The notes under the pieces: model-generated
The model's database searches: none
Told to the model about the DNA's origin: nothing
The model's input: the letters and a program-made list of their open reading frames with translations, nothing else
Translations under genes and position numbers: made by a program
Part shown: positions 1-64,000 of the stretch, in pieces
Position numbering within the stretch: position 1 is the first letter of the stretch
How the letters are laid out: each line of letters starts with the position of its first letter
NCBI GenBank assembly: GCA_035524375.1
Contig: DATKOZ010000059.1
Coordinates: 28,822-92,821, forward strand
Origin: Candidatus Binataceae bacterium
Lineage (GTDB): Bacteria > Desulfobacterota > Binatia > Binatales > Binataceae
Length of the DNA: 64,000 bases
Reading direction: 5' to 3'

Positions 1-75
1 CCCTCGCCTCTCTATGCCGCGCGCAGCGCGTTCCTCCCTATTTCCCTCGCTCGCTGCTTATGCGGGAGAGGGCGA

Positions 76-204
76 TCACGCGCGCAATCGCTCCTCGTCG
101 GCCTCGGTGACACCACCCTCCTTCTTGATCAGGTTGTCGAAGACGTTTGTATCGAGATACACGAGCTGAGACATTTGCCCATCGCCCATCCTGCTATCAT
201 TCAT
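76..204 (-). pseudogene. Short PIN-like N-terminal stub (42 codons from ATG 204, or 32 from ATG 174)
   Basis: Hand translation of the minus strand gives MNDSRMGDGQMSQLVYLDTNVFDNLIKKEGGVTEADEERLRA, then TGA at 76-78. 'LVYLDTNVF' looks like the first strand plus catalytic Asp of PIN toxins. The frame ends after about 30 more residues and I saw no continuation in the other frames of nt 1-75. Confidence 0.25.
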
Positions 205-269
205 AAACAGTTTGCGTCCGTCCGCAACTGCGGCCTTTAGCGAGCCGGCGGTTGCCCGCGCTTAGCGTG

Positions 270-415
270 CGAGATCCTTCGACTCGCGCAGCGCTCGCTC
301 AGGATGACATGAGAGGAAAGGCGGAATCCGGGATTCCCGCGCGGCAGCCACGCGCGGGAATGACAGCGAGCGGAGCGGACATCGGGATCCCTCGGCTTCG
401 CTTGGGACGACAGAA
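270..415. repeat. Cluster of three short REP-like palindromic units
   Basis: Unit 2 is a perfect 11-bp stem, attcccgcgcg (333-343) / cgcgcgggaat (351-361), with a 7-nt loop. Units 1 (~384-411) and 3 (~273-308, atcct...aggat arms) have the same 'gtc(a/g)t(c/t)cc...gg(g/a)at' architecture when read on the minus strand. The ORFs called here (237..518, 299..487) translate to arginine/serine-rich nonsense typical of such elements. Confidence 0.45.
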
Positions 416-465
416 CCGCGCCGGGGGACACCGGGAAAAGACGATCAAGGAATCCTGACTTGGGT

Positions 466-483
466 GCAGGCGCCGGCGCCTGC
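466..483 (-). other. Perfect 18-bp palindrome abutting the brnA stop codon (possible terminator stem or protein-binding site)
   Basis: The palindrome is gcaggcgcc|ggcgcctgc at 466-483, and the brnA stop is at 484-486. No U-tract follows on the minus strand, so terminator function is uncertain. Confidence 0.25.
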
Positions 484-744
484 TCACGCCCGTTTGCGTT
501 CCTGGACCGCCGACTCAAGCGCCTGGCGGATGAATCGCTGATAGGGCATCTTCGCCCGCGCGGCGCATCCCTTAACGGCCTTGAGCAACGGCCCCGGAAT
601 CCGCATGTTGACGCGCGCGGTCTTGGCCTGAAACTCGAACCGGACCGTCCGCATCCCCGACAGGTCGTAGGCGGTCAGGTCGGCCGCGTCGATAAACCGC
701 TCGGCCGCTTTATCGGTCTTTAATCTTGGCAGCTTCTTTTTCAT
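484..744 (-). CDS. brnA: BrnA-family antitoxin (CopG/RHH-like)
   Basis: The ORF ends '...RVNMRIPGPLLKAVKGCAARAKMPYQRFIRQALESAV', the typical BrnA C-terminus. It lies directly downstream of and overlaps a BrnT-like gene. I prefer ATG 744 (MKKKLPRLK...) over the TTG at 753 used by the ORF track. Confidence 0.85.
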   Translation of the reverse strand: MKKKLPRLKTDKAAERFIDAADLTAYDLSGMRTVRFEFQAKTARVNMRIPGPLLKAVKGCAARAKMPYQRFIRQALESAVQERKRA

Positions 745-1024
745 AGTGCTCAACTTCCTTCTTGTGCATATAGCGGGCGCTGATTAGGCGGATGAGCGTC
801 CGTAGATCACGCGTGCGCATCGTGAACACCGCCAGAACGGCATGGCTATCCTCGTCCTTGCCAATCGCGATAAACCGCTCCTCGGTTCGGGAGTGGCGCG
901 GGTTGGGGAAGACCGCTATCGGTTTCTGAAACATCGCCTCGATAGCCGCGATCGTGACGCCGTGCTTCTGGCATTTGGCGCGGTTGGCGCCATCCCAGTC
1001 GAATCCGGCAGCTCCGAAAACCAT
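710..1024 (-). CDS. brnT: BrnT-family toxin (DUF497 ribonuclease toxin)
   Basis: 104 aa: 'FDWDGANRAKCQKHGVTIAAIEAMF...ERFIAIGKDEDSHAVLAVFTMR...IRLISARYMHKKEVEHYE', which fits the DUF497/BrnT layout. ATG is at 1022-1024. The 3' end overlaps brnA by 35 nt. Confidence 0.85.
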   Translation of the reverse strand: MVFGAAGFDWDGANRAKCQKHGVTIAAIEAMFQKPIAVFPNPRHSRTEERFIAIGKDEDSHAVLAVFTMRTRDLRTLIRLISARYMHKKEVEHYEKEAAKIKDR

Positions 1025-1034
1025 CTAGGTTTAG

Positions 1035-1062
1035 GATGTATTTTTGTATGGTTGTTTGTCAA
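1035..1062 (-). promoter_or_regulatory. Candidate sigma70-like promoter of brnTA
   Basis: Minus strand reads TTGACA (plus 1057-1062), a 16-nt spacer, then TACATC (plus 1035-1040). Only 10 nt separate the -10 from the brnT ATG and there is no Shine-Dalgarno. The -10 box is weak. Confidence 0.3.
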
Positions 1063-1213
1063 TACAGGATTGCGCGACGCGCTGGAAAGGCAGTAGCCCA
1101 GACCCGGCTAAGACCTTGCTGGAGAAGGCCGTTCTGTTTATAAGGCGGATTTGGATCGGAGCGGCAAAATGGAATTCCCGGCTAAATTAAGTGATAATAT
1201 CCGCTGCGGAAAA

Positions 1214-1666
1214 TCATTTAATCGAGGTCGGAGTTTTATCTGCAATTCGCGAGTACAAGAAATTTCCAACGGCGACATAACTGTCGTTGTCAGGGAGCAT
1301 CCAAGAGAGAACATCGAACGTTCCATGGTTTGTAGCGATTTGGAGAACGTAGAGCGACCAAATAAATCTCCATCCCCTGACAGATTCGATGCTCGCGTAT
1401 GGAATCCGATCTATTCGCTTCCGAAGGAGGCCCTTGGGCACCATAATCGCATCAAGGCCCAGCACAAGAGACCGCTTGGAGAAAAGCCGATCTAGAATCA
1501 TAAGCAACCCGCCTATGATCGGAAGGAGGCCGAACACAACGCTGATCGTGTGGGGATGGCAACCGCATAGAAGTGCATTCACAGCTATCCATCCAACACC
1601 CGCACCGAATTCTAAAGCAATCGACGAAGGTCTCGGAGTGTAAGGGTACTGACATGGTAGGTTCAT
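1214..1666 (-). CDS. Hypothetical small membrane protein (two TM helices plus a PH-like C-terminal half)
   Basis: 150-aa ORF with ATG at 1664-1666. It has two hydrophobic segments (GVGWIAVNALLCGC, ISVVFGLLPIIGGLLMIL), then 'LVLGLDAIMVPKGLLRKRIDRIPYASIESV...'. The region is visibly AT-richer than its neighbours. Confidence 0.6.
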   Translation of the reverse strand: MNLPCQYPYTPRPSSIALEFGAGVGWIAVNALLCGCHPHTISVVFGLLPIIGGLLMILDRLFSKRSLVLGLDAIMVPKGLLRKRIDRIPYASIESVRGWRFIWSLYVLQIATNHGTFDVLSWMLPDNDSYVAVGNFLYSRIADKTPTSIK

Positions 1667-1715
1667 AGGGCCGCTTCAATTTTTCGATCCTAAATGAGCG
1701 ATAAGGTGCATTCAA

Positions 1716-2273
1716 ATGAAGACGCGCTTTTTGATTTTGTTGTCTGTTATTCTTCTGGCTGCGCCGATGGCGTGGGCCGCGGACAAATCCGCCGATAAGA
1801 AGCTATACCATCGTCCGCAAACGTCCGCGGAGAAGGCGCTGGATAATATCTTGCGCCTTGACAACGCATCCAACGGAAATATGCAGGATTTCGTCCTTCA
1901 GCGCCCCGGGTACGCGAAAAAGAAAGGGAAGGATTATTCCAAATATTTTACGCCCGCCCTGTTGAAGGCATGGGCTGAAGCGGGAAAGAAGGACATCGCG
2001 GAGGGATGCGGCGGCGTTTACACGGGCGAGGTTTGCAACATCGATTTCGATGTCGTTTTATGCGCGCAGGACGTGCCGGAAACTTACTTGTACCGCACGA
2101 CCCATGCCCAGGGCGATCAGGCGATTATTACATACTTATGGCCGAACGATCCGAACGCCGGCTTGCGCTATCTGATGGTGAAAACGCAGGACGGATGGAA
2201 ATTGGATGCCGTCGATTGCGGCAATAAATATCAATTCAATGTGAAGACCTCTCTGCACGCAGACGAAAAATGA
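1716..2273 (+). CDS. Secreted hypothetical protein (possibly DUF3828-like)
   Basis: 185 aa with a clear Sec signal peptide MKTRFLILLSVILLAAPMAWA|ADK. It carries a 'CNIDFDVVLCAQD' motif and sits in the AT-richer region, divergent from 1214..1666. Confidence 0.7.
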   Translation: MKTRFLILLSVILLAAPMAWAADKSADKKLYHRPQTSAEKALDNILRLDNASNGNMQDFVLQRPGYAKKKGKDYSKYFTPALLKAWAEAGKKDIAEGCGGVYTGEVCNIDFDVVLCAQDVPETYLYRTTHAQGDQAIITYLWPNDPNAGLRYLMVKTQDGWKLDAVDCGNKYQFNVKTSLHADEK

Positions 2274-2343
2274 TCTAGCGAGACCGCTGGACTCGCGAAG
2301 GTTACCGCAGGAAACTCCTCTCTCGTTCGGAGTTGGGCTCTCG

Positions 2344-2688
2344 CTACGCCATGGATGCGCTGCGTGTTTTTTTTGCCGAACCGCCCCGGTCAGTTCCAAA
2401 TCTTTTCGCGACGTATCGCTTTACGCTGACATGCCGTTCCTCGTTTCGCGCCTGAGCCAAATCGAATGCCAATTGCATTCGCATCAGATGCTCCATTTTC
2501 GGCCCGAATGCCTTCTCGATGCGCAGGCCCATTTCACTGGTCAGGGCGGCCTTTCCGTTCAGCAGGCTCGAAAGCGCCTGCCGCCCGATGCCGAGAGCTT
2601 TCGCCGCCTCGGTCACCGTCAGTCCGAGCGGCTCGATCACCTGCCGGCGGATTAAGCCGCCGACGTGCGGAGGATTCTTCATCGCCAT
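2344..2688 (-). CDS. higA: HigA-family antitoxin (XRE-type HTH)
   Basis: 'HVGGLIRRQVIEPLGLTVTEAAKALGIGRQALSSLLNGKAALTSEMGLRIEKAFG' is the classic HigA/VapI HTH. It lies 17 nt downstream of a HigB-like gene. I prefer ATG 2688 (or 2682) to the TTG at 2697. Confidence 0.85.
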   Translation of the reverse strand: MAMKNPPHVGGLIRRQVIEPLGLTVTEAAKALGIGRQALSSLLNGKAALTSEMGLRIEKAFGPKMEHLMRMQLAFDLAQARNEERHVSVKRYVAKRFGTDRGGSAKKTRSASMA

Positions 2689-2705
2689 AATTTCCAACGC
2701 CTCTT

Positions 2706-2990
2706 TCAGTGATAGTCGATAAAATCGGTTTCGAATGCATCTCCTGCTTCAAACCGGAAAATCACTCGCCAATTTCCGCTCACTGTTACGCTCCAAAACC
2801 CCTTTAGCTCCCCTTTCAGCGGATGCAACCGCCAGCCGGGGAATAATCCGACTTCTTGCGGTTGCATAGCTTCGTCGATCGCCAAAAGAATGTCGGAGAT
2901 TTTCTCCACCAGGGCTGCCGGAAGTTCCCGGCCATCGCCGCCTTCGTAAAGCCGCCGCAAGCCTCTGTGCCGGATCGAACGAATGCCCAT
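2706..2990 (-). CDS. higB: HigB-family toxin (RelE/ParE superfamily, plasmid maintenance system killer)
   Basis: 94 aa: 'LHPLKGELKGFWSVTVSGNWRVIFRFEAGDAFETDFIDYH' is the typical HigB C-terminus. The toxin-first gene order is as in higBA. Confidence 0.85.
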   Translation of the reverse strand: MGIRSIRHRGLRRLYEGGDGRELPAALVEKISDILLAIDEAMQPQEVGLFPGWRLHPLKGELKGFWSVTVSGNWRVIFRFEAGDAFETDFIDYH

Positions 2991-2998
2991 CCAGAGAT

Positions 2999-3027
2999 AT
3001 TATCGCCCGTCGCGCGACAGGCGTCAA
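2999..3027 (-). promoter_or_regulatory. Candidate higBA promoter with an operator-like palindrome in the spacer
   Basis: Minus strand reads TTGACG (plus 3022-3027), a 17-nt spacer, then GATAAT (plus 2999-3004). The -10 ends 8 nt before the higB ATG (2988-2990) and there is no SD. A perfect 10-bp palindrome gtcgcgcgac (3009-3018) lies inside the spacer. Confidence 0.5.
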
Positions 3028-3188
3028 GGAAAAGGGCGAGCAGACTTAATCCTCTCTCGAAACCTCAACGAGAGCCCGTCCTGAGTCTCTCTAAGGATTT
3101 CAAACTTCCCTTCCGATTAAAACAGAGAGCGCGATACCCAGTTTGGTTTTCGCATCGGCCTGCTTTCTCTTTCGCGGCTACTTCTCGT

Positions 3189-4205
3189 CTATGCCGCCAT
3201 CGTTGCCGCGGCTTGCGCCGGCTTAATCACGTCACGCATCGCCTCGGAATAACTGTTCTGCACCAGCGCGCGCGCGAAGCGAGGATCGGCCGCAAGGGCG
3301 GCATGCAATCGCGGCAGATTGTAATCCGGCACGGCGGGGAACAGATGATGCTCCAGATGATAGGCAACATGAGCGGGGCCGATCATGAATTTTATAAATG
3401 GATTGTGCGAAACGATCGTCCGCGCGTTGCGCAATCCGTCTTTAGCATCGGGCACGCCCGCATGTTCCAGGACTCCGCGCACCCGGAGAATCACCTGATT
3501 GACGGTGAACAGCGGGATCATCCAGAGCGCGATAAACGCCCATCCAAGGCCGACATAGAACAGCGCCGCGATAATCGCGAAACCCAGCGCCATGCGCGGA
3601 ATCCGCTGCCGCACCATCCGCATCTTCACGTACTTTAGCGTCGGGCGGTTGCGACCTTTGCTGTCCACTTCGACATACCCTCGCATCACCATCGCGGACA
3701 GCCCCGTGGCGTCGCGAATCAGTTTGCGGCGGAAACTCTCCCACGTCACCGGATAGGCGCGCGAGAGCGACAGATCGGGATCGCGATCGGTGAGCAGGTA
3801 CTTATGATGGCGCAGATGGACTTTGCGGTAGCGGTACAGATCGCTGTTGACCGGAAACGCGCATAGCCATTGGCCGATGAGATCGTTCCATCGGCGATTG
3901 TCGAGCAGGCGAAAATGGGCCGCTTCATGCATCAGGACGGCGAGCGCATGCTGCGAGCGGCCGACAACGATCGCGGCGAGTATCCATACGATGATGCTGT
4001 GGCTCCACAGCGCGATGGAGACTGCGGCAACGATTAGCGCCCAGGTGAGCACCAGCGGCCGGAGAGACTTCACCGTGTCGATCGCATAGAGCTCTTTCAA
4101 CTCGTCGGGCTTGATTCGCATCGCGCGGCTTTCATTTCCGGAACTTTCGTCGCGCTGCGCATCCTGATCGGTCCAAGTTTCCGTGTCCGTGGTCGAGTAG
4201 ATCAT
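3189..4205 (-). CDS. Membrane fatty-acid desaturase family protein (three His boxes)
   Basis: His boxes 'HEAAH', 'HLRHH' and 'HLEHH' sit in a multi-TM protein. I prefer ATG 4205 (MIYSTTD...), which is preceded by GAGGGAGGAA and avoids overlap with the upstream gene ending at 4211. Confidence 0.85.
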   Translation of the reverse strand: MIYSTTDTETWTDQDAQRDESSGNESRAMRIKPDELKELYAIDTVKSLRPLVLTWALIVAAVSIALWSHSIIVWILAAIVVGRSQHALAVLMHEAAHFRLLDNRRWNDLIGQWLCAFPVNSDLYRYRKVHLRHHKYLLTDRDPDLSLSRAYPVTWESFRRKLIRDATGLSAMVMRGYVEVDSKGRNRPTLKYVKMRMVRQRIPRMALGFAIIAALFYVGLGWAFIALWMIPLFTVNQVILRVRGVLEHAGVPDAKDGLRNARTIVSHNPFIKFMIGPAHVAYHLEHHLFPAVPDYNLPRLHAALAADPRFARALVQNSYSEAMRDVIKPAQAAATMAA

Positions 4206-4210
4206 CGAGG

Positions 4211-5065
4211 CTATTCCTCCCTCTGCAAGTGTGCCGGCTCGCCGGCCGCAAACGCCGCCGTTTCGATCGGGGCGAAGTCGGATGTTTCGGGGCTCGCCAA
4301 GGGCGCCATGAAGCGCCGCCACATCGTGCGTCCCATCCGGTCATACTGTTTCATCATTTCGAGCAAAAGGTTGCGCTCATACGGTGGCATCATCACATCG
4401 GGCAGCAGCGGATCGAGCACCAGCGCGCGAACCGCCTCGCCGCCGAGCGTGAAGGTTTCGACGAGCGCGTCCTTAAAAGGAATCTTGTTCAAGCGCGCAA
4501 GGCTCGCTTCCAAACGCGCGGTAAGCCGCGCGTATTCGGCGCGCAACGCATCGACCGGCCACTTGGTTGCGAACTCCAGGCTCGCGGAGGCATCGACGGT
4601 GCCGCGCGTGATGAAGAACGGGACCCGCAGGCCCATTCCAACCAGCGTCTCGCGCAACTCGAAATCGGAGACGTGGAGATTGTCCGGACGCACGGCGACG
4701 GTTGGCGCGGCCTCGATCATCCGCGCGAAGCGAATCGCGCGTGCAGTGGATTCGCGATCGCGGGAGGACGGCCGGTGTTTCATGTGAACGATCATCCAAT
4801 CGCCGGTCCACGGACGTTGCAGTTGGCCGATTTCCGGCCAGGTCCGCACGTTGCGATTCACGGTTTCGGCCGCGCGCGTGAGCGCATACGCACCCCGCCC
4901 CGCCCGCTCAAGGCGTCCCTGCGCAACCAGCCGGGCGATCGTCACGCGCGCGCGGTTGGAGTCGATGCCGAAAAGATCGCATGCGGCGACAATCGCGCGG
5001 GCGGGCATCGGGACGCGTCCGCGCGGAGAGAGAAGGTCGAGAATTACGGAGCGAGGCTTGAGCAC
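4211..5065 (-). CDS. PaaX-family transcriptional regulator
   Basis: The N-terminus 'SVILDLLSPRGRVPMPARAIVAACDLFGIDSNRARVTIARLVAQGRLERAGRGAYALT' is a PaaX-type winged helix. The C-terminal half is helical and PaaX-like. The start is GTG. Confidence 0.8.
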   Translation of the reverse strand: MLKPRSVILDLLSPRGRVPMPARAIVAACDLFGIDSNRARVTIARLVAQGRLERAGRGAYALTRAAETVNRNVRTWPEIGQLQRPWTGDWMIVHMKHRPSSRDRESTARAIRFARMIEAAPTVAVRPDNLHVSDFELRETLVGMGLRVPFFITRGTVDASASLEFATKWPVDALRAEYARLTARLEASLARLNKIPFKDALVETFTLGGEAVRALVLDPLLPDVMMPPYERNLLLEMMKQYDRMGRTMWRRFMAPLASPETSDFAPIETAAFAAGEPAHLQREE

Positions 5066-5160
5066 CCAGTCATATTACATTTTTGGCAGATTCCTGTCAA
5101 ATAGTGTAATATTGACGACCAGGGAAATTTAGCGCGGCTAAAAGACCGAGCGACGAAACT

Positions 5161-6462
5161 TTAGAATGGATAATTGACGCCGGAGAAGACGGCCGCACCC
5201 TCGCCGCCCCATCCGATGTCGACATAGCCGACAACGAAGGGCATCGCGATTGCGCGGACGCCCAGCCCGCCGACGGGATGCAGCTGGCTGAGCGGGTTAA
5301 AATCCATGTAATGCGCCACGCGCCCAACCTCGGCAAACGGGGCGAGCTCGAGGATTCCGTGCGTGCCGAGCATGTTCAAATCCCAGATGCGCGTGCGCAT
5401 CTCCATGTTTGCGACGACGAGGTCGTTGTCGACGAAGCGGCCCGCGCCATAGCCGCGCAGCGGTTCCTGATCGGTAAGGATGGATTCCTCGCCACCCAAC
5501 CGTGCAGCCGACCAGAAAGGCATTTCGCCGCCGGTGCCAACACTGACTGTGTGATACGTGTCGCGCTTCGAGTTGAACACCGTGACGAATTGCGGAAAGT
5601 TCCCGCCAACCGCCTGATATTCGCAGAACAAATGACCGGCGAAGGTGACTCGATTATTGAGCGTGAGATAACGGCGTAGCTCCCCGCCGAAGCGGTTGTA
5701 GGATACCGAACTTCCGAATCTGCGGTCGGCAACACCATAGTAAACGCGCGCCAACCCGCCGGCGCGGGGAATATCGATAGCATCGCGGGTGTCGTATTGG
5801 ATCATGAATTGATTCAACAATTCGCTGCCGCCATTGATACCTTTCTGCTGTGGAAAAATTTCGTGAATCTGAGGCAGGTCGAAGCCGCCATGCAGAATTC
5901 GGACATAACGCGGTCGTTCGGTGATCGACAACTGGAGATTTTCGGTTACGTTAATCCCGAACATCCCTTCGAAGTAGAGCTGTTCGGTTGTGTAGTTGGT
6001 CTGGTTGCCCTGCGAGGATTTGTTGCCCAGCCCGAAAAACCGCTCGGTCGGATCGCGCTCGAAAAAGAAGCGGCCTTCGAATGACCACCATTTCTTGTGC
6101 TCGCGCCCGGTCTGAAAGTCCAAGTCGACATCGCGGGCAATTTTCCATTGGAACCCCGCGGTCGCATACCACTGGGTGTCGGATGACGGATACGACAGGT
6201 ACCGGAAATCGCCGCCCGGACCCAACGTCGTGTTCTGCGTAAAGTCCGGGGCGAGAATACTGGTGATCTGATCGTTGCTGTCAGTGAACAATTTGACCGG
6301 CATCACGCCATAAGTGACCCCGCCGTTCGGATCGGTCGCCGCGACGGGGACCGGTATGAACGGCCAAGTATCGGGCGAAGTCAGGTCGATTGCATCCGCC
6401 GTGGCAGTTTGAATCGCCAGCGCAACAGCGAACAAAAATATGATAGCGAGAACGCGCCGCAT
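5161..6462 (-). CDS. Omp85/BamA-family outer-membrane beta-barrel (no obvious POTRA region)
   Basis: Signal peptide MRRVLAIIFLFAVALAIQTATA from ATG 6462. Alternating beta-strand pattern throughout, ending in the terminal 'GVNYPF' aromatic signature. The barrel-like sequence starts almost immediately after the signal peptide. Confidence 0.7.
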   Translation of the reverse strand: MRRVLAIIFLFAVALAIQTATADAIDLTSPDTWPFIPVPVAATDPNGGVTYGVMPVKLFTDSNDQITSILAPDFTQNTTLGPGGDFRYLSYPSSDTQWYATAGFQWKIARDVDLDFQTGREHKKWWSFEGRFFFERDPTERFFGLGNKSSQGNQTNYTTEQLYFEGMFGINVTENLQLSITERPRYVRILHGGFDLPQIHEIFPQQKGINGGSELLNQFMIQYDTRDAIDIPRAGGLARVYYGVADRRFGSSVSYNRFGGELRRYLTLNNRVTFAGHLFCEYQAVGGNFPQFVTVFNSKRDTYHTVSVGTGGEMPFWSAARLGGEESILTDQEPLRGYGAGRFVDNDLVVANMEMRTRIWDLNMLGTHGILELAPFAEVGRVAHYMDFNPLSQLHPVGGLGVRAIAMPFVVGYVDIGWGGEGAAVFSGVNYPF

Positions 6463-6586
6463 CCTGATTTCTTCCGCCCGCCACCTCCGCTCCGTCATCA
6501 CACAAACCATGCGGGACGGCTCAAGGTGACAGGATTGGCGAAAACGATCAACCCTTTAGCGCGAACCGGCTCTCACATGCTGCTGC

Positions 6587-6655
6587 TGCGCGCTTTTCGC
6601 GGGGCGCGCAATGTGCAAGGATTCCGGCCAGCCGTCCCCATACACGGGGACTTTT
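6587..6655 (+). promoter_or_regulatory. Two hairpins in the 5' leader of the TPP-enzyme gene, the second terminator-like
   Basis: Hairpin 1 is tgcgcgc (6587-6593) / gcgcgca (6604-6610). Hairpin 2 is gtcccc (6634-6639) / ggggac (6646-6651), followed by tttt (6652-6655). The RBS aaggag is at 6661-6666. No plus-strand gene lies upstream that it could terminate. Confidence 0.25.
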
Positions 6656-6675
6656 CCATCAAGGAGCGAGATTCA

Positions 6676-8367
6676 ATGGCACGAGCTGACGGCGGCGAAT
6701 TAATTGCGCGCGTGATGCAGGAAAACGGCGTCAAGTACTGCTTCTCGATCAACGGCGGACATCTTTTTCCAATTTTGGCGCAGTTACGATCCCACGAGAT
6801 CAAGCTGATTCATATGCGCCATGAACAGGCCACGGCCTATGCCGCCGACGCCTATGCGCGGACCTCCGGCCAGCCGGGCGTTTGCATGGTAACCGCAGGT
6901 TGCGGCTTGACCAATGCGGTTACCGGACTGTGCGTGGCCGGATTGACCAACAGCGCCGTCGTTTGCATCTCCGGGCAGCATCCAAACACCGAAGACCATT
7001 TGGGTTCCTTCCAAGAGGCCTACGGTTCCGACGTGGTCGCGAGCTTTTCGAAGTTCACCAAACGGGTCACCGACTGGTCCTCGATCCAGTTCGATCTTCG
7101 CTCGGCATTTCGCGAGGCGATTTCGCCGCCACAAGGCGTGGCACTGTTCGAGATTCCGCAGAACATTCTCTACGACTCAGACGACGAAAGCCGCCAGCGC
7201 AAGGGCGCTCGCCATTTCACCACCGATGACGTTCGCTCGGCCGGAGAACCATCCAAGATCGATAAGGCGATCGAGATGCTGGTGGCTGCCGAACGGCCAT
7301 TAATCGCGTGCGGTGACGGCGTGTTTTGGTCGCAGGCCGGTCCGGAGATGCGTGAGTTCGTCGAATTGACGAACATTCCCATCTATGCACGCCGCGCAGG
7401 CCAAGGCGTCGTGTCGGAAGAGCACAAGCTTGCGATTCGCGGCGCATTCAAGAAACCGTTCACCGGCCGCGCCGACGTAATTCTCGCGATCGGTTTCCGC
7501 TTCTGGAGCGGCGAACACTTCGGCCAACCGCCTACCTGGACCGATAAGGCGAAATACATTCAAGTCGATCCGACGCCAACTCGCATCGGATGGCAGGGAG
7601 CAGCCGACCTGCCGATGGTCGGCGATCCGAAAACCGTGCTGCGCCAGATGATCAATCGAATTAAAGAGCTGAAGTTGGATTTCTCCAAGAACAGGGAATC
7701 GGCGTGGGTGAAGGAAGTGTGGGAAGCCCGGACCCGCTTCGACAACCTGATCAAAGAACAGAATAAGAAGGTCGTGAGCAGCAAGCCGATCCATCCCGCG
7801 CGCTTGTGCGAAGACTTGATCACCGTGCTCGATAAGAATGCAACTACCGTCATCGACAGCTTCACGCTGTCCGGTTGGATGAGCCGCGCATTTACCTGCC
7901 GGTTCATGGGGCAGGTGGTGGACGCCGGCCCTCTGGCGCCGGTCGGCCATGGCGTCGGCATGGGCATCGGCGCTCAACTGGCCCGGCCCGGAAAGCAGGT
8001 GGTCGTCATCAGCGGCGACGGAGGACTCGGCATCGGAGGCTTCGACATGGAAACCGCCGCGCGCTACAAACTGCCGGTCGTAGTGGTGCTGTGGAATAAC
8101 AGTTCATGGGGACCGAACTTCGACCAGATGCCGCTGCTCAAGGATCGGACCGATCCGTTCAACATGCTTCCCAACATCCGCTACGACAAAATCTTTACCG
8201 AGATGGGATGCCACGGCGAGCAGGTCGAGACGCCCGAACAGATCACACCGGCGCTGGAGCGTGCGTTCAAATCGGGCAAGCCGGCGATGATCAACGTGAT
8301 CGGCGATGTAACCGTCGGCAATGCGACGCTGGGTGGAAATCTGCTCGGCTCGACCGGATCGAACTGA
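6676..8367 (+). CDS. Thiamine-pyrophosphate-dependent enzyme (acetolactate synthase large-subunit-like family)
   Basis: 'GGELIARVMQENGVKYCFSINGGH...HEQATAYAADAYAR...GVCMVTAGCGLTNAVTG' forms the N-terminal PYR domain. 'ISGDGGLGIGGFDMETAARYKLPVVVVLWNN' is the TPP-binding motif. ATG 6676 sits behind the AAGGAG RBS, and the ORF-track start at 6409 is an upstream extension. Confidence 0.9.
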   Translation: MARADGGELIARVMQENGVKYCFSINGGHLFPILAQLRSHEIKLIHMRHEQATAYAADAYARTSGQPGVCMVTAGCGLTNAVTGLCVAGLTNSAVVCISGQHPNTEDHLGSFQEAYGSDVVASFSKFTKRVTDWSSIQFDLRSAFREAISPPQGVALFEIPQNILYDSDDESRQRKGARHFTTDDVRSAGEPSKIDKAIEMLVAAERPLIACGDGVFWSQAGPEMREFVELTNIPIYARRAGQGVVSEEHKLAIRGAFKKPFTGRADVILAIGFRFWSGEHFGQPPTWTDKAKYIQVDPTPTRIGWQGAADLPMVGDPKTVLRQMINRIKELKLDFSKNRESAWVKEVWEARTRFDNLIKEQNKKVVSSKPIHPARLCEDLITVLDKNATTVIDSFTLSGWMSRAFTCRFMGQVVDAGPLAPVGHGVGMGIGAQLARPGKQVVVISGDGGLGIGGFDMETAARYKLPVVVVLWNNSSWGPNFDQMPLLKDRTDPFNMLPNIRYDKIFTEMGCHGEQVETPEQITPALERAFKSGKPAMINVIGDVTVGNATLGGNLLGSTGSN

Positions 8368-8412
8368 GGCGGGGATCCGAGGCCGCTTTTCCAGCAAAGA
8401 CGGAACTTCAAG

Positions 8413-8447
8413 AACGGGATGCATTCGGGAGGATGCGTCCCGTTTTA
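8413..8447 (+). terminator. Rho-independent terminator after the TPP-enzyme gene
   Basis: Stem aacgggatgcat (8413-8424) / atgcgtcccgtt (8433-8444) with one G-U pair, running into tttt (8443-8446). It lies about 45 nt after the stop at 8367. Confidence 0.6.
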
Positions 8448-8518
8448 CTTGATACGATTGCGGTAAATTCGAAAATCCGAGTACGAAGCGCTAGACTGGA
8501 TGTTACGGGGTGCGCCCA

Positions 8519-8974
8519 ATGAAACTTAAAGTTGCACTTTTGATTCTCGTCGTGACTGGAGCCGCTGCTTGCAGGCGGGCCGGTTCATGCCCCTATGGAG
8601 CCGAGCCGCGCGGCGAGAGGCCTCCCAACGGCTCTGAAACCTATTGCGCAAAAGTAGTCGATGGCCACGAAGTGAAGGAAGGGCCATTCGTCCTTTACAA
8701 TCCCGATGGCGGGAAGATGATTGAGGGAAATTACCACGACGGCAAGCAGGACGGCGAATGGACGCTGTGGTACGCGACCGGCCAGAAGCAGTCGGTCGAT
8801 CATTACGTCAACGGGGTTCAAGACGGCGACCATACAGGCTGGTACAGCAACGGGAAAATGTCCGCACAAGGACAATATAAGGACGGCAAGCGTGAAGGCG
8901 TGTGGAAGCGATGGGACCCCAACGGCTTTAAGAACTGGGAGGAGACGTACAAGAACGACCAGAAGATTTCTTGA
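8519..8974 (+). CDS. MORN-repeat-variant lipoprotein (YwqK-like)
   Basis: Lipobox 'LILVVTGAAAC' follows ATG 8519. Repeated 'G.Y.DGK..G.W..W' units (EGNYHDGKQDGEWTLWY, VNGVQDGDHTGWY, QGQYKDGKREGVWKRW) follow. Confidence 0.8.
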   Translation: MKLKVALLILVVTGAAACRRAGSCPYGAEPRGERPPNGSETYCAKVVDGHEVKEGPFVLYNPDGGKMIEGNYHDGKQDGEWTLWYATGQKQSVDHYVNGVQDGDHTGWYSNGKMSAQGQYKDGKREGVWKRWDPNGFKNWEETYKNDQKIS

Positions 8975-8991
8975 GATTGGGTTTGTGATCT

Positions 8992-9480
8992 GTGGCTGTC
9001 GAAGTACAGATTGTCGATGCCAACCTCGACAACCCCGGCCATGCGGCGGCGCTGATCGAAATGATCGACGCCTACATGCGCGATCCGATGGAGTTGAATG
9101 CACCGGCTCCCGAACAGGTCAAACGCGATCTGGTCCCCGGACTGCGCGGGCATACATCGTGCCGCGTCCTTCTCGCCTACCAGGGCGGCCGTCCGATCGG
9201 CTTTTCGATTTGTTTCATCGGGTTCTCGACCTTTAACGCGCGTCCACTGATCAATATTCACGACATATTTGTCGATGCCTCGGCGCGCGGGATCGGCGTC
9301 GGATGGAAGCTGCTCGAACGCATCGAGGCAATGGCGCGCGAAATGAATTGCTGCCGGATTTCTCTCGAGGTACGCGAGGACAACGCTCGCGCCCGCGCGC
9401 TATACAGCAAGTTCGGAATGGGCCGCGCCCTGCTCGGGCCCGATCGCGTTCCAATGGAATTCTGGTGGAAGCCGCTCTAG
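8992..9480 (+). CDS. GNAT-family N-acetyltransferase
   Basis: 'IHDIFVDASARGIGVGWKLLERIEAMAREMNCCRISLEVREDNARARALYSKFG' is the acetyl-CoA-binding motif A region. The start is GTG. Confidence 0.85.
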   Translation: MAVEVQIVDANLDNPGHAAALIEMIDAYMRDPMELNAPAPEQVKRDLVPGLRGHTSCRVLLAYQGGRPIGFSICFIGFSTFNARPLINIHDIFVDASARGIGVGWKLLERIEAMAREMNCCRISLEVREDNARARALYSKFGMGRALLGPDRVPMEFWWKPL

Positions 9481-9494
9481 GCGCGGACGCGCCA

Positions 9495-10253
9495 CTATTG
9501 AATCGTAACCGGAATATTGATTTCGAATACTGAATCGACCGCAGCGCCGTCTTTAATCGCTGGAAAGAATTTCCATTGCTTGAGCGCCGCGAGTAACACC
9601 TGATTGAGCCGCGGATTCGCGGTTGGCTTTTCAAGTGTGACTTCCACCGAGCCGTCGGCATTGACGCGAAAGCGCGCAATCGCGACGGTGTTCATCGTAT
9701 TCTCGCGCAAGTCGTCGGGGATCACCGGCGTGGGTGCATATATCGCGCGGGCGCCGGTAGTGTCGCCGCCGATCTCACCGCCGCTCCCCTGCCCGACGTT
9801 CGCCGTGTCAGCCGGCGGCTCAGGATGCAGAACGCTGGACGGAACCGCGATTCCCGATGTCCCTGAAGATGCCACTGGCGGCGCCATCGCTGGCGGCGCG
9901 ATTCGCTGGCGCATCCGGGGCCGTGGCTTCGTATGCGGAGCCGGCTGAATCGGCTGCGCTGCTGGGCGCGGCTGGTTGTCAGCCGCCGGCGCGGCGACTA
10001 TCGGTGGAATATCGATAATGCGCGCTTCGATCGCCTCCCGATGTTCAAGCGCGACCGGCCGCGGCCGCAATATCACCGCGAACACACCCAGCAGCATCGC
10101 GGACGCCGCAATCGACGCGGGAATTGTAAACCCGAATCGCCGCCACGGCCGGTCGAAGCCCGGCCTCCACTCGCCGTGGATCACCGCGACGAGACGAAGC
10201 CGGGCTTTTGCCTCGGCGTTTAGGTCGACGGCTTTGTGAAGGGCAACTCCCAT
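9495..10253 (-). CDS. TonB-family energy transducer
   Basis: It has an N-terminal TM anchor, a Pro-rich spacer (PRPAAQPIQPAPHTKPRPR...) and a TonB_C-like end 'ARFRVNADGSVEVTLEKPTANPRLNQVLLAALKQWKFFPA'. ATG is at 10251-10253 and overlaps the receptor gene's end by 34 nt. Confidence 0.85.
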   Translation of the reverse strand: MGVALHKAVDLNAEAKARLRLVAVIHGEWRPGFDRPWRRFGFTIPASIAASAMLLGVFAVILRPRPVALEHREAIEARIIDIPPIVAAPAADNQPRPAAQPIQPAPHTKPRPRMRQRIAPPAMAPPVASSGTSGIAVPSSVLHPEPPADTANVGQGSGGEIGGDTTGARAIYAPTPVIPDDLRENTMNTVAIARFRVNADGSVEVTLEKPTANPRLNQVLLAALKQWKFFPAIKDGAAVDSVFEINIPVTIQ

Positions 10254-12601
10254 TTAATTCCACCATAGAGCGCGCGGCGCGGGCCGTACTGCGATGCGAA
10301 CACACCGATGCCGCTGCCGTTACGAATTTGATAAGTGTGGTCGGCGAGATTCACAACGGCGCCACGGAATTCAAGCGCGCCGCCGGTCGCCATCTCGATG
10401 CGTTTGGTGATGCCAGCGTCAACCTGAATGTAGTACGGCAGGTTCCCGGTGTTGGCGAACCCGCTCCTGAGGCCACTGCCGTAAATTCCGTCGATGCTGA
10501 ACATCAGGCCGCGCCATTTGTAGGCGGCACCCGCGGAATTAGTGAAGGTCTGGTCGTGGTCGAGAAAGATGTAGTGGCTGGAGATGTATTTTAGCTCGTC
10601 AGGCGCGAAGTTGAACTGTCCCGATTCCACCTGGGTTCCCTGCGCGACGCTGTAGGCGAAATTCTCGTACGCATAGACGTTCTCGTGCGAGTAGGAACCG
10701 GTAGCCTCCACGCCCCAGACGCGGCCCTTGTGGTAGTTGAAGGACTCGAAGATCAGTGCCGGGCCGAACTGCCCCTCATCGATAAGATCGGCCGCTTTCT
10801 TGTAATAGGAGTCGATCCCAAGGTTTAGGCCCGGAACCACCTCCTGAGTCGCGCCAACATCGAATAGATGATCGCGCTCCACGGTCGGCAGGCTGTTGCC
10901 GTTGGTTGGGGGTGCGCCGGTCGTGTTGGCGAACTTCTTGACGCTTTCGACGGTTACCAGCTCGGTGGCGGGCGGCGTGAATTGGCGCGCGTAGGCGGCG
11001 TGCAGCGTCGTGCCCTTGAAGGGAGTGTACACCAGCCCCACGCGAGGGCTGGCCTGATCCGCGCGCACCAAGCCGTCGTAGAGATCGAACCTCACACCGT
11101 AGTTGACGATCAGTTTATCGATCGGCTTCCATTCATCCTGTACCCAACCGCTATAGATCCAGGTTTGAAGCGCAACATTGTCGGTGATCGAGAACGGCAC
11201 GTCGCTGGTCTGGTGTCCTCCCGATGCGGGGAAAACGGATTCATGATTGTCGATCTCGGCCCGCTCGGAATCGAAGTATCCGCCCAAGCGGAATGTGTGC
11301 TGGTCGATTCCATGATAGGCAACGTCCAATTGAGCACCATTGCCCAAATCGCTGCGAAAGACCCGGGAAGCGGCGCCGTCGTAAATGAGGTCGCCGGTGA
11401 CATCGGGATTGAACGTGACGGTCGAGTACCGGCTAAACGGCGCGAGCTGGTAGTCGACGTTCTCGCCCACCGTGCCCTGCAACGCGAGCACGCCAAAGTA
11501 GTTCTGCTCAGTTTGGTTCTCGCGCACCTTCGCGGACGGATAGACCGGCACACCCGCGAGCTCGAACGCCTGCGGTTGATCTGGATTCGCGGGAATCTGG
11601 AAGTGGTTGACCGCGGTCCCGGTTATAAGGCTGAGCCGCATCGTCGGGTTAAGGAAATAGGAAAAATATCCGAATCCCGAACCGGTGTTTGCGGTATCAT
11701 GGATCGCGGTTGGACCCGGCGTCGGCGGTTCGACGCCGCGATCGGTGCCAAGATACTGCCCGGTCACGAAGTAGCTGAATTGGCCGTTGGTGCCACCGTA
11801 CTCGAAGCTGGGCTGGGTCGTGCCGCGTTGCCCGCCATAAAAATCTACGTCAGCACCTTCCAATAGCGCGCCGTCCTTGGTTTTGACGTCGATGATTCCG
11901 GCGGTGCGCAATCCGAACTGCGCCGGCAACGCGCCGGTGAGCAGGCTGATATTTTGCGCGAAGCGCGGGCTCAGTACCTGGCCAAACCCCGTGATTCCTT
12001 CCGGCAACTGCACGCCATTGATTCGATACTGCAGGTTGGCGTGGTCGCCGCGGACGTGAAGCTGGCCGTACGAATCCTGCGCGACACCGGGTGCCTGTAG
12101 AATCACGTCGTTGAGGGGAGTGTTATTGCCCTGCGGCAATTCCTGAATCGCCTGCTGGCTGAAGCGATATACGCTTCCTCCCGTCTCCGGCGACAGGGTG
12201 TTCCGCGCCTGATTGAGTCGCGTTGCCGCCACCTTCAGGCTGACCTGTTTCTCGGCTTGCATCGCTATCGTGACTGGGGTGGCGCGCTTGCCGGTAAGGC
12301 TCACGATCGCGGTCGCGGTTTTGAAGCCGGCTTTTCGCGCCACAATCGCAAAAGTTCCGCGCGGCAATCCGGTGAGCGAAAATTCACCGCCCGGTCCGCT
12401 GGTCGTGCGAGCAGCTGCGCGACCGGTCGCCCCTTGCGCGGTCACCTCCGCGCCTTCCAGAGGCCTTCCCAGCGCGTCCTTCACGGCACCGGTGATTCGT
12501 TGTGAGTGTGTCATGGTCAAATCGCCCGCCATTACCGGCGGGCAAATCAATTGCACAAGGATCCCGGCAAGCGGGATCATCAACTTCCAAATCCTTCCCA
12601 T
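10220..12601 (-). CDS. TonB-dependent receptor with N-terminal carboxypeptidase-regulatory-like domain
   Basis: Signal peptide MGRIWKLMIPLAGILVQLICPPVMA from ATG 12601 (GGAG RBS). A CarbopepD_reg-like segment (GAVKDALGRPLEGAEVTAQG...GEFSLTGLPRGTFAIVARKAGF) comes next. It is followed by a plug ('LPQGNNTPLNDVILQAPGV...GQLHVRGDHANLQYRINGV') and a long beta-barrel. Confidence 0.9.
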   Translation of the reverse strand: MGRIWKLMIPLAGILVQLICPPVMAGDLTMTHSQRITGAVKDALGRPLEGAEVTAQGATGRAAARTTSGPGGEFSLTGLPRGTFAIVARKAGFKTATAIVSLTGKRATPVTIAMQAEKQVSLKVAATRLNQARNTLSPETGGSVYRFSQQAIQELPQGNNTPLNDVILQAPGVAQDSYGQLHVRGDHANLQYRINGVQLPEGITGFGQVLSPRFAQNISLLTGALPAQFGLRTAGIIDVKTKDGALLEGADVDFYGGQRGTTQPSFEYGGTNGQFSYFVTGQYLGTDRGVEPPTPGPTAIHDTANTGSGFGYFSYFLNPTMRLSLITGTAVNHFQIPANPDQPQAFELAGVPVYPSAKVRENQTEQNYFGVLALQGTVGENVDYQLAPFSRYSTVTFNPDVTGDLIYDGAASRVFRSDLGNGAQLDVAYHGIDQHTFRLGGYFDSERAEIDNHESVFPASGGHQTSDVPFSITDNVALQTWIYSGWVQDEWKPIDKLIVNYGVRFDLYDGLVRADQASPRVGLVYTPFKGTTLHAAYARQFTPPATELVTVESVKKFANTTGAPPTNGNSLPTVERDHLFDVGATQEVVPGLNLGIDSYYKKAADLIDEGQFGPALIFESFNYHKGRVWGVEATGSYSHENVYAYENFAYSVAQGTQVESGQFNFAPDELKYISSHYIFLDHDQTFTNSAGAAYKWRGLMFSIDGIYGSGLRSGFANTGNLPYYIQVDAGITKRIEMATGGALEFRGAVVNLADHTYQIRNGSGIGVFASQYGPRRALYGGIKWELPFTKPST

Positions 12602-12712
12602 CGCAATCTCCAAAATGCTTGATTGCGGCGCCCGCCACGCGCCTTCAAGGTGCGCGCGGGCGCCGGCGCGTGAACGGTTCACGCGCAAGTCAGTTCATGT
12701 TGTCGTGGAAAG

Positions 12713-13054
12713 CTATGCTTGGAGCGATGCGGGCGGAGCGCGGCCGCGCACAGTCGAGTACGCGGACGCATGGAACACCGGCAAACTTGATACTTCGATT
12801 CGCTCAGCGGCAACTGGATCGCTGAATGTAGCTGCAATAGCGGCAACCGATCCCGGTGAATGATGCGCGAGATGGCAGATCGGGCAGAATCCCTCGGTGG
12901 CGGACAGTTGCGCGGATGCGCCCCGGCCCGGCCACGAGTCGCTTTCGTGGTAATGGGCCGCTCCCGCAAATTGCGCGAACAGGAGCAGTATCGCAGCCGC
13001 GGCGGAAAATACGCGTCGCAATCCTCCTGCTCGACGTTTTGTGCCGGAAATCAT
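12713..13054 (-). CDS. Small secreted Cys/His-rich protein (DUF2946-like?)
   Basis: The N-terminus is signal-like (RRVFSAAAAILLLFAQFAGAA). Motifs 'HYHESD' and 'CPICHLAHH' follow. It sits immediately upstream of and co-directional with the TonB-dependent receptor. ATG is at 13054. Confidence 0.5.
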   Translation of the reverse strand: MISGTKRRAGGLRRVFSAAAAILLLFAQFAGAAHYHESDSWPGRGASAQLSATEGFCPICHLAHHSPGSVAAIAATFSDPVAAERIEVSSLPVFHASAYSTVRGRAPPASLQA

Positions 13055-13066
13055 ACCCACCCTTGT

Positions 13067-14263
13067 TTAGATTATGCCCTCGCTCTTGAGGGATTCAAGG
13101 TCGGCAGCACCCAATCCGAGCCATTCGCCATAAATTTCCGAATTGTGCTGGCCCAGCAGTGGCGCCGCCTTAAGCTCTACCGGCGAATCATCCATACGGA
13201 CCGGACATCCCGGCATCAGGAATTCGCCGCGCACCGGATGATTCACCGGCGCGATCATTCCGCGCTCGCGCAGATGAGAATCGTTCAGGATTTCGGCGGT
13301 GTCCATCACGGCGCCGCATGGAATTCCTGCCGCACCGAGCAACCGCATCACCTCCTGCTTGGAGCGAGTGCAGGTCCATGCCTCGACAATAGCGTGCAAT
13401 TCGGCGACCGCTTTCTCGCGCTCCGGCCCCGCCAACTTGACCTTCGAGAGAAGGTTCGGCTGTTCCATCACCTGGCCCAGCGCGAGCAACATCTCCGCGG
13501 TCGTGCAAAGAATGAAGCAGTAATCGTTATCCCCGCCGGGAGCGCACTTGAAAATGTCGCCGACCGGACTGCCGGATACATAATTGCCGGTGCGCGGAAT
13601 CGCGCGTTTGGTGACATAAGTTGCCATCATCGGAACACGCACAAAATTCAGCACCGCCTCCTGCATCGAGACCTCGACTTTTTGTCCCCGCCCGGTTCGC
13701 TCGCGCTGAATATATGCCGCCAGGATGCCGACCGCCGCATGCATCCCGGTACCGGTGTCGCCAATCGTAGGCCCCGGCTTAAGCGGCGGCGACCCCGGAA
13801 ATCCCGTCACAGACATCGCGCCGCCGGCCGCCTGCGCAATCATGTCAAAGCTCTTGTATGAACTATACGGCCCGGTCGTGCCGAAACCTTTTATTGTCAG
13901 ATAGATTAGCCGCGGGTTTATCGCGCGCAGCGTTTCGTAGCCTAGGCCGAAGCCCTCCAGCGTGCCAAGCGAATAATTTTCAGTGAGAATGTCGGCCTTC
14001 TTCACCAAGTCTATGAATAGCGCACGGCCTTTGTCGCTTTTGAGGTTGAGTGTGATCGCGCGCTTGTTGGCATTGAGCAGCATGAAGTAATACGAATCAG
14101 CGCCCGGCTTCTCTGTCAGCAGCCAGCGCCCCTGCTCGCCCATCTTCGGCGACTCGACCTTGATCACGTCGGCGCCCAGCCACGCAAGCATCTCGGTGCA
14201 CGACGGCCCGGCCTCAAACTGAGTTAGGTCCAGAACTTTGACCCCGGCAAGCGCCTTTTCCAT
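13067..14263 (-). CDS. Family III CoA-transferase (CaiB/BaiF family)
   Basis: 'LAGVKVLDLTQFEAGPSCTEMLAWLGADVIKVE' is the canonical N-terminus. ATG 14263 is preceded by GGAGGAA, and the ORF-track start at 14332 is an extension. Confidence 0.9.
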   Translation of the reverse strand: MEKALAGVKVLDLTQFEAGPSCTEMLAWLGADVIKVESPKMGEQGRWLLTEKPGADSYYFMLLNANKRAITLNLKSDKGRALFIDLVKKADILTENYSLGTLEGFGLGYETLRAINPRLIYLTIKGFGTTGPYSSYKSFDMIAQAAGGAMSVTGFPGSPPLKPGPTIGDTGTGMHAAVGILAAYIQRERTGRGQKVEVSMQEAVLNFVRVPMMATYVTKRAIPRTGNYVSGSPVGDIFKCAPGGDNDYCFILCTTAEMLLALGQVMEQPNLLSKVKLAGPEREKAVAELHAIVEAWTCTRSKQEVMRLLGAAGIPCGAVMDTAEILNDSHLRERGMIAPVNHPVRGEFLMPGCPVRMDDSPVELKAAPLLGQHNSEIYGEWLGLGAADLESLKSEGII

Positions 14264-14428
14264 GCGTTCCTCCGATGAAGCGAGATGACGTGACAACCTC
14301 ATTTTGTAGCGCCGTCGCAGCCGGATCGGCAAGCGGCGGATGCCTGCGGCGTCCGATTTCAGCGACGATCGATTGCTGATAGTTTTGGGAATGCTTCGGA
14401 CAGTTGTGTTGATGCGGGTCTTAACGCC

Positions 14429-16405
14429 ATGACAACGCCCCGGAGAGAATATATCTCCATTCCCGGCGGTAATGAGCGCGGCGTGCTGGCCGCGATTCTA
14501 ATCCTAACAGCGCTCGTGTATGCGCGCTCGCTCGGCAGCGAGTTCATTCTTGAGCATCGCGCAATGATCGTTCTGAACCCGCACCTCGGCGATTGGGAAT
14601 TTGTTCGAAAATCCCTGGTCAATGACGAATGGTGGTTCATCGATCCGAGTCATGTACCGGTTTCCGCCTATTACCGTCCATTTATGAACATCTGGATGGC
14701 GCTAAACTACCGGCTGTTCGGCGAAAATCCGGTCGGCTGGCGAGCCGCAATGATTGCGGTCCATATGCTTACCGCGTGGCTGGTCTTTCGGGTTGGCATA
14801 CGGTTAACCAATGACACCGCCGCCGCCTTGATCGCGACTGGACTGTTTGCGCTCTCGCCGCTCAATGCCGAAGCGGTGGTGGGCTCCTTTGCTACACCTC
14901 TCTGCGCGGCATTCGAGCTCGGGGCGTTCGATTTCAATCTTCGCCTCGGCGATACGCATCGGTTGCGAACTCAATTGGCGGCGCTCGGACTTTTCGCATG
15001 CGCCCTAATGAGCTACGAGGCCGCGATCACGCTTCCTGTGCTTATCGCGGTCCACGATTTTCTTTTTCAGAATTTAACGGCCAAAGATCATGCAACGCTC
15101 GCGGATCGAGCCCGAAAGGTGCTGGACGCGACAATGCCTTACGCAATTGTGGCCGGAATCTATCTCGGTCTCCGGTTCTGGATCCTTGGCGCGATCGGCA
15201 GGTCAAATGATTTGCAAAGCCATATGTCCGCAGCGCAGGCCGCCCTGTCGATACCAAATGCCTTGTGGACATATGTGATCCTGCTGGCAACGCCATGGCA
15301 GGCCGGCCCGGCGCATCAGGTGGAGTACGCGGCCGCCGTTACGGACCCGTCGTTCTGGATACCAGCAACAGGGCTGGCGGCACTCAGCTGTGGAGTTTTC
15401 GTGCTGTTATGCCGCCACCGGCATCGGCGCTTATACGCGATGTGCATTGCGTGGTTTATGATCTCGCTCGCACCGATGCTCAATTTAAATGGAGTCGCTA
15501 CCAGCGATCCGATTCACGACCGCTACCTCTATTTCGCATCGATTGGTCTATTCATGGCGGCGGGCGACCTGATCGTGGCATCCTTCCGCGACATCCAAAT
15601 TAAGACGGAAGCGCTTTTAGGCGGTGCGGCAATCGCGGTGCTCGGATTGTCGGCATTGCTCTTCTCCGTGCAAGGCTATTGGCACGACGATGTAGCGGTA
15701 TATTCGCGGATCACTGAGGTATTCCCAAATGCGATGATTTGGCATCGGCGTATGGGTATCGCGCTGGAGGAACGCGGCGAACTTAAAGATGCGCAGCGGC
15801 AGTTCGAATTGGCCATTCGATTCGCGCCGAATGCAGTGGATCCGCTTCACGATTTGGCAATAGTGGATGAGCGGCTTGGCGACAGACGGGGTGCCGCGCG
15901 TGCGATGGCTACCTGGGTGCAGCGCCTCGGTCATCCTTCGCCGGTCGATTATGCAAGCCTGGCCGAGGCCGCGGACGCGGCAGGTGATGCTTCCGCTGCA
16001 GAAAATGCACTCGAACAGGCAGAAGCAATGCCCAAAGGAGCGCAAGCCGCCGCGCTGGCTCGCGCGCGGATTCGATTCCTCCACGGCGATCGCAAAGGCG
16101 CCGAGGACGCGCTGCGCTCGGCACTTCGTAAGGACCCTTACGACGCACCGGCGCTGGCAGCGCTTGGGACCGTGCTTTCCGCCGACGGGCGCGTTGCGGA
16201 GGCGCTTGCAGCCTACCAGCGCGCAGCGGCGCTGGCCCCGCCGGGCACTCTGCAGCTTCATTACAAGATCGCGGTCGCGCTTCATCAATTGGGACGAGAC
16301 CGGGAAGCGCGTGACGAGTGCGCGATGGAAATTGCAGCCGAGCCGGCTAATGCAAATGCGCGCGGGCTGATGGACGCAATCGAGCGTGGACTTGCCGCGA
16401 ACTAA
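14429..16405 (+). CDS. Paralog P1: multi-pass GT-C-like (TMTC/DUF1736/PMT_2-like) membrane domain plus C-terminal TPR domain, DD motif replaced by EH
   Basis: 658 aa. Family motifs present: 'NDEWWFIDPSHVPVSAYYRP', 'NYRLFGENPVGW', 'DRYLYFAS', and the TPR tail '...HYKIAVALHQLGRDREARDECAMEIAA'. The first-loop motif reads SEFILEH (E42-H43 at nt 14552-14557) where most paralogs have F-x-x-D-D. Confidence 0.8.
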   Translation: MTTPRREYISIPGGNERGVLAAILILTALVYARSLGSEFILEHRAMIVLNPHLGDWEFVRKSLVNDEWWFIDPSHVPVSAYYRPFMNIWMALNYRLFGENPVGWRAAMIAVHMLTAWLVFRVGIRLTNDTAAALIATGLFALSPLNAEAVVGSFATPLCAAFELGAFDFNLRLGDTHRLRTQLAALGLFACALMSYEAAITLPVLIAVHDFLFQNLTAKDHATLADRARKVLDATMPYAIVAGIYLGLRFWILGAIGRSNDLQSHMSAAQAALSIPNALWTYVILLATPWQAGPAHQVEYAAAVTDPSFWIPATGLAALSCGVFVLLCRHRHRRLYAMCIAWFMISLAPMLNLNGVATSDPIHDRYLYFASIGLFMAAGDLIVASFRDIQIKTEALLGGAAIAVLGLSALLFSVQGYWHDDVAVYSRITEVFPNAMIWHRRMGIALEERGELKDAQRQFELAIRFAPNAVDPLHDLAIVDERLGDRRGAARAMATWVQRLGHPSPVDYASLAEAADAAGDASAAENALEQAEAMPKGAQAAALARARIRFLHGDRKGAEDALRSALRKDPYDAPALAALGTVLSADGRVAEALAAYQRAAALAPPGTLQLHYKIAVALHQLGRDREARDECAMEIAAEPANANARGLMDAIERGLAAN

Positions 16406-16406
16406 C

Positions 16407-18443
16407 ATGTCCGGAGCCGAACGCATTTCCGCCACCGCATCAAGCCGCCATGACAAGGCCAGCGCCGCACTGTGGCATATTGGCGGTGATTCTGTACCTC
16501 AAGCGATTCTGCCGGTGATCCTAATCGTTGGCGCGCTTGCCTGCGGGCGCAGCTTGGCTAACCGGTTTGCGCTCGATGATTACGCGCAAATCGTCAACAA
16601 CCGGCTGATTGGGCAATGGCCGTTCATCTGGCGATCGATGGTCAATGACGAGCGATGGTTTGCCGATCCGCTTCATCTTCCTCAGACCCCCTACTACCGA
16701 CCATTTCAAAACGTTTGGTTCGCGCTGAATTATCATCTGTTCGGGCTCAATCCGATCGGATGGCACACCGCGATGATTGCGCTTCACCTGATCGTGGTGT
16801 GGCTCGTCTATCGGGTTGCAACGCGGTTAAGCGGGGACCGCTGGGCAGGGCCGCTGGCGGCAGGGCTGTTCGCGCTGATGCCGATTCATGCCGAGGCGGT
16901 AGCTTGGGTCGCGTCGGCCGCAACGCTCCTGGGCGCCGCGTTCGAAATGGCCGCATTCGAGCGATATTTGTTGGCGGCACAATCCGCTGCAGCCAAGACC
17001 CGCCAAACTTTTCTGTCGCTGATATTTTTCGGCGCCGCGCTGCTGAGCTATGACAGCGCAGTGGCATTTCCCGCTCTGGTTGCCGCGCATGCTATGATCT
17101 TCCGACAGGGCAGCAGCGACGCGCCCATGCAGCGCGCCGCCGGCAATCGAGTTTTCAGCGTTATCGCAATTATATGGCCATACCTGGCCGAATTTGCAGC
17201 ATACCTCGGACTGCGATACTGGGTTCTTGGCTTCGTGAGCCGCCCGAATGCCTTCAATAGCCTGACACCGCTGACTGTTATCCTCACGATTCCCAGCGCG
17301 GTCATGCAGTACCTCGCGCTCCTGGCAATACCGTGGCAGGCCGGCCCCGCCCACACCTTGAATATTGCAACACGGGCTTCATCGCCTGATTTTTACGTAC
17401 CGGCGATCGAACTTATAGTGCTGCTCGCGTCGGCGGCGATACTGCTACAGGAGCACCCTCACCGCCGTCTGTATCTATTCTGCGGAGCGTGGTTTTTCAT
17501 CACTCTGGGCCCGATCCTCAGGCTTGATCTGCTTTTCATTAAATTCATGATCCAGGATCGCTATCTTTACCTGCCCTCCTTTGGGGTGTCCCTGATGGCG
17601 GCCGATCTTGCGATCTGGTCCGCCCGGAGAAGCGATACCGCCGCCAAAATGGTCGCATTTGCCTCGGTTGCGATCGTAGTTGCGTATGCCGCTTTGATGT
17701 GGACGTTACAACCGATCTGGCGTGATGACGCTGCTGTATTTACACGTGCAGTTGCGGCAGCTCCGAAATTTGAATTTTGGCATCAAGGGCTCGCCTCGGC
17801 GCTGGCTGCGCAGGGCGATTTCGCCGGTGCCAGCCGGGAATACGAACGCGCCGCGGCACTAACGCCGCAGGGCGGCGACGACATCTTTTACGGACTTGCA
17901 CTGGCCTATGAACATATCGGTAATCGGCGCGGCGCTGAACGCGCGATGGCCGAACGCGTCAAGCGTCTCGATCACCAGACCTCAGACGCATATGCGGATC
18001 TCGCACTCGCCGCCATGGCCGCAGGGGACAAGCCGGAAGCCGAGGAGGCGCTCAAACAGTCCGAAGCAATTCCTGGCGGCTCCGAGAGCGGCGCAATCAC
18101 TCGCGCAAAAATTTTCCTTCTCGATGGAAATGCCACGGACGCCGAGCGGACGATGCGCATGCTGCTCGCCAAAACTCCCAACGACGCTACCGCAATCGAA
18201 ATTCTGGGGACCGCGTTCTCGGCGGAGCATCGCGACACCGAAGCGCTCGCCGCATTCCAGCGTGCGCTCTCGCTTGAGCCGAACAAGCAGGAACTGCATT
18301 ACAAGATAGCCGCCGCACTGCACAACTTGGGTCGCAACCGGGAGGCGCTCGCGGAGTGCACCGTGGCTCTGCGCACTGTGCCCGGGGACCAGACGACTAA
18401 TGCGCTAATCTCCGCCATTGAGCGCGCTCTCCCGGAGCGTTAG
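16407..18443 (+). CDS. Paralog P2: GT-C-like membrane domain plus TPR domain (DD intact)
   Basis: 'NRFALDDYAQIVNN', 'NDERWFADPLHLPQTPYYRP', 'NYHLFGLNPIGWH', and a full TPR tail ending 'HYKIAAALHNLGRNREALAECTVAL'. I prefer ATG 16407, one nt after the P1 stop (TAA-C-ATG), over the GTG at 16386. Confidence 0.8.
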   Translation: MSGAERISATASSRHDKASAALWHIGGDSVPQAILPVILIVGALACGRSLANRFALDDYAQIVNNRLIGQWPFIWRSMVNDERWFADPLHLPQTPYYRPFQNVWFALNYHLFGLNPIGWHTAMIALHLIVVWLVYRVATRLSGDRWAGPLAAGLFALMPIHAEAVAWVASAATLLGAAFEMAAFERYLLAAQSAAAKTRQTFLSLIFFGAALLSYDSAVAFPALVAAHAMIFRQGSSDAPMQRAAGNRVFSVIAIIWPYLAEFAAYLGLRYWVLGFVSRPNAFNSLTPLTVILTIPSAVMQYLALLAIPWQAGPAHTLNIATRASSPDFYVPAIELIVLLASAAILLQEHPHRRLYLFCGAWFFITLGPILRLDLLFIKFMIQDRYLYLPSFGVSLMAADLAIWSARRSDTAAKMVAFASVAIVVAYAALMWTLQPIWRDDAAVFTRAVAAAPKFEFWHQGLASALAAQGDFAGASREYERAAALTPQGGDDIFYGLALAYEHIGNRRGAERAMAERVKRLDHQTSDAYADLALAAMAAGDKPEAEEALKQSEAIPGGSESGAITRAKIFLLDGNATDAERTMRMLLAKTPNDATAIEILGTAFSAEHRDTEALAAFQRALSLEPNKQELHYKIAAALHNLGRNREALAECTVALRTVPGDQTTNALISAIERALPER

Positions 18444-18456
18444 TGTCTAAAGCCTG

Positions 18457-19812
18457 TTGAAAGTCTCCTTTCCCCGTAACCCGGAATCCAATTCACACCA
18501 GCGTGGCGCCGTGATCGCGGCCGCCTCACTGGTGATTTCGCTGTTTGCCGCATTGCGTATTTGCATCGCCGGCGTGCCCGCCTCCAGCTCGCGGCCGTGG
18601 GTGTTGCTGCTTTCGATCGACGGTTCGATCAATCCGGCGGTCGCGTCCTATATCGAGGATTCGATCGATCAGGCCAAAGCCGGTGGCGCAAGCGCCGTCG
18701 TAATCGAACTCGATACCCCGGGCGGACTACTCGCCTCCGCGGAGAAAATCGTCAAGGACCTGCTTGCCGCTCCCGTGCCGGTAATTGTTTATGTCTCTCC
18801 GTCAGGCGCAGGAGCCGCGTCCGCCGGAACTTTCGTTGCGGAAGCCGCGAACATCGCGGCAATGGCGCCCGGGACCACGATCGGCGCCGCGCATCCGGTT
18901 GAAGAAGGCGGCGGCGACATCAGCGGCACGATGGGCCAAAAAGTCGAGAACTTCACAGCGTCATTCGCGCGGACGATCGCCCAGCAACGCGGTCGGAACC
19001 AGGATTGGATCGAACAGGCGGTGCGCCACAGCGTCGCCATCGGCGATCGGGAAGCGCTCGACAAGCACGTGATCGATATCGTGGCGCCGGATCTGCATAC
19101 CCTGCTGGCGCAGGCTTCCGGCCGAAAGGTCGAAGCCGGCGGCCGTTCGATTACGCTTGCGCTGGATGGCGCCGAGGTGCAACCCGCCCGGATGACCACC
19201 GGCCAGCAATTACTCAACGTATTGTCCGACCCGAACATCGTGTACCTGCTGATGATGGCAGGACTGATCGGCCTATATTTTGAATTTGCACACCCGGGCG
19301 TAATGTTTCCCGGCGTCGCCGGCGCGATCTGTCTCTTGCTTGCGCTGGCATCGTTCGAGGTGCTGCCGATCGATCTGACCGGGCTGCTGCTGATTTTTTT
19401 GGGCGTCGGGATGCTGGTGGCAGAGGCATTTGTCACCAGCTACGGCGTTCTTGGACTCGGCGGCGTGACGGCATTTGTTATTGGCTCGCTGCTTCTGATC
19501 GATACTTCAAAGACCGACCTCGCGATAAATCGGCACATCATCTATGGCGCGGCCGGCGGACTATCCGCGATTGTCCTTGGTGTCGGTTTCATCGTCGCAC
19601 GCGATCGAGGGAAACGCGCAAAGACCGGCCCCGAGGGCTTGGTCGGGGAAATTGGAGAGATTCGGGAGGCGATTGCATCGGGCAAGCCCGGAAAAATTTT
19701 TGTGCACGGTGAGATCTGGCGCGCAACTAGCACCGACGCGCTTGCGCCCGGCGCGCATGCCCGGGTGGTCGCCGTCGCCGGTTTGGAATTACAGGTGCAG
19801 GCGGTAAGCTAA
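18457..19812 (+). CDS. NfeD-family membrane-bound ClpP-class serine protease
   Basis: '[42 protein letters not shown]' is the ClpP-like domain. Several TM helices follow, then a C-terminal NfeD OB-like '[14 protein letters not shown]'. The start is uncertain (TTG 18457 or GTG 18511). Confidence 0.85.
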
Positions 19813-19834
19813 TCCGGAACCAAGGAGAACTGCG

Positions 19835-20605
19835 ATGGCGGGAGGATTCGGCTTCATCATAGTCATCGGCATCATCTTCGTGATGAGCGGGCTCAAGGTA
19901 CTCAACGAGTACGAGCGCGGCGTAGTCTTTCGCCTCGGGCGGCTCACCCCGTACCGGGGACCGGGCGTGATCTTCGTAATCCCGATGCTGGAGCGAATCG
20001 TGCGGGTCGATCTGCGGACCGTTACCCTCGATATTCCGCCGCAGGACGTAATCACCAAGGACAACGTGACCGTGAAGGTCAGCGCAGTGCTGTATTTCCG
20101 CGTCGTCGATCCGTCGCGCGCCGTAACCGAAGTGGCAAACTACCTCTTCGCCACGATGCAGATTGCGCAGACGACGCTGCGTTCGGTCGGTGGCCAGACC
20201 GAGCTCGATGAACTGCTAAGCCAGCGCGACAAGCTCAACGCGCGCATTCAGGAGATCGTCGACGCCCAAACCGAGCCGTGGGGCATCAAGGTTACGTTGG
20301 TCGAGATCAAAAACATCGATTTGCCGCAGGACATGCAGCGCGCAATCGCCGCCCAAGCCGAAGCCGAGCGCGAACGGCGCGCCAAGGTCATCGCGGCCGA
20401 AGGCGAATTCCAGGCGGCGCAGCGGCTGGCCGAGGCAGCGGAAATCATGGGCAAAAGCCCAATCACGCTCCAGCTTCGGTATCTGCAAACGCTGGCCGAG
20501 ATCGCGACCGAGCATAATTCGACCACGGTGTTTCCGCTCCCGATCGATTTGATAGAACCATTCCGCGCACTGATTAAGAGTGGTGACCCTGACAAGTCAA
20601 AGTAA
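19835..20605 (+). CDS. SPFH/band-7 (stomatin-like, slipin) protein
   Basis: '[56 protein letters not shown]' plus a coiled-coil '[23 protein letters not shown]'. AAGGAG RBS. This is the classic NfeD partner. Confidence 0.9.
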
Positions 20606-20620
20606 GAAGGAAGACTGAGG

Positions 20621-21226
20621 ATGGGCAGGTTGATTTTGATTCGCCACGCAGAGAGCGAAGGCAATGCGATTCGCGTTTTCACGACGACACCCGAAAGCCT
20701 TGACCTGACCAACCTTGGCCGCCGCCAAGCCGCGCTTGCTGCTGCATCTGTAAAGGAAATGTTCCAGCCGGCGAAGGTCGTCACGAGCACGTTCAAGCGA
20801 GCCCGGGAGACGGGCAGGATCATCGCCGAGGCGATTGGGGTTCCAACTGAAATCGAAGCGGACCTCCGCGAGCGCGATGTTGGCGAACTTGCGGGGCAAT
20901 CCTACGATTCGGTTCTGAACGATCCCGGTTATGAACCGAAGCTATCGTGGCTGTGGCGTCCGAAGGGAGGCGAAAGCCTGGTCGAGGTGATGGGCAGGGC
21001 CGGGCCGGTGCTCGATCGGATCGCAGCGCGTCATCGCGATGAAGAAATCGTCATCGTCAGCCATGGCGGCGTGATGCGTTCGCTGTGGGCGCACGTCACT
21101 GGCAGTTGGGAAGGTGCGCACATCCCGCCCAATTGCGGAATCGTTTTGGTCGAGCATTCGTCCGGCCGCTATCATCCGCCACGTGTGGTCAGCGGCGAAC
21201 CGACCGAAAAGGAAGCCGGCGGCTAA
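20621..21226 (+). CDS. Histidine phosphatase family protein (phosphoglycerate-mutase-like)
   Basis: The 'LILIRHAESEGN' RHG motif and a downstream 'IVSHGGVMR' His motif are both present. Confidence 0.85.
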   Translation: MGRLILIRHAESEGNAIRVFTTTPESLDLTNLGRRQAALAAASVKEMFQPAKVVTSTFKRARETGRIIAEAIGVPTEIEADLRERDVGELAGQSYDSVLNDPGYEPKLSWLWRPKGGESLVEVMGRAGPVLDRIAARHRDEEIVIVSHGGVMRSLWAHVTGSWEGAHIPPNCGIVLVEHSSGRYHPPRVVSGEPTEKEAGG

Positions 21227-22185
21227 TTGCCGGCGATCGGCTTGGTGAGTGCTCGTAGAGTCGCCGGCATCCGATTAGCTGAATCGTCAGCAAGCGGCTG
21301 GGAATAGGAAATCAACCCAGCCTTCGCAGCAATTGCCTGGCCTTGTGCGCCAAGTATCAGCTTTACGAAATCCATCGCGCCGCTTGGATTCGGCGCATCA
21401 TTCGGAATAGTGACACCGTACGCTATCGGCGCGCCCGCGATCGTCGCTCCCCCCGCCTTGACTGTGACCACGGCGTAATCCTTCCGCATCGCGACATCGC
21501 TCAAATTGATTTGCGGCGGCAGGGACAGGAACTTAAGCGGCCCCAGCCGCGCATCGGAGGCATAGCCGAAGTAGTAATCGAGGTCGCCGCTTTCAAGCAG
21601 CGAAATCAGATCGATATTATGCGGACGAATATTCGACAATGGACAACCCGCCGCCAAACGCTTGGCCAGCCCGGGCTTCCGATAAAAGTTCTCGGCCAGC
21701 CGCCACAGGATCAGCGTCCAATATCCCGCCGGATCTCGCGCCGGGTTCGAATGGCCGTAGCGCACGCCGGGGCGGTCCAGAATATCGAACCAATTGTCGG
21801 CACTGATAGCGGCGGCATCCTTCGACTTCTCGGTAAAAAGAATCCCCATCGAGTTTCCGGCAAACACGACCGCCCATCCGCCCAAGCCGGGCCGCGACGC
21901 CGTCAGCAAGCGCCAATCGGCGGTAATCAGGACATCGCATGGACGATGCAGGTCGGTGATTTTACGAATCGCATCCAAACTCCCCGAACCTTCATGCTGC
22001 ACTTCGGATCCCGGATGCGCCGCCTGATATGCCGCCGCCAGATCGCCCGCATAGGCGCGCAGGCTGTCGGCGTGAAAAACGCGGACTACGTTCGAATCGG
22101 CAGCGTGCGCATGCATCGGGCACACGATCGCGGCGATTCCAATCAATAGGACAGCCATGAATCGGCGATGCGATCTCATTTTCAA
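21223..22185 (-). CDS. Periplasmic solute-binding protein, tungstate/molybdate (WtpA/TupA)-like
   Basis: Signal peptide (...IVCPMHAHAADS). 'VFHADSL...EGSGSLDAIRKI', 'ITADW' and 'HSNPARDPAGYWT' resemble oxyanion-binding type-II PBPs. No ABC permease or ATPase gene is adjacent. Confidence 0.6.
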   Translation of the reverse strand: MKMRSHRRFMAVLLIGIAAIVCPMHAHAADSNVVRVFHADSLRAYAGDLAAAYQAAHPGSEVQHEGSGSLDAIRKITDLHRPCDVLITADWRLLTASRPGLGGWAVVFAGNSMGILFTEKSKDAAAISADNWFDILDRPGVRYGHSNPARDPAGYWTLILWRLAENFYRKPGLAKRLAAGCPLSNIRPHNIDLISLLESGDLDYYFGYASDARLGPLKFLSLPPQINLSDVAMRKDYAVVTVKAGGATIAGAPIAYGVTIPNDAPNPSGAMDFVKLILGAQGQAIAAKAGLISYSQPLADDSANRMPATLRALTKPIAGN

Positions 22186-22189
22186 ATGC

Positions 22190-23080
22190 CTAAAACGGAA
22201 GCCGAGCGGAGACGACCCATCGGCTGTTGAAGTTCCGGTAATGCGTTACTGCGACTTCGTCGCCCGCGCCAATCGTCACGCCAAGGCGATTATTTAAAGG
22301 AATGCGTCCGATGATCAAACCGGGAGTCAGGTACAACTGATTGTGGCCCGTTTTTTCGCCATACGAAAACCACGTGTAGTTCGTTTCAAATTCGGGCCAA
22401 AAATATTTGAACAGGCGATACTGAAAGGCGGTATTCCACGCCACCGGCATCCCCAAGCGATCCAATCCGCCGCTTGGAAATGTTACGCCAACGGTGCTCT
22501 GGACGTCGAAGTCCCCGAACCCCTTGCCTGCTGCCAATGTGGGAGTGAAAGTCGCGTGGCCCGCGCCGTTGACATTGGAGCCGGTCGGCACGGTGAATCC
22601 CATGAACGCGGTCACGATGTAATTGCCTTGCTCTTCGTTCGCGGATAGCAGGCGCAGCTTCAGCAGGTACGATAGATCGCCCCAGCCGTCCGTGTTGCGC
22701 GGCGAGCTGCGTTTCAGGTACGGCGGCATCGAGATGATCAGTTCCGTATGCTCCTCCGGGATCAGCTCCAAGCCCTTGCCGCCGTCAAAATTATCGACCG
22801 CGACGCCATTCTTCGATTGAGTGTCCCAGTATTGGTCGTAGCGAACTTCCTGCTCCAGCCGCGGCGTCACCGTGACCAGTGGCGTGATCCAATGCGGCTG
22901 GCTCGCCTTGGCGGCATCGGAGCGAACGAACCAGTTGGAGAAATAATCCTCGATTACCCCCAGAACTCCATAGCCGAACGTGGATGACGGCGGCTGGTCA
23001 TCCGCGAACGCCGGCACCGTGGCCAGAGACAAAGCAGCGCAGATTACCGAAGCCACAAAAGCAATACGGGCAGTTTTCAT
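22190..23080 (-). CDS. Outer-membrane beta-barrel channel (MetA-pathway/'transporter'-type barrel?)
   Basis: Signal peptide MKTARIAFVASVICAALSLATVPAFA, alternating amphipathic strands and a C-terminal 'SARLPF'. It lies 4 nt upstream of the binding-protein gene. Confidence 0.6.
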   Translation of the reverse strand: MKTARIAFVASVICAALSLATVPAFADDQPPSSTFGYGVLGVIEDYFSNWFVRSDAAKASQPHWITPLVTVTPRLEQEVRYDQYWDTQSKNGVAVDNFDGGKGLELIPEEHTELIISMPPYLKRSSPRNTDGWGDLSYLLKLRLLSANEEQGNYIVTAFMGFTVPTGSNVNGAGHATFTPTLAAGKGFGDFDVQSTVGVTFPSGGLDRLGMPVAWNTAFQYRLFKYFWPEFETNYTWFSYGEKTGHNQLYLTPGLIIGRIPLNNRLGVTIGAGDEVAVTHYRNFNSRWVVSARLPF

Positions 23081-23111
23081 AGCCGATGTTTGGTGACATT
23101 ATAAAGGCGAA

Positions 23112-24245
23112 ATGTCAAGCAAACTGGCAGAACATCAAAGCGCGGTCACGCGCGCGCGTATCGCGCGAGGACACAGCCAGACCGAGCTTGCCCGCCGTGC
23201 CGGCATCTCCCGCCAGGCGCTGAACGCAATCGAGGCCGGCGCTTATCAACCCGGCGTGACAGCCGCGATCGCAATTGCGCGCGAACTCGGCCAGTCCGTC
23301 GAAGGACTGTTCAGTGCGCCGGCGCCGGAACGCCTCGATGTAATTGTCGCCGGTTCAACCCCTCCGTCCTCGCTGGCGCCCCGCTCGCGTATTGCTCTGG
23401 CACGGCTGGGCGGGCGCATTGTCGCGATCGCTCAGCCACCGGTTGCGATACAACTTTCGGCTGCAGGCGGAATCGTGGAGAAAACCTCAGGCAGCCACGC
23501 GGTCGTCGACTCGTTCCGGTCGCAGGCCGAGATCGACTCGACGCTGGTAATAGCGGGATGCGATCCAGCCGTCGCGATTTTGGCTGAGTGGTTGGCAAGG
23601 ACCCGAAGCAACGTCCGAGTTGCAGCGCTCGGCGGCTCAAGCCGATCGGCGCTCAAAGCGCTAGCCGGCGGCGCGGTTCACGCCGCCGGAGCGCATCTGC
23701 GAGATCCACGAACCGGCGATTACAACTTGTCGCCCGCACGGCGCGTGCTCGGGCGAACCCGCTGCCTGATGGTGAATTTCGCAAGGTGGGAGCTCGGCCT
23801 GGCGACGCGGCCCGGCAATCCGCTTGGCATCAAAGGATTATCCGATCTCATGCGTCCCCGGATTCGTATCGTTAATCGAGAGCTGGGCTCCGGCGCACGT
23901 ATCGTACTCGATGAAGCGCTTCACGATTCGAATCAGAGACCCCGCAACAGAATTCACGGCTACGAACGCGAAGTCGGCGGGCATCTGGAGGTCGCAGCGG
24001 CAATCGCAGCGGAGCAGGCCGATACCGGCTTGACAATTCGCGTGGCTGCGGAAACCTATGGACTTGGTTTTATTCCCATCCGCCAAGAGCGATATGACAT
24101 TGCGATTGCGGAGCGTGAAATCAATTCGCCGCCGGTAAAGGCAATGCTCGATGCCCTGAATTCTTCACGCTTTGGCCGCGAGGTTGCCCTTCTCTGCGCC
24201 TACGACACCAGCGCGATGGGCAGCGTGCTCGCAAGCGCAGCATAA
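23112..24245 (+). CDS. XRE-type HTH regulator fused to a periplasmic-binding-protein-like sensor domain
   Basis: The N-terminus 'ARGHSQTELARRAGISRQALNAIEAGAYQPGVTAAIAIAREL' is an HTH. The C-terminal ~270 aa are PBP-like ('VIAGCDPAV...LKALAGGAVHAAGAHL'). It is divergent from the barrel and binding-protein pair. Confidence 0.7.
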   Translation: MSSKLAEHQSAVTRARIARGHSQTELARRAGISRQALNAIEAGAYQPGVTAAIAIARELGQSVEGLFSAPAPERLDVIVAGSTPPSSLAPRSRIALARLGGRIVAIAQPPVAIQLSAAGGIVEKTSGSHAVVDSFRSQAEIDSTLVIAGCDPAVAILAEWLARTRSNVRVAALGGSSRSALKALAGGAVHAAGAHLRDPRTGDYNLSPARRVLGRTRCLMVNFARWELGLATRPGNPLGIKGLSDLMRPRIRIVNRELGSGARIVLDEALHDSNQRPRNRIHGYEREVGGHLEVAAAIAAEQADTGLTIRVAAETYGLGFIPIRQERYDIAIAEREINSPPVKAMLDALNSSRFGREVALLCAYDTSAMGSVLASAA

Positions 24246-24254
24246 ATTGAACGC

Positions 24255-25028
24255 TTAATTTCCGCCTGCGGCGGGCATTACGGATTCGAGAAACGACTGC
24301 GAGCGGATTCGACGGTCCAAGATCGATGACATAAACCGCGACAATGCCATCGCCCCGTCCACGCCTGCCGGCTCAGCGCCGGGCGAATCCTCGATCGCAA
24401 CGGCGGCCAGCCGCGCCAGCCGCGCGGCACTAGGCGCGGAAAGCTTGATAGCGCCACTATCTTCCAGCGGACGGCATCGCCCGCACACGATCCCACCACG
24501 CGCAACGATAAAGTAGACCGGCGAATGATCGCCATTGCCAATGCTCGCGCACTGGCGGCATCGGTTGAATTCCAATCCGAAACCGGCCCACCGCAGCAAC
24601 CCAATTTCGAACGCCTGCCGAAGCGCCTGATTCGCCGAGTTGTTTCCGAGAGTGCCAAGCGCCGCCGAGAGTACGCGATAGGCGTCGGCCGCTTCGCCCT
24701 CCTCTGCCGTCAGCGCGTCCGCCAGTTCGAGCATGTAGCTGCCCAGCGCGATCTTCGCGAGGTCATCGTCGATGGTGTGCTGGGCGAGGTCGCCCGCCTC
24801 GGCGCGCGTGATGAAGACAAGTTGTCCGTGCGGACGGCGGCGAAAGTGCAGCATCACATGCGAGAACGGCTCGAGCTTGCGCTCGAAGCGATGGCGTGAG
24901 GCTTTGGCGCCCTTTGCAATCCCGCTCAACTTGCCGGCCCCCGCCGTCAAAAGCGTGACGATTCGATCCGATTCAGCGTAATCGCGAGCGCGAAGCACTA
25001 TTGCTGGAGTCGATTCTTCCGCCGGCAT
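24255..25028 (-). CDS. recO: DNA repair protein RecO
   Basis: 'AIVLRARDYAESDRIVTLLTAGAGKLSGIAKGAKASRHRFERKLEPFSHVML' is the OB fold. A Cys-rich 'CRQCAS...CGRC' zinc motif follows. ATG is at 25028, and the ORF-track start at 25181 overlaps P3. Confidence 0.9.
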   Translation of the reverse strand: MPAEESTPAIVLRARDYAESDRIVTLLTAGAGKLSGIAKGAKASRHRFERKLEPFSHVMLHFRRRPHGQLVFITRAEAGDLAQHTIDDDLAKIALGSYMLELADALTAEEGEAADAYRVLSAALGTLGNNSANQALRQAFEIGLLRWAGFGLEFNRCRQCASIGNGDHSPVYFIVARGGIVCGRCRPLEDSGAIKLSAPSAARLARLAAVAIEDSPGAEPAGVDGAMALSRFMSSILDRRIRSQSFLESVMPAAGGN

Positions 25029-25080
25029 CCCGTCCTCATCCTCGCCGAAAGTTCTATCAGACAGCGGGCCGCGATTTAAG

Positions 25081-26544
25081 TTAGCGGCTTGCGCCGCGAT
25101 GCTCGATGGCAGCCATAAGTGCCCGCGTGCCCGGGTCTTCCGGCGCGAGCTTGGCTGCAAACTCAAGCTCGATCCGAGCACCGCCTACATCGCCCTGTTC
25201 CAGACGCGCCATTCCGAGTCCCTTGTGGCAGGCGGCAAGATCCGGTGCCTCGTCGACACATCGCCCGTACCAGGAAATGTCATCACGCCAGAATGGCTCA
25301 GCGTGAAAAAGTGTCGCCGCGTAAAGTATCGTAAAAGCGGCCGCGCCGACCTGAGCGATTCTCGCGCGCTGCGCGCTTTCCCTTGCGAAACATATCGCCA
25401 GATCGGAAATCATCAGACAGAACCCGAACGATGACAGATAGAGATAACGATCCTGAACGGCGGCTTGAGGGACAATTACATCGAGGCTAAGGATCGGGCC
25501 AATCGCGATCACCATCCACGCGGCGCAGAATGCGTAGAGCCGCCAATGGGGATGATGCCGGAGCAGAATCACGGCCGCGACGCTCAATGCGGCCAAGCCG
25601 ATAAATGGCAGATAAAAGCCGGGCGCGATGACGCTATGCACCAATTGCAGGCGATGCGCCAATCCGGACCGCCATGGAACCGCCAGCAAAATTGCGTAAT
25701 CGGCAATCGCAGACGGGATCGTTAATGCGATAACTTTCGCCGTCAGGTCGTTACCGGGATACGGCTGCAAACTGCCAAAGCCCAAAATCCAAAATCGAAG
25801 CGCGAGGTAGGCTGCCGCCACAAGCGCATAGGGCAATGTCGCGGCGATCGCGCGACTCATTCGCGCCGCGACGGTGGAATCGAAGGCGGCATTCGAAGCA
25901 TTGCCGGAGAAGATAAACGCGTGTGCCGCGATCAATGCCGGAAATGCGATGGCGCTGTCATAGCTCAGGAGCGCGCAAGCAAAGCTGCCGATCGAGATTG
26001 TCAGTCGCCGCGTGCTGCGCTCTCCCGAAAACCAGCCTAGATATGATGCGAATGCGCTCAACTCGAATAAGGCACTGAGCGGTGATCCGATCGCAGCAGG
26101 CCACACCACCGCCTGCGCATGCACCGGCATCAGCGCGAATAGCGCTGCCGCGAAAAACCCGGACCATTCATTTCCGCTCAATTGCGACGCGACCTTGAAG
26201 ACCAACCACACCACGATCAGGTGAAGCAAGATCATCGTTGCATGCCATCCGGCCGGATTGAGTCCGAACAGATGAAAATTCAGCGCGAACCAAACATTCT
26301 GCAGCGGACGATAGTAAGGACCTTGCGGAAGATGAAGCGGGTCGCGAAACCACCAAGAGTCGTTGAGCAGTGATTTCCATATGAACGGCCAGTCACCGAG
26401 ATATTTGTTGTCGACGATTTGGAAGCGATCGTCGAGTACGAAGCCGTTGCCGAGCGACCGGCTGAAGACCAACGCGGTCAGCACAATCAACCGGACCATC
26501 CAAGTGCGGGAGGCACGCTTTGACGTTCCGTCAGGCACAGTCAT
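25081..26544 (-). CDS. Paralog P3: GT-C-like membrane domain with a strongly shortened TPR tail
   Basis: 487 aa. 'NGFVLDDRFQIVDN', 'NDSWWFRDPLHLPQGPYYRP' and 'NFHLFGLNPAGWH' are present. After the membrane domain only ~80 aa remain ('CHKGLGMARLEQGD...GTRALMAAIEHRGASR'). The ATG overlaps the P4 stop (ATGA). Confidence 0.8.
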   Translation of the reverse strand: MTVPDGTSKRASRTWMVRLIVLTALVFSRSLGNGFVLDDRFQIVDNKYLGDWPFIWKSLLNDSWWFRDPLHLPQGPYYRPLQNVWFALNFHLFGLNPAGWHATMILLHLIVVWLVFKVASQLSGNEWSGFFAAALFALMPVHAQAVVWPAAIGSPLSALFELSAFASYLGWFSGERSTRRLTISIGSFACALLSYDSAIAFPALIAAHAFIFSGNASNAAFDSTVAARMSRAIAATLPYALVAAAYLALRFWILGFGSLQPYPGNDLTAKVIALTIPSAIADYAILLAVPWRSGLAHRLQLVHSVIAPGFYLPFIGLAALSVAAVILLRHHPHWRLYAFCAAWMVIAIGPILSLDVIVPQAAVQDRYLYLSSFGFCLMISDLAICFARESAQRARIAQVGAAAFTILYAATLFHAEPFWRDDISWYGRCVDEAPDLAACHKGLGMARLEQGDVGGARIELEFAAKLAPEDPGTRALMAAIEHRGASR

Positions 26545-28373
26545 TTTGCTGTGTCGGAGCGGAGAAGAGCTTCGAGGGCTCTGCTCGCCGCCCGGTCGCT
26601 CGGATTGCGCCGTAAAATTTCCTCAAGCGCGTCCGCCGCCCTCTTGCGATCGCCATGCCTGTACAGAAGTTGCGCGCGCGCCAGCGCGGCTATATTCATG
26701 CCTCCTGGAAGAGCTTCCGCCTGATTGAGGGCGGCTGCAGCACCCGCTTCGTCTCCAGCGGCATCCCGCTCAAGAGCCAATGCGGCGTACTCCTGGGGCT
26801 GGGGATGTGCGGTCCGTTCGATCGATTCGGTCATTGCGCTTGCCGCCGCCTTTCGATCACCAAGCAGCTGGTTTACTCGAATCAGATCGCGGAAAATTTC
26901 CGCATCGGCGTCCGGATCCAGCCCGATAGTGTTCTCAAGCTCATTTCGCGCGCCGGTGAAATCGCCCTGCGCCTCGAGCGCCGCCCCCAACTGCTTGTGG
27001 CAGAACCACATCCCGGGAACCTGCTCGATGCATGCCTTGAATGCCGTTACATCGTCGTGCCAATAGCCCTCCAAGGAAAACGACAATGCCGCATACCAGA
27101 CCGCGGCCGCCGCTGCTGCAGCCCAGATCGAACGCGACTGCCAATCGCCCTGTCGTGCGAAGCGGACCGCGAGGTCGCTCACAATCACGCAGAATCCGAA
27201 CGATGCAAAATAAAGATACGGATCCTGAATCGCACCCGCAGCGTAGAGTCCATTCAAATTGAGCGCCGGGCCAAGCGGGATCAGCACCCACGCAGCGCAA
27301 AATAAATACAGCTTGCGGCGTGGATCGCGCCGGAAAAGAAAAATCATTGCGACGCCGGCCAAGATTAAGCTGAAGACTGGAACCAGCAAATCCGGCGACG
27401 CGATGCTGTTCACGATGTCCAACCGATGCATCCCGGTCCGCCACGGCATCACCAGCATCGACAGGTAGATCCAGATCATCTCCGGGATCGTCGCTGCCAC
27501 CTGGAGCGCCGATAGCGAATGATGATTTAGCGGGTTCGGCCGCGTGATGAACCCCAAAACGCAAAATCGCATCGTCAGGTATACCGCCGCCTCGGTCGCG
27601 AATGGACAGGCAGCAACCGCGGCAGCTCTTACCCGATCGGCGACTGACTCAGCATTGCTTTCCCCTGGACACTGCTGCGGGAAAATCAGCGCGTAAGTCG
27701 CGATTAAGACAGGAAATGCAACCGCCATCTCATGACTGAGCAGCGCGCACGCGTACAGCACCATCGCAAATGCGAACCGCGATGCACTGCGCTCGCCTGC
27801 TGCACGCCGGGCAAATATCTCGAATGCACCGAGTTGGCATCCGGTCGCGAGAAGATGCTGGCTCGCCGAGGGCCAGACTACGGTCTGGACATGGACCGGC
27901 ATCAGCGCAAACAGGGCGGCTGAAAGGAGCCCCGTCCACATATTTTCGGAAAGAAGCTTTGCGACTCGAAAGACCTGGCACACCACAATTAAGTGCAGCG
28001 CGATCGACACGACGTGCCATCCGACGGGATTGGCGCCGAACAGATGGAAATTTATCGCCAGCCATACTCCTTGCAGCGGCCGATAGTATGATCCTACCGG
28101 CAAATGATTGGGATTTTCGAACCACTGGGCATCGTTGACGAATGATTTCCAAAAGTACGACCATTCCCCAATGAAACGATTGCTCGCGATTTGAAAGTGA
28201 TCGTCAAAGATGAACTCATTTCCCAGCGAGCGCACGTAAACGATCGCGGTGACGATTAGTATCCCACCGAGCCATATGAGATGAGCGGAATTATCGGTGA
28301 GCCGCCTCGGCAGGATGCCATAAGCTTCCCGATTACCTGGCGGCTTGACGCCACAGTTGTCCTGCTCCTGCAT
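26541..28373 (-). CDS. Paralog P4: GT-C-like membrane domain plus TPR domain lacking the last repeats
   Basis: 610 aa. 'NEFIFDDHFQIASN', 'NDAQWFENPNHLPVGSYYRP' and 'NFHLFGANPVGWH' are present. The TPR region ends at '...ILRRNPSDRAASRALEALLRSDTAK', about 70 aa short of the full-length members. The junction with P5 is TAG-C-ATG. Confidence 0.8.
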   Translation of the reverse strand: MQEQDNCGVKPPGNREAYGILPRRLTDNSAHLIWLGGILIVTAIVYVRSLGNEFIFDDHFQIASNRFIGEWSYFWKSFVNDAQWFENPNHLPVGSYYRPLQGVWLAINFHLFGANPVGWHVVSIALHLIVVCQVFRVAKLLSENMWTGLLSAALFALMPVHVQTVVWPSASQHLLATGCQLGAFEIFARRAAGERSASRFAFAMVLYACALLSHEMAVAFPVLIATYALIFPQQCPGESNAESVADRVRAAAVAACPFATEAAVYLTMRFCVLGFITRPNPLNHHSLSALQVAATIPEMIWIYLSMLVMPWRTGMHRLDIVNSIASPDLLVPVFSLILAGVAMIFLFRRDPRRKLYLFCAAWVLIPLGPALNLNGLYAAGAIQDPYLYFASFGFCVIVSDLAVRFARQGDWQSRSIWAAAAAAAVWYAALSFSLEGYWHDDVTAFKACIEQVPGMWFCHKQLGAALEAQGDFTGARNELENTIGLDPDADAEIFRDLIRVNQLLGDRKAAASAMTESIERTAHPQPQEYAALALERDAAGDEAGAAAALNQAEALPGGMNIAALARAQLLYRHGDRKRAADALEEILRRNPSDRAASRALEALLRSDTAK

Positions 28374-28374
28374 G

Positions 28375-30405
28375 CTAATGCGGCGCTCCGCGCTCTTCGA
28401 TCGCGGCCATCAAGGCCCGTGCGACGCGATTATCCGGTGCAGCCGCGATGGCAAGCGCGCATTCGTCATGAGCCTCTCGATCACGCCCCAAGTTGTGGAG
28501 CGCCATCGCGATTCGATAGTGAATCCCCGCCTGATTTGGAGCTAATTCCTCTACTCGGCGAAATGCGTCGAGGGCTTCATCGTATCTGTGTTCGGCTGAC
28601 AGTATGGTCGCAAGCGCGCTCAGCGCTTGCGCATCATTTGGCGCGCGGCCTAGTAATTCGTGTAGTCCGTTTTCCGCGCCCTTGCTATCGCCATGCATAA
28701 AAAGAATCTGTGCGCGAACTCGCGTGGCGATGTTGGCGCCGCCGGGAATCGCGTTGGCTTGCATCAAAGCTCCTTCCGCACCTTGCGTGTCACCAGCCGC
28801 GTCGGCCACGACCGCCAGATCGGCATACGCCTCCGCCGGCGCGTGGCCGAGCAGCTTAATTCCATCGGATATCTCGCGCTCCGCCGCGTGCGCATCGCCA
28901 AGATGCCCATCCGCCAAGCCCAGATTATACATACTGTGGCCGTCGCTGGCGTCGAGCGATATCGCACGCTGAAATTCAGTTCGCGCACTGGGATAGTCCC
29001 CGCGTTCGCCGAGCGCGGCCCCCAAATGATTGTGCCAGACCGCGACCTCGGGAGCTTCCGCAACGCACTTGGAAAACAGCGTGAAGTCATCGTGCCAGAA
29101 GCGCTGCACCGAGTAGAGCGACGCCGCATAGGTTGCCGCAATTCCAGCCGATCCGATCGCCATCGCAATGGCTGCCGTCGAATTTCGATGTGCGACCGTA
29201 ACGATCATGCCGGCTGCAATCACACAAAACCCGAATGACGGAAGATACAGATATCGATCTTGGATCAAACTCCCGGCGGGGAGGCCATGCAAATTGAGTG
29301 TCGGTGCAAGGCCGATCAAAATCCACGCGCCGCAATAGAGATAAAGATCGCGCAGTGCGGCATGTCGGATCGCGACGTAAACAGCGCCAACCACCCCGCC
29401 AATTGCGAGCAGTGGAACATAGAAATTAGTCGATGCAATGCTGTCAACGCGCGCCAGCAGATGCGCAGGGGCGGCCGTCCACGGCACGAGGAGAAGCATC
29501 AAATACGCCGTAATCGCAGAAGGCACTGTCAGGATCGATTCCGCCACGGTCAGTTCATTGTTGAAGCTTCCCTGAGTGGCAAAACCCAGCACCAACATTC
29601 GAATGACGAGGTAGGCGGCGGCTTCCGCTGCATAAGGCCACGCCGCGACGATCGCAAAGCGCAATCTATCGCTCAGCGGCGTATCGCTGATGGCTGATTT
29701 CCGACCGCTGGTATTTGTTACCCGCTGACGTGCAAATATGAAGGCATGCGCTGCTATGAGCGCGGGAAATATCAGCGCGCCCTCGTAGCTCAATAGAGCG
29801 CCGCCGCAGAGCGCAAGAGAAACTAACCGCCACCATTGGCTGCGATCGTCCCCGGCCAAAGGCAACGAACGTTCTCCGCTCTGGAATACGTAGAGGTAAA
29901 ATTCAAAAGCTCCTAGTTCCAACGCTGCGGACAGTTGCGCCCCGAATGCCCACGCAACCGCCTCCGCATGGATCGGCGTGAGCCCATACAGCGCAGCGGC
30001 AAGCAAGCCAATCAGCCAGTCTTCAGAAAGTATCGCAGCGACGCGGTAAGTTAGCCATACGACAATCAAATGCAGCAAAATCGCCGCTGCATGCCAGCCG
30101 GCGGGATTCGCCCCGAACAAGTGAAAGTTGATCCACAGCCAGATACTCGAAAGCGGCCGGTAATACGCGCTTTGAGGCAAGTGTCCCGGGTCGCGAAACC
30201 ACCAGTCATCGCTAACCAATGATTTAAGAATGAACGTCCAATCGTTCAGGTAATGATTATTGGCGATCGTCTCCGCTTGATCGAAGACAAAACTATTTCG
30301 GAGCTCGCGGCTATAGATCAGAGCGGTGCAAGCCAGGATTGCAGCCAAGCACCCGCGCGGCAACGCTGATTGCGGATTCCGATCACGAGCGCCCGTGGAT
30401 CTCAA
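28375..30405 (-). CDS. Paralog P5: GT-C-like membrane domain plus TPR domain (motif FDQ instead of FDD)
   Basis: 676 aa. 'NSFVFDQAETIANN', 'SDDWWFRDPGHLPQSAYYRP' and 'NFHLFGANPAGWH' are present, with a full TPR tail ('HYRIAMALHNLGRDREAHDECALAIAA'). The only in-frame start is TTG at 30403-30405, overlapping the ylxR stop (TTGA). Confidence 0.75.
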   Translation of the reverse strand: MRSTGARDRNPQSALPRGCLAAILACTALIYSRELRNSFVFDQAETIANNHYLNDWTFILKSLVSDDWWFRDPGHLPQSAYYRPLSSIWLWINFHLFGANPAGWHAAAILLHLIVVWLTYRVAAILSEDWLIGLLAAALYGLTPIHAEAVAWAFGAQLSAALELGAFEFYLYVFQSGERSLPLAGDDRSQWWRLVSLALCGGALLSYEGALIFPALIAAHAFIFARQRVTNTSGRKSAISDTPLSDRLRFAIVAAWPYAAEAAAYLVIRMLVLGFATQGSFNNELTVAESILTVPSAITAYLMLLLVPWTAAPAHLLARVDSIASTNFYVPLLAIGGVVGAVYVAIRHAALRDLYLYCGAWILIGLAPTLNLHGLPAGSLIQDRYLYLPSFGFCVIAAGMIVTVAHRNSTAAIAMAIGSAGIAATYAASLYSVQRFWHDDFTLFSKCVAEAPEVAVWHNHLGAALGERGDYPSARTEFQRAISLDASDGHSMYNLGLADGHLGDAHAAEREISDGIKLLGHAPAEAYADLAVVADAAGDTQGAEGALMQANAIPGGANIATRVRAQILFMHGDSKGAENGLHELLGRAPNDAQALSALATILSAEHRYDEALDAFRRVEELAPNQAGIHYRIAMALHNLGRDREAHDECALAIAAAPDNRVARALMAAIEERGAPH

Positions 30406-30680
30406 AGTCCCTTGGCGTCTCTGATCGCAAGCGCGATTTCAAGCCGCTCGCTATGCTCGATTCCCCTGCGCAGCGAGCGAAACTGCTTCACTCGGGAGGC
30501 TACAAACCGCTTGATGCAATCGTCGTCGCGATGCAGATACGCGCCGCGTCCGGGACGGTCACCCGAGTAATCCAGGACCAGTTTTCCGTCCGCGACCGCA
30601 AGTCGCACCATTGCCGACTTCGCGGCGCGCTTCATGCAGCCAATACAGGTGCGTTCCGGCAGCCTATTTTTCTCCGCCAT
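30402..30680 (-). CDS. ylxR: YlxR/RnpM-family RNA-binding protein (DUF448)
   Basis: 'ERTCIGCMKRAAKSAMVRLAV...GRGAYLH' is the DUF448 signature. It sits in the canonical position right after nusA, which it overlaps by 17 nt. Confidence 0.9.
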   Translation of the reverse strand: MAEKNRLPERTCIGCMKRAAKSAMVRLAVADGKLVLDYSGDRPGRGAYLHRDDDCIKRFVASRVKQFRSLRRGIEHSERLEIALAIRDAKGL

Positions 30681-32034
30681 CTTGCGGCGCCGGAGTGGAC
30701 GCCGAAGGCGCGTCCTCAGCGGCGGACTCGGCGGATGCCGCTTGCACCGCCGCGGCGGCCTCGGATGCCGCCTGCGCCTTGGCTTCGGCCTGCGCCTTCT
30801 TCAATGCGACATGCTCGCGCGCCGCATTGATGATTTGCTTGGCACGCTCGGGGCTGATTCCCTCGACGTCGAAAGCAGCCTCGTCCGCCTCGGCCAACTG
30901 CTCGGCCGATCGGAATCCCCATTGGTACAATAGCTCCGCATTGATATCGCCGATGGCTGGAATTGCGTTGAGCGATGCACGCGCGGACCGGGCCTCTTCT
31001 TCGGCCTCGGCCTCGCTGCGAACGTCGAGCTTCCAGTTGGTCAGGCGATGTGCCAGACGGACGTTTTGGCCGCGCTTGCCGATCGCAAGCGAAAGTTGAT
31101 CATCGGGAACGATCACTTCCATCGCGTGTTCGTCTTCGTCGATCACCACCTTGGAAACCTTCGCCGGAGCAAGGGCGCGACATACCAATTCCGCTTGGTC
31201 GTCAGTCCACGGCACGATATCGATCTTTTCGCCGCGCAACTCCTGCACCACCGCCTGAACTCGGGTGCCTTTCATTCCGACGCAGGCGCCGACCGGATCG
31301 ACATCGGCATCTTTCGAATAAACGGCAACTTTCGCGCGGCCGCCGGGCTCACGCGCGCATTGCCGAATCTCGACGATGCCTTCGTAAATTTCCGGCACCT
31401 CCTGCTCGAACAGCTTCATTAGAAAGTCGTTTGCCGTTCGCGACAAGATGATCGCCAGTCCCTTTTCCGAAAGCTCCACATCCAGGATTAGCGCACGGAT
31501 CCGATCGCCCTGACGATACCGCTCGTGCGGGATCTGCTCCTTCTCCGGTAAAATCGCCTCGGTCCGGCCCAAATTAACTATCATGTTCTTGCGCTCGAAC
31601 CGCTGTACAATCCCCGAAACCACTTCGCTCTTGCGGTCCTTGAACTCGTTGTAAATCTGCTTTCGCTCGGCATCGCGGATGTGCTGGATGAGATTCTGCT
31701 TGGCCGCTTGAGCGGCGATGCGGCCCATCGTGGCGGTGTCGAGCTTGATTAGGATTTCATCGCCGGAGGCCGCATCCGGGTCATATTTCGCACGCGCGGT
31801 GGCAACGTCGACCTCCGCGGCCGGATTGGCAACGGTTTCGACCACTGTCTTGATCTCGAACAACTCGATTTCGCCCAACTCCGGATTGAATCGCGATTCA
31901 ATATTGCGGTCGGCGCCAAAAGTCCGGCGCGCCGCGGAGTGCATCATCTCCTCCACCGCGCTTACCACAATGGTTTTGTCGATGCCCTTTTCCTTGGAGA
32001 CCTGTTCGATCACCCGGTTCAGATCGATTTGCAT
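30664..32034 (-). CDS. nusA: Transcription termination/antitermination factor NusA
   Basis: 'MQIDLNRVIEQVSKEKGIDKTIVVSAVEEMMHSAARR', an S1 domain ('GIVQRFERKNMIVNLGRTEAILPEKEQIPHERYRQGDRIRA') and KH domains ('VGACVGMKGTRVQAVVQELRGEKIDIV') are present. The C-terminal tail is Ala/Glu-rich. Confidence 0.95.
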   Translation of the reverse strand: MQIDLNRVIEQVSKEKGIDKTIVVSAVEEMMHSAARRTFGADRNIESRFNPELGEIELFEIKTVVETVANPAAEVDVATARAKYDPDAASGDEILIKLDTATMGRIAAQAAKQNLIQHIRDAERKQIYNEFKDRKSEVVSGIVQRFERKNMIVNLGRTEAILPEKEQIPHERYRQGDRIRALILDVELSEKGLAIILSRTANDFLMKLFEQEVPEIYEGIVEIRQCAREPGGRAKVAVYSKDADVDPVGACVGMKGTRVQAVVQELRGEKIDIVPWTDDQAELVCRALAPAKVSKVVIDEDEHAMEVIVPDDQLSLAIGKRGQNVRLAHRLTNWKLDVRSEAEAEEEARSARASLNAIPAIGDINAELLYQWGFRSAEQLAEADEAAFDVEGISPERAKQIINAAREHVALKKAQAEAKAQAASEAAAAVQAASAESAAEDAPSASTPAPQDGGEK

Positions 32035-32089
32035 ATCGCCTCATGCAGCGCCGGCGTCCGCGGCCAAATGGCCACCCGACGCCGCCGGT

Positions 32090-32581
32090 TCAGTTGCCAA
32101 AATCGTACTCGTAATTCGCGTCCTTCATCTCGCCAAACCCGATCGCAAACCGCTGCCGGGTGGCCTCATCTTCCAGTTCAATACCTTCGCCGCCCGCCGA
32201 AATCAGGCGACCGACGTAAGACTTCCGCCCGTCGCGCGCTTCCCTGGTCCGCACCCGAACCCGCTTGCCAACCACCGCCTCAAAATGCTCCAGTTTGCGC
32301 AGCGGCCGGTTCAGACCCGGCGATGCGACTTCCAGTGTGTAGCGGCCCTCGATGGGATCGTACACGTCGAGCAAATCGCCCAGCTTCGGGCTGAGCAACT
32401 CCAAATCGCTCAGCGAAATTCCGCCGCCCGGCTTGTCCACCAGGATTCGCAACAGTGAATTCCGCGTTCCCTGATGGTAGTCAACCGCCACCAACTCGTA
32501 GCCATCACGCTCGATATGCGGCTCGAGCAGCGCAGCCACCTTCTCGGCGACCGGATGAGGCGTCAGCGCCATCTTCGCCAT
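32090..32581 (-). CDS. rimP: Ribosome maturation factor RimP
   Basis: 'GYELVAVDYHQGTRNSLLRILVDKPGGGISLSDLELLSPKLGDLLD...YTLEVASPGLNRPL' is typical RimP, placed upstream of nusA. ATG is at 32581, and the ORF-track start at 32923 is an extension that overlaps P6. Confidence 0.9.
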   Translation of the reverse strand: MAKMALTPHPVAEKVAALLEPHIERDGYELVAVDYHQGTRNSLLRILVDKPGGGISLSDLELLSPKLGDLLDVYDPIEGRYTLEVASPGLNRPLRKLEHFEAVVGKRVRVRTREARDGRKSYVGRLISAGGEGIELEDEATRQRFAIGFGEMKDANYEYDFGN

Positions 32582-32643
32582 TGGCCTTTTCCTTATGCCG
32601 AAGCCCACGCCGCGATTCCGCCAAGCCTGCCCACGGCACCAAC

Positions 32644-32667
32644 AAAAAAGTGGGCGCGCGCCCACTT
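32644..32667 (-). terminator. Rho-independent terminator between P6 and rimP
   Basis: Perfect GC-rich palindrome gtgggcgc|gcgcccac (32650-32665), preceded on the plus strand by aaaaaa (32644-32649). On the minus strand this is a hairpin followed by UUUUUU. It lies about 95 nt after the P6 stop. Confidence 0.7.
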
Positions 32668-32759
32668 CTACGCAGCAAGATATCACCCCGGCTGACCCAT
32701 CGGCAAGGCGCCAATATTCATGGGAAAATCTCGTTTCGCTTTCTGCCGGACGCGCGGGC

Positions 32760-34199
32760 TTACAGCAGGGAATCGCCCCCCAGCCGGTCGAGTCGAAAAT
32801 GGTCCATTGCGGAAGCGCTTTTCCAGTAAGCCTGCACGGAAAAAAGCATCGCCGCATAGCCGATCGCCACTGCGACCGCGCCAATTCGAATAATCTTCGC
32901 CCGCATCGGCCCACCGCGCGCAAAGTTGACCGCCAGATCCGCAGCCATCAGGCAAAATCCCATCGATGGCAGATAGAGAAATCGATCGTGAACCGTCGGC
33001 CCGCCTGCGATCGCGTTCAGGTTGAGCGCCGGAGCAATCGTGATCACAAACCAAAGAATACAATACAGATAAAGCCATCGATGACGGCTGAAACCAATGA
33101 CTGCTGCAAGCACTGCGAGAGACCCGCACAGTGCTGCAATTGTGAAATAGAACCGCGGTTGCGCGGAACTAATTACATATTCGATTTGAGGATGCGCCGG
33201 CCCGGCCTTCCATTGCATCACGAGTAGCTTCAGATATCCGACGATTGCCAATGGAATCGTCAGAGCGACTTGGTTTGATGTCGGGTATGGCGGCGGCGAT
33301 TTTTCGAATACGAATCCGAATATCCACATCCGCAGGAAAAGATAGAGAACTACTAAAATCCCATAAGGCCAGGTCTCTGCAAACGCGGCAGCCAAACGCC
33401 TAAAGACAGACGATGCGACCCCCGCTTCAGGTCCTTCACGCTCTCCAATGGAGTTACTCCGGGAGTCCGTCTCGATCTCGACTTGACTGGGGAAAATGAG
33501 CGCATGAGCACCAATCAGGACAGGAAATCCTACCGCGCTTTCATAACTGAGCATGGCGCATGCGAAAAGCCCAAGTGACAGAATCTTCGCGCGCCGCCGT
33601 AAATAGAGATCGAATGCACCCAATGCGAAGGCAGCGCTGATCGGCGGCGCGAATGCGAATACCACTGCCTCGGCATGCGCAGGCATTAGCGCAAACAGCA
33701 TCGCCGATAAAATGCCCGCATCACGATCGCCCGAAAGAACCGTGCAAACTCTAAAAACGAGCCACACTACTATCAGGTTCACCGCAATCATCGCGGCGTG
33801 CCATCCGGCAGGATCGATTCCGAACAGATGGTAGTTAATCCAAAGCCAAAGACTCAGGATTGGTCGATAATACGAACTGACTGGAACATGTTGCGGGTTG
33901 TCGAACCACCAGTCGTCGTTGACGAGCGCTTTTGGAAGGTAGAACCAGCTGGCGAGATATCGATTGAAGACGATCGATCCAAGCTGATCGCCGATGAACT
34001 GGTTGCCGATGCAATGTAGGTAAACTATTGCGGTTGTGGCCAGAATCACGGCCATCCGCGCTCCCGCGGCTGAATCGCCGTCCCCGAGCTTCGCGAATAT
34101 TTTGCCACTCCGCAGACCGTTCTTAGTAGCTCCATGACGGCCAAATAAAGACGATTCGCGGCTCCGATGCTGCCCGGCGGCTGACGATGGACGACGCAT
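32760..34199 (-). CDS. Paralog P6: GT-C-like membrane domain only (no TPR, motif GDQ instead of DD)
   Basis: 479 aa. 'NQFIGDQLGSIVFN', 'NDDWWFDNPQHVPVSSYYRP', 'NYHLFGIDPAGWH' and 'DRFLYLPS' are present. The protein stops at '...YWKSASAMDHFRLDRLGGDSLL', exactly where the TPR domain starts in the other paralogs. The start is ATG 34199 or ATG 34055. Confidence 0.7.
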   Translation of the reverse strand: MRRPSSAAGQHRSRESSLFGRHGATKNGLRSGKIFAKLGDGDSAAGARMAVILATTAIVYLHCIGNQFIGDQLGSIVFNRYLASWFYLPKALVNDDWWFDNPQHVPVSSYYRPILSLWLWINYHLFGIDPAGWHAAMIAVNLIVVWLVFRVCTVLSGDRDAGILSAMLFALMPAHAEAVVFAFAPPISAAFALGAFDLYLRRRAKILSLGLFACAMLSYESAVGFPVLIGAHALIFPSQVEIETDSRSNSIGEREGPEAGVASSVFRRLAAAFAETWPYGILVVLYLFLRMWIFGFVFEKSPPPYPTSNQVALTIPLAIVGYLKLLVMQWKAGPAHPQIEYVISSAQPRFYFTIAALCGSLAVLAAVIGFSRHRWLYLYCILWFVITIAPALNLNAIAGGPTVHDRFLYLPSMGFCLMAADLAVNFARGGPMRAKIIRIGAVAVAIGYAAMLFSVQAYWKSASAMDHFRLDRLGGDSLL

Positions 34200-34351
34200 G
34201 GCTGGATACGACCGCGGCCCGATAGTTAAACAGGCCGGTTGCCAATTTCAACTCACCCGCAAGACTCGCACCGCCCTTGAACCGTGCGTGGAAGCCGCGG
34301 CGCACAGCCTATATGATCTCTCTCAATTCGGACTCGCCGCCGGATAATGCG

Positions 34352-35638
34352 ATGTCAGACTTCCTCGGACCAGAATCTCCCGTAATCGGCTTCCTGCTCG
34401 CCATCGCGATCGGATTTCTGATCGGTCGAACTCGCGAGCCAGGGGAAGGCCGGCCGCCACGGCCGGGACTGCGTGACTTTGTCATTATCGCCCTGGTCGG
34501 CGCCATCGCGGGCCATCTCGACATCACTGCCATTACCGTCGCTTTGGTGATTACAGTCACCGCCACAATGCTCATAATGCGCGCGCAGCATCCGGAGCGC
34601 AGCGGAATCACGACCGAGTTGGCGGGACTGGCGACCTTTATCTTGGCGGCGCTTTCGATGACGCGCGATCGTCAATTCGCCGCGGCGCTTGGGATCGTCC
34701 TGGCGATGGTACTGGCGCGGCGGGATGAAATCCGCCGGATCGTGCGCGAAGAAATTTCTGACGAGGAATACATCGACACGCTTTCGTTCCTCGGACTGAT
34801 CTTCATCATCTACCCATTGCTGCCGCAGGGAGGTTACGGCCCGTTCGAATTCTTCGAGCCGCGCCGGATATGGCTGTTTGTAATCCTTGTATCCGGCGTA
34901 TCTTTCGTCGGTTATTTCGTCGCCAAATTCACCGGGCCGGAGCGGGGAGCGATGCTGACGGCGGTAGTCGGTGCGGTTGCGTCAACTACCGCATACACGG
35001 GCGGCATTTCCCAAGCAGTGGCTGAAGCACCGGAGATTGCAATACCAGCGGCGCGCAACGTACTAATTGCAAATTCGATTTTGTTCCCTCGGATGCTCCT
35101 TATCATCGCGCCCATCTCACCCGGTCTCGCGATCGCGGCTGTACCCGCATTTTCAGCCATGACGATTTCTGGATTTGCTGCGGCGTGGGTTGTCGCTCGC
35201 GCACCGCAACAAAGCGGCGTGACGGTGGCCGCTTCCACCTTTCGCAATCCATTCACACTCGGCCCGGCACTAAAGTTTGGCGCTGTTTTCACAGCCGTCG
35301 TATTCCTCTCGCGAGCCGCAGTCAGGTACTTGGGCTTCGGTGGGCAGATGGCGGTGTCAGCGGCAAGCGGTCTGGTCGATGTGGATGCAATATCGCTCGC
35401 GCTGGCGGGCTTCGTCCAATCCGGGGTCAGCACCGCGCAGGCAGCGGCCGCTGGGATGACACTGGCAGCGGGAGTAAATGCAATTTTCAAGTCCGCCATG
35501 GCGCGCAGCAGCGGCCAATCGGCTTTCTACTTGCGGATTTTTGCTGGATTCGTCATCATGTTCGCAGCGGGAGCGATGGTGTTGGCGTTTGCCGATTCCG
35601 CGCGTTTCGCTGCGGTCGTGGGTGGGCTCCAACGGTAG
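34352..35638 (+). CDS. MgtC/SapB-like plus DUF4010 integral membrane protein
   Basis: 'FLLAIAIGFLIGRTRE' is the N-terminal motif of a ~12-TM protein with a DUF4010-like second half. I prefer ATG 34352. Confidence 0.7.
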   Translation: MSDFLGPESPVIGFLLAIAIGFLIGRTREPGEGRPPRPGLRDFVIIALVGAIAGHLDITAITVALVITVTATMLIMRAQHPERSGITTELAGLATFILAALSMTRDRQFAAALGIVLAMVLARRDEIRRIVREEISDEEYIDTLSFLGLIFIIYPLLPQGGYGPFEFFEPRRIWLFVILVSGVSFVGYFVAKFTGPERGAMLTAVVGAVASTTAYTGGISQAVAEAPEIAIPAARNVLIANSILFPRMLLIIAPISPGLAIAAVPAFSAMTISGFAAAWVVARAPQQSGVTVAASTFRNPFTLGPALKFGAVFTAVVFLSRAAVRYLGFGGQMAVSAASGLVDVDAISLALAGFVQSGVSTAQAAAAGMTLAAGVNAIFKSAMARSSGQSAFYLRIFAGFVIMFAAGAMVLAFADSARFAAVVGGLQR

Positions 35639-35683
35639 CGTGCCGCAAATTCAACGTATCGCAGACGGTATTGGGAGATATCT

Positions 35684-35959
35684 ATGGCGATGCAAGAGAT
35701 CAAATCCTTCAAAATTGTACCGAGTTGTATTGTGATCGCCTGCGTATGGGGTGTCCTTGCGGTGCTGGAGGGCATCGGCCTGTTCCTCGGCGGCCTCGTA
35801 CATGGTCATGTGGGGATCGGTTTATACGGCCTGATCGTGCGACCGCTAATTTTTTTCGCTCCGGCAGTATTGATGTCAGCGCTAGCAATTTGGGTGTACA
35901 ACGCGATTGCACCCCAAATCGGCGGTATTCAGATCGAAGTCGGTGACGCGAAGGAATAA
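35684..35959 (+). CDS. Small hypothetical membrane protein
   Basis: 91 aa with three hydrophobic segments. No recognisable motif. Confidence 0.45.
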   Translation: MAMQEIKSFKIVPSCIVIACVWGVLAVLEGIGLFLGGLVHGHVGIGLYGLIVRPLIFFAPAVLMSALAIWVYNAIAPQIGGIQIEVGDAKE

Positions 35960-35977
35960 TCGCTGCTGGCGCTTCAG

Positions 35978-37939
35978 CTACTCTTCATTAGCTTCGCGCA
36001 GGCGCGCCAGTACTGACAGATCCTCAAGCGTAGTTGTGTCACCCAAGGTCTCGTCACCCGATGCGATCTGGCGTAGCAATCTGCGCATAATTTTGCCGCT
36101 GCGCGTCTTGGGGAGGGCTTCGGTGAAGCGAATGTCATCGGGGCGCGCCAGTGCGCCTATCTCTTTGGCGACATGCGCGCGCAGTTCGTCCTTCAGATGA
36201 TTATCGCCCTTGCGTCCGCCCTCAAGCGTTACGAACGCGACCACTGCCTGCCCCTTCATTTCGTCGGGACGGCCAACGCATGCCGCCTCCGCCACCGCGT
36301 GATGCGACACAAGTGCACTTTCGATCTCCATCGTGCCTAAACGGTGACCGGAAACGTTAATGACGTCATCGACACGGCCCATGATCCACAGGTATCCATC
36401 ACTGTCGCGGCGTGCGCCGTCACCGGTGAAATAAACGCCCTCGATCTGGCTGAAGTAGGCGCTGCGGTAGCGGTCGGGATCGCGGAATATCGTTCGCAGC
36501 ATCCCCGGCCACGGTTTGCGGATAATGAGCAGCCCGCCCTGATTGGCGCCAACCGGTTTTCCGTCGCGTGTGACAACATCGGCGGCAATTCCAGGTAGCG
36601 GACGGGTTGCGGATCCCGGTTTGGTTGCGATCGCACCGGGGACGGGACTGATCATGATTCCGCCGGTTTCGGTCTGCCACCACGTGTCGACGATTGGGCA
36701 TCGATCGCCGCCGATCGTATGGCGATACCACATCCACGCTTCCGGATTGATTGGTTCGCCAACCGAGCCGAGCAGCCGAAGGCTGGATAGGTCGTGTTTT
36801 TTCACCCACTGCTCGCCCCACTTTATGAAAGTGCGAATCGCAGTCGGCGCTGTATAAAAGATGCTGACCCGGTACTTCTCGATAATCCGCCAAAAACGAT
36901 CGTTCTCGGGATGGTTCGGTGCGCCCTCATACATTACAACCGTCGCCCCCGCCCCCAGCGGTCCGTACACGGTGTAGCTGTGGCCGGTAATCCATCCGAT
37001 GTCGGCGGTGCACCAGTAGATGTCGTCCTCCTTGAGGTCGAACACCCACTTCATCGTCATGTGCGTATGTGTCAGGTAGCCGCCGGTCGTGTGCACGACG
37101 CCCTTGGGCTTTCCGGTCGTACCCGACGTGTAAAGCGTGAACAGGGGATGCTCCGAGTCTAGCAGCGCCGCCGGACAGTTTGGGCTTTGCGCGGGGACAA
37201 GCTCGTCCCACCATATGTCTCGTCCCTTGCGCATCGTGACTTTGTTTCCGGTGCGCTTGAGGACGATGACTTTGGCGACGGATGGACATTTCTTGAGCGC
37301 ATCATCGACGTTCTGCTTGAGCTCGACAATTCGCCCGCGGCGCCACCCGCCGTCGGACGTGATGCATACCTTTGCTTCCGCGTCGTTGATTCGATCGGCC
37401 AGCGCCTCCGACGAGAAGCCGCCGAAAATCACCGAATGAATTGCGCCGATTCTGGCGCACGCAAGCATCGCGATGGCGGACTCCGGGACCAGCGGCATAT
37501 AGATCGCTACACGGTCGCCGTCCTTGACCCCGAGGCTGAGCAGGGCATTAGCGCATCGGGCGACCTCGTCGGCCAGCATCTGGTAGGTGAGTACGCGAAA
37601 GTCCCCCGGCTCGCCCTCCCATATAAGAGCAGCCTTATTGCGGCGCGGACCATCCAAATGCCGGTCCAGGCAGTTGTACGCGGCGTTTATCTCGCCGCCG
37701 ATGAACCACTTGGCGAACGGAAAATTCCACTCCAGAGTTTTGGTAAACGGCTTGAACCAATTGAGGTTGCGGGCACATTCCGCCCAGAATCCTTCCGGGT
37801 CGGCTTCCGCGCGCCGGGATAGGGCTTCGTATTCGGCGAGGCTTTTTATCGACGCGCGCGCGCTGAATTCCGGTTGCGGCGTAAAGCTGCGTGCTTCAGT
37901 TAATACCGATTCGATATGCGAAGTTTCGTTTCCAGCCAC
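35978..37939 (-). CDS. acs: Acetyl-CoA synthetase (acetate--CoA ligase)
   Basis: Full-length match to the Acs pattern: '[15 protein letters not shown]', the AMP-binding motif '[13 protein letters not shown]', 'WWQTETGG', and the C-terminal '[15 protein letters not shown]'. The start is GTG. Confidence 0.95.
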
Positions 37940-37945
37940 GGCATT

Positions 37946-39400
37946 TTATACCCGGCCGCGAGCTTCGCGCGTTTTCAAGCTCAGGTAAAGAGATGCGGCA
38001 TCCCCGACTTCGCGCCGATTGGACTTGATCTCGCGCAGCCGATCGAGCAGCTCGGATTCGATGCTGGCGGAAAGCTCGGATGCAAGTTCGATCGCGCGGG
38101 CGGCCCACCGCAGCACGACCCGCCCTTCCAGCCCGCCGAAATCGTCGAAGAACCAGGCACAACTGGTCAGCGAGGCCTGCCCCGCACGGACCATCTCGAA
38201 CATTCTGAGCAGCCGATCGCGGCTGGCCTCGTCGCCAATCTTGAAGCGGGCGAAATATTCGTCGCGTGCACCGGGGCTCGAATCGACGAGCGGACGGATG
38301 CCACCGAGCAGCGCCGCCTGATGATCCTTGACGAGATCCGGCGCAAACCTTTCGTAGGTCATCGTAATATGATTGTTCACGAACTCCATCGCCACGCGCA
38401 GCGGCCCGCGCCATTCCTGCGATGTGCTCGCATCGAGCCGGCATCCGCAATTGGAGCGCCATCTCTCAACGCCATGCGGACAACTCCATGAGGCCGCGCC
38501 AGGAACCTCGAAGGTCCCCCGCGCCTGATGCTGCACCAGATAAGCACTGCAATTGATTACTTTTACGTCGTCGCGCCGCTCCAGCATTATCAGTGCGCGT
38601 GCCAACTCCGCCGCTCCCTGGCGCCGGTGATGGCCAAAGGTCTCGCCGTCGGTGGCGATCATAATCGCGGCGCCCGGCTCAAGCCGAACGGCAGTGGCGG
38701 CGATCCATTCGGCCAGCCGCGCACCGTCACTCAGGCCGTCGCCGAATGACACCGTGGCGCATAACTCGCGATCGAAGCGGAAGATTGCAAGCGACTGGCT
38801 GCCGCCGCTCCACATGAACGGGCCCGCCTCACGCGTGTCGGCGCCGGGTCCGCGAAATCGTCCCTCTTCCGGCGCCAAAATTACAAACTTCAAACCGGCC
38901 GCGGCCACCGCATGCAGCGTATCTTCGTCGGCGGCGCACTCGGGCAGCCACATACCTTCCGGCTTGCGGCCGAACCGGTAATTGAAATCCTCGATTCCCC
39001 AAGCAATTTGCAGGTCACGGTCGCGCGGAGCAAGCAGCGGAAGAATCGAATGGCTGTATGATTGGGCAATGCCGTTGCCATGACCGGCGTGAGCTGCCGC
39101 CGATAGCGAGTCGCCGCGCACGGCGGCGCGATACGCGGCTTTGCCGTGAACTTCCATCCATCCGGCCAGCGTAGGCCCGAAGTCGAAATTAATCGCCTCG
39201 TAGTTGTTCCGGACGTGAACCACCGATCCCTCCATCGCATGGGCGTGGGCATTGGCGGTGTAGCATTCGCTCAGGATGCGCTCGTTCCAGTTTTGGAACG
39301 GAGCGGCGCCGCGTTCGGGGCTGATAATTCCCGTCCAAGGGCTTTCGCGTGGCGGCTGATAGAAGTGCCCGTGGATGATAACGTAGCGAGGTTCGTCCAT
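37946..39400 (-). CDS. Glycoside hydrolase family 57-like protein (with DUF3536-like C-terminal region)
   Basis: 'YVIIHGHFYQPPRESPW' is the GH57 hallmark N-terminus. ATG is at 39400, and the gene is 6 nt upstream of acs. Confidence 0.8.
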   Translation of the reverse strand: MDEPRYVIIHGHFYQPPRESPWTGIISPERGAAPFQNWNERILSECYTANAHAHAMEGSVVHVRNNYEAINFDFGPTLAGWMEVHGKAAYRAAVRGDSLSAAAHAGHGNGIAQSYSHSILPLLAPRDRDLQIAWGIEDFNYRFGRKPEGMWLPECAADEDTLHAVAAAGLKFVILAPEEGRFRGPGADTREAGPFMWSGGSQSLAIFRFDRELCATVSFGDGLSDGARLAEWIAATAVRLEPGAAIMIATDGETFGHHRRQGAAELARALIMLERRDDVKVINCSAYLVQHQARGTFEVPGAASWSCPHGVERWRSNCGCRLDASTSQEWRGPLRVAMEFVNNHITMTYERFAPDLVKDHQAALLGGIRPLVDSSPGARDEYFARFKIGDEASRDRLLRMFEMVRAGQASLTSCAWFFDDFGGLEGRVVLRWAARAIELASELSASIESELLDRLREIKSNRREVGDAASLYLSLKTREARGRV

Positions 39401-39456
39401 GTGGTTCCATTTTGCGCCGGAACGCCCGAATCGGTAAAGGCCCGGCATTTGCAGCA

Positions 39457-39500
39457 GCAAAACTTATCGTGATTCTTTGCCGGATTTCGCAAAACTTATC
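39457..39500. promoter_or_regulatory. 12-bp direct repeat pair in the divergent GH57 / Sel1 intergenic region
   Basis: gcaaaacttatc occurs at 39457-39468 and again at 39489-39500, 32 bp start to start (about 3 helical turns). It lies between the GH57 start (39400, minus) and the Sel1 start (39586, plus). Confidence 0.35.
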
Positions 39501-39585
39501 AAGCGGCGGATGCCGCATTACCCGGCGTCTGTTCACAGCTTGATGCACTTTGACGGCCCGGCGCACATGGCTATGCTGTCCAGCA

Positions 39586-40275
39586 ATGAAACTGCCGGTT
39601 AATTTTCGAATCGCTGCCGCGCTCGCATTGATGGCGCTGTTTGCGGCAACTGCAGAATCATGTGCCTCCAAATGCGAGTTGGTATCGTTGCAAGAGAAGG
39701 CCCTGCAGGGCGATGCCAAGGCCGAATACCGGTACGGTCGCCTCTACGAAAATGGATGGGGCAGACCGGTAAACTACGACGAAGCTGCAAAGTGGTACCG
39801 AAAATCTGCGGACCAGAGATATCCCAAGGCGCAAAACAGCATGGGCGATTTGTGTGCTCGCGGTCTCGGCGTGGCCCAAAATTATGCCTTGGCGGCCAAT
39901 TGGTATCGTAAAGCCGCCGAGCAAGGCGATGCCGCGGCGCAGACCAATCTCGGCAATCTTTATCTTCAGGGCCAAGGCGTAACGCCCGACGATTCCGCCG
40001 CCGCCGCATGGTTTTGGCAAGCGGCTAAACTTGGCAATGCGACCGCTCAGGCCAAACTTGGCAACTTGTACCTGACCGGCAGGGGCGTAACGCAGAACTA
40101 CGCCGAGGCGTATTTCTGGTTGACATTGGCCGAAAAGTCCAACTCCGACGAACAGAAGGACTCCTCATGGTTGAATGAACGGGACGATGCCGCCCGTTTT
40201 CTTACCCCGCTGGAGATTTCAGCTGTGCAGAAGCGTGTGTCGGGTTGGACTCATCAAAAGCCGACCGAAACCTAG
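39586..40275 (+). CDS. Sel1-repeat (SLR) protein, secreted
   Basis: Signal peptide MKLPVNFRIAAALALMALFAATA. It has about five 'A..WY.KAA.QG...AQ..LG..Y..G.GV..(N/D)...A..W' repeats. Confidence 0.9.
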   Translation: MKLPVNFRIAAALALMALFAATAESCASKCELVSLQEKALQGDAKAEYRYGRLYENGWGRPVNYDEAAKWYRKSADQRYPKAQNSMGDLCARGLGVAQNYALAANWYRKAAEQGDAAAQTNLGNLYLQGQGVTPDDSAAAAWFWQAAKLGNATAQAKLGNLYLTGRGVTQNYAEAYFWLTLAEKSNSDEQKDSSWLNERDDAARFLTPLEISAVQKRVSGWTHQKPTET

Positions 40276-40426
40276 TCTGCCCTGACATACCACCCGCGCT
40301 GCCGGGTAAAGCAGCCCGGATTTCCGGGCGCGCCGATAGCTGATAATTTCATAGACGCCACCGATGCGCATGTTCACGCGGATTTCATATTGATCCGATG
40401 GACTTTTACCTCCGCGCCGGCGGTTG

Positions 40427-42496
40427 ATGACGCGCATACGCTTACAGATGGTATCCGAATTCGCCAAGCCGGCCCCTGCCGAACCGCCCCCGGAGCCACC
40501 CCCCCCTGCGCGGCCGGGCGGACATCCGCCGACAATTCTCGACGACGAACGCTTCGCTATCATCGCAGTAATGGCCGTAACCGCGATCGTCTACGCGCGA
40601 TGCGTCGGCTTCGACTTTGTGCTTGACGATCGGATGTGGGTAAACAGCCGGTTCATAGGCGATTGGTCGTTCGCGTGGCAATCGATCATTCACGATTCAT
40701 GGTGGTTCCACGACCCCGGACACCTCCCGCAGAGCCCGTACTACCGCCCGCTGCAGGGGATTCTTGCCACGGTCATCTTTCACCTGTTCGGCGCCAATCC
40801 GGCGGGATGGCATTCTGTAATGATCGCCCTGCATCTGCTGGTTGCGTGGTTTGCGTATCGCGCAGCGCGCCTGCTTACCGGAAATGGGCGCACCGCGATG
40901 CTTGCGGCTGCGATGTATGCGCTGATGCCGCAGCAGGCCCAATCGGTTATCTGGTCCACGGTCACCGACATGCCCATGAACGCGGCATTCGAATTGGCGG
41001 CATTTGGCCTTTATCTGCAATGCCGCATCGACCAGAGCGAAGACAAACCTTCACTGCGCTATCTTCTCCTCTCGCTTGGATTCTTCGCCGCTGCGTTGCT
41101 CAGCTACGACAGCGCAGTGACCTTCCCGGCGCTAATCGCCGCCCACGCCCTGATTTTCCCGAGCCAGAATGCCAGCGAAAGCGAGGGACTGAAGGTCCGA
41201 GTACGAACGGGGATTTCAGCGATGCTCCCCTATGCTTTCGTACTCGCCGCATACCTTGCGATCAAACTCGTACTGCTCGGATTCATCAGCCAACCGTTTT
41301 TGCACAACGACATGACGGCATGGGAACTGATCCTGACGATTCCAGGCGCGATGTGGGCATACGCGATGCTGCTGATTATGCCGTGGCGGGCGGAACCAGC
41401 GGCGCATGGCCTTGCGATAGCGAGAGGTGTCGCTGATCCGGAGTTTCTGATGCCTGCCGGGGGGCTGGCCCTTCTTTGCGCCGCGCCCTACCTAGTTCTC
41501 CGCAACCACCCACATCGCCGCCTTTACCTGTTTTGCGCTGCATGGACATTGATAGCACTTGCACCTGCACTCAACTTGCGCGGGTTGCGGGCGGATCTCC
41601 TTTTCGCCGATCGATACCTCTACCTGCCCGCATTTGGATTCTGTGTGATGGTGGCCGATCTTGCCGTTACCTTCGCCAATACCGGACGCGTTCAGGCGCA
41701 AATGGTCGCAATAGGGGCAACTGCCGTTGTGCTCTTGTACGCGGCGCTGCTGTTTCACGACGAAGGTTACTGGCGGGAGGATTATGCCCTCTATTCGCAT
41801 AGCGTGGAGAAATTCCCGGAAATCGGCATCTGGCATAGCCGGTTGGGATTGATTCTCTCTGCGCGTGGTGATTTCACCAACGCGCGCCGCGAATTGGAAA
41901 TCGGGACATCGAAGGATCCCGACACCGACGGCAATGCGCTGTATGGTTTGGGACTGGTCGACGAAATGCTCGGCGACCGGAAGGCGGCGCTGGAAGTAAT
42001 GGAACGGGGGTTCCGCCGCTTCGACCATCCGCCGCTTATCGCATACACGGAACTCGCAATCGCCCGTGACGCTGCCGGCGATGCAAAAGGTGCAAATGAA
42101 GCGCTGGCTGATGCCGCCAAACAACCGGGCGGCGCCAATGCGGCCGATCTGGCGCGTGCGAAACTGATGTTCGTGCATGATGACGCGAAGGGCTCGGAAG
42201 CCACCTTGCGCGATCTGCTGCGGCGCGATCCGAATTACGCACCCGGATGGATTTTCCTCGGCACCGTGCTGGCATCAGAGCAAAAGTACGACGACGCGCT
42301 CGGCGCATTTCGTCATGCATCGTCGCTGGTACCGTACGACCCAACTCTTCACTATCAGGCCGCCGTGATTCTCCATAATTTGAAGCGCGATCATGAAGCG
42401 CACGACGAATGCACGGCCGCGCTTGCACAGTCGCCAAACGATCCCAAAGCACGGGCACTGATGGCCGCAATCGAACAGAGTAAGGCAGCTCGTTAG
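40427..42496 (+). CDS. Paralog P7: GT-C-like membrane domain plus full TPR domain
   Basis: 'FDFVLDDRMWVNS', 'HDSWWFHDPGHLPQSPYYRP', 'IFHLFGANPAGWH', and the TPR tail '...HYQAAVILHNLKRDHEAHDECTAALAQSPNDPKARALMAAIE'. The N-terminus is Pro-rich. The start is ATG 40427 (TTG 40424 in the ORF track). Confidence 0.8.
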   Translation: MTRIRLQMVSEFAKPAPAEPPPEPPPPARPGGHPPTILDDERFAIIAVMAVTAIVYARCVGFDFVLDDRMWVNSRFIGDWSFAWQSIIHDSWWFHDPGHLPQSPYYRPLQGILATVIFHLFGANPAGWHSVMIALHLLVAWFAYRAARLLTGNGRTAMLAAAMYALMPQQAQSVIWSTVTDMPMNAAFELAAFGLYLQCRIDQSEDKPSLRYLLLSLGFFAAALLSYDSAVTFPALIAAHALIFPSQNASESEGLKVRVRTGISAMLPYAFVLAAYLAIKLVLLGFISQPFLHNDMTAWELILTIPGAMWAYAMLLIMPWRAEPAAHGLAIARGVADPEFLMPAGGLALLCAAPYLVLRNHPHRRLYLFCAAWTLIALAPALNLRGLRADLLFADRYLYLPAFGFCVMVADLAVTFANTGRVQAQMVAIGATAVVLLYAALLFHDEGYWREDYALYSHSVEKFPEIGIWHSRLGLILSARGDFTNARRELEIGTSKDPDTDGNALYGLGLVDEMLGDRKAALEVMERGFRRFDHPPLIAYTELAIARDAAGDAKGANEALADAAKQPGGANAADLARAKLMFVHDDAKGSEATLRDLLRRDPNYAPGWIFLGTVLASEQKYDDALGAFRHASSLVPYDPTLHYQAAVILHNLKRDHEAHDECTAALAQSPNDPKARALMAAIEQSKAAR

Positions 42497-42497
42497 G

Positions 42498-44552
42498 ATG
42501 GCTGAGACAGCACAAATCGCTGCCAATCCACCGGACAGCAAGCCGGCTTCCGGATTCGCCTTGTGGTTGCTTGGCGGCGGCTCCCCGCCGCGAGCGGGAA
42601 TCGCCGCGGTTCTGCTTGCCACCGCGTTCGTCTACTCACGATGCCTTGGTAACGATTTCGTATTCGACGATCGCGAGGAGATCGTCTTCAATCCGTACAT
42701 CGGGAACTGGTCATTTGTCGCAAAGTCCCTGTTCAGCGATGCTTGGTGGTTCCGCGATCCACTGCATCAAAGCCGCTACTACCGCCCGCTTATGAACGTA
42801 TGGCTGTGGCTCAATTATCACCTGTTTGGATTGAATCCCGCAGGGTGGCATGCCGCGATGATCGCATTACATCTGGTTGCGGTATGGCTGGCATTCCGGG
42901 TCGCTACCTTGCTGAGCGGTGACCGCTGGATCGGCCTCTTCGCGGCAGCTCTGTTCGGATTGATGCCGATTCATGCGCAGGCAGTCGTGTGGCCTGCCGC
43001 AATCGCACCGCTGATGTGCGGGACATTTGAACTCGCGTCGCTTGAATACTTTCTATGCGCGTTTGGCTTGCCCGAATCCGACGGACGCCGCACTCGACTG
43101 TCAGCGATCTCAATTGGGCTATTTGCCGGAGCACTGCTCAGCTACGACAGCTCAATTGCGTTTCCATTCATAATCGCCGCGTACTGCTTCATTCGCCCAC
43201 ACGAGCCAGCCGACGGAGCACACGTACCGCAAGGTCAAGCTGGTACCGTGACAGATCGCATCCGTGATACGGCGAACGCAACCGCTCCATACATTGTCGT
43301 TCTGGTCGGGTATCTCCTCCTGCGGCTCTGGGCGCTAAATTTTATTTTCCGCCCGCACATGCACAACCATATGACGCTCGCGGAAATTGCGCTTACGATT
43401 CCCGGCGCGATCGCGGGCTACGCAATGGCATTTGTGGTGCCATGGATGGCCGGCCCGGCGCAGCGGTTGAATATCGTAACGGGCATCGCGGACCAGGGGT
43501 TCTATTTCCCGGTTCTCGGCCTGTCGATTCTTTGCGGCGCCGCCTTTTTATTGATTCGTAGCAATCGGCGCCGCCTTCTATACCTGTTTTATGCAGCGTT
43601 CATCTTAATTGCGTTGGGCCCAATGCTGAATCTGCGAGCATTCCAGGATCAACTGGCGATCCAGGATCGCTACGCATACTTTGCATCATTCGGATTTTGC
43701 ATGTTCCTTGCCGACTATGCCGTCTCGTTTGCGCGACGGAACGATCGATTGGCACCGGTGGTTTGGATCGGTGCAACTGGGATTACGCTACTCTATGCGG
43801 GAACACTTTTTTGGGTGCAACAATTCTGGCACGACGATCTCGCGCTGTTTCAGCGCTGCGTAGATGTCGTTCCGGATGCGGGAACGTGGCATAGCCGGCT
43901 GGGGCTGGTGCTGGAAGCCCGTGGCGATTATCGCGGTGCGCGAAGCGAATTGGAGACTGCGGACCGCCTCGATAAATTCACCGAAGGTGTCGTACTCCAC
44001 GATTTGAGTCTGGTTGACGAACATTTAAACGATCCGGCCGCAGCGGCACGCGTTATGGCGAAGGCGGTTGAACGTGCGGAAGACCCGCCGCCGGTGGCAT
44101 ACACGGACCTGGCGATCGCGCGGGAAGCTGCCGGCGACTCAGCGGGCGCGGAGGAAGCGCTCAAGCACGCCGCCGCAATGCCCGGTGGGGCAAATGTAGC
44201 AGAGCTGGCTCACGCGCAAATCCGTTTGATGCATGGCGATGCCAAAGGCACCGAGGATGCCGTGCGAGAACTGCTAAAACACGCCCCTGATTATGTCGCC
44301 GCGCTCAATGTCCTTGGTGCTGTACTTTCATCGGAGCACCGCTACGACGAAGCGCTACAGGTGTATCGCCACGGGGCAACGGTCGTGCCGACCGACTCGG
44401 ATTTGCATTATCGAATCGCCCTGATACTCCACAAACTCGGGCGCGACGGCGAGGCGTATCCGGAATGTTCGGCTGCGCTTGCGGGCGCGCCGCAGGATCC
44501 GAAGATGCTGTCGCTGATGGCTGAAATCAAACGTGGCCCCGGTGCGCACTAG
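42498..44552 (+). CDS. Paralog P8: GT-C-like membrane domain plus full TPR domain
   Basis: 'NDFVFDDREEIVFN', 'SDAWWFRDPLHQSRYYRP', 'NYHLFGLNPAGWH' and the tail 'HYRIALILHKLGRDGEAYPECSAAL'. The junction with P7 is TAG-G-ATG. Confidence 0.85.
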   Translation: MAETAQIAANPPDSKPASGFALWLLGGGSPPRAGIAAVLLATAFVYSRCLGNDFVFDDREEIVFNPYIGNWSFVAKSLFSDAWWFRDPLHQSRYYRPLMNVWLWLNYHLFGLNPAGWHAAMIALHLVAVWLAFRVATLLSGDRWIGLFAAALFGLMPIHAQAVVWPAAIAPLMCGTFELASLEYFLCAFGLPESDGRRTRLSAISIGLFAGALLSYDSSIAFPFIIAAYCFIRPHEPADGAHVPQGQAGTVTDRIRDTANATAPYIVVLVGYLLLRLWALNFIFRPHMHNHMTLAEIALTIPGAIAGYAMAFVVPWMAGPAQRLNIVTGIADQGFYFPVLGLSILCGAAFLLIRSNRRRLLYLFYAAFILIALGPMLNLRAFQDQLAIQDRYAYFASFGFCMFLADYAVSFARRNDRLAPVVWIGATGITLLYAGTLFWVQQFWHDDLALFQRCVDVVPDAGTWHSRLGLVLEARGDYRGARSELETADRLDKFTEGVVLHDLSLVDEHLNDPAAAARVMAKAVERAEDPPPVAYTDLAIAREAAGDSAGAEEALKHAAAMPGGANVAELAHAQIRLMHGDAKGTEDAVRELLKHAPDYVAALNVLGAVLSSEHRYDEALQVYRHGATVVPTDSDLHYRIALILHKLGRDGEAYPECSAALAGAPQDPKMLSLMAEIKRGPGAH

Positions 44553-44553
44553 G

Positions 44554-46596
44554 ATGCCGGCGAACGACAATACCGCTGCCAAGACATCGGCGCGCGAGGC
44601 CGGATTCCGTTCGGAAATCTCGTGGTTTAACGGCGAATCGGCACCGCGAGTGTGGCTTGGCGCACTGCTGATCGTCGCTGGACTCATATACAGCCGATGC
44701 CTTTCGCACGAATTTGTTCTCGACGATTACGACTGGGCGAACAATCGCTACATAGGAGATTGGTCTTTCATCTGGAAATCGTTCGTAAGCGACGCGTGGT
44801 GGTATCTCGATCCCGCGCACCCGCCCCAGAGCTCGTACTACCGGCCGATGCTGGATGTGTGGGCGGCGCTCAACTTCCACCTGTTCGGCGTCAATCCGTT
44901 TGAGTGGCATCTCGCGATGGTCGCGATTTCGCTGCTCGTAGTCTGGCAGGCGTTTCGCATCGCAAACCTGCTGACCGGTAATGCGTGGACTGCGCTACTG
45001 TGCGCGGCATTGTTCGCGTTGATGCCGGGCCATGCGGAATCGATCGTATGGCCCTCGGCGATTTGCCAGCCGCTCTACGCGGCATTTGTGCTCGGCTCGT
45101 TTGAATTCCATTTGCGCCTCAGAGATGTTCCGGTTGGCGATCCGCGCCATCTGCGATGGCTGGTTATATCGATGGCGTTGTTCGCGGGAGCGCTGTTGAC
45201 CTACGAACCGGCCGCGCTCTTCCCGCTTCTGATCGTGCTGCACGGCTACTTGTTTCCTAACGAGGCGTCCAAAGGCGCGCCCGCACAGCCCGCGTCCGAA
45301 CTATGGAAAATAATATTCGACGCAGTATTCCCGTACGTAGTGCTGACGATCGCCTACCTGCTGCTTCGATTCTGGGTGCTTGGATTCATCAGCCGGCCCT
45401 ATTTGGTCAAACACGTGACCGGACTGGAAAGCATTCTGACGATGCCATACGCGCTTGCGATTTACTTGATGATCATGGCGATTCCAACGATGGCCGGGCC
45501 GGCGCATCGGCTGGATGCTGTCGAAAGTCTCGCCGCTCCCGGATTCTATCTGCCGCTGCTAGGCCTGATAATTCTGTTTGGCACCGGCTTTTTCCTCCTG
45601 CGAAGCCATCCGCATCGGCGGTTGTATGTGTTTTGCATGGCATGGATTCTGATCGCATTTGCGCCGATGCTGAACCTCCAAGGATTGTTCGCGGAGAGCC
45701 TGATTCAGGATCGCTATTTGTATTTCCCGTCGTTTGGGCTGTGCCTGATGGCGGCCGACCTTGCGGTAGGTTTCGGCGATAACAGTCCGGCCCGGTCACA
45801 AGCGATCTGGACGGCATCCGCCGTCGCGCTCGCAATAAGCGCCCTCCTGCTTTTTTCTGTCGAACGATTCTGGCACGACGACATCGCGCTCTATGAGCAG
45901 TGCATCGTCGCGACACCCGATGTCGGCATTTGGCACTATCGATTGGGCCGCGCGCTCGCCGCACGCGGAAACCTGAAAGAAGCGCGCCAGCAGCTTGAAA
46001 GGACCGTCGCGCTCGAACCGAACGCGGGCGGAAACATACTGTTCGATCTCGGCCTGATAGAAGAGAAACTTGGGGACCGAACTGCTGCGGAACGCGAAAT
46101 GTCCGAAGGATTGAAACGGTTCGCAAATCCGCCGCTGGTCGCATACCGCGATGTCGCCATTGCAGCCGATGCCGCCGGCGACTACAAAGGCGCCGAGGCG
46201 GTGCTTAAGCAGGCCGAGGCACAGGATGGCGGCGTTGAAATGGCCGCCATGACCCGCGCGCAAATCCTGTCGATCCACGGCAATCGCGCCGGTGCGGAGG
46301 CCGCGCTCAGGGAGCTACTGCGGCGTAATCCCGACAATGCGCAAGCGCTCGCCGCGCTTGGGACAACGCTGTCATCCGACGGTCACTTGGACGATGCCCT
46401 CGACGCTTACCGCCACGCATCGCTGCTGGAGCCGCATGATTCGAACCTGCATTATCGAATCGCACTGACTCTTCATAAATTGGGCCGCAATCGCGAGGCT
46501 CATGACGAGTGCGCGCTCGCGCTCTCCAGCATGCCCAGCGACCCGAATGTGCGAGCGCTGATGGCCGAGCTTGAGCATGCCGGCGCGCCCGACTGA
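44554..46596 (+). CDS. Paralog P9: GT-C-like membrane domain plus full TPR domain
   Basis: 'HEFVLDDYDWANN', 'SDAWWYLDPAHPPQSSYYRP', 'NFHLFGVNPFEWH' and the tail 'HYRIALTLHKLGRNREAHDECALAL'. I prefer ATG 44554, which gives the same TAG-G-ATG junction as P7/P8, over the GTG at 44533. Confidence 0.8.
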   Translation: MPANDNTAAKTSAREAGFRSEISWFNGESAPRVWLGALLIVAGLIYSRCLSHEFVLDDYDWANNRYIGDWSFIWKSFVSDAWWYLDPAHPPQSSYYRPMLDVWAALNFHLFGVNPFEWHLAMVAISLLVVWQAFRIANLLTGNAWTALLCAALFALMPGHAESIVWPSAICQPLYAAFVLGSFEFHLRLRDVPVGDPRHLRWLVISMALFAGALLTYEPAALFPLLIVLHGYLFPNEASKGAPAQPASELWKIIFDAVFPYVVLTIAYLLLRFWVLGFISRPYLVKHVTGLESILTMPYALAIYLMIMAIPTMAGPAHRLDAVESLAAPGFYLPLLGLIILFGTGFFLLRSHPHRRLYVFCMAWILIAFAPMLNLQGLFAESLIQDRYLYFPSFGLCLMAADLAVGFGDNSPARSQAIWTASAVALAISALLLFSVERFWHDDIALYEQCIVATPDVGIWHYRLGRALAARGNLKEARQQLERTVALEPNAGGNILFDLGLIEEKLGDRTAAEREMSEGLKRFANPPLVAYRDVAIAADAAGDYKGAEAVLKQAEAQDGGVEMAAMTRAQILSIHGNRAGAEAALRELLRRNPDNAQALAALGTTLSSDGHLDDALDAYRHASLLEPHDSNLHYRIALTLHKLGRNREAHDECALALSSMPSDPNVRALMAELEHAGAPD

Positions 46597-46597
46597 A

Positions 46598-48553
46598 ATG
46601 CCCGAGCGGGGAAAATCCACAGCCCCAGACACTTGGCTGCTTGCGATTCTGATCGCGACCGCGCTGATTTACCTTCGATGTCTGTCCAACGAATTCGTGT
46701 TCGACGACTACTACATGATCCTTGCCAACCGCTACATCGGCGATTGGTCGTTCTTTTGGAAATCGCTGGTCAACGACGCGTACTGGTCGACCGATCCGCT
46801 GCACGTTCCCGTCAGTTCATATTATCGCCCGATCAAGGACGTATGGTTCGCAATCAATATCCATCTCTTCGGACGCCATCCCGCGGGATGGCATGCCGCG
46901 ATGATTGCCCTGCATCTTTTCGTCGTATGGCTCGTTTATCGCGTCGCAGCGGAACTGACTCGGGACCATTTCGCCGCTCTATTCGCCGCCGGGATATTCG
47001 CCCTGATGCCGTCGCACGCCGAGACTGTCGTCTATCCCGCGGCGATCGCTCAGCCGCTATGCGCGGCATTCGAATCGGCGGCTTTTCTTGTTTTTCTCAG
47101 ACAAAATGACGAAGACGTTTCCGGGCGGCATCGCCTTGCATTCTCATTATTGCTGTATGCAGGCGCACTACTCAGTTATGAAGGCGCGATAACGTTTCCG
47201 GCCCTTATCGCTGCTTACGTCTATATCTTTCGTCTCTCATCATCTAACGAAAGAATGAATCACGGCGCGCTCGCCGCAGCGATGCCCTACGCACTCATGG
47301 TCATCCCGTATCTCGTTATTCGATATTGGGTACTTGGATTCATTACCCGGCCAAATCCGCAAAATCCCGTACCGATGACTGGGATTGAGGCGTTTCTTAC
47401 AATCCCCGGCGCAATTGCGGCTTATCTCAAACTGCTCGTAGTCCCTTGGCGGGCGGGGCCGGCTTACCGGCTCGATGTCGTCACCAGCATCACCTCGCCG
47501 GGTTTCTATCTTTCAGTCGCGGTGCTAGCGGTAATTTGCGCCGCTGCAATTTGGCTCTTCAGACGCAATCCGCGGCGCAATCTGTACCTGTTCTGTGTGG
47601 CTTGGTTCTTCATCGCGATTGCGCCTGCTCTCAATTTATCAGGTCTCTTTTCCGAAATATTGATTCAGGATCGCTACCTCTACCTGGCATCGATCGCGTT
47701 CTGCGTGATGGCAGCCGATATCGCGATCGATATCGCACGGCGCGGTGAACGATGGTCGCAAGCAGTCTGGGCTGTCGGCCTATGCGGCGTAGCTGCATTC
47801 GCATCCGCCCTCTTTGTAGTGCAGGGCTATTGGCATGACGATGCAACACTGTTCGCGCAATGCGCGGAGGTTTCGCCAGCCTCGGAGTTTTGGCATTACC
47901 GGCTTGGCGTAACGATGATGGCCCAAGGACAAAACGCGAAGGCGCTTCCGGAGCTCGAAAGCGCGGTACGGCTCGCGCCCAATTATGTGGCCGCGCGGTA
48001 CCAACTCGCACAGGTTTATGACGCGCTCGGTGATCGCGCCGGGTTCGCACGCGCGACCGCCGATTGGGTCAAGTCATTCAAGCATCCGCCGCTTGAGGCA
48101 TATACCGCCCTTGCCACCGCCGATGACGCTGCCGGCGACGCGAAGGGCGCAGACGACGCACTTAAGAATGCCGAAGTGCTGCCGGGCGGGATCGACGCTG
48201 CAGCCCTGACCCGCGCGCAATTGATGCTGCGCCATGGAGACAGCAAGCGCGCGGATGCGGCGCTACAGCCGATGTTGAAGCGCGAGCCGGACGATCCGGC
48301 GGTGCTTGCGACCTACGGGCTGGTCCTTGCAGCCGAGCATCGCTACGACGAAGCGATTGCGACAATGCGCCGGGCGGCGGAGCTATCCCCACCCGCGCCG
48401 ATGACTCATTACCGGATCGCGATACTGCTGCATCAGTTGGGCCGCGATCGCGAGGCGCGCGATGAGTGCGCAATCACGCTTGCCGCCGCGCCGGCGGCGC
48501 GCAGCGCGCAAGAGTTGATGGCCGATATCGAGCGAAGCGAAGGCGTCCGATAA
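46598..48553 (+). CDS. Paralog P10: GT-C-like membrane domain plus full TPR domain
   Basis: 'NEFVFDDYYMILAN', 'NDAYWSTDPLHVPVSSYYRP', 'NIHLFGRHPAGWH' and the tail 'HYRIAILLHQLGRDREARDECAITL'. I prefer ATG 46598 (TGA-A-ATG junction) over the TTG at 46571. Confidence 0.8.
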   Translation: MPERGKSTAPDTWLLAILIATALIYLRCLSNEFVFDDYYMILANRYIGDWSFFWKSLVNDAYWSTDPLHVPVSSYYRPIKDVWFAINIHLFGRHPAGWHAAMIALHLFVVWLVYRVAAELTRDHFAALFAAGIFALMPSHAETVVYPAAIAQPLCAAFESAAFLVFLRQNDEDVSGRHRLAFSLLLYAGALLSYEGAITFPALIAAYVYIFRLSSSNERMNHGALAAAMPYALMVIPYLVIRYWVLGFITRPNPQNPVPMTGIEAFLTIPGAIAAYLKLLVVPWRAGPAYRLDVVTSITSPGFYLSVAVLAVICAAAIWLFRRNPRRNLYLFCVAWFFIAIAPALNLSGLFSEILIQDRYLYLASIAFCVMAADIAIDIARRGERWSQAVWAVGLCGVAAFASALFVVQGYWHDDATLFAQCAEVSPASEFWHYRLGVTMMAQGQNAKALPELESAVRLAPNYVAARYQLAQVYDALGDRAGFARATADWVKSFKHPPLEAYTALATADDAAGDAKGADDALKNAEVLPGGIDAAALTRAQLMLRHGDSKRADAALQPMLKREPDDPAVLATYGLVLAAEHRYDEAIATMRRAAELSPPAPMTHYRIAILLHQLGRDREARDECAITLAAAPAARSAQELMADIERSEGVR

Positions 48554-48976
48554 TCAGGCCACGGCGGCGCGGAAGGAGCCGCGAATCGCCGGCTCGCCCT
48601 TCTGGTTGAGGACGATCAGATCGCCTTCAATCTGCTTTTCGCCGTCGCGCTCAAGTTTGTTGGTGATTTTGCCCATGCAGGTAACGGTATCGTTGGGCCA
48701 TACTCGCGTGGCAAACCGAACCTTGAATTGCCTGACGTTCCCGATGCCAACATAGTCAGTCAGCGCTTTCGACAATAGCCCGGCGGTAAACATTCCCTGC
48801 GCGAAGACTGTCGGGATTCCCGCCATCTCAACGAAAGTCTGATCGTAATGGAGCGGCACAAAATCTCCCGACGCACCCGCGTAGCGGACAAAATCGCCCC
48901 GGCTCAGGCCGGTAACTTCGAACTTGGGGATTTCATCGCCCGGTTTTACCGATTCGAATTTCAATTTCTTCGCCAT
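48554..48976 (-). CDS. MaoC-like (R)-specific hydratase/dehydratase, hot-dog fold
   Basis: 'GDFVRYAGASGDFVPLHYDQTFVEMAGIPTVFAQGM' is the MaoC hydratase motif region. ATG is at 48976. Confidence 0.85.
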   Translation of the reverse strand: MAKKLKFESVKPGDEIPKFEVTGLSRGDFVRYAGASGDFVPLHYDQTFVEMAGIPTVFAQGMFTAGLLSKALTDYVGIGNVRQFKVRFATRVWPNDTVTCMGKITNKLERDGEKQIEGDLIVLNQKGEPAIRGSFRAAVA

Positions 48977-48986
48977 GGCCGTTCTC

Positions 48987-49445
48987 CTAGGCTTTGACCG
49001 CCTGGCCGGTTTCGATGAGCGTCGAGCGCGCAATCGCAACTTTCTCGCCCTTCTGATTGGTGTATTCGATTTCGGTCACGAGGAAGGTCATCTTGCCGCC
49101 GCGCCCGCCTTCCTTTTCGTAAACGTCGGCAATTTTGGTAACTCCGGTCAGCGTGTCGCCGACAAAGATCGGCCGCAGCAACTCGAATTCCTGCTCGCCG
49201 TGAAGGATTCGCTGCGGATTGAAGCCGCCAAAACCGGGACTGGAGCCGCTTTCCATCCAGAATGCGCTCGACTGCAGAAACGTGACGGGGACCGGAATTC
49301 CGCCAAGCTCCTTCTTCGCCAGTTCGGGGTCAAAATAAAGGGGGTCGGAATCCTTGATCGCACGGGCAAACTCACGGACTTTGCTCCAATCGACCTGCAT
49401 CTTGAACGGCTTGCCGGTCTTGCCGATTAAACTCTTGTCAGCCAT
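48987..49445 (-). CDS. MaoC-family dehydratase N-terminal-type subunit (FAS1-like dehydratase)
   Basis: 152 aa: 'VDWSKVREFARAIKDSDPLYFDPE' and 'ILHGEQEFELLRPIFVGDTL'. It lies 10 nt upstream of the MaoC gene, the layout of two-subunit hot-dog dehydratases. Confidence 0.75.
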   Translation of the reverse strand: MADKSLIGKTGKPFKMQVDWSKVREFARAIKDSDPLYFDPELAKKELGGIPVPVTFLQSSAFWMESGSSPGFGGFNPQRILHGEQEFELLRPIFVGDTLTGVTKIADVYEKEGGRGGKMTFLVTEIEYTNQKGEKVAIARSTLIETGQAVKA

Positions 49446-49517
49446 CGATTCAACCTCGCATCAAACCAATCGCGTACCACGCTCCGGCGCATCCAGACAA
49501 GCGCCCGGCATCAGCCG

Positions 49518-50294
49518 TCAACCCGTGAATGCCGGGGATTGGCCGCCGTCGATGATGAGTGTCGCGCCGGTAATAAAACCGGCTGCTTCGGAAGCCAGAA
49601 ATATGCACGGGTAGGCAATTTCTTCGACTCGGCCAAAGCGGCCCAGCGCACGCGTTCGCGCAACCGCGTTCTTGACCTCAGGATTCGGCCATACGCGCGG
49701 CGCGGCCCCCTCCGTGTCGATCGGTCCGGGCGCAATGCAATTAACACGGATCCCCATGCCGCCCCATTCACTGGCCTGCGAAGTCGTGAGCATAATCACG
49801 CCGGCCTTGGACGCGGAGTACGGCAGCATAAACGCCGAACCGTGAATTCCGGCCGTCGATGAAATATTTACGATCGACCCGGGGCTGTTCTGCGCGATGA
49901 ACTGGCGGGCAGCCGCCCGGGCGCAGAAAAATACACCGTCAAGATTAATTCCAACCACTGCGCGCCATGCGTTCGGCGACAGATTCATGCTGGGCGCGGC
50001 AATGCTTGCGCCATGATTGTTGATCAGCACCTCAAGGCGGCCGAAATGCTTGACCGTCTCGGCCACCATATTGTCGCATTGCGCGGCGTCGCGGACGTCG
50101 ACCTGCGCCATCTCGCACTTGCCGCCGGACTTGCGAATTTCGTCGCGCACGCGCTCCAGGTTCTCGACCTTGCGGCTGGCAATCAGTACCGGCGCGCCCT
50201 GCGCGGCAAATTCCTTGGCGATCGATTCGCCGATTCCGGTTCCGCCGCCAGTCACGATCGTGACCTTGCCCTCAACACTGAATGGATTTTTCAT
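49518..50294 (-). CDS. SDR-family oxidoreductase
   Basis: 'KVTIVTGGGTGIGESIA' Rossmann motif, 'NNHG', catalytic 'YSASKAG', and 'PGPIDT'. Confidence 0.9.
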   Translation of the reverse strand: MKNPFSVEGKVTIVTGGGTGIGESIAKEFAAQGAPVLIASRKVENLERVRDEIRKSGGKCEMAQVDVRDAAQCDNMVAETVKHFGRLEVLINNHGASIAAPSMNLSPNAWRAVVGINLDGVFFCARAAARQFIAQNSPGSIVNISSTAGIHGSAFMLPYSASKAGVIMLTTSQASEWGGMGIRVNCIAPGPIDTEGAAPRVWPNPEVKNAVARTRALGRFGRVEEIAYPCIFLASEAAGFITGATLIIDGGQSPAFTG

Positions 50295-50330
50295 TCCGGC
50301 CTCCTTCCTCGAATAATCGAACGCCGCCGA

Positions 50331-50828
50331 TCACGGCAATTGCGACGCATCCAGCCGCAACAGTGCGTCGCGTGCCTGCTCCTGGGGCGCGCCGATGGTC
50401 CCGTTGGTGGGATTGGCCGCCACCCGGTAATGCTCGACGGCACGCTGCTTGTCACCGATTGCCTCGTAAGCACGGGCCACGTTTACTTCCGCCTGCGCAT
50501 CACCGGGGCACGCAGTCAGCGCGTCCTGGTAGTATCCAAGCGCTCCGGCAAAATCGCCCGCGGCAAAACGATCGCCGCCGCTGCGAGTCGCTATCGCCTG
50601 GACACTGCGATCGCATCCACCCGGAGGCGGCGAAACCCCGGGGACGTAGTTGTTGCTCTGTGTGGCCTGCAACCCCTCGATTTGGCGCTGCATCCGTTCA
50701 ATTTCGACCTGCTGCTCCTTCAACATCTGGTTGTTGGCGTCAATAGCCGAGTCCTGGCATCCAGCAACTGTGAAAAGCAGGAGTCCAAACAACGGTGCCG
50801 CCGAAAACTTAAAGATGGTGGTGCGCAT
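50331..50828 (-). CDS. Lipoprotein with a coiled-coil segment and a TPR-like C-terminus
   Basis: Lipobox 'LLLFTVAGC' follows ATG 50828. 'MLKEQQVEIERMQRQIEGLQ' is the coiled-coil segment. 'FAAGDFAGALGYYQDALTACPGDAQAEVNVARAYEAIGDKQRAVEHY' is TPR-like. The ORF-track start at 51158 is an extension. Confidence 0.7.
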   Translation of the reverse strand: MRTTIFKFSAAPLFGLLLFTVAGCQDSAIDANNQMLKEQQVEIERMQRQIEGLQATQSNNYVPGVSPPPGGCDRSVQAIATRSGGDRFAAGDFAGALGYYQDALTACPGDAQAEVNVARAYEAIGDKQRAVEHYRVAANPTNGTIGAPQEQARDALLRLDASQLP

Positions 50829-50945
50829 CGCTCCCATACTGCCGCATCGGAATCCGGTGTCAACAACATTTGCGGTATGGAATGGGCTTTCATCTCTGCT
50901 ATTGTGCTCGGAAATTTGCGGCAGCATGGAGCGGAGACAACCAAA

Positions 50946-51614
50946 ATGAATCAAATGCGAAGATTCGCGATTCTTGTGTGTACCGCAATATTGGTCTGCG
51001 CAAGCGCCGCCCTTGCCGCGGACCACGGCGGGGCATCCGTAAGCGCCGCGCAAGCGCTGCAAGAGCTTCTGGACGGCAACCAGCGGTTTATTGCCGGCAA
51101 AATGGAGCATCCCCACCAGACGCCCGCACGGCGCACCGCGGTTGCAAAGGGGCAGCATCCATTCGCTGCGATTCTCTCCTGTTCTGATTCGCGCACCGCG
51201 CCCGAGGTGCTTTTCGATCGCGGACTAGGCGATCTATTCGTGGTGCGGGTGGCCGGAAATGTCGCCGATCAGGTCGTAATCGAAAGCCTGGATTACTCGG
51301 TAAAGCACCTTGGAGTGCGAGTGGTGATGATATTGGGCCACACCCGATGCGGTGCGGTAACGGCCGCTGTCGAAGGTCACGAAGAACCCGGCGATGTCGG
51401 CCCGATGCTGGAGGAGTTGAAACCTGCTGTCGCTGCGACCAAGGGAATGCCCGGCGATCCGGTCGAAAACGCGGTGCGCGAGAATGTGAAGCTGATCGTT
51501 GCGAAGCTGGCTGGATCGCCGGAGCTTACCGGGATGGTCAAATCAGGCGAGCTTAGGATCGTCGGCGGCGTGTACGATCTATCCACCGGGAAAATCGAGA
51601 TGCTGCGCGATTGA
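50946..51614 (+). CDS. Beta-class carbonic anhydrase with signal peptide
   Basis: 'AAILSCSDSRTAPEVLFD' and 'MILGHTRCGAV' are the zinc-ligand motifs. The N-terminus MNQMRRFAILVCTAILVCASAALAA is signal-like. Only the last third of the 533-aa ORF 50013..51614 is real. Confidence 0.9.
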   Translation: MNQMRRFAILVCTAILVCASAALAADHGGASVSAAQALQELLDGNQRFIAGKMEHPHQTPARRTAVAKGQHPFAAILSCSDSRTAPEVLFDRGLGDLFVVRVAGNVADQVVIESLDYSVKHLGVRVVMILGHTRCGAVTAAVEGHEEPGDVGPMLEELKPAVAATKGMPGDPVENAVRENVKLIVAKLAGSPELTGMVKSGELRIVGGVYDLSTGKIEMLRD

Positions 51615-51622
51615 CCGCGCAG

Positions 51623-52045
51623 TCATTGCGCCGGCGTGGTCACAATCACGCCACTGAACCCCGACGCGGTACGACCGTCGGCGGTGGTCGCAGTCACTGT
51701 CACTACATAGCTGCCGGGATTTTTATAGGTGTGAAACAGGACGGTCGGCGGCAAGGTTGAAACCTGTCCGTCACCGAAGTCCCACCTGAACGACGTAAGC
51801 CGATCTTCCGGATTCGCACTGCTGACGAGAAATCCTGCCACCAGCGGCGCCGGACCGTAGCCGGGAACCGGCTGCACGGTGATTCGCGCGACATGCGGTA
51901 TTTCTATTTCCGCAGGAGTCGCGGCAGGTGCGCCTTCGCCGTTGCTCTGGGCGCGGACCGAAGAATTGATCGCAAGCGCCAGCACGATAGAGAGCACACA
52001 CTGCGGAACGATCCGTGCGATCGTGCAGCGAACGCGATGCGCCAA
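51623..52045 (-). CDS. Secreted PKD-domain protein
   Basis: Signal-like N-terminus, 'FRWDFGDGQ' and 'HTYKNPGSYVVTVTATTADG', the PKD signature. The start is TTG at 52043-52045, two nt after the upstream stop. Confidence 0.7.
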   Translation of the reverse strand: MAHRVRCTIARIVPQCVLSIVLALAINSSVRAQSNGEGAPAATPAEIEIPHVARITVQPVPGYGPAPLVAGFLVSSANPEDRLTSFRWDFGDGQVSTLPPTVLFHTYKNPGSYVVTVTATTADGRTASGFSGVIVTTPAQ

Positions 52046-52047
52046 TT

Positions 52048-52389
52048 CTAACCGCGGACCAGAAAGTCGGTCAGGTCCATGGCGAATACGCCGTCGCTCA
52101 ATTGCATCGACTTGGCCGTGCGTTTTATCACCATTTTCGAGATGTCTTGCTCCGGCGGAAGGACGAAGATGACGTCGCCGGTCTCCAGCGCAAAGATGCG
52201 AATCCGCTCCTCCCCGCGCCGTTCGACGCCGCCGACGTCGTACGGACTCACCGTAAAGGCATAGCCGCGAGCGCGGATGATGGTCGCATCGCAGGCCTCG
52301 ACGATGCCCACAAAGATGCGCAGGTTGTCATCTTTGAAGCCCTTTTTCTCGACCATTACGATCCGGTCGTTTTCACGCAATGCGGCCAT
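52048..52389 (-). CDS. Hypothetical 113-aa protein downstream of the giant TPR-PIN gene
   Basis: The ORF has an ATG start and lies 36 nt after the stop of 52426..56262. The composition looks beta-rich. I recognise no motif. Confidence 0.5.
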   Translation of the reverse strand: MAALRENDRIVMVEKKGFKDDNLRIFVGIVEACDATIIRARGYAFTVSPYDVGGVERRGEERIRIFALETGDVIFVLPPEQDISKMVIKRTAKSMQLSDGVFAMDLTDFLVRG

Positions 52390-52425
52390 AGGCAGCTTTC
52401 TTCCTCATCGAACCAATCAGGGCAC

Positions 52426-55400
52426 TCACGGACTCAGCGTCATTTCGCTGGGCGTCTGCCTTGCTGCCTGCGCCATCCATCCGCGCACTACGTCGCTCAA
52501 TTCGCGAGTGCGAATCAGGTCCAGTCCGAAGCGGATCGGAAGCGAGCGCGGCAGCACTTCAACGGCCGCGCGGCCACCCTGGCGGCGTCCGACCTTATCG
52601 AGCAGGCGCAGCGTGACAGCCCGGCGCGACGCTCGCAGATATTGATCGTTGTACATCTTTACGATCAGTTCGGCCACCAGCCCCATCGCATCCGACAGAT
52701 TGATCGTTTCGGAAGCGAATTGTTCGATTGCTTGTTTGAGCGGGAACTGGTCAGGATTCCATACCGCCACCGCTCCCGCGCGCATCAGGTTTTCCACCGA
52801 CGGCGCGCTGAATGCGTAGCCCCATCCGGCCAGCTTGGTGCTGGCGGTTGCCAGTTCCGCTGGGTCGAGCGTGCCAAATTGGGCGCGCGCGGCCAATGCC
52901 GCTTCGGTCCATACGCGGCGAACCCCGAACTCGGTCTTGGCGACGTCGGCCAGGATCAAGTCGTCGGTCCACAGTACGTGGCCGGGCATCGACGCAACTA
53001 CGATGCTTTCAGCCCCGTGGCGCCCAAACAGCCGGACCAGGCTATCGCGCCGCTCCTGATCAATTGAGGCGAGCACTGCGCTGTCGCGTACCCGGCACAC
53101 CGACTGCATCGCATCGGCCAGACCGCGCAATTGAACGTCAACCCGCCTGCCATCCTTGCCTGTCGCGTTAAGCGAGGCTGAAAAACCCGGCGGCAGGCGC
53201 AATAGCGTATCGTCGAAGGCCAGGCGGCGCAGCTCGGCTAGGGTGGCCTGCGAGATCACGAACTGCCGGGGCCAGGTCGGAAGGAGGCTCAGGCGGCCCA
53301 GCATGCACAACGTGGCAATCGCAGTCAGATCGAGTACCACCGCGTTTGCACGCTCGAATGCGCCCAGTGCCGCTGACAATTCCTCCGCCGATCCCGTGCA
53401 GCATTTGATCGGCGCCTCAGGCCGCTGCGCCAGCACGAACATCGTCTGTAGATCGTTGAGATTGATCCGCTCGGCGACCGCATGAATCGGCACAGTCTTG
53501 GCCGCATATACGCGTTCCGCCTGAACCAGCAGATCCTCGCGCCGCGCTCCAGCCACCGATTGCATCGCCACCAACTCTTCCTGAAGCTTGGCCGCAGTGA
53601 TCGACTCGGTATGCGGCAGCTTCGACAGCTCCAGTTCAGGCTGGCCCGGGAATCGCGCCTGCCAGTTGATAACCACGTCCATGTAGCGGAACGAATACTT
53701 GCTTATGGTTCCCTTGATCGTGGCCTGCTTGCGGTTGGGCAATTGGAACTTCTCGCCGGTCTTTTTACCCTTTAACGTCTTGGCCATCGTGGAGTTGGGC
53801 CCGTACTCTTCGACCGCTTCATCGGGATCCGGCGCGTCCTCCAGCACCACCCAGCGATCCGTGTTCGAACCTTCCTCGGCGAAGCACACCGCCGCTCCGG
53901 GCGCGGCGCTTTCGAAGTCAGGCACGTTGGGCATTGCACCAACCGGACCTAGTGCGAACAGAAACGCACGGTGGGTGTCGATATTGGCCCCCTGATGCCG
54001 CAGCATTTCATACGCATACGCCAGCGCATCGTTGGCGCGGCCGCCCTCGCGCATGAGCTGGATCGCCGAGCGGCCGAGCCGGGGCGCGACCTCCCGCGGC
54101 GACGGCATCGCATTCGGATCGGCCACCACGGCTTCGGCGTGACCAAGGCGTGAGGCAACAATCGACCGGCGCAGGGCCAGTTCGCGGTCGTCAGGACGCT
54201 CGCGCAGATGTTCCTCGATCGCGGCCATCGCCGCGTCGGGATCTTCCACTTCGAGCTTGTCGAGCCTGCTGCCGAGGTTGCCATCGGGCGCGTTGGCGGC
54301 AGCGGCTTCGGGATGAAACTGCCGCGTGATTTCAAGAACGATATCCTCGCGGCCAAGGCGGCTCGCGCAATCCAGCAAGCGGCGAGTGTCGGTTCCTCCG
54401 CTGCCAATGGGAGCCAGCGCCTGCCATAGCGGGAGCGCATCGCGGTAGCGGCCGAGATCGTGCAGTAAGGCGGCCAGCTTGCGCCGGCTGTCGGGCGGAG
54501 TCTCGTGAGACAGGCTTGCCAGCGCTTCGTCCGCCAGTTTGGAAGCTTGATCGAATTTCCCCTGCGACAAGCGCAGGCTCGCGCGCAGCGTAAGCAGGGT
54601 GGCCTTGGGCAGGCGCGCCTCGGGAATCGCGGCTAGAAGCGTGTCGGCTTCGTGATAGCGTTCCAAGGTGGCAAGCGCGTCGGTCGCGGCCGCAACCGCA
54701 AACGGGAAGTCGCCCGCCGGAATCGCGCCAGGGCGAGGAATCGCACGGATCAGCAGATCCGCGGCGGCCTGCAAATCACCGGGTTCGTCGCGCTCACGCA
54801 GGGTGACAGCCAAATGATACTCGGTATCTTCGCGCCCACCGACCGCGGCTGCGCGGCGCAACACGTCGATCGCTTCCGACAGGCTGCCGCGGGCACGCAG
54901 AACGATGCCGTACTCGGTCAATCCGTTGGCATCCTCGCGCTCGAGACCGTGGGCATCCTCGATGTCCTTGCCGGCGCCGTCGGCGTCGCGCAACGCGATA
55001 CGCGCCTGCGCGCGGCCGATCAGCGATTGAACCTGATGCGGGGCCGACGCTTCCGCCTGCGCCAAAGTTAGCGCCTGTGTGAAGCAGCTTTCCGCCTCGC
55101 GCACGCGCGTCAGATCATCCTGCGGCGGAGCTTCGCTGGCGCCGGCGCCGCCGATCGCGAGTTCTCCCAAGAGAACCGCCTGGCCCAGCACGAGCCATGC
55201 AACCGAACTGTTCGGAAGCGCGGTGCTGGCAAGGCGGGCATAAAATTCAGCGCGCTCGAAATTTCCGCCGCCCAAAAGCCGGCGCGCCATCACGGTCGCG
55301 ACTTCCGGATCGTTGGCCAACTCGGCGCTGACGTTTTCCTCCAGTTGCGATGGGCTCATATTGGAGGGAGCGTTGTTGAGCCACAATGCGAAGGCGCGTC

Positions 55401-56262
55401 CGCTGGACGGGAACTGCATCCGCATCTTGTCCGCCAGGCTGAATGCGCGCTCGCGCTCGTTCAGCAATTCATGGGCAAGCACTTCATTGGTGCAGGCGTT
55501 CTCGTCGTCGGCTTGCAGCGATTTGGCCGCGATAAACAGCATCGCCGCCTTGCGCGGCTCGCCCTCCTGAAGCCATGCGGTTCCAAGATATGAAAGGACG
55601 CGGAACTTGTTTTGATTCGACAGCTCGCCCCACTTCAGTTCGCGCAGCCGGAGCAGTCCCAAGCGCGCCAACTGGGGTTGATGAGCATCCAGATAAGCCG
55701 CTGCGCCCGATATTTCTTCGCCCAGAGCGTCAAGCGGCCCACCCGACGCAGGTTCGCATCGCGCCTGCAGGTGCACCGCCGAATCGGAAACCGTAAGCGC
55801 CTGGCGCTTGGCGGAAGTGCCGAAGTCGGTCAGCACCTGCGGATATTCGTCGAGCAGCTCCTCGATGTCCTCCCAAGTCAGGACTTCTATCGCCGCTATT
55901 CCGCCCTGCCGGTTGGCCCGGTTGAGATCGAACAACATCCGCTGCAGGCCCGCCGGCTTGGCGGCCGTGGTCGCAATCACGAAACGCCCAATTGGGAGCT
56001 TCAGGCTTGCGGCGCGGTCGGCGGCGTCTTTGATCTCCGCGGGAGTGAGTCCCGCGCCGGCTTCGCGCAAATCGCATTTGACCGCGGCCAGGCGCGGGCG
56101 TCCGCTGATTTCGATTAGATTTACGCCCTTTTCCAAGCGCTCCGGATCGCGATAGCGCTCGAGTTGAGGGAGTTGCCAATGCCGCCGCAGAAGCTTCAGA
56201 CAGAGACGTTCGAACTCTTCCGCACTTCTGGGCAGCGGATAACCGGGGGCGAGATTTGCCAT
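52426..56262 (-). CDS. 1278-aa multidomain protein: REase(Mrr)-like N-terminus, TPR/helical solenoid, GreA/B-C-terminal-like module, PIN-like nuclease domain
   Basis: ATG is at 56262 (MANLAPGY...). Residues ~14-140 follow the Mrr_cat-like layout. Residues ~200-780 are Ala/Leu/Arg-rich helical repeats. Residues ~786-860, 'GAAVCFAEEGSNTDRWVVLEDAPDPDEAVEEYGPNSTMAKTLKGKKTGEKFQLPN', resemble the GreA C-terminal 'G..V.....G.....Y.IVG..EAD...IS..SPIARGLIGK..GD.V.V..P'. Residues ~973-1125 carry PIN-like acidic positions ('AVVLDLTAI', 'TLAELRRL', 'HVLWTDDLILAD'). I saw no Walker A motif. Confidence 0.75.
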   Translation of the reverse strand: MANLAPGYPLPRSAEEFERLCLKLLRRHWQLPQLERYRDPERLEKGVNLIEISGRPRLAAVKCDLREAGAGLTPAEIKDAADRAASLKLPIGRFVIATTAAKPAGLQRMLFDLNRANRQGGIAAIEVLTWEDIEELLDEYPQVLTDFGTSAKRQALTVSDSAVHLQARCEPASGGPLDALGEEISGAAAYLDAHQPQLARLGLLRLRELKWGELSNQNKFRVLSYLGTAWLQEGEPRKAAMLFIAAKSLQADDENACTNEVLAHELLNERERAFSLADKMRMQFPSSGRAFALWLNNAPSNMSPSQLEENVSAELANDPEVATVMARRLLGGGNFERAEFYARLASTALPNSSVAWLVLGQAVLLGELAIGGAGASEAPPQDDLTRVREAESCFTQALTLAQAEASAPHQVQSLIGRAQARIALRDADGAGKDIEDAHGLEREDANGLTEYGIVLRARGSLSEAIDVLRRAAAVGGREDTEYHLAVTLRERDEPGDLQAAADLLIRAIPRPGAIPAGDFPFAVAAATDALATLERYHEADTLLAAIPEARLPKATLLTLRASLRLSQGKFDQASKLADEALASLSHETPPDSRRKLAALLHDLGRYRDALPLWQALAPIGSGGTDTRRLLDCASRLGREDIVLEITRQFHPEAAAANAPDGNLGSRLDKLEVEDPDAAMAAIEEHLRERPDDRELALRRSIVASRLGHAEAVVADPNAMPSPREVAPRLGRSAIQLMREGGRANDALAYAYEMLRHQGANIDTHRAFLFALGPVGAMPNVPDFESAAPGAAVCFAEEGSNTDRWVVLEDAPDPDEAVEEYGPNSTMAKTLKGKKTGEKFQLPNRKQATIKGTISKYSFRYMDVVINWQARFPGQPELELSKLPHTESITAAKLQEELVAMQSVAGARREDLLVQAERVYAAKTVPIHAVAERINLNDLQTMFVLAQRPEAPIKCCTGSAEELSAALGAFERANAVVLDLTAIATLCMLGRLSLLPTWPRQFVISQATLAELRRLAFDDTLLRLPPGFSASLNATGKDGRRVDVQLRGLADAMQSVCRVRDSAVLASIDQERRDSLVRLFGRHGAESIVVASMPGHVLWTDDLILADVAKTEFGVRRVWTEAALAARAQFGTLDPAELATASTKLAGWGYAFSAPSVENLMRAGAVAVWNPDQFPLKQAIEQFASETINLSDAMGLVAELIVKMYNDQYLRASRRAVTLRLLDKVGRRQGGRAAVEVLPRSLPIRFGLDLIRTRELSDVVRGWMAQAARQTPSEMTLSP

Positions 56263-56331
56263 AGTGTACCAGTACCTAACATATTGAAATAAGAGCCGAA
56301 AGCCCCCGCGCCATCGGATGATTCCGTCGCT

Positions 56332-56359
56332 TTCGCGAACTCGCAACCGCTGGTAAAAT
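56332..56359 (+). promoter_or_regulatory. Candidate sigma70-like promoter of the ABC-F gene
   Basis: TTCGCG (56332-56337), a 16-nt spacer, then TAAAAT (56354-56359), 16 nt before ATG 56376. The -35 box is weak. Confidence 0.25.
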
Positions 56360-56375
56360 CGACGTTTTAATCGTC

Positions 56376-58298
<1,923 letters not shown>

Positions 58299-59513
58299 CT
58301 ACAGCAGTCCCGCGCCGGTGGCGGCCCGGGTCGAGCCGTCGCGCTTGAATGCGTCGAGCACATGGCGCGCAATTTGCGTCAGATGCACTTCGTCCGCCCC
58401 ATCGACCAGCCGCGCCGAGCGCGCATGCCGCAGCATCGACTCAAGCGGCGTGTCAGTCGAGTAGCCGAGTGCGCCATGCACCTGAATCGCGCGGTCAGTG
58501 ATTTTCCAGAGCATGTTGGCCACGTGATGCTTGCACATCGAGACTTCCTGTTTGAACGGCAGCTTGTTCTCGATCAGGAACGCCGCATGCAAAACCATCA
58601 ACTTGGCCGCGTATAGTTCCAGCGTCGATTCCGAGATCATGAACTGAATCGCCTGCTTGTCGATTAGCAGCCCGCCCTGAACATTTCGCTCCGCCGCCCG
58701 CTTGACCATCATCTCCAGCGCGACCTCGGCGCTTCCGATCCATCGCATGCAATGCGCAAGGCGCGCGGGACCGAGCCGGACCTGCCCGAGCGTATGCCCC
58801 TGCCCGCGCGGTCCGAGCATCGCATCGCCGGGCACGATGCAATTCTCTAGACGAATCTCGCAATGGTTCCCCTTCCCGGCCATCGTGTCGATGTCGCGGA
58901 CGATCGTGAAGCCGGGGTTGGGCAGATCGACGATAAACGCGCTGTTGCGCGCCTGCGGCGGGTCGGCGTCGGGATCGGTCTTCGCGATCACGATCGCGAA
59001 CTTCGCGCCGTGCGCGCCCGAGATGAACCATTTATGACCGTTAATGACCCAGTTGTCGCCCTGCTTCACCGCGTTGGTCTTGATTTGAGTCGGATCGGAG
59101 CCGGCAACTTCCGGCTCGGTCATAGCAAAGCAGGAGCGGATTTTCCCTTCGCACAGCGGACGGAGATATTTTTCCTTCTGCGCAGGCGTGGCGAAATGCA
59201 GCATCGTATGCATGTTGCCCTCGTCGGGCGCCTGCACATTCAGAACGAATGATGCGATCCGGTTGCGACCGCATTCCGCGGATATGACCGCAATCGCCAG
59301 CGGCCCAAGCCCCAAACCGCCGAACTCGGCCGGCATATGCGGCAACCAGAGGCCGCGGCGATGCGCCTCGCGCCGCAGCTCGATTATTCCGTCGCGCCAT
59401 CCGCCGGTCTTCTGCATCTCGGCCTCGGCCGGTTCGATTTTTTCCTTGATGAACGCGCGGACCTTGTCGCGCAGTTCGAGAACATGCGGGGGCATCGTGA
59501 AATCGATCGCCAT
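58299..59513 (-). CDS. Acyl-CoA dehydrogenase
   Basis: 'CFAMTEPEVAGSDP', 'NGHKWFISGA' and 'IQVHGALGYSTDTPLESMLRHARSARLVDGADEVH' are present. It is convergent with the ABC-F gene with no gap. Confidence 0.92.
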   Translation of the reverse strand: MAIDFTMPPHVLELRDKVRAFIKEKIEPAEAEMQKTGGWRDGIIELRREAHRRGLWLPHMPAEFGGLGLGPLAIAVISAECGRNRIASFVLNVQAPDEGNMHTMLHFATPAQKEKYLRPLCEGKIRSCFAMTEPEVAGSDPTQIKTNAVKQGDNWVINGHKWFISGAHGAKFAIVIAKTDPDADPPQARNSAFIVDLPNPGFTIVRDIDTMAGKGNHCEIRLENCIVPGDAMLGPRGQGHTLGQVRLGPARLAHCMRWIGSAEVALEMMVKRAAERNVQGGLLIDKQAIQFMISESTLELYAAKLMVLHAAFLIENKLPFKQEVSMCKHHVANMLWKITDRAIQVHGALGYSTDTPLESMLRHARSARLVDGADEVHLTQIARHVLDAFKRDGSTRAATGAGLL

Positions 59514-59681
59514 AGGAAAATCACCTCGATGGCAAGGGCCTGATTTACGTTCAGAGTGCTATCCGGAAAGGCAACTGAAGGTCAACCGGCAAGGATGGCT
59601 ATACCAATTTCACTTGACTCATCGGAATTTTGGAGCGGTCATTCTGAAGGTCAAGGCCGGTGCGAAGCGCTGGGTTGACCG

Positions 59682-59750
59682 GTAGAATCTCGATTCGTGT
59701 GCTGAAACAGATCGGGATTCTACCGCTTCCGCTGCGCTGGCGCGCAGCGG
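59682..59750. other. Two adjacent hairpins downstream of gene 59805..60254
   Basis: Hairpin 1: gtagaatctcgat (59682-59694) / atcgggattctac (59711-59723), 13 bp with one mismatch. Hairpin 2: ccgctgcgc (59729-59737) / gcgcagcgg (59742-59750), perfect with loop tggc. Neither is followed by a clear U-tract. Confidence 0.3.
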
Positions 59751-59804
59751 CGTAGCTACAGAATGACAGGTAGAGAGATTGCGGGTGAATTGGAACAGTG
59801 CGTT

Positions 59805-60254
59805 TCAGGCCGGGATCGAAACAGATCGAAAAGGACTTCCAACCGGTGCGGCAGCAATAAGCGTCTGCCAGAAATCACTCGCGCCTTCAAAATACAGCGG
59901 TATCCACCGCGAGGGACCACTGCTTTGCTTCACCTCGAGGTACGGGAAAATGCCATAGGTTCGCCGATATTCCACACCAAAAACATCGCTCCAAGGAATC
60001 CAGAAGCCAAACGATCTGACCCCATCGGAACAAATTTCAACGGTATTGAGGCTCTCGCGGAACTCGAGAGCCATTGCCAATCCGAGTGCAAAGACAAGCC
60101 CCTGCCAAAAGAATAAAGGGGTGCGAGGGGAAAAAAAGCGTACCGCGGCGATTGGGCAAATGTAACTGCAAAAGGCCAGAAGGAATTCACCCACGAAGAA
60201 AACGACCTTCCAGCGAAACGGCTTCCTAAAGGTAATTGTTCCGTGCGGTTCCAC
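59805..60254 (-). CDS. Hypothetical small membrane protein (two TM helices plus a PH-like C-terminal half)
   Basis: 149 aa with a GTG start, in an AT-richer region. It has two hydrophobic segments, then 'LNTVEICSDGVRSFGFWIPWSDVFGVEYRR...'. The layout matches gene 1214..1666. Confidence 0.5.
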   Translation of the reverse strand: MEPHGTITFRKPFRWKVVFFVGEFLLAFCSYICPIAAVRFFSPRTPLFFWQGLVFALGLAMALEFRESLNTVEICSDGVRSFGFWIPWSDVFGVEYRRTYGIFPYLEVKQSSGPSRWIPLYFEGASDFWQTLIAAAPVGSPFRSVSIPA

Positions 60255-60325
60255 TAGGAACTGATGTTACTTCATTCAAAAGGCTTCCGACCAGTTTCCT
60301 GGTTTTTGCACTCCTAAGGGAGGGT

Positions 60326-60757
60326 CTACTTCTTCGCGAGCGATTCCTTGGCGATGTCGCTGGCGAGCTTGCCGTCAAGGCTTGCGCCGAATTTCTCCCG
60401 CAGCGCCTTCATCACCGCACCGATATTGCTCGCGCCCGATGTTATCGCCTCCGCGGCAGCAGCGCGGACCTCATCGGCGGGAATCGCGGCGGGCAGGTAC
60501 GAGTCGAGAACTTTGGCCTCGGCTTCGTTCTGTTCGATCAAATCCTGGCGCTTGGCCTTGCGCGCGAATTCGAGCGATTCATCGCGGCGGGCGCGTTCGC
60601 GCTTGATGATCTGAATGATCTCAGCCTCGTTCGGATCGCGCCGGACGTCTTTTTCAAGCCGGGAAATTTCGGACAGCACACCGCGCAAAGCCATCATGCG
60701 CAGCTTCTCGCCGGCCTTCATCGCGGCTTTCAGATCGTCCTGTATCTTTTGTTTCAT
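60326..60757 (-). CDS. yqeY: GatB/YqeY-domain protein
   Basis: 'IQDDLKAAMKAGEKLRMMALRGVLSEI' through '...AVMKALREKFGASLDGKLASDIAKE' is the typical YqeY pattern. Confidence 0.9.
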   Translation of the reverse strand: MKQKIQDDLKAAMKAGEKLRMMALRGVLSEISRLEKDVRRDPNEAEIIQIIKRERARRDESLEFARKAKRQDLIEQNEAEAKVLDSYLPAAIPADEVRAAAAEAITSGASNIGAVMKALREKFGASLDGKLASDIAKESLAKK

Positions 60758-60772
60758 TGAATCAGGCGCGGA

Positions 60773-61243
60773 CTATTGCGCCTTGGGAGGAGGATACTCC
60801 AGCCAGCGCGGATTTTCTGTCTCGACCCACTTGCCGCCATCCAATTTGTACTTGAATAGGAGCGCTTTGCGCATTCCGGTCGGCTTGCCCTTGCCCTCGC
60901 CCTTTTTGGTGGGAAGGTACTCGGAAGCTTCGAGCTTCGCCTCCACGTACCAAGTACCCTCGCGCGAGCGCGGGATGTACATCATCTTCGCGTCCTGGAT
61001 GTCCACGTACGGCTGACCGTTGGACTTCTTCTCGCTCTCCTCGCTGACGTACTTGTCGGACTCGTCCGCGATGACCTGCTTCAGCTGCTGTTCCTGCGCG
61101 GCGGGCATCGGGCTGACGGACGACCCGCCCTTTCCCCACAAGTCCTTTTTCACTTCGATCGCGCGGGCATTCGCCGATACCAGAATCGCGGCGGCGATTA
61201 ATCCCGCGGCGACCGACAGAGTAGCGTATGGCCTAACTACCAT
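60773..61243 (-). CDS. Secreted hypothetical protein
   Basis: ATG 61243 sits behind GGAAGGAGGAG. The signal peptide is MVVRPYATLSVAAGLIAAAILVSANARA. The mature part is Lys/Glu-rich and carries no recognised motif. Confidence 0.6.
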   Translation of the reverse strand: MVVRPYATLSVAAGLIAAAILVSANARAIEVKKDLWGKGGSSVSPMPAAQEQQLKQVIADESDKYVSEESEKKSNGQPYVDIQDAKMMYIPRSREGTWYVEAKLEASEYLPTKKGEGKGKPTGMRKALLFKYKLDGGKWVETENPRWLEYPPPKAQ

Positions 61244-61323
61244 TTCACTCTCCTCCTTCCGGGATGGCGTTATAGCACGGTTTGAGCGGAACAAATACAG
61301 CATACGGAACGAAGAAGAAAATC

Positions 61324-61425
61324 CCGAAACCCCTAACGGGTTTCGGACTTCCCGCAGTGCCGAAAACGGCGTCCCGCCGTTTTCGGAGAAGTAAATGGGA
61401 AGCGCGAAACCTCATGAGGTTTCGC
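61324..61425. repeat. Three consecutive perfect hairpins sharing CGAAA(N)C / G(N)TTTCG arms
   Basis: A: ccgaaaccc (61324-61332) / gggtttcgg (61338-61346). B: ccgaaaacggcg (61360-61371) / cgccgttttcgg (61375-61386). C: gcgaaacctc (61404-61413) / gaggtttcgc (61416-61425). They lie between the TonB-2 stop (61471) and the start of gene 60773..61243. Confidence 0.5.
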
Positions 61426-61470
61426 AAAAGTTAAGATTCGAAATTCCTCCTTCCACATGACCGATTGCCT

Positions 61471-62217
61471 TCAGCGTGCGGCGCGGTCTTCGGTCAGCGC
61501 GAAGCGGATCGGCGCCAGCACCCAGCTTTCGACGGGCGTTCCGGCGCTCCGGGCCGGGATGAATTTCCATCGGGTGCGCACAGTCTCGGCGGCGGCATCA
61601 TCGAGCGATCGGTATCCGGACGACTCCGCGATCTCGACGCGCTCCACGGCGCCATCGACTCCCACCAACGCCCGTAAAATCACTGTGCCCTGCTCGGCCC
61701 GCCGCCGCGCGCTGCTGGGATACGGCGGAAATGGGTTGACGTCATAGCGCGGCTGCGCGACGCCATCCCCACCGCCGTCGCCGATCGTATCGCCGGCGCC
61801 GGTACCGGTCGATTTTCCACCGTCGCCACCGGTGCCGTTACCAGCGCTCGAGCCCGGATACGAACCCATTGGCGCCTCGCTCGGCTTTGCCGAGATTGAG
61901 GGGACCATCGGCGCGAGGCTCGCGACTTCGGCATCGGGGGGATCGTCAGCCGGACGACGATGCGACGGGGAAGGTATCGGCGGTTTCGGCGCCGCTCGCA
62001 CATGCCGAATAGGCGCAGCTGGCGGCGATGCCGGATGCGCCGCGCTCGTACCGGGGGCGCCGCTTCCACCGCCGACAAGATAGGCGACGATCAGATCGTC
62101 GTGAGGTTTTTGCATCGGGACAACGAAATGGATGACGAGCGCGAATATCGCGAGGTGGACGGCGATCGACGCCCCAATCGGCGCGATGCTGCGGACTTTA
62201 TGTTGCTCGGCGTTCAA
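61471..62217 (-). CDS. Second TonB-family protein
   Basis: It has a TM anchor (IAPIGASIAVHLAIFALVIHFVV), a Pro/Ala/Gly-rich linker and a TonB_C end 'YPSSARRRAEQGTVILRALVGVDGAVERVEIAESSGYRSLDDAAAETVRTRWKFIPA'. The start is TTG. Confidence 0.8.
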   Translation of the reverse strand: MNAEQHKVRSIAPIGASIAVHLAIFALVIHFVVPMQKPHDDLIVAYLVGGGSGAPGTSAAHPASPPAAPIRHVRAAPKPPIPSPSHRRPADDPPDAEVASLAPMVPSISAKPSEAPMGSYPGSSAGNGTGGDGGKSTGTGAGDTIGDGGGDGVAQPRYDVNPFPPYPSSARRRAEQGTVILRALVGVDGAVERVEIAESSGYRSLDDAAAETVRTRWKFIPARSAGTPVESWVLAPIRFALTEDRAAR

Positions 62218-62579
62218 ATTGATTCCGGCCGGGAGATCGCAAACGGCATGGCCAGAAGCGGTCAGGTTGCGCCGCGAAAAGTATCGACGATGATGCGGCG
62301 CGGGGAATGTCCACTTCTGAAGCCTCCCTCGCCCGCGAAGGTTCCATCGGCTCCATCGATTCGCGCGGTAGCCTGGCTCGGCGAGAATCGCATGATGGCG
62401 ATCCTCGCCCTACAGTTGCGGGGCAGCGCCGGAGTTGGACCGGCTTTCCCGCGGCGAACCAGCTACGACATTAGCGGCGGTATCGGGCAAGTCAACAGGT
62501 GGCTAGTATGAGACGGTTTGGGCTTGGAATGGTGACCACGCGAGAACCTTGTCAGGGAAAAGACGGTGGAACTCGGCAA

Positions 62580-62930
62580 ATGGGCGACTCGTCAAAAATT
62601 CTCAAAGTGATCGAGGGCGGCCGACTCGTCGCGATTACTTTCGTAATGGATTATGTACAACTGCAATTCGACGATGGCTTACTTACCCTTTTCACGTGGC
62701 CGACAGTGAAGATTGGCAGTGTTACATTCAAGTGGAAAGACATCGGCTTTCGTGATGCTCTTTGCGAACTGATCACCCATGAGGTGGTATCAACGAGTGT
62801 CCGCGAACATGACGCAGTCAAAATTTCCTTTGATAACCTCGCAGCCGTCGATGTCTCGTTAAAGGAGGCTGATTACCGTTGCCCCGAGGCCCTAACATTT
62901 CGCCACAGTTCCGGCTTTTGGGTCCTCTGA
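62580..62930 (+). CDS. Hypothetical protein (orphan, AT-richer)
   Basis: The ORF 62499..62930 has an internal ATG at 62580 that I prefer (MGDSSKILKV...). I recognise no motif. Confidence 0.4.
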   Translation: MGDSSKILKVIEGGRLVAITFVMDYVQLQFDDGLLTLFTWPTVKIGSVTFKWKDIGFRDALCELITHEVVSTSVREHDAVKISFDNLAAVDVSLKEADYRCPEALTFRHSSGFWVL

Positions 62931-63073
62931 TTTCGACCCTGAAGAAATGGGTGGCCTGCGATACGGCCGGCCCTTAGACTGCCGCAGCATCACGGACTGA
63001 TTCGCCCGGTGGGAGGGGTTTGACAAAGACCCCATTCTTGTACGCTTATAATCGGAGCAAGGAGGAACACTAA

Positions 63074-64000
63074 TGAAGTTCACATGGTTCCATCTGATGC
63101 CGTGGCGGTTTCTGGCAAACGACTTCCGCGAGAAGCATCGCAGCGTATGGGTCGATCTACCGCGCACGATGTACGACCCGAAAATCGGGCATCGGCTCTA
63201 CAACGATTATCTCGACCAGCTCGAATTCGCCGACCAGATGGGCTTCGACGGCATCGGCGTCAACGAGCATCATCAGAACGCATACGGAATGATGCCGTCG
63301 CCGAACCTGATGGCGGCCGCCCTCACGCGCCGCACCCGCAACGCCAACCTGGTCGTGCTGGGAAATTCGATTGCGCTCTACAATCCGCCCATCCGTGTCG
63401 CGGAGGAGTTCGCGATGCTTGACGTGATGTCGGGCGGGCGGCTGATTGCCGGCTTTCCGGTCGGCACCTCGATGGACACGAACTTCTGCTACGGCCAGGT
63501 GCCGGCAACGTTGCGCGAGAAGTATTACGAAGCGCACGATCTGATTATCAAGGCGTGGAAGGCAAAAGACGTCTTCGCGTTCAACGGCAAGTTCACGCAA
63601 TTGCGCTACGTTAACGTGTGGCCGCGCCCGGTTCAGGAACCGCATCCGCCGGTGTGGATTCCGGGCGGCGGCTCGGTCGAGACTTACGATTTTTGTGCCG
63701 ACCACGATTACCAGTACAGCTTCCTCTCGTATTTCGGTTACATCGCGGGCAAGAAGGTCGCCGACGGCTACTGGGAGGTGATGGCCAAGCGGGGCAAGCC
63801 GCTCAATCCATACAGCATGGGCTTCATCCAGACCGTCGCAATCGCGGAGACCGACGCGCAGGCCGAAAAGGATTACGCGCAGCACATGGATTACTTCTAC
63901 AACCGGTGCCTGCACGTCTATAACGGCTTCGCCGACGCGCCGGGTTATCGCACGGTCAAGACGATTAAGGCCGGCCTGCTCGGGCAGGTCGGCGACTTGG
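63074..64000 (+). CDS. LLM-class (luciferase-like) flavin-dependent oxidoreductase, 3'-truncated by the window end
   Basis: This gene is not in the ORF track because no stop is reached. Hand translation from ATG 63074 (AGGAGG RBS at 63061) gives MKFTWFHLMPWRFLANDF...QMGFDGIGVNEHHQNAYGMMPSPNLMAAAL...LGNSIALYNPPIRVAEEFAMLDVMSGGRLIAGF, typical of LLM monooxygenases. The frame stays open to nt 64000. Confidence 0.85.

Follow-up and report, generated by a model that had tools for sequence, protein, structure and literature searches.

Ten paralogous genes for predicted GT-C glycosyltransferases with TPR domains in a 64-kb window from Candidatus Binataceae: a divergent and much expanded branch of a known protein family

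The four metazoan protein O-mannosyltransferases TMTC1-4 (Pfam TMTC_DUF1736 plus TPR; CAZy family GT105) begin with a GT-C domain of ~450 aa that comprises 11 helices, continue with extracytoplasmic TPRs, and use a Dol-P-Man donor and cadherin substrates. In models of these enzymes, the lysine of a KE motif and the aspartate of a DW motif have been proposed to bind donor phosphate or metal. A bacterial protein of the same architecture, TfpW of Pseudomonas aeruginosa Pa5196/PA7, is a 646-aa pilin D-arabinofuranosyl transferase, encoded by a single-copy gene directly downstream of pilA. It is described as having its N-terminus in the cytoplasm, 11 predicted TM helices, a DDx motif in periplasmic loop 1 and a C-terminal periplasmic TPR domain; the location of loop 1 and of the TPRs is experimental, the DDx motif is essential, and ArnT is the best structural template. 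ArnT (GT83), the lipid A aminoarabinose transferase of the bacterial inner membrane, draws on an undecaprenyl-phosphate sugar but differs in its 13 helices, its lipid acceptor and the lack of a TPR domain. The PMT family (GT39; yeast Pmt1/2 and Pmt4, actinobacterial Pmt) modifies Ser/Thr of proteins, and PMTs act as dimers (PMC7759382). ArnT is also the closest solved relative of the TMTCs, and an uncharacterised bacterial PMT_2+TPR protein, AMJ42_05695, has been pointed out (PMC7801869). A publication of 2021 noted full-length TMTC homologues in prokaryotes.

The DNA analysed here (the window) is a 64-kb stretch of a metagenome contig from an uncultured soil bacterium, Candidatus Binataceae. 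Searching it by tblastn with the membrane domains as query yields exactly ten copies of the family, in agreement with the ten open reading frames of the original prediction (P1 to P10, Table 1). The proteins add up to 6316 aa, or 18.9 kb, which is 29.6% of the window and matches the earlier estimate of about 30%. The ATG starts first proposed for P2, P7, P9 and P10 are likelier because each sits 1 base past the preceding stop codon; the gene call for P10 in the public collection is 658 aa. The products align over a single membrane domain of about 420–460 aa (~430 aa had been anticipated), and the order of membrane domain then TPRs holds. However, the claim that each protein has a TPR domain is wrong for three genes. 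The full C-terminal domain, of ~7 TPRs, occurs in seven of the ten; in P4 the HYRIA...DEC tail has gone with the final repeats, in P3 a deletion of ~190 aa has spared part of the first repeat, and in P6 there is no space for a TPR domain before rimP. Short or TPR-less forms are found repeatedly across the family. That the TPR is reduced or absent in three copies, and the DD pair degenerate in three, counts against the glycosyltransferase explanation favoured below.

Table 1. Family genes and upstream elements in the window
Feature	Position	Strand	Description
GCTGATAGTTT	14375..14385	+	44 nt upstream of P1 start; only two exact matches in window, both upstream of a plus-strand array's first gene
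P1	14429..16405	+	658 aa; GT-C-like membrane domain ~1-421, then 7 TPR-like hairpins; catalytic pair degenerate, E-H for D-D
P2	16407..18443	+	678 aa from ATG 16407 (ORF opens at GTG 16386); full architecture; DD intact; start 1 base past P1 stop
P3	25081..26544	-	487 aa; membrane domain intact with DD; nearly all TPR gone by in-frame deletion, ALMAAIE tail left; start overlaps P4 stop (ATGA)
P4	26541..28373	-	610 aa; membrane domain and shortened TPR (final repeats, tail absent); sole copy above Pfam PMT_2 threshold; DPYLY for DRYLY
P5	28375..30405	-	676 aa; full architecture; D-Q for D-D; TTG start overlaps ylxR stop codon (TTGA)
P6	32760..34199	-	479 aa; membrane domain only, without TPR; D-Q for D-D; QW for PW; directly upstream of rimP
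CCGGATTTCCGG-N11-GCTGATAATTT	40316..40349	+	upstream of P7
P7	40427..42496	+	689 aa from ATG 40427; first in four-gene array; full architecture; DD intact; reciprocal best hit L003_4468-6864, 61%
P8	42498..44552	+	684 aa; full architecture; membrane domain 1-447 modelled, pLDDT 91.9, pTM 0.91; reciprocal best hit L003_6861-8948, 62%
P9	44554..46596	+	680 aa from ATG 44554 (ORF opens at GTG 44533); full architecture; PT for PW; reciprocal best hit L003_12233-14302, 65%
P10	46598..48553	+	651 aa from ATG 46598, 1 base past P9 stop (ORF opens at TTG 46571); full architecture; reciprocal best hit L003_14223-16241, 54%

The AF2 model of the P8 membrane domain (Table 1) has eleven helices; a full-length model of P1 reached a pLDDT of 75.6. 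When the P8 model was compared with the PDB using Foldseek, the best 21 of the 50 matches listed were all GT-C enzymes, with E-values of 1.5e-5 for AglB and 1.6e-4 for ArnT (5f15), the highest TM-score for Pmt4 (0.56), and further matches to STT3, DPY19, PglB, EmbB, AftA and Pmt1/2; the complexes Pmt1-Pmt2, Pmt4 homodimer and EmbA-EmbB were among them. The original prediction of a GT-C fold, which an O-antigen ligase or transporter fold would have contradicted, is thereby supported: no O-antigen ligase is among the 50 matches listed, and the few transporters and GPCRs rank after the GT-C enzymes with low probability and TM-scores of 0.11–0.16. No sequence relative was found in the PDB. Homology and a crude charge count, rather than a dedicated predictor, suggest that the N-terminus is cytoplasmic and that the DD loop and the TPR domain are periplasmic; given the eleven-helix layout, short R-rich loops lie on the cytoplasmic side. 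The window proteins have in common with the PMTs the acidic pair of loop 1, but they lack a MIR domain, their TM7-TM8 loop is only ~50 aa, and a TPR domain stands at the C-terminus instead.

At the sequence level, a profile built from all ten membrane domains aligns over 351 columns with P0206, a bacterial TPR protein that matches TMTC_DUF1736 at 33.5 bits (threshold 27) and also has TPRs (hhalign, probability 99.0%, E 3e-18). The view of TMTC as the closest match is therefore upheld as homology of the whole membrane domain to bacterial DUF1736+TPR proteins, but not as a direct DUF1736 match, and the KE lysine and DW aspartate are replaced. Matches to both DUF1736 and PMT_2 had been expected in Pfam; none of the ten proteins matches DUF1736 (PF08409), even at E<=10, and PMT_2 reaches threshold in one copy (Table 1), while being common in more distant relatives. 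No match to PMT (PF02366) was returned for the window proteins, and P1 matches PMT_2 and NCBIfam ArnT (21.6 bits, cutoff 567) below threshold. The membrane-domain profile retrieved 39,492 cluster representatives at E<=1e-10; many are uncharacterised bacterial proteins of ~670 aa with PMT_2 and TPR, and JGI names relatives 'protein O-mannosyl-transferase'. The family is widespread and automatically annotated, and in Binataceae it is unusually expanded and altered. The original account was not aware of a function described for the bacterial homologues; one bacterial enzyme of this architecture, TfpW, has been characterised. The Binataceae genes are a divergent, heavily expanded branch of already known GT-C+TPR proteins: they belong to the same superfamily as the PMT_2+TPR proteins, from which they differ in an H/Y-for-K and P-W signature, in the extreme number of copies and in operonic arrays that comprise as many as 7 genes.

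The motifs of the window proteins are collinear with those published for TMTC, namely M1 DD and, ~38–40 residues later in loop 1, M2 ..YRP, M3 basic-x-acidic in loop 2, M4 xE in loop 3, M5 xW at the end of a juxtamembrane helix in loop 4, and M7 (D/E)RxxY in loop 5; in the P8 model, helix 294–313 terminates at PW, as TMTC helix JM3 does at DW. Such motifs (D57, YRP, P-H-x-E, the E of xE, DRYxY) are conserved in ~90% or more of 113 relatives. Among the blocks reported as common to all ten copies, invariance is indeed seen for YYRP, for LFG, for the P in the HAE block and for the D..Y of DRYLY, but other blocks fail in three genes and the DD pair is present in only seven. The first Asp of the pair is kept in nine copies and is Glu in P1; all copies may therefore still be active. 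The lysine of KE is replaced by H, Y or F in every Binataceae copy examined (Y or H in the window), and is retained in all acidobacterial relatives; likewise, the aspartate of DW has become P in every Binataceae copy examined. This double replacement counts against the glycosyltransferase explanation favoured below. Together with the degenerate DD of some copies, it could be taken to mean that catalysis has been lost and that the proteins are membrane-anchored TPR scaffolds or chaperones, which I regard as very improbable: the other motif residues are conserved at the level given above, and loss or reduction of the TPR beside an intact membrane domain is the opposite of what a scaffold predicts.

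The explanation I favour, with a probability of about 0.6, is that the ten genes encode paralogous inner-membrane GT-C glycosyltransferases of TMTC/TfpW architecture, which would transfer a sugar from a lipid-linked donor to an envelope acceptor. Beyond a cytoplasmic N-terminus and 11 membrane helices, the TPR domain (full in seven copies) would form the C-terminus; the first periplasmic loop, of roughly 62 residues, would hold the acidic pair and the YYRP loop, which, with the P-H-A-E, (Y/H)-E, P-W and D-R-Y-x-Y loops, may build an active site facing the periplasm. The host being a bacterium, in which cadherin substrates are absent, a bacterial polyprenyl-phosphate sugar would take the place of Dol-P-Man as donor. 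The acceptor would be periplasmic or in the envelope, most likely Ser/Thr of proteins held out by the TPR domain. Against this explanation, the window encodes neither a polyprenyl-phosphate sugar synthase (GT2) nor a flippase. The idea that the TPR domains select different acceptors finds no specific support, as the rate of divergence is equal for the two domains, whether paralogs or orthologues are compared.

ArnT, EmbB and AftA among the structural matches, and the weak ArnT match of P1, raise the question of whether active enzymes of this fold might instead act, as do ArnT, GtrC-type, YfhO and Emb/Aft proteins, on lipid A/LPS, exopolysaccharide or other envelope glycans, the TPR binding polymer or partner proteins. 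In bacteria, TPR modules do occur in proteins that export polysaccharides, BcsC and PgaA for example, and acidobacterial relatives adjoin genes for ABC-2 transporters and PTPS_related/YfhO-like membrane proteins. Such non-protein acceptors nevertheless seem rather unlikely: the family is best linked to TMTC_DUF1736+TPR proteins, proteins are the acceptors of the sole characterised enzymes with exactly this architecture (TMTC1-4 and TfpW), and no polysaccharide biosynthesis genes flank the arrays within the window.

Apart from P6, which is single, the genes are grouped by translational coupling into three operons (P1-P2, P5-P4-P3 and P7-P10); the junctions consist of a stop codon, 1 nt and ATG, or of ATGA. 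Coupling of all adjacent copies, and the pairing of degenerate with intact ones (P1 with P2; P5 with P4 and P3), would fit hetero-oligomers of operon-encoded paralogs, comparable to Pmt1-Pmt2 and EmbA-EmbB, in which P1, P5 and P6 (degenerate DD) or P3 and P6 (without TPR) would be non-catalytic or accessory and the expansion would diversify complexes. The pair is degenerate, as D-L, in the P1 orthologue of a related MAG (L009) too, so that this state is conserved and not decaying; the recurrence of short forms, the dimeric operation of PMTs and the complexes among the fold matches fit as well. Conversely, P6 stands alone, and residual activity of every copy would speak against accessory subunits. 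Hetero-oligomers, a possibility at well below even odds, are compatible with the glycosyltransferase explanation preferred here.

Pairwise identity of the paralogs is 38–51% in the membrane domain and 31–51% in the TPR part, and DNA similarity does not exceed 74%, over short stretches only, with no recent DNA repeats. Orthologues in another MAG are 52–65% identical, closer than any paralog within the window, which bears out the original view of the arrays as old and maintained rather than recently duplicated. One related MAG contains at least 30 copies, to be compared with four TMTCs, and a four-gene array in it is syntenic with P7-P10; the duplication is therefore ancient and lineage-wide in Candidatus Binataceae. 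These numbers also bear on whether the copies in the window might be devoted to glycosylating type IV pilins in the manner of TfpW, an enzyme of like architecture whose DDx motif is essential. In 12 of ~40 loci, acidobacterial relatives (~30% identity) lie within 5 kb of 1–3 pilin genes and PilS/PilR-like regulators, and are thus pilin-linked as tfpW is. For the window copies a dedicated pilin role appears quite improbable: no prepilin-type gene was found in the window or in any Binataceae loci fetched, and ten to thirty copies far exceed the needs of pilin modification. As for expression of the arrays, GCTGATAGTTT is possibly a shared promoter element, and the CCGGATTTCCGG-N11-GCTGATAATTT element found upstream of P7 recurs in near-identical form in the related MAG (L009), ahead of the gene that opens a 7-copy array.

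All ten open reading frames of the original prediction, P1-P10, numbered by position, were found in the window, and tblastn with the membrane domains as queries returned exactly ten family copies there. Together the genes cover 18.9 kb, that is 29.6% of the window. Alignment of the ten translations reveals a common N-terminal membrane domain of ~420-460 residues, with pairwise identities of 38-51% in this domain and of 31-51% in the C-terminal part. The claim that a single architecture is common to all ten, an 11-helix membrane domain followed by C-terminal tetratricopeptide repeats (TPRs), holds in full for seven copies: in P1, P2, P5 and P7-P10, Pfam TPR families cover a C-terminal domain of ~240 aa, the TPR part of the P1 model comprising 14 helices. 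It holds in shortened form for P4, which lacks the final repeats and the conserved tail, but it fails for P3 and P6. In P3, an in-frame deletion of ~190 residues has removed nearly the whole TPR domain; the frame is intact, and the remnant consists of part of the first repeat fused to the conserved C-terminal ALMAAIE tail. P6 stops just past the last membrane helix, ~200 bp ahead of rimP. Short or TPR-less forms recur in other metagenome-assembled genomes (MAGs), for instance as proteins of 436-491 aa, and forms like P3 or without TPRs are likely to be functional variants rather than products of decay.

The nature of the membrane domain was approached by sequence and by structure. Single-sequence Pfam searches recognised the TPRs but barely the membrane domain. 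Among the matches anticipated, PMT_2 reached its threshold in P4 only (27.2 and 26.3 bits versus 26.1), staying below it in P1, while PF08409 (TMTC_DUF1736) matched none of the ten proteins even at E<=10; Mannosyl_trans4 gave a weak match in P6. Searching the PDB by sequence retrieved TPR proteins only with the full-length profile, and nothing meaningful, no sequence relative, with the profile of the ten membrane domains. Since TPR structures also dominated the Foldseek matches of a full-length P1 model, a model restricted to the membrane domain was built (P8 residues 1-447, from a 113-sequence alignment), with a pLDDT of 91.9 and a pTM of 0.91. When this model was compared with the PDB, all of the 21 top-ranking Foldseek matches belonged to GT-C enzymes (probabilities of 0.99-1.00), among them AglB, ArnT, Pmt4 (TM-score 0.56), STT3, DPY19, PglB, EmbB, AftA and Pmt1/Pmt2. 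The next matches are transporters and GPCRs, with TM-scores of 0.11-0.16 and low probability. According to this model, which settles the fold, the polytopic membrane domain is a GT-C domain. The non-glycosyltransferase identities named in the original prediction, an O-antigen ligase (WaaL/Wzy_C) or a transporter, are ruled out by the fold evidence; Pfam returned no WaaL/Wzy_C or transporter match for the ten proteins, and WaaL does not figure among the Foldseek matches listed.

Profile comparison connects the family to a bacterial protein with the Pfam domain of TMTC1-4, the metazoan O-mannosyltransferases. Using hhalign, the profile of the ten membrane domains was matched over 351 columns, with a probability of 99.0% and an E-value of 3e-18, to P0206, a bacterial TPR protein that scores 33.5 bits on PF08409 (threshold 27). 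By this criterion, the membrane domains of the window are homologous across the domain to PF08409-bearing proteins. A profile that includes distant relatives reaches many bacterial proteins of ~670 aa that combine PMT_2 with TPRs, and one protein with TMTC_DUF1736, P0206. An exhaustive HMM search, counted in clusters at 50% identity, yielded 2,819 clusters with the cutoff at E<=1e-30 and 39,492 with the cutoff at E<=1e-10. When 185,579 species genomes were scanned with a sequence pattern, 401 relatives came up, nearly without exception from Binataceae and Acidobacteriota. P8 itself is encoded on an ENA metagenome contig of 155 kb. The named close relatives come nearly all from Candidatus Binataceae MAGs; the names that relatives carry are 'tetratricopeptide repeat protein', 'glycosyltransferase family 39 protein' and, at JGI, 'protein O-mannosyl-transferase'. 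I know of no characterised member close by in the wider family and, since the family is large, one biochemical characterisation would annotate many genes.

The conserved blocks of the ten proteins follow the same order as the TMTC motifs described by Eisenhaber et al. (PMC7801869), namely M1 (DD), M2 (SHKSYRP), M4 (KE(T/Q)xxT), M5 (DW) and M7 (ERxxY). Measured against the published motif positions and not against an alignment of TMTC sequences, M1, the YRP of M2, the E of M4, the W of M5 and, for M7, DRYxY are present and in order. Seven of the ten copies have DD as the acidic pair of loop 1, whereas P5 and P6 have DQ and P1 has EH; the first Asp of the pair is retained in 108 of 109 aligned relatives. 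Helix 294-313 of P8 ends in PW and corresponds to helix JM3 of TMTCs with its terminal DW. By the same comparison with published positions, two motif residues are replaced in all Binataceae copies: the Asp of M5 and the Lys of M4, the latter modelled in TMTCs as a binder of the donor phosphate (PMC7801869). At the loop-3 motif, K-E occurs in 50/50 acidobacterial and other relatives but in 0/79 Binataceae copies, where His, Tyr or Phe is followed by E or D, and the P-W of the loop-4 motif is fixed in Binataceae only. Because the donor-site Lys is lost and P-W fixed throughout this clade, the expansion coincides with a remodelling of the predicted donor site. As for topology, counting helix 294-313 as juxtamembrane leaves 11 membrane helices; an N-in, 11-TM arrangement fits a crude hydropathy and charge count, and a positive-inside count with the helix boundaries of the model discriminates weakly. 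In this arrangement, for which homologues are the other basis, the short R-rich loops would be cytoplasmic, and the DD loop and the TPRs periplasmic.

Location of the features discussed (nucleotide positions in the window unless stated otherwise)
Feature	Location	Strand	Remark
HigB-like toxin and HTH_3 antitoxin pair	2344-2990	minus	
AbiEi_4-like regulator ORF	4211-5065		
GCTGATARTTT element, P1 side	14375-14385		upstream of P1
P1-P2/NfeD/SPFH/histidine-phosphatase region	14429-21226		
P6-rimP-nusA-ylxR-P5-P4-P3-recO	24255-34199	minus	all co-directional
P3	25081-26544	minus	
GCTGATARTTT element, P7 side	40316-40349		palindrome-like CCGGATTTCCGG precedes GCTGATARTTT
PKD-domain protein, small	51623-52045		
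1306-aa protein	52426-56346	minus	TPR and PIN-TPR-GreABC domain (Pfam PF20698)
ABC-F ATPase	56376-58298		
Element in L009	~3420-3460 of L009		AGCCCGGATTCCGG...ATGCTGATAATTTC
DD	P8 residues 57-58		
YYRP	P8 residues 94-97		
P157-H159-(E/Q)161	P8 residues 157-161		end of TM3
(Y/H)216-(E/D)217	P8 residues 216-217		loop-3 motif
P315-W316	P8 residues 315-316		loop-4 motif, end of helix 294-313
D390-R-Y-x-Y394	P8 residues 390-394		

The best-supported reading of these data is that P1-P10 are a set of predicted periplasm-facing GT-C glycosyltransferases. Such enzymes would draw a sugar from a polyprenyl-phosphate donor and then place it on acceptors presented by the TPR domain. Proteins are the most likely acceptors, since the only studied enzymes of this architecture, TMTC1-4 and the pilin glycosyltransferase TfpW of Pseudomonas aeruginosa, glycosylate proteins; it is possible that glycans or lipids are modified instead, as they are by ArnT and Emb. 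A purely non-catalytic role of the family is unlikely, because the active-site loops are conserved and the part repeatedly lost is the TPR domain and not the membrane domain. Among known glycosyltransferases, TfpW, as published, matches the window architecture with its 11 TM helices, a DDx in loop 1 and a periplasmic TPR domain; its gene, however, adjoins the major pilin gene, whereas the window copies have no pilin neighbour. The PMT family (GT39) carries a MIR domain in a large lumenal loop, unlike the ten window proteins, none of which matched Pfam PMT (PF02366) or MIR and of which a single one attains the PMT_2 threshold. Among bacteria, the protein O-mannosylation carried out by GT-C enzymes is established chiefly for actinobacterial Pmt. 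To my knowledge, TMTC-type function is known from animals only, where four paralogs serve cadherins, and TfpW is the one studied bacterial enzyme that combines GT-C and TPR domains.

A different genomic setting was found in Pyrinomonadaceae, Blastocatellia and some Terriglobia, which have one family member inside a conserved cluster. The cluster runs from a PilS-like kinase, a sigma-54 PilR-like regulator, 1-3 type IV pilin genes and 1-2 PTPS_related/YfhO-like membrane proteins of GT-C-like character through an ABC-2 permease and a small TPR protein to the family member, a 614-aa membrane protein with no Pfam hit and an ABC ATPase (for example L045, L054, L057, L072 and L075 from Pyrinomonadaceae/Blastocatellia, at ~2-14 kb in each locus). 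Pilin genes, recognised by their prepilin motif, are present in 12 of ~40 acidobacterial loci; the motif was detected neither in the window nor in the Binataceae loci fetched. The cluster resembles a locus for the glycosylation of pilins or of the surface, and the linkage to pilin genes recalls the position of tfpW next to pilA. By this analogy, the acceptor in the acidobacterial branch is suggested to be a protein (pilin), a suggestion that does not transfer to the window copies. The cyanobacterial pilin enzyme 'Ogt' is a GT41 enzyme and was set aside as irrelevant. In four Candidatus Binatus soli-like loci (L028, L030, L031 and L032), a DsbA-like thioredoxin-fold protein (364 aa, CPYC motif) is encoded close to a single-copy member, together with 2-3 secreted, Cys-rich paralogs of ~264 aa; such neighbours might be acceptors or have no connection with the family.

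The ten copies had been taken to be old and not recent duplications, and this is borne out. DNA identity among them is at most 63-74%, over short stretches only, which rules out recent duplication or gene conversion, and the orthologues from a second Binataceae MAG, TC-S_metabat2.bin.46, resemble the window copies more closely than these resemble one another. For P7-P10, the reciprocal best hits (54-65%) lie together in a syntenic four-gene array of that MAG, L003, where GH57 and MaoC genes are neighbours as they are in the window; the reciprocal best hit of P1 (52%) is in another of its loci, L009. Copy number per locus nevertheless varies between species, since the P1-P2/NfeD/SPFH/histidine-phosphatase region contains two copies in the window and seven in the syntenic region of TC-S_metabat2.bin.46 (L006/L009, on one 45-kb contig). 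The loci fetched from this single fragmentary MAG hold at least 30 distinct members, and other Binataceae commonly have 3-5 copies in tandem, an arrangement that Terriglobia show as well. TPR and membrane domains diverge at an equal pace (identities of 44.7% versus 45.1% between paralogs, and of 52-68% versus 51-67% between orthologues), and there is thus no special signal for the TPRs as the diversifying part.

Apart from P6, a single gene, the window copies are grouped in three tight operons. A stop codon, one nucleotide and an ATG make up the P1/P2, P5/P4, P7/P8, P8/P9 and P9/P10 junctions, the P4/P3 junction is ATGA, and the TTG start of P5 overlaps the TGA stop of ylxR (TTGA). Family genes are therefore embedded in a housekeeping (nusA) operon, as is seen from the gene order around rimP, nusA and ylxR. 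ylxR is usually followed by infB, the place of which is here taken by P5-P4-P3. Ordinary genes surround the family: a CoA-transferase, a TonB-dependent receptor, NfeD/SPFH, a solute-binding protein, RecO, NusA, RimP, YlxR, an MgtC-like protein, acetyl-CoA synthetase, GH57, a Sel1 protein and MaoC dehydratases. Neither a GT2-type polyprenyl-phosphate sugar synthase nor a flippase or a pilin is encoded in the 64-kb window. The translational coupling of all neighbouring copies, the pairing of degenerate-motif or TPR-less copies with intact ones, and the finding that the degenerate state of P1 is met again in its orthologue (D-L) are compatible with hetero-oligomers of operon-encoded paralogs, which would be a refinement of the glycosyltransferase reading.

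The statement that neither a function nor a multi-gene system had been described for such proteins needs to be divided. The kind is already known: full-length prokaryotic TMTC homologues were noted in 2021 and left uncharacterised (PMC7801869), TfpW has been characterised, and relatives bear automated O-mannosyltransferase labels. The Binataceae expansion, on the other hand, was found described nowhere in the literature searches, and the main Binatota genome paper makes no mention of glycosyl, mannosyl or TPR. This applies to the crowding of ten copies into 64 kb, to the 30 or more members of a single MAG, to the operonic arrays, to the family genes inserted in the nusA operon, and to the donor-site Lys being replaced across the clade. 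The Binataceae are an uncultured, globally distributed soil lineage, and in it this enzyme type has been multiplied to tens of copies, long kept, coupled in operons and altered at its predicted donor site. If the copies are active, the degree and the specificity of glycosylation of envelope proteome or glycans would go far beyond what current models of the Gram-negative envelope assume; the family would also offer many natural variants for the study of acceptor choice by TPR-bearing GT-C enzymes. A bolder and rather unlikely proposal is that Binataceae possess a very large, diversified periplasmic glycosylation system, in which dozens of TMTC-like enzymes per genome, made from coupled operons and possibly assembled into heteromers that include pseudo-catalytic or TPR-less subunits, would each be devoted to an acceptor class of their own, with a donor or chemistry unlike that of bacterial and eukaryotic relatives. 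The deviating donor or chemistry is proposed because the donor-site Lys is replaced by His/Tyr and Pro-Trp is fixed in the whole clade. If true, the system would be the first bacterial example of an extensive network for TMTC-type protein O-glycosylation.

Two of the arrays share a short upstream element. GCTGATARTTT has exactly two matches in the window, ~0.06 being expected by chance, and each precedes the leading gene of a plus-strand array (P1 or P7). A near-identical element stands ahead of the first gene of the seven-copy array in L009. The element may serve the arrays as a common promoter or operator; a promoter scan upstream of P7 was uninformative, and a palindrome search gave a result weakly above chance. 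Elsewhere in the window, a 1306-aa TPR protein is encoded beside a small PKD-domain protein and an ABC-F ATPase, and a HigB-like toxin/HTH_3 antitoxin pair and an AbiEi_4-like regulator were also noted.

Follow-up and report, generated by a model that had tools for sequence, protein, structure and literature searches.

A probable synteny breakpoint after ylxR places three TMTC-like membrane enzyme genes and recO behind rimP-nusA in an uncultured Binataceae bacterium

We have found that rimP, nusA and ylxR of an uncultured wetland bacterium of the Binataceae (Binatota) are followed on the same strand by three genes for predicted glycosyltransferase-like membrane proteins (P5, P4 and P3) and then by recO, with no infB. 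The whole stretch of DNA analyzed, 64 kb of a metagenome contig, is referred to here as the window. We consider it likely that a genomic rearrangement joined rimP-nusA-ylxR to P5-P4-P3-recO, and that these genes are now expressed as one unit from the rimP promoter. The junction is real, yet it is a lineage-specific oddity of gene order and no new kind of system.

Few gene orders in bacteria are as conserved as that of the nusA-infB cluster. It is arranged as metY-rimP-nusA-infB-rbfA-truB-rpsO-pnp in E. coli and as rimP-nusA-ylxR/rnpM-ylxQ-infB-ylxP-rbfA in B. subtilis, with leader terminators serving as the site of NusA autoregulation in both species, while nusA and infB are unlinked in Helicobacter and Campylobacter. 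Given this strong conservation, a natural case in which the cluster appears to have been cut after ylxR and lengthened by unrelated membrane-enzyme genes is useful. It shows that IF2-NusA linkage is dispensable in a free-living soil/wetland lineage, and it provides a test case for whether attenuation in the nusA-operon leader tolerates foreign downstream cargo. It also calls for care in annotation pipelines and wherever synteny-based marker logic is applied to Binatota MAGs.

Gene order and integrity of the junction

The initial annotation had placed rimP, nusA, ylxR, P5, P4, P3 and recO in that order on the minus strand, and this was borne out by Pfam and NCBIfam identities and by direct reading of the sequence. 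The features of the locus are as follows.

32677..32706, minus strand: putative sigma-70-like promoter of the rimP operon, with -35 TTGCCG (32706-32701), an 18-nt spacer ending in TGn and -10 TATCTT (32682-32677)
32640..32669, minus strand: leader hairpin with U-run (AAGUGGGCGCGCGCCCACUUUUUU), candidate attenuator or intrinsic terminator between the promoter and rimP
32090..32581, minus strand: rimP (Pfam RimP_N and RimP C-terminal domains; NCBIfam RimP models)
30664..32034, minus strand: nusA (TIGR01953, 411 bits)
30402..30680, minus strand: ylxR (rnpM-like), 92 aa (PF04296)
30402..30405, minus strand: TTGA junction, overlap of the ylxR stop TGA (30404-30402) with TTG (30405-30403), read directly; apparent synteny breakpoint
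28375..30405, minus strand: P5, 676 aa, GT-C-like domain (approximately residues 1-440) and C-terminal TPR (AF2 model, fold matches, TPR Pfam)
26541..28373, minus strand: P4, 610 aa, GT-C-like domain and a shorter TPR region (PMT_2, 27.2 bits; TPR_14)
25081..26544, minus strand: P3, 487 aa, GT-C-like domain, almost without a TPR domain (paralog alignment)
25029..25080, minus strand: P3-recO spacer, 52 nt, with a GAGGA Shine-Dalgarno-like sequence before the recO ATG
24255..25028, minus strand: recO, 257 aa from ATG 25028 (TIGR00613)

A gap of 55 nt separates rimP from nusA, and ylxR, which starts at 30680, shares its first 17 nt with the end of nusA. The junctions claimed downstream, namely TTGA at ylxR/P5, TAG-C-ATG at P5/P4 (1 nt between), ATGA at P4/P3 and the 52-nt gap before recO, were each read directly in the sequence. 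RecO of relatives matches the 257-aa form from its first residue onward, and 257 aa is also the length called on an independent contig of the locus (L081); recO is convergent with an HTH-PBP regulator gene ending at 24245. RimP is 50-78% identical to its counterparts across Binataceae and 35-43% in more distant Binatia, and NusA reaches 94% identity with Binataceae NusA. The YlxR C-terminus is approximately 5-8 residues shorter than in the Binatus group.

The TTG at 30405 had been described as the only available P5 start, which is wrong, as in-frame TTG codons also occur 42 and 57 nt downstream (30363 and 30348). The P5 gene call in the source contig (662 aa) begins at 30363, and a second gene call gives 676 aa. 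With the 30363 start, ylxR and P5 are separated by a 38-nt gap instead of overlapping by 4 nt. As read from the sequence, the start appears ambiguous among the three codons.

The source is a metagenome contig, and the nusA stretch 31220-31360 is common to many co-occurring Binataceae, with depth up to 432x, where assemblers can switch between genomes. A chimera of two genomes joined at or near ylxR is nevertheless largely refuted, and we give it hardly any credence. A Logan contig of 9742 bp from run SRR8879131 (L081) extends from inside nusA (31306) through recO and beyond, and carries nusA'-ylxR-P5-P4-P3-recO with zero differences. Depth is uniform, at 12.6 on this junction contig vs 11.9 on the adjacent rimP-side contig. 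In a second sample (X2), a 151-nt unitig covers 30320-30470 with zero mismatches, and no loose ends were reported at the junction. Thus, independent contig, uniform depth and cross-sample unitig dispose of the assembly artefact that had been raised for ylxR-P5.

Break in the nusA-infB gene order

In 68 of 70 Binataceae/Binatia relatives, infB-(95 aa)-rbfA-truB-rpsO-pnp directly follows nusA-ylxR (infB identified by TIGR00487, 832 bits, in an ORF of L034), so the canonical order assumed as the norm holds for this lineage. None of the 70 relatives compared carries P genes after nusA-ylxR, and no P gene or recO lies within 10 kb of nusA in 80 relatives. In the window, P5 stands after ylxR, and tblastn with the relatives' InfB, RbfA, TruB, RpsO and PNPase gave no match to infB, rbfA, truB, rpsO or pnp in the whole 64 kb, in agreement with the claimed absence of infB. 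Because infB is essential and absent from the window, it must be located elsewhere in the genome, which by inference supports the proposed relocation.

The exceptional nature of the break had been overstated. The present case is less surprising given that infB is likewise missing after nusA or ylxR in three other Binataceae species. In two of them (L021 and L064), nusA is followed by a convergent gene, with neither ylxR nor infB there, and in the third (L003) a convergent ORF ends 75 nt past ylxR, with no infB start thereafter. These species share with the window the loss of nusA-infB linkage through rearrangement. In them the operon merely ends, whereas here same-strand genes are fused with overlapping stop and start codons; hence the transcription unit has probably been extended rather than truncated.

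Nucleotide homology to relatives, the closest of which show a best identity of approximately 76-82%, ends at about 30420-30432, the 3' end of ylxR. In 45 loci of relatives, the recO neighborhood reads CoA-transferase(-) moxR(+) recO(+) ... HisPhos(-) SPFH(-) NfeD(-) and holds no P genes. In the window, the block from recO to NfeD has the opposite orientation with respect to the CoA-transferase gene, and moxR is missing, with P1-P2 at one joint of the inverted block and P3-P5 at the other. The P array thus has a novel adjacency on each side, at ylxR|P5 and at P3|recO. Since the genes past ylxR belong to a different ancestral synteny block, inverted and with P genes at its joints, ylxR|P5 reads as a rearrangement breakpoint and not as a simple insertion. 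The initial annotation had the array spliced into the operon; three glycosyltransferase-like genes do occupy the infB position, but not as a cassette in an otherwise intact operon.

An insertion proper would be a mobile P cassette lodged between ylxR and infB, with infB-rbfA-truB just beyond, and P genes elsewhere in the window do resemble clean insertions into conserved synteny. For the visible 30 kb downstream of ylxR this is refuted by the lack of infB, rbfA, truB, rpsO and pnp, and the array is instead followed by recO and an inverted block from another conserved neighborhood. A search for direct or inverted repeats flanking the array, and for an integrase or transposase, found none, and all repeats in the window are paralog homology of at most 85% over short stretches. 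We therefore regard such an insertion as very improbable. In the rearrangement that we favor, the ancestral order was rimP-nusA-ylxR-infB-rbfA-truB-rpsO-pnp. At least two inversion-type events would have severed this cluster where ylxR ends (3') and fused it to a block in which three tandem GT-C/TPR paralogs of TMTC-like type (P5, P4, P3) precede recO. The infB gene and its followers would now reside at another locus under their own promoter.

Transcription and translation of the joined genes

The rimP promoter is conserved in position and sequence upstream of rimP in Binataceae relatives, and it was the sole match of a relaxed promoter scan of the minus strand from 32800 to 24200. Between 32677 and 24200 there was no promoter-like site at the relaxed threshold, vs approximately 2.6 expected by chance, although Binatota promoters are uncharacterised and such a scan would miss any within nusA, ylxR or the P genes that are weak or depend on an alternative sigma factor. 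The leader hairpin is the strongest terminator-like site in 23000-35000, and GUGGGC-loop-GCCCAC-U6 is found in 63 of 77 rimP upstream sequences (76 Binatia loci and the window); the stem never varies, making covariation uninformative. A role as 3' terminator of the upstream gene was rejected, as that gene is divergent in relatives. No convincing internal terminator was found between the rimP leader and recO by a scan that Rho-dependent termination would escape. Terminator-like sites were no commoner than in shuffled sequence (21 vs 14.6 +/- 3.7), and the intragenic hairpins, including weak ones inside P5 (e.g. 30092-30070), are without a good U-run.

The junction geometry, together with the lack of an internal promoter or convincing terminator, favors co-transcription, which is plausible from the conserved rimP promoter and leader hairpin. 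Anti-SD duplex energies were -1.7 kcal/mol for ylxR, +0.1 kcal/mol for P3 and -9.3 kcal/mol for recO. The absence of a Shine-Dalgarno sequence at ylxR and P3, the genes with overlapping junctions, fits coupled translation; recO, past the 52-nt gap, has a strong one. The seven genes would thereby form one transcription unit of approximately 8.4 kb, driven by the promoter at 32706-32677 and gated by the hairpin at 32669-32640. Distal genes would be translated via coupling or re-initiation at the TTGA, ATGA and 1-nt junctions, and a TTG start may damp translation of P5. The P array might in this way be coupled to regulation of the nusA operon.

It is possible, though in our judgment unlikely, that the adjacency is real and functionally uncoupled. 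Rho-dependent or weak intrinsic termination would then stop the rimP-nusA-ylxR transcript no later than the junction, and P5-P4-P3 (with or without recO) would be served by its own promoter hidden in 3' nusA or ylxR. Promoters and terminators occur inside the nusA-infB operon of E. coli, and core genes with high expression usually require other expression levels than membrane enzymes of low abundance. Promoter detection is insensitive in this organism, as a scan at default settings did not pick up even the conserved rimP promoter, and the weak hairpins inside P5 could be taken in the same sense. Against this stand the zero promoter-like sites at the relaxed threshold where some were expected by chance, the poor U-runs and the shuffled-sequence comparison; moreover, a 4-nt overlap or 38-nt gap is typical spacing for gene pairs of the same operon. 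A single unit from the rimP promoter therefore remains our preferred reading. Compared with the known nusA-infB operon, such a unit would retain the rimP-nusA-ylxR order, the overlapping or short junctions, and a promoter followed by a terminator-like leader hairpin upstream of rimP, with hairpin autoregulation putative here. It differs in having three GT-C/TPR genes and recO after ylxR in place of infB-rbfA-truB-rpsO-pnp.

The P protein family

The window encodes ten P paralogs that are 36-51% identical. P4 and P5 share 42% identity, and P3 is 40-51% identical to the other P proteins, with P2 the closest (51%); no homolog of P5 exceeded 49% identity. The full-length AF2 model of P5 (pLDDT 92.3) places TPR helices at residues 440-673. 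A Foldseek search with residues 1-440 returned GT-C enzymes for all of the top 20 matches, with probabilities of 0.66-1.00 (at least 0.99 for 18) and query-normalised TM-scores of 0.30-0.53. The matches to this N-terminal domain include AglB/STT3, ArnT, Pmt4, DPY19 and other GT-C enzymes (7e9s, E=6e-5; 8b6l_I, TM 0.53; 5f15/5ezm; 9i5k, TM 0.53; 7zli). TPR Pfam matches were obtained for P5 and P4, with only a short remnant in P3. PMT_2 matched P4 at 27.2 bits (cut-off 26.1) and P1 below the cut-off at 22.6 bits, with no match for P3 or P5. For DUF1736 (the TM7-TM8 loop), no P protein gave a Pfam match at E <= 0.01.

Across 60 family sequences, an Asp motif after TM1 (FVxDD) lies in the first extracytoplasmic loop; 59 sequences have D42 and 52 have the second Asp, with P5 carrying DQ instead of DD. 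Y82-R83-P84, an M2-like motif of loop 1, is invariant. Homologs are labeled 'protein O-mannosyl-transferase' by JGI and 'TPR protein' or 'glycosyltransferase family 39' by NCBI. As judged from models and motifs, the P proteins are TMTC-like, with a predicted GT-C-fold membrane glycosyltransferase domain and usually C-terminal TPRs. They share the N-terminal multi-helix GT-C plus TPR layout with TMTC1-4, the eukaryotic O-mannosyltransferases of the GT-C/PMT clan, and with bacterial 'GT39/PMT_2 + TPR' proteins, and the family FVxDD and YRP match TMTC motifs M1 (DD) and M2 (SHKSYRP) (PMC7801869). They differ from TMTC1-4 in lacking a DUF1736 match, in the marginal PMT_2 scores and in the DQ of P5; P3 and P10 are also without a TPR domain, and the genes occur in tandem arrays, with ten paralogs in 64 kb. 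In structure, the N-terminal domain of P5 is matched best by AglB/STT3/PglB-type oligosaccharyltransferases, ArnT, Pmt1/2/4 and DPY19, at only 10-16% sequence identity and with no sequence-level match in the PDB, and in P5 a TPR soluble domain replaces their OST, MIR or ArnT periplasmic domains.

The more interesting biology probably lies in the large, heavily amplified and uncharacterised family of TMTC-like glycosyltransferases in Binataceae to which the locus points. It is conceivable, if doubtful, that P genes spread within Binataceae by lodging at intergenic sites or at the 3' ends of unrelated operons, here bringing envelope glycosylation under the NusA-gated rimP leader, and that the arrays mark or promote breakpoints, since P genes lie at both joints of the inverted recO block. 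If true, the cell would make its surface glycosylation enzymes under the same growth-rate control as its machinery for transcription and translation. Elsewhere in the window, P10 (32760-34199) lies between rimP and an MgtC-like gene, and a Sel1 gene with P6-P9 (~39500-48560) lies between the GH57 and MaoC genes.

Genes and junctions between rimP and recO

Seven genes follow one another on the minus strand from rimP to recO. Three of them (P5, P4 and P3) belong to a set of ten GT-C/TPR paralogs, P1 to P10.

32090-32581, minus strand: rimP (Pfam and NCBIfam)
30664-32034, minus strand: nusA (TIGR01953, 411 bits)
30402-30680, minus strand: ylxR (PF04296)
28375-30405, minus strand: P5, 676 aa, strong TPR matches at the C-terminus
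26541-28373, minus strand: P4, 610 aa, marginal PMT_2 and TPR matches
25081-26544, minus strand: P3, 487 aa, no family match
24255-25028, minus strand: recO (Pfam/NCBIfam)

The junctions described in the initial annotation proved exact on direct reading of the sequence. The ylxR stop TGA (30404-30402) shares bases with the TTG at 30405-30403, the P5/P4 junction is TAG-C-ATG, the P4/P3 junction is ATGA, and a 52-nt gap lies between the P3 stop and the recO ATG (25028). This ATG agrees with the RecO of relatives and with an independent gene call; recO and the next gene are convergent, with a gap of 9 nt. The initial annotation was wrong in taking TTG 30405 as the only P5 start; it is the first of three possible ones, as in-frame TTGs are also found at 30363 and 30348. 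Gene calls for P5 differ accordingly, with 676 aa in one call and 662 aa in the source contig, the latter placing the start at TTG 30363. Residues 1-9 of P5 are disordered in a structure model, which does not settle the choice, and neither Shine-Dalgarno energies nor the N-terminal tail lengths of the P family (0-72 residues, median ~24) favor one of the candidate starts. With either of the two called starts, the ylxR-P5 gap is at most 38 nt.

An assembly chimera at the junction, for which read coverage across 30380-30420 had been suggested as the check, is essentially excluded. The exact window YlxR is also encoded on an independently assembled Logan contig (L081; run SRR8879131, 9742 bp) that carries nusA'-ylxR-P5-P4-P3-recO and three further window genes. 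This contig shows zero differences from the window over 28400-31306 at a depth of 12.6, matched by a depth of 11.9 for the neighboring rimP-side contig. A 151-nt unitig from a different sample spans 30320-30470 with zero mismatches, and contig and unitig mapping revealed no loose ends at the ylxR-P5 junction.

Central nusA (31220-31500) displays extreme conservation among co-occurring Binataceae, with depth rising from ~12x to >400x, and Logan contigs break within it. This segment is likely a place for cross-genome assembly switches in metagenome-assembled genomes of the family.

Synteny with relatives and rearrangement of the operon

The window NusA shares up to 94% identity with its counterparts in uncultured Binataceae (Candidatus Binatus and relatives, phylum Binatota). 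Of 70 relatives' loci whose sequence extends 1.5 kb or more past nusA, 68 carry infB directly after nusA-ylxR (in one of them, L034, the infB ORF scores 832 bits against TIGR00487), and the order continues with a 95-aa ORF, rbfA, truB, rpsO and pnp. A tblastn search of the entire 64-kb window with the relatives' InfB, RbfA, TruB, RpsO and PNPase returned no match, and nucleotide homology between window and relatives ends at ~30420-30432, in the last ylxR codons. The canonical order is thus the norm of the lineage, from which the window departs at the 3' end of ylxR. Across 80 relatives' loci, neither P genes nor recO lie within 10 kb of nusA. The proposal that P genes hold the position of infB is borne out, with P5-P4-P3 following ylxR. 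Relocation of infB stands in so far as the gene is absent from the window and must be elsewhere.

Linkage of nusA and infB has likewise been lost in at least three other Binataceae species. In two of them (loci L021 and L064, 10001-11700), nusA is immediately followed by a convergent gene, and ylxR and infB are missing. In the third (L003, 3640-4197), ylxR is not followed by an infB start, and the end of a convergent ORF lies 75 nt beyond ylxR. The YlxR of this third species is the most similar to that of the window, and both have a shortened C-terminus.

RecO served as an anchor for comparing 45 metagenome loci (L082-L126) with window 13067-25028. With recO on the plus strand, the relatives' order is TonB-dependent receptor (-), family III CoA-transferase (-), MoxR-type AAA ATPase (+) and recO (+), followed in some loci by an HTH-PBP regulator (-), a 296-aa gene (+) and a solute-binding protein (+), and at the far end of the block by histidine phosphatase (-), SPFH/Band 7 (-) and NfeD (-). 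No P genes occur in these 45 loci. In the window, the recO block still has the receptor and CoA-transferase genes (10220-14332) as neighbors, but the stretch from recO to NfeD (18457-25028) is inverted with respect to those genes, and the predecessor of recO in relatives, moxR, is absent. The P paralogs (36-51% mutual identity) occupy four sites in the 64 kb:

14429-18443, plus strand: P1-P2, filling the NfeD-side joint of the inverted segment
25081-30405, minus strand: P3-P5, filling the recO-ylxR joint
32760-34199, minus strand: P10, a clean extra segment in the rimP-MgtC/DUF4010 interval, which is ~180 nt in relatives
40424-48553, plus strand: P6-P9, part with a Sel1-repeat gene of a clean extra segment (~39500-48560) between GH57 and MaoC, where relatives have ~220 nt

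In the other direction from nusA, the synteny of relatives is preserved through rimP, the MgtC/DUF4010 gene, acetyl-CoA synthetase, GH57, MaoC and SDR. Both flanks of P5-P4-P3 are novel adjacencies, and the ylxR/P5 junction is a breakpoint at which two ancestral synteny blocks meet.

The initial annotation had pictured the P genes as spliced into an intact operon. A simple cassette insertion of this kind, with infB lying just beyond, conflicts with the recO block being foreign and inverted, and is excluded for the 30 kb visible. The event is a lineage-specific synteny break, and the result a rearranged nusA operon. At least two inversion-type events, in whatever order, are needed for the arrangement. 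P2 and P3, the pair with the highest mutual similarity (51% aa), lie as inverted copies directly flanking the inverted block; they also form the longest repeat, 343 nt at 72%. Recent homologous recombination between P genes was considered and rejected, because the paralogs are too diverged. The repeat search around the P arrays for mobile-element signatures found paralog homology only, with no flanking repeats; neither repeats nor mobility genes flank the P10 and Sel1/P6-P9 segments, and the window contains no transposase or integrase.

At the window's edge (~1-2400; L127), a HigB-like toxin and HTH_3 antitoxin pair, known from gene calls on the matching Logan contig, adjoins a 185-aa gene (1716-2273).

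The rimP leader and the predicted transcription unit

Two elements lie upstream of rimP:

32706-32701 (-35, TTGCCG) and 32682-32677 (-10, TATCTT), minus strand: sigma-70-like promoter, common to nearly all Binataceae
32669-32640, minus strand: conserved leader hairpin and U-run, GUGGGC-loop-GCCCAC-UUUUUU

The promoter has an 18-nt spacer ending in TGn, and the hairpin follows ~10-15 nt past it. The promoter-hairpin element also lies upstream of rimP in L001-L080. Among 77 rimP upstream sequences examined (76 Binatia loci and the window), the hairpin is present in 63, in most cases at a distance of 55-80 nt from rimP. Since the gene upstream of rimP in relatives is divergent, the hairpin is part of the rimP leader. 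The hairpin is nearly invariant in sequence and its stem fully so, rendering covariation analysis uninformative, and no Rfam match was obtained over 24000-35000, hairpin included, at E <= 1. Leader terminators mediate autoregulation of the nusA operon by NusA in E. coli and B. subtilis. The hairpin has a like form and, by this analogy, is a candidate attenuator for NusA autoregulation.

A scan at default settings overlooked the conserved rimP promoter and gave no minus-strand hit at all; a relaxed scan calibrated on that promoter took its place. The relaxed scan detected no other site on the same strand from the hairpin to the end of recO (24255), where ~2.6 sites are expected by chance (background 0.30 per kb per strand). 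Terminator-like sites downstream of the hairpin are weak, intragenic and not enriched relative to shuffled sequence. Shine-Dalgarno sequences are missing at ylxR and P3, the genes with overlapping junctions, as would be expected under coupled translation; recO, past its 52-nt spacer, has a good one. From this geometry, the best-supported arrangement is one unit of ~8.4 kb, which would comprise promoter, leader hairpin and rimP-nusA-ylxR-P5-P4-P3-recO. Co-transcription of the P genes with rimP-nusA-ylxR, as initially proposed, is plausible. Separate expression despite the real adjacency, by way of Rho-dependent termination or a cryptic internal promoter, is a less likely alternative. No RNA run containing the sequence was returned, whether the query was the 7.6-kb stretch or 500 nt spanning the junction.

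The P protein family

As leads, the amplified TMTC-like P family and the conserved hairpin of the rimP leader hold more promise than the rearranged operon. The family is abundant in Binataceae, under database labels such as 'tetratricopeptide repeat protein', 'glycosyltransferase family 39 protein' and 'protein O-mannosyl-transferase'. No P5 homolog above 49% identity was found among 5.8 billion proteins. Tight tandem arrays of P homologs also occur in many other Binataceae genomes, and in one locus (L128) the first P copy shares 17 nt with the end of the unrelated gene that precedes it; the family is thus in the habit of packing closely downstream of unrelated genes.

In a confident AlphaFold2 model of P5 (pLDDT 92.3, pTM 0.91), TPR helices come after a helical membrane domain of ~440 residues. 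Searched against the PDB, the full-length model and the full-length family profile returned TPR proteins only, and the N-terminal domain profile found no relative among PDB sequences. When the N-terminal 440 residues were modelled alone, a GT-C fold became visible in the PDB search. The structural matches were all GT-C glycosyltransferases (AglB, STT3, ArnT, Pmt4, DPY19, AftA, ALG12, Pmt1/2, AftD and EmbB). An FVxDD motif lies directly past the first transmembrane helix, its first Asp being present in 59 of 60 members (P5 itself carries DQ at the DD), and a YRP motif is invariant. Their counterparts in the eukaryotic TMTC O-mannosyltransferases are motifs M1 and M2 (PMC7801869). The architecture, a GT-C domain with C-terminal TPRs, is also TMTC-like, but Pfam DUF1736 was not detected and PMT_2 is marginal in P proteins, and P3 and P10 lack the TPR domain. 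We treat the P proteins as putative TMTC-like GT-C enzymes and, given the missing DUF1736 and marginal PMT_2, keep them out of the TMTC family.

TPR repeats also occur in a 1306-aa ORF (52426-56346, minus strand) with a C-terminal PIN domain of the 'TPR-GreAB-C-PIN system' type (PF20698).

Follow-up and report, generated by a model that had tools for sequence, protein, structure and literature searches.

The window, a 64,000-nucleotide stretch of a Candidatus Binataceae genome, carries on its reverse strand a gene for a 1278-aa protein, separated from a divergent ABC-F gene by a short intergenic region (Table 1). The protein is made up of four modules, i.e., a restriction endonuclease (REase)-fold head, a TPR-type helical repeat array, a domain of the GreA/GreB C-terminal type (Gre-C), and a PIN domain, together with a conserved helical tail. 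It is a member of the TPR-GreA/B-C-PIN (TGP) family, which is already catalogued: TGP conflict systems were described by Kaur, Iyer, Burroughs and Aravind (eLife 2021; PMC8195603), and their PIN domain has a dedicated Pfam model, PF20698. The first-pass annotation, made by eye from the sequence, had proposed these four modules and had pointed to such a family with its own Pfam PIN model. Both proposals were borne out, the modules by AF2 models searched with Foldseek (REase, Gre-C, and PIN) and by profile matches (TPR and PIN).

We found 108 homologs, nearly all of full length. The ATG listed in Table 1 is probably the start codon, an assignment supported by conservation of the flanking sequence. 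In an alignment of 11 orthologous intergenic regions, a block reading TGTTA-N8-TAC(A/T)(C/A)T is conserved directly against the ATG. The orthologous loci share the context TAC(A/T)(C/A)TATGGC, and their similarity falls off upstream of the start. No Shine-Dalgarno-like sequence was seen in the 11 aligned regions.

Table 1. Coordinates of the TGP gene, its modules, and selected residues in the window.
Feature	Coordinates	Strand	Residues	Evidence
Whole gene, REase-TPR-GreA/B-C-PIN (TGP family)	52426..56262	-	1-1278	ORF and translation, 108 homologs, start context
Divergent intergenic region (113 bp), shared with ABC-F gene	56263..56375	.		Alignment of 11 orthologous intergenic regions
Start codon (ATG)	56260-56262	-		Conserved flanking sequence
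REase-fold head (PD-(D/E)xK, Mrr/Avs4-like)	55828..56235	-	10-145	AF2, Foldseek, motif comparison
Head catalytic position N48	56119-56121	-	48	Motif comparison
Head catalytic positions K62-C63-D64	56071-56079	-	62-64	Motif comparison
Linker	55678..55827	-	146-195	Low pLDDT, poor conservation
TPR-type helical repeat array	53983..55677	-	196-760	TPR profile matches
GreA/GreB C-terminal-type globular domain	53653..53907	-	786-870	Foldseek, PF01272 in homologs, hhalign
Helical linker, Gre-C to PIN	53347..53652	-	871-972	AF2 secondary structure
PIN domain, PF20698 type	52888..53346	-	973-1125	Pfam, Foldseek, residue conservation
PIN acidic residue D978	53329-53331	-	978	Residue conservation
PIN acidic residue E1010	53233-53235	-	1010	Residue conservation
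PIN acidic residues D1100-D1101	52960-52965	-	1100-1101	Residue conservation
All-helical C-terminal domain	52429..52887	-	1126-1278	AF2 secondary structure
Stop codon	52426-52428	-		ORF

Profile matches place a TPR array ahead of the Gre-C domain, with TPR_14, TPR_2, TPR_1, ANAPC3, and TPR_12 jointly spanning residues ~218-769 in the window protein and its homologs. The array is presumed to act as sensor or scaffold. Neither a Walker A motif nor an NTPase family match was found in the 1278-aa protein by Pfam and motif searches, in agreement with the earlier statement that a STAND NTPase is absent. The Gre-C domain lies directly upstream of the PIN domain. Its best structural match was GreA (9a7t_B; 73 columns, rmsd 2.2), further matches comprised 2pn0, Gfh1, 1grj, GreB (2p4v), and Rnk, and those to GreA, GreB, Gfh1, and Rnk all had a Foldseek probability of 1.0. 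PF01272 was matched in 6/24 homologs, one of which (P0067) scored above the gathering threshold (27.8 vs 26.9); the window's own sequence stayed below Pfam significance for this domain, and hhalign against a single GreA sequence gave a probability of 6%. The Gre-C hallmark (S/H)P..(L/V)xGK.xG(D/E)xF is conserved, and G789, W804, E808, and F839 are invariant. Alignment to E. coli GreA with hhalign pairs S824 with S124 and L830 with L130.

PF20698 (PIN-TPR-GreABC) matched residues 976-1109 with 44.7 bits (cut-off, 27.8) and was present in 24/24 homologs, while structural matches included VapC4, PAE0151, and the EST1A PIN domain. The acidic residues picked out by the first-pass annotation occupy exactly the positions claimed; D1100 and D1101 never vary, D978 and E1010 hardly do, and each of the four, as well as T1007, is kept in 53-58 of the 58 orthologs. 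With this acidic set intact, the domain is predicted to be an RNase. The linker between Gre-C and PIN is the least conserved segment of the protein (mean pairwise identity of 0.60); the linker behind the head is poorly conserved too (0.61; pLDDT below 50 over residues 148-177). The C-terminal tail, for which Pfam returned no match, is the most conserved (0.79).

The head was modeled with a core pLDDT of ~85-90 and displays the alpha-beta-beta-beta-alpha-beta core fold of Mrr-like PD-(D/E)xK endonucleases. Its best PDB matches in Foldseek were MspJI (E 3e-4), Avs4 (8dgf_B), EcoO109I, EcoT38I, Can2, Cap4, Card1, and Hjc. Within this top-ranked group, the lowest rmsd (3.5 over 138 columns) was that of the Avs4 N-terminal nuclease. 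Pfam gave no match over the head of the window protein, where the gathering scores of Mrr_cat and Mrr_cat_2 were not reached; two distant homologs came just below the Mrr_cat_2 cut-off of 22 bits (21.0 and 18.9). A catalytic motif of the form D...(D/E/Q)xK was found neither in the window protein nor in its orthologs. In 58/58 full-length Binataceae orthologs, the canonical Mrr motif D...QxK is replaced by (N/H/D)...(K/R)-C-(D/E), with N34/H12/D11/T1 at position 48, K36/R21/L1 at position 62, and D40/E17/A1 at position 64. The canonical D...QC(K/R) is kept by 9/9 distant homologs. The helix-1 glutamate (E18) is variable as well. Residue type is always kept at E51 and in the acid/base pair of positions 62 and 64. 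Despite the motif replacement, the head is still 75% identical among the 58 orthologs. Judged from these residues, it is apparently disabled as a DNA cutter in Binataceae. A rearranged yet active site is nonetheless conceivable, because after the (K/R)-C-(D/E) swap one strand still bears both an acidic and a basic residue.

We then compared the protein with known systems. Like other TGP proteins, it is the product of one gene that lacks a dedicated partner, it has the constant core in identical order (TPR array, Gre C-terminal domain, PF20698-type PIN), and its variable N-terminal effector slot is filled by an REase. The head is not the further variation on the family that had been suspected, because REase is one of the 13 N-terminal effector domains that Kaur et al. 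had listed (PMC8195603). The earlier view that no TGP protein had been characterized experimentally is also outdated: Agp of the E. coli ECOR25 Bab/Agp system, the only family member tested, is an abortive-infection defense protein whose activity against T5 requires the Gre-C domain (bioRxiv 10.1101/2024.11.07.622273). Defense is lost in Agp Gre-C point mutants, including those that mimic GreA mutations impairing polymerase binding, and in a PIN mutant, which also destabilized the protein (bioRxiv 10.1101/2024.11.07.622273). These point mutants indirectly suggest that a Gre-C domain outside the Gre factors may bind RNA polymerase. The mutated Agp residues S628 and L634 would align with S824 and L830 of the window protein, which has the same TPR-GreA/B-C-PIN core. 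Agp (1094 aa) differs in carrying a short N-terminal amyloid motif, BASS11, and in signaling to the adjacent Bell-domain killer Bab inside a prophage defense island (bioRxiv 10.1101/2024.11.07.622273). In the window protein, an REase-fold head takes the place of this motif, for which there is no room because the fold begins at about residue 10 of the AF2 model. A Bell-type partner is also lacking, and membership in Bab/Agp was rejected since the neighboring 113-aa gene has no family match and is found both at empty sites lacking TGP and elsewhere, in unrelated surroundings with no TGP gene.

Other candidate classes were likewise set aside. Avs4, a STAND/NLR-like anti-phage protein, recognizes the phage portal protein and combines a STAND ATPase with an active D...QxK nuclease. 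The window protein resembles it in overall layout, a nuclease-type head leading into a long sensor of helical repeats, but its nuclease motif is non-canonical and it carries Gre-C and PIN modules absent from Avs4; without an NTPase family match or a Walker A motif, it does not belong to the STAND/NLR (Avs-like) class. Its Gre-C domain shares fold and signature motif with the globular C-terminal domain of GreA, GreB, Gfh1, and Rnk, yet is embedded in a large multidomain protein. We found no GreA_GreB_N match and a TPR array upstream of Gre-C, which excludes a GreA/GreB cleavage factor; Gre-style stimulation of transcript cleavage is impossible because the N-terminal coiled-coil finger with its acidic tip is absent. 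As in VapC-type toxins, a PIN fold bears an acidic quartet-like set (D, E, D, D), although here it is fused to sensor and docking modules and falls in a distinct subfamily (PF20698). A VapBC assignment was rejected, with no VapB-like antitoxin adjacent: the upstream gene is the divergent ABC-F gene, and the downstream 113-aa gene is not TGP-specific.

In essentially all Binataceae loci, the gene is flanked by the ABC-F gene and the 113-aa gene among housekeeping genes, and this synteny is kept across ~66 loci from species-level genomes. No mobile or defense genes occur within 6-10 kb. PADLOC returned no match for the gene, and its sole matches on 10 neighbors were generic ABC-ATPase ones on the ABC-F gene. 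The Binataceae locus is therefore not a defense island. Outside this family, one distant relative neighbors transposases, an integrase, a methyltransferase, and a ParE/Phd pair, and another is carried by a conjugative plasmid, where Gabija-like genes, Shedu, and toxin-antitoxin genes surround it. These relatives, unlike the Binataceae gene, sit in mobile-element or defense-island surroundings. The gene is missing from 3/9 informative ABC-F-anchored loci, at one of which the flanks are unchanged and the site is cleanly empty; empty sites were seen at loci L091 and L086, and L091 is a basal branch in the ABC-F tree. Because related genomes have a clean empty site, the gene is dispensable. The alternative that it would prove to be a uniformly distributed housekeeping gene accordingly holds only in part: it is conserved and syntenic, but not universal. 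Its dN/dS of ~0.10 (0.095) indicates purifying selection as strong as on the ABC-F neighbor (0.096), and every domain is constrained (head, 0.078; TPR array, 0.106; PIN, 0.059; C-terminal tail, 0.066). The Binataceae gene thereby departs from the other TGP systems, whose constant region was termed "rapidly evolving" (PMC8195603): it is vertically inherited at one syntenic site, under strong purifying selection and with no defense-island link, and the canonical nuclease motif of its head is replaced throughout the clade. New here are this motif replacement in the orthologs, the fixed site, a dN/dS equal to that of ABC-F, and the empty sites. Stable inheritance at a single chromosomal site across Binataceae, with an apparently disabled head, makes this an unusual TGP.

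Taken together, we consider the locus to be, probably, an REase-headed TGP single-gene conflict system with an active PIN domain and a non-catalytic head, inserted once and then retained. Through its Gre-C domain, the protein would dock at the secondary-channel rim of RNA polymerase, in the manner of GreA, GreB, and Gfh1. The TPR array may serve as sensor or scaffold, and the PIN domain would cut RNA at or near the polymerase. The idea of a PIN RNase docked on RNA polymerase, also put forward in the first-pass annotation, matches the published hypothesis (PMC8195603). With its canonical D...(E/Q)xK motif lost, the head most likely acts in DNA binding, oligomerization, or regulation and would not be a back-up suicide DNase. 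A single insertion between the ABC-F and 113-aa genes may have occurred in the ancestor of a large Binataceae clade, the gene being kept afterward by purifying selection with occasional loss. A role of the window protein in defense is suggested by its relatives. Counting against this conflict-system reading, dN/dS is low everywhere, the TPR array included, which is unexpected for a rapidly evolving arms-race sensor. PADLOC silence on the gene and the sub-significant Pfam scores of the window sequence for Gre-C and Mrr count against it too.

A less likely but appreciable alternative is exaptation, in which the Binataceae TGP is no longer an immune gene but a domesticated housekeeping RNase working with RNA polymerase, for example in removing transcripts that have stalled or backtracked or in regulated RNA decay, while its disabled head would be kept only for structure or DNA contact. 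The fixed position among housekeeping genes, the ABC-F-like constraint on all domains, the lack of mobile, defense, or PADLOC-matched genes nearby other than ABC-F, and a head that stays highly similar after losing its motif would all fit. However, the gene is dispensable, all known relatives with informative context resemble defense or mobile cargo, and the sole tested family member is a defense protein; long retention under purifying selection would equally suit a stably useful immune gene.

We regard as improbable the canonical two-tier TGP of Kaur's model, in which the PIN domain acts first against phage transcripts and an active REase DNase kills the cell if this fails. REase is a listed effector class, the head fold resembles the Avs4 effector nuclease and is conserved as strongly as the PIN domain, and E51 with the 62/64 pair could form a rearranged active site. 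Against this, position 48, that of the metal-binding Asp, is N in the window protein and N, H, D, or T across the orthologs, every ortholog has K/R in place of Q62 and D/E in place of K64, E18 is likewise variable, and distant homologs retain the motif. The abortive-infection logic proposed in the first-pass annotation, if built on a DNase head, is hence poorly supported, given also the syntenic, non-island setting and the purifying selection. Very improbable is a Gre-C-like domain that is an FKBP-like fold for another partner, in a TPR-scaffolded PIN toxin unrelated to transcription: the weak Pfam and single-sequence hhalign results and the relation of the Gre-C fold to FKBP-like domains (PMC8195603) would allow it, but the top structural matches are Gre-type proteins and not FKBP isomerases, the PF01272 gathering score is passed among homologs, the Gre signature SP..LxGK..GD.F is retained, and GreA-mimicking mutations abolish Agp function.

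The protein encoded at 52426-56262 belongs to the TPR-GreA/B-C-PIN (TGP) conflict-system family, with which it agrees in all the sequence and structure criteria considered. This system was defined by Kaur, Iyer, Burroughs and Aravind (eLife 2021, PMC8195603), who described mostly standalone genes, counted REase among 13 N-terminal effector domains of the system, and proposed that, at the secondary channel, the Gre-C domain binds the beta-prime coiled-coil while the PIN domain cuts the transcript, the N-terminal effector serving as a back-up apoptotic arm. The restriction endonuclease (REase)-like head of the window protein is thus already covered by that survey and is not the further variation suggested in the first-pass annotation. 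All four modules recognized there, i.e., the REase-like head, the TPR array, Gre-C, and PIN, were confirmed. Repeat-family matches, pooled from the window protein and its homologues, place the TPR array at about residues 218 to 769, and the expected absence of a STAND NTPase was borne out, as the protein showed neither an NTPase family match nor a Walker A motif. In the reading that we favor with moderate confidence, Gre-C would dock the protein on RNA polymerase, the PIN domain would cut RNA, the TPR array would serve sensing or scaffolding, and the head would have been disarmed in the Binataceae lineage.

Coordinates, conservation and selection of the features discussed (nucleotide positions in the window; residue numbers in the TGP protein; dN/dS by Nei-Gojobori from 21 non-overlapping orthologue pairs for TGP and 17 pairs per neighbor gene)
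Feature	Position	Strand	dN/dS	Observation
TGP gene, whole	52426-56262	-	0.095	1278 aa; ATG 56260-56262, stop 52426-52428
REase head			0.078	
Head, position 48	residue 48			Binataceae (n=58) N34/H12/D11/T1; distant homologues D; window N
Head, position 62	residue 62			Binataceae (n=58) K36/R21/L1; distant homologues Q; window K
Head, position 64	residue 64			Binataceae (n=58) D40/E17/A1; distant homologues K or R; window D
TPR array			0.106	
Gre-C			0.097	
PIN			0.059	
PIN, D978	residue 978			D in 57/58 orthologues
PIN, T1007	residue 1007			T in 56/58 orthologues
PIN, E1010	residue 1010			53 E, 3 D, 2 A among 58 orthologues
PIN, D1100	residue 1100			D in 58/58 orthologues
PIN, D1101	residue 1101			D in 58/58 orthologues
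C-terminal tail	residues 1126-1278		0.066	helical (AF2)
113-aa gene	52048-52389	-	0.111	36 bp downstream of the TGP gene
Spacer, 113 bp	56263-56375			between the TGP and ABC-F genes
ABC-F gene	56376-58298	+	0.096	divergent from the TGP gene
Four tandem paralogous genes	40424-48553	+		about 660-690 aa each
533-aa ORF	50013-51614	+		

Reading the window gave exactly the coordinates previously annotated for the 1278-aa open reading frame (ORF), while a mechanical ORF list puts the start farther upstream, at a TTG at 56346. When the upstream regions of 11 orthologues are aligned, a conserved block, TGTTA-N8-TAC(A/T)(C/A)T, abuts the ATG and only weak conservation is seen farther upstream, in support of the 1278-aa reading. 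The gene has a G+C content of 0.62 to 0.65, slightly higher than the window average (~0.59). No Shine-Dalgarno-like sequence was seen at the TGP gene, which suggests that its transcript leader is very short or absent. The spacer separates the TGP gene from the ABC-F gene at essentially all Binataceae loci and also holds a conserved GCTG(G/A)TA that, on the ABC-F strand, looks like an extended -10 element.

Among 108 homologous protein clusters, nearly all were full length (about 1260 to 1310 aa) and from Candidatus Binatus or Binataceae, with 49 to 80% identity. A scan of species-representative genomes yielded 75 loci, about 66 of them Binataceae-type; the remainder, at 28 to 35% identity, came from Acidobacteriota, a planctomycete, and other Binatia, and tblastn of phage genomes gave no match. 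Essentially all Binataceae loci share one arrangement, in which the TGP gene has a divergent ABC-F gene about 110 bp upstream of it and is followed by a 113-aa gene in its own orientation, with genes for acyl-CoA dehydrogenase, TonB, PKD, and carbonic anhydrase nearby; these neighbors accompany none of the distant homologues. PADLOC returned nothing for the TGP protein and no defense gene among 10 neighbors scanned, only generic ABC-ATPase matches on the ABC-F protein. Its 'mad3', AriA, GajA, and PtuA models match this protein strongly (up to 180 bits), with a risk of false-positive defense calls, and we rejected the 'mad3', AriA, and GajA assignments as generic ABC similarity because NCBIfam identifies the neighbor as a genuine ABC-F translation factor (NF000355, 495 bits; cutoff, 380). 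Distant relatives have other surroundings. P0106, a homologue with 33% identity, is flanked by transposases, an integrase, an N6/N4 methyltransferase, a ParE/Phd pair, and a resolvase, and an unannotated family member (1322-aa 'hypothetical protein'; PF20698, 85.5 bits) sits in a defense island of Sinorhizobium meliloti conjugative plasmid pC (NZ_CP141215.1, 153372-172391), next to Gabija-like genes, Shedu, ThiF/MPN genes, and an antitoxin. The N-terminal 220 aa of the plasmid protein gave no family match. Family membership and the context of these distant relatives point to a putative defense role for the window protein. At four loci (L038, L048, L059, and L073), all in long-read metagenome-assembled genomes, the orthologue is split into at least two tblastn pieces or truncated (e.g., P0083, 1043 aa), which may reflect frameshift assembly errors or occasional pseudogenization.

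To sample presence without presupposing TGP, metagenomic loci were anchored on the ABC-F orthologue. Six of nine informative loci carried the TGP gene and three did not, so that a uniform, housekeeping-type phyletic distribution can be rejected. One locus, L091, is a clean empty site, in which the ABC-F and 113-aa genes are followed by alpha/beta-hydrolase, PKD, and GH57 genes and the flanks are as in occupied loci; at L086 the ABC-F and 113-aa genes are separated by 184 bp, and L090 is rearranged. In a neighbor-joining tree of ABC-F, L091 falls below all TGP-bearing genomes and the other two appear nested, placements that are weak since the tree has no bootstrap. The simplest reading is that the gene was inserted once, has long been passed on vertically, and has occasionally been lost. 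The 113-aa protein had no Pfam, NCBIfam, or PADLOC match and belongs to a family of small uncharacterized proteins that counts 229 representative clusters across several other phyla. We rejected it as a dedicated, Bab-like TGP partner given this distribution, its presence at the empty sites, and the TGP-less neighborhood of one family member.

The synteny, together with a dN/dS like that of housekeeping genes (table), would also fit the main alternative, an exaptation in which TGP is now a housekeeping RNase associated with polymerase; the gene is, however, dispensable, and we consider this account unlikely. Equally speculative is a scenario in which a Binataceae ancestor acquired a TGP immune protein in a single capture and this protein stayed at one housekeeping locus through genus-to-family-level divergence, with its suicide DNase head disarmed but kept, the disarming being a coordinated charge swap from Q-x-K to K/R-x-D/E; it would possibly now be a constitutive polymerase-docked RNase for transcript surveillance and not an abortive-infection switch. 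If true, this would be a natural case in which a conflict-system sensor became a core factor associated with transcription.

An AF2 model of residues 1 to 190 (core pLDDT about 85 to 90) supports the REase fold of the head. Structure prediction was required: searched against PDB sequences, the profiles for the N-terminal segment and the Gre-like segment gave matches at chance level only (AcrID1, E 0.62; 3kwr, E 0.84). By Foldseek, the head matched MspJI (E 3e-4), the Avs4 N-terminal nuclease (8dgf_B; rmsd 3.5, 138 columns, query-normalised TM-score 0.51), EcoO109I, EcoT38I, Can2, Cap4, Card1, and Hjc, and distant homologues scored 21.0 and 18.9 bits with Mrr_cat_2, just under the cutoff of 22. 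All nine distant homologues keep the Mrr motif in its canonical form, G(V/I)D...AAQC(K/R), whereas the corresponding Binataceae positions are altered (table) and the helix-1 glutamate (E18) is also variable among the 58 orthologues. These motif data make it improbable that the protein is a canonical two-tier system whose head is an active DNase. In our preferred reading, the motif loss suggests that the head is inactive as a nuclease; it nevertheless averages 75% identity between orthologues and, with its low dN/dS, has most likely been retained for a noncatalytic role. A rearranged active site may exist, as E51 and an acid/base pair persist. Homologues with the canonical motif from Acidobacteriota (Bryobacterales, Terriglobia) and other Binatia (L004, L069, L071, L072, and L075-L077) have near-alike N termini (NMRKSHNRPRNEQDFE.LCL.LLRA.W.CPEL...) over the N-terminal 140 aa of the match, and such close likeness across phyla suggests recent horizontal transfer of this clade.

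Pfam family PF20698 ('PIN domain associated with the TPR-GreAB-C-PIN system') matched residues 976 to 1109 with 44.7 bits (gathering score, 27.8) and was found in all 24 aligned homologues. Foldseek searches with an AF2 model of residues 765 to 1278 (mean pLDDT, 77.7) related the PIN part to PAE0151 (probability 0.97), VapC4 (0.96; target-normalised TM-score 0.64), and the EST1A PIN domain. The acidic residues named in the first-pass annotation are present and conserved among the 58 orthologues, and their integrity is consistent with RNase activity. The C-terminal tail, which has no family assignment, is the most conserved segment of the protein.

Pfam gave no match for the Gre-C region of the window protein, and the profile of the Gre-like segment found only chance-level matches among PDB sequences. 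Foldseek nonetheless placed GreA (9a7t_B; 73 columns, rmsd 2.2, probability 1.0), the GreA/B protein of Nitrosomonas (2pn0), Gfh1, E. coli GreA (1grj), GreB (2p4v), and Rnk at the top of the matches to the 765-1278 model. PF01272 was detected in 6 of 24 homologues and reached 27.8 (gathering score, 26.9) in the homologue P0067 at the position homologous to the window Gre-C; one homologue is named 'Transcription elongation factor, GreA/GreB family' at NCBI, and the Gre signature is kept (consensus ...SPM.K.L.GKR.GDKFQL). An hhalign comparison of the segment profile with GreA, which served residue mapping only, pairs S824 and L830 with GreA S124 and L130; this is the expected register, but its probability against a single E. 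coli GreA sequence was only 6%. The first-pass annotation knew of no experimental characterization of the family, but one member, E. coli ECOR25 Agp, has been tested: with its partner Bab, it forms an abortive-infection defense against T5 and some other siphoviruses (10.1101/2024.11.07.622273). In that work, two Agp Gre-C point mutations mimicking GreA polymerase-binding mutations abolished defense, PIN mutation D762N abolished defense but also destabilized the protein, and no Bab-independent Agp activity was seen. Our literature search found no experimental paper on TGP beyond this preprint; that TGP proteins use a docking domain of the Gre type to sense or attack RNA polymerase when it is hijacked is a proposal, with genetic data from one member. 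Homology and the Agp mutants suggest that the window protein may likewise bind RNA polymerase. That the Gre-like fold has a role unrelated to RNA polymerase is very improbable given the specificity of the structural matches.

Unlike Gre factors, the window protein has no N-terminal coiled-coil, and it is not catalytically canonical as Mrr nucleases are; comparison with STAND/Avs proteins, VapBC toxin-antitoxin pairs, and the Bab/Agp amyloid pair likewise placed it outside these groups. Its novelty is modest and evolutionary, a defense-family gene fixed at a housekeeping locus with its effector head remodeled, and apart from this aspect the result is an ordinary family assignment. The Binataceae set (about 60 full-length orthologues plus canonical-motif outgroups) is large and well aligned, and its constrained PIN, Gre-C, and tail and remodeled nuclease head can steer mutagenesis and reveal what the architecture cannot do without. 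It also advises caution in defense-gene prediction, as a true defense-family member may lie outside any defense island, be syntenic family-wide, and evolve like a housekeeping gene.

Elsewhere in the window, each of the four tandem paralogues combines an N-terminal polytopic membrane region of ~440 aa without Pfam match with a C-terminal TPR block. The only family match of the 533-aa ORF is a beta-carbonic anhydrase domain at residues 386 to 528, and its relatives have short (about 210 to 230 aa) or long (about 410 to 480 aa matched) forms; either its start is over-called or it carries an uncharacterized N-terminal extension.
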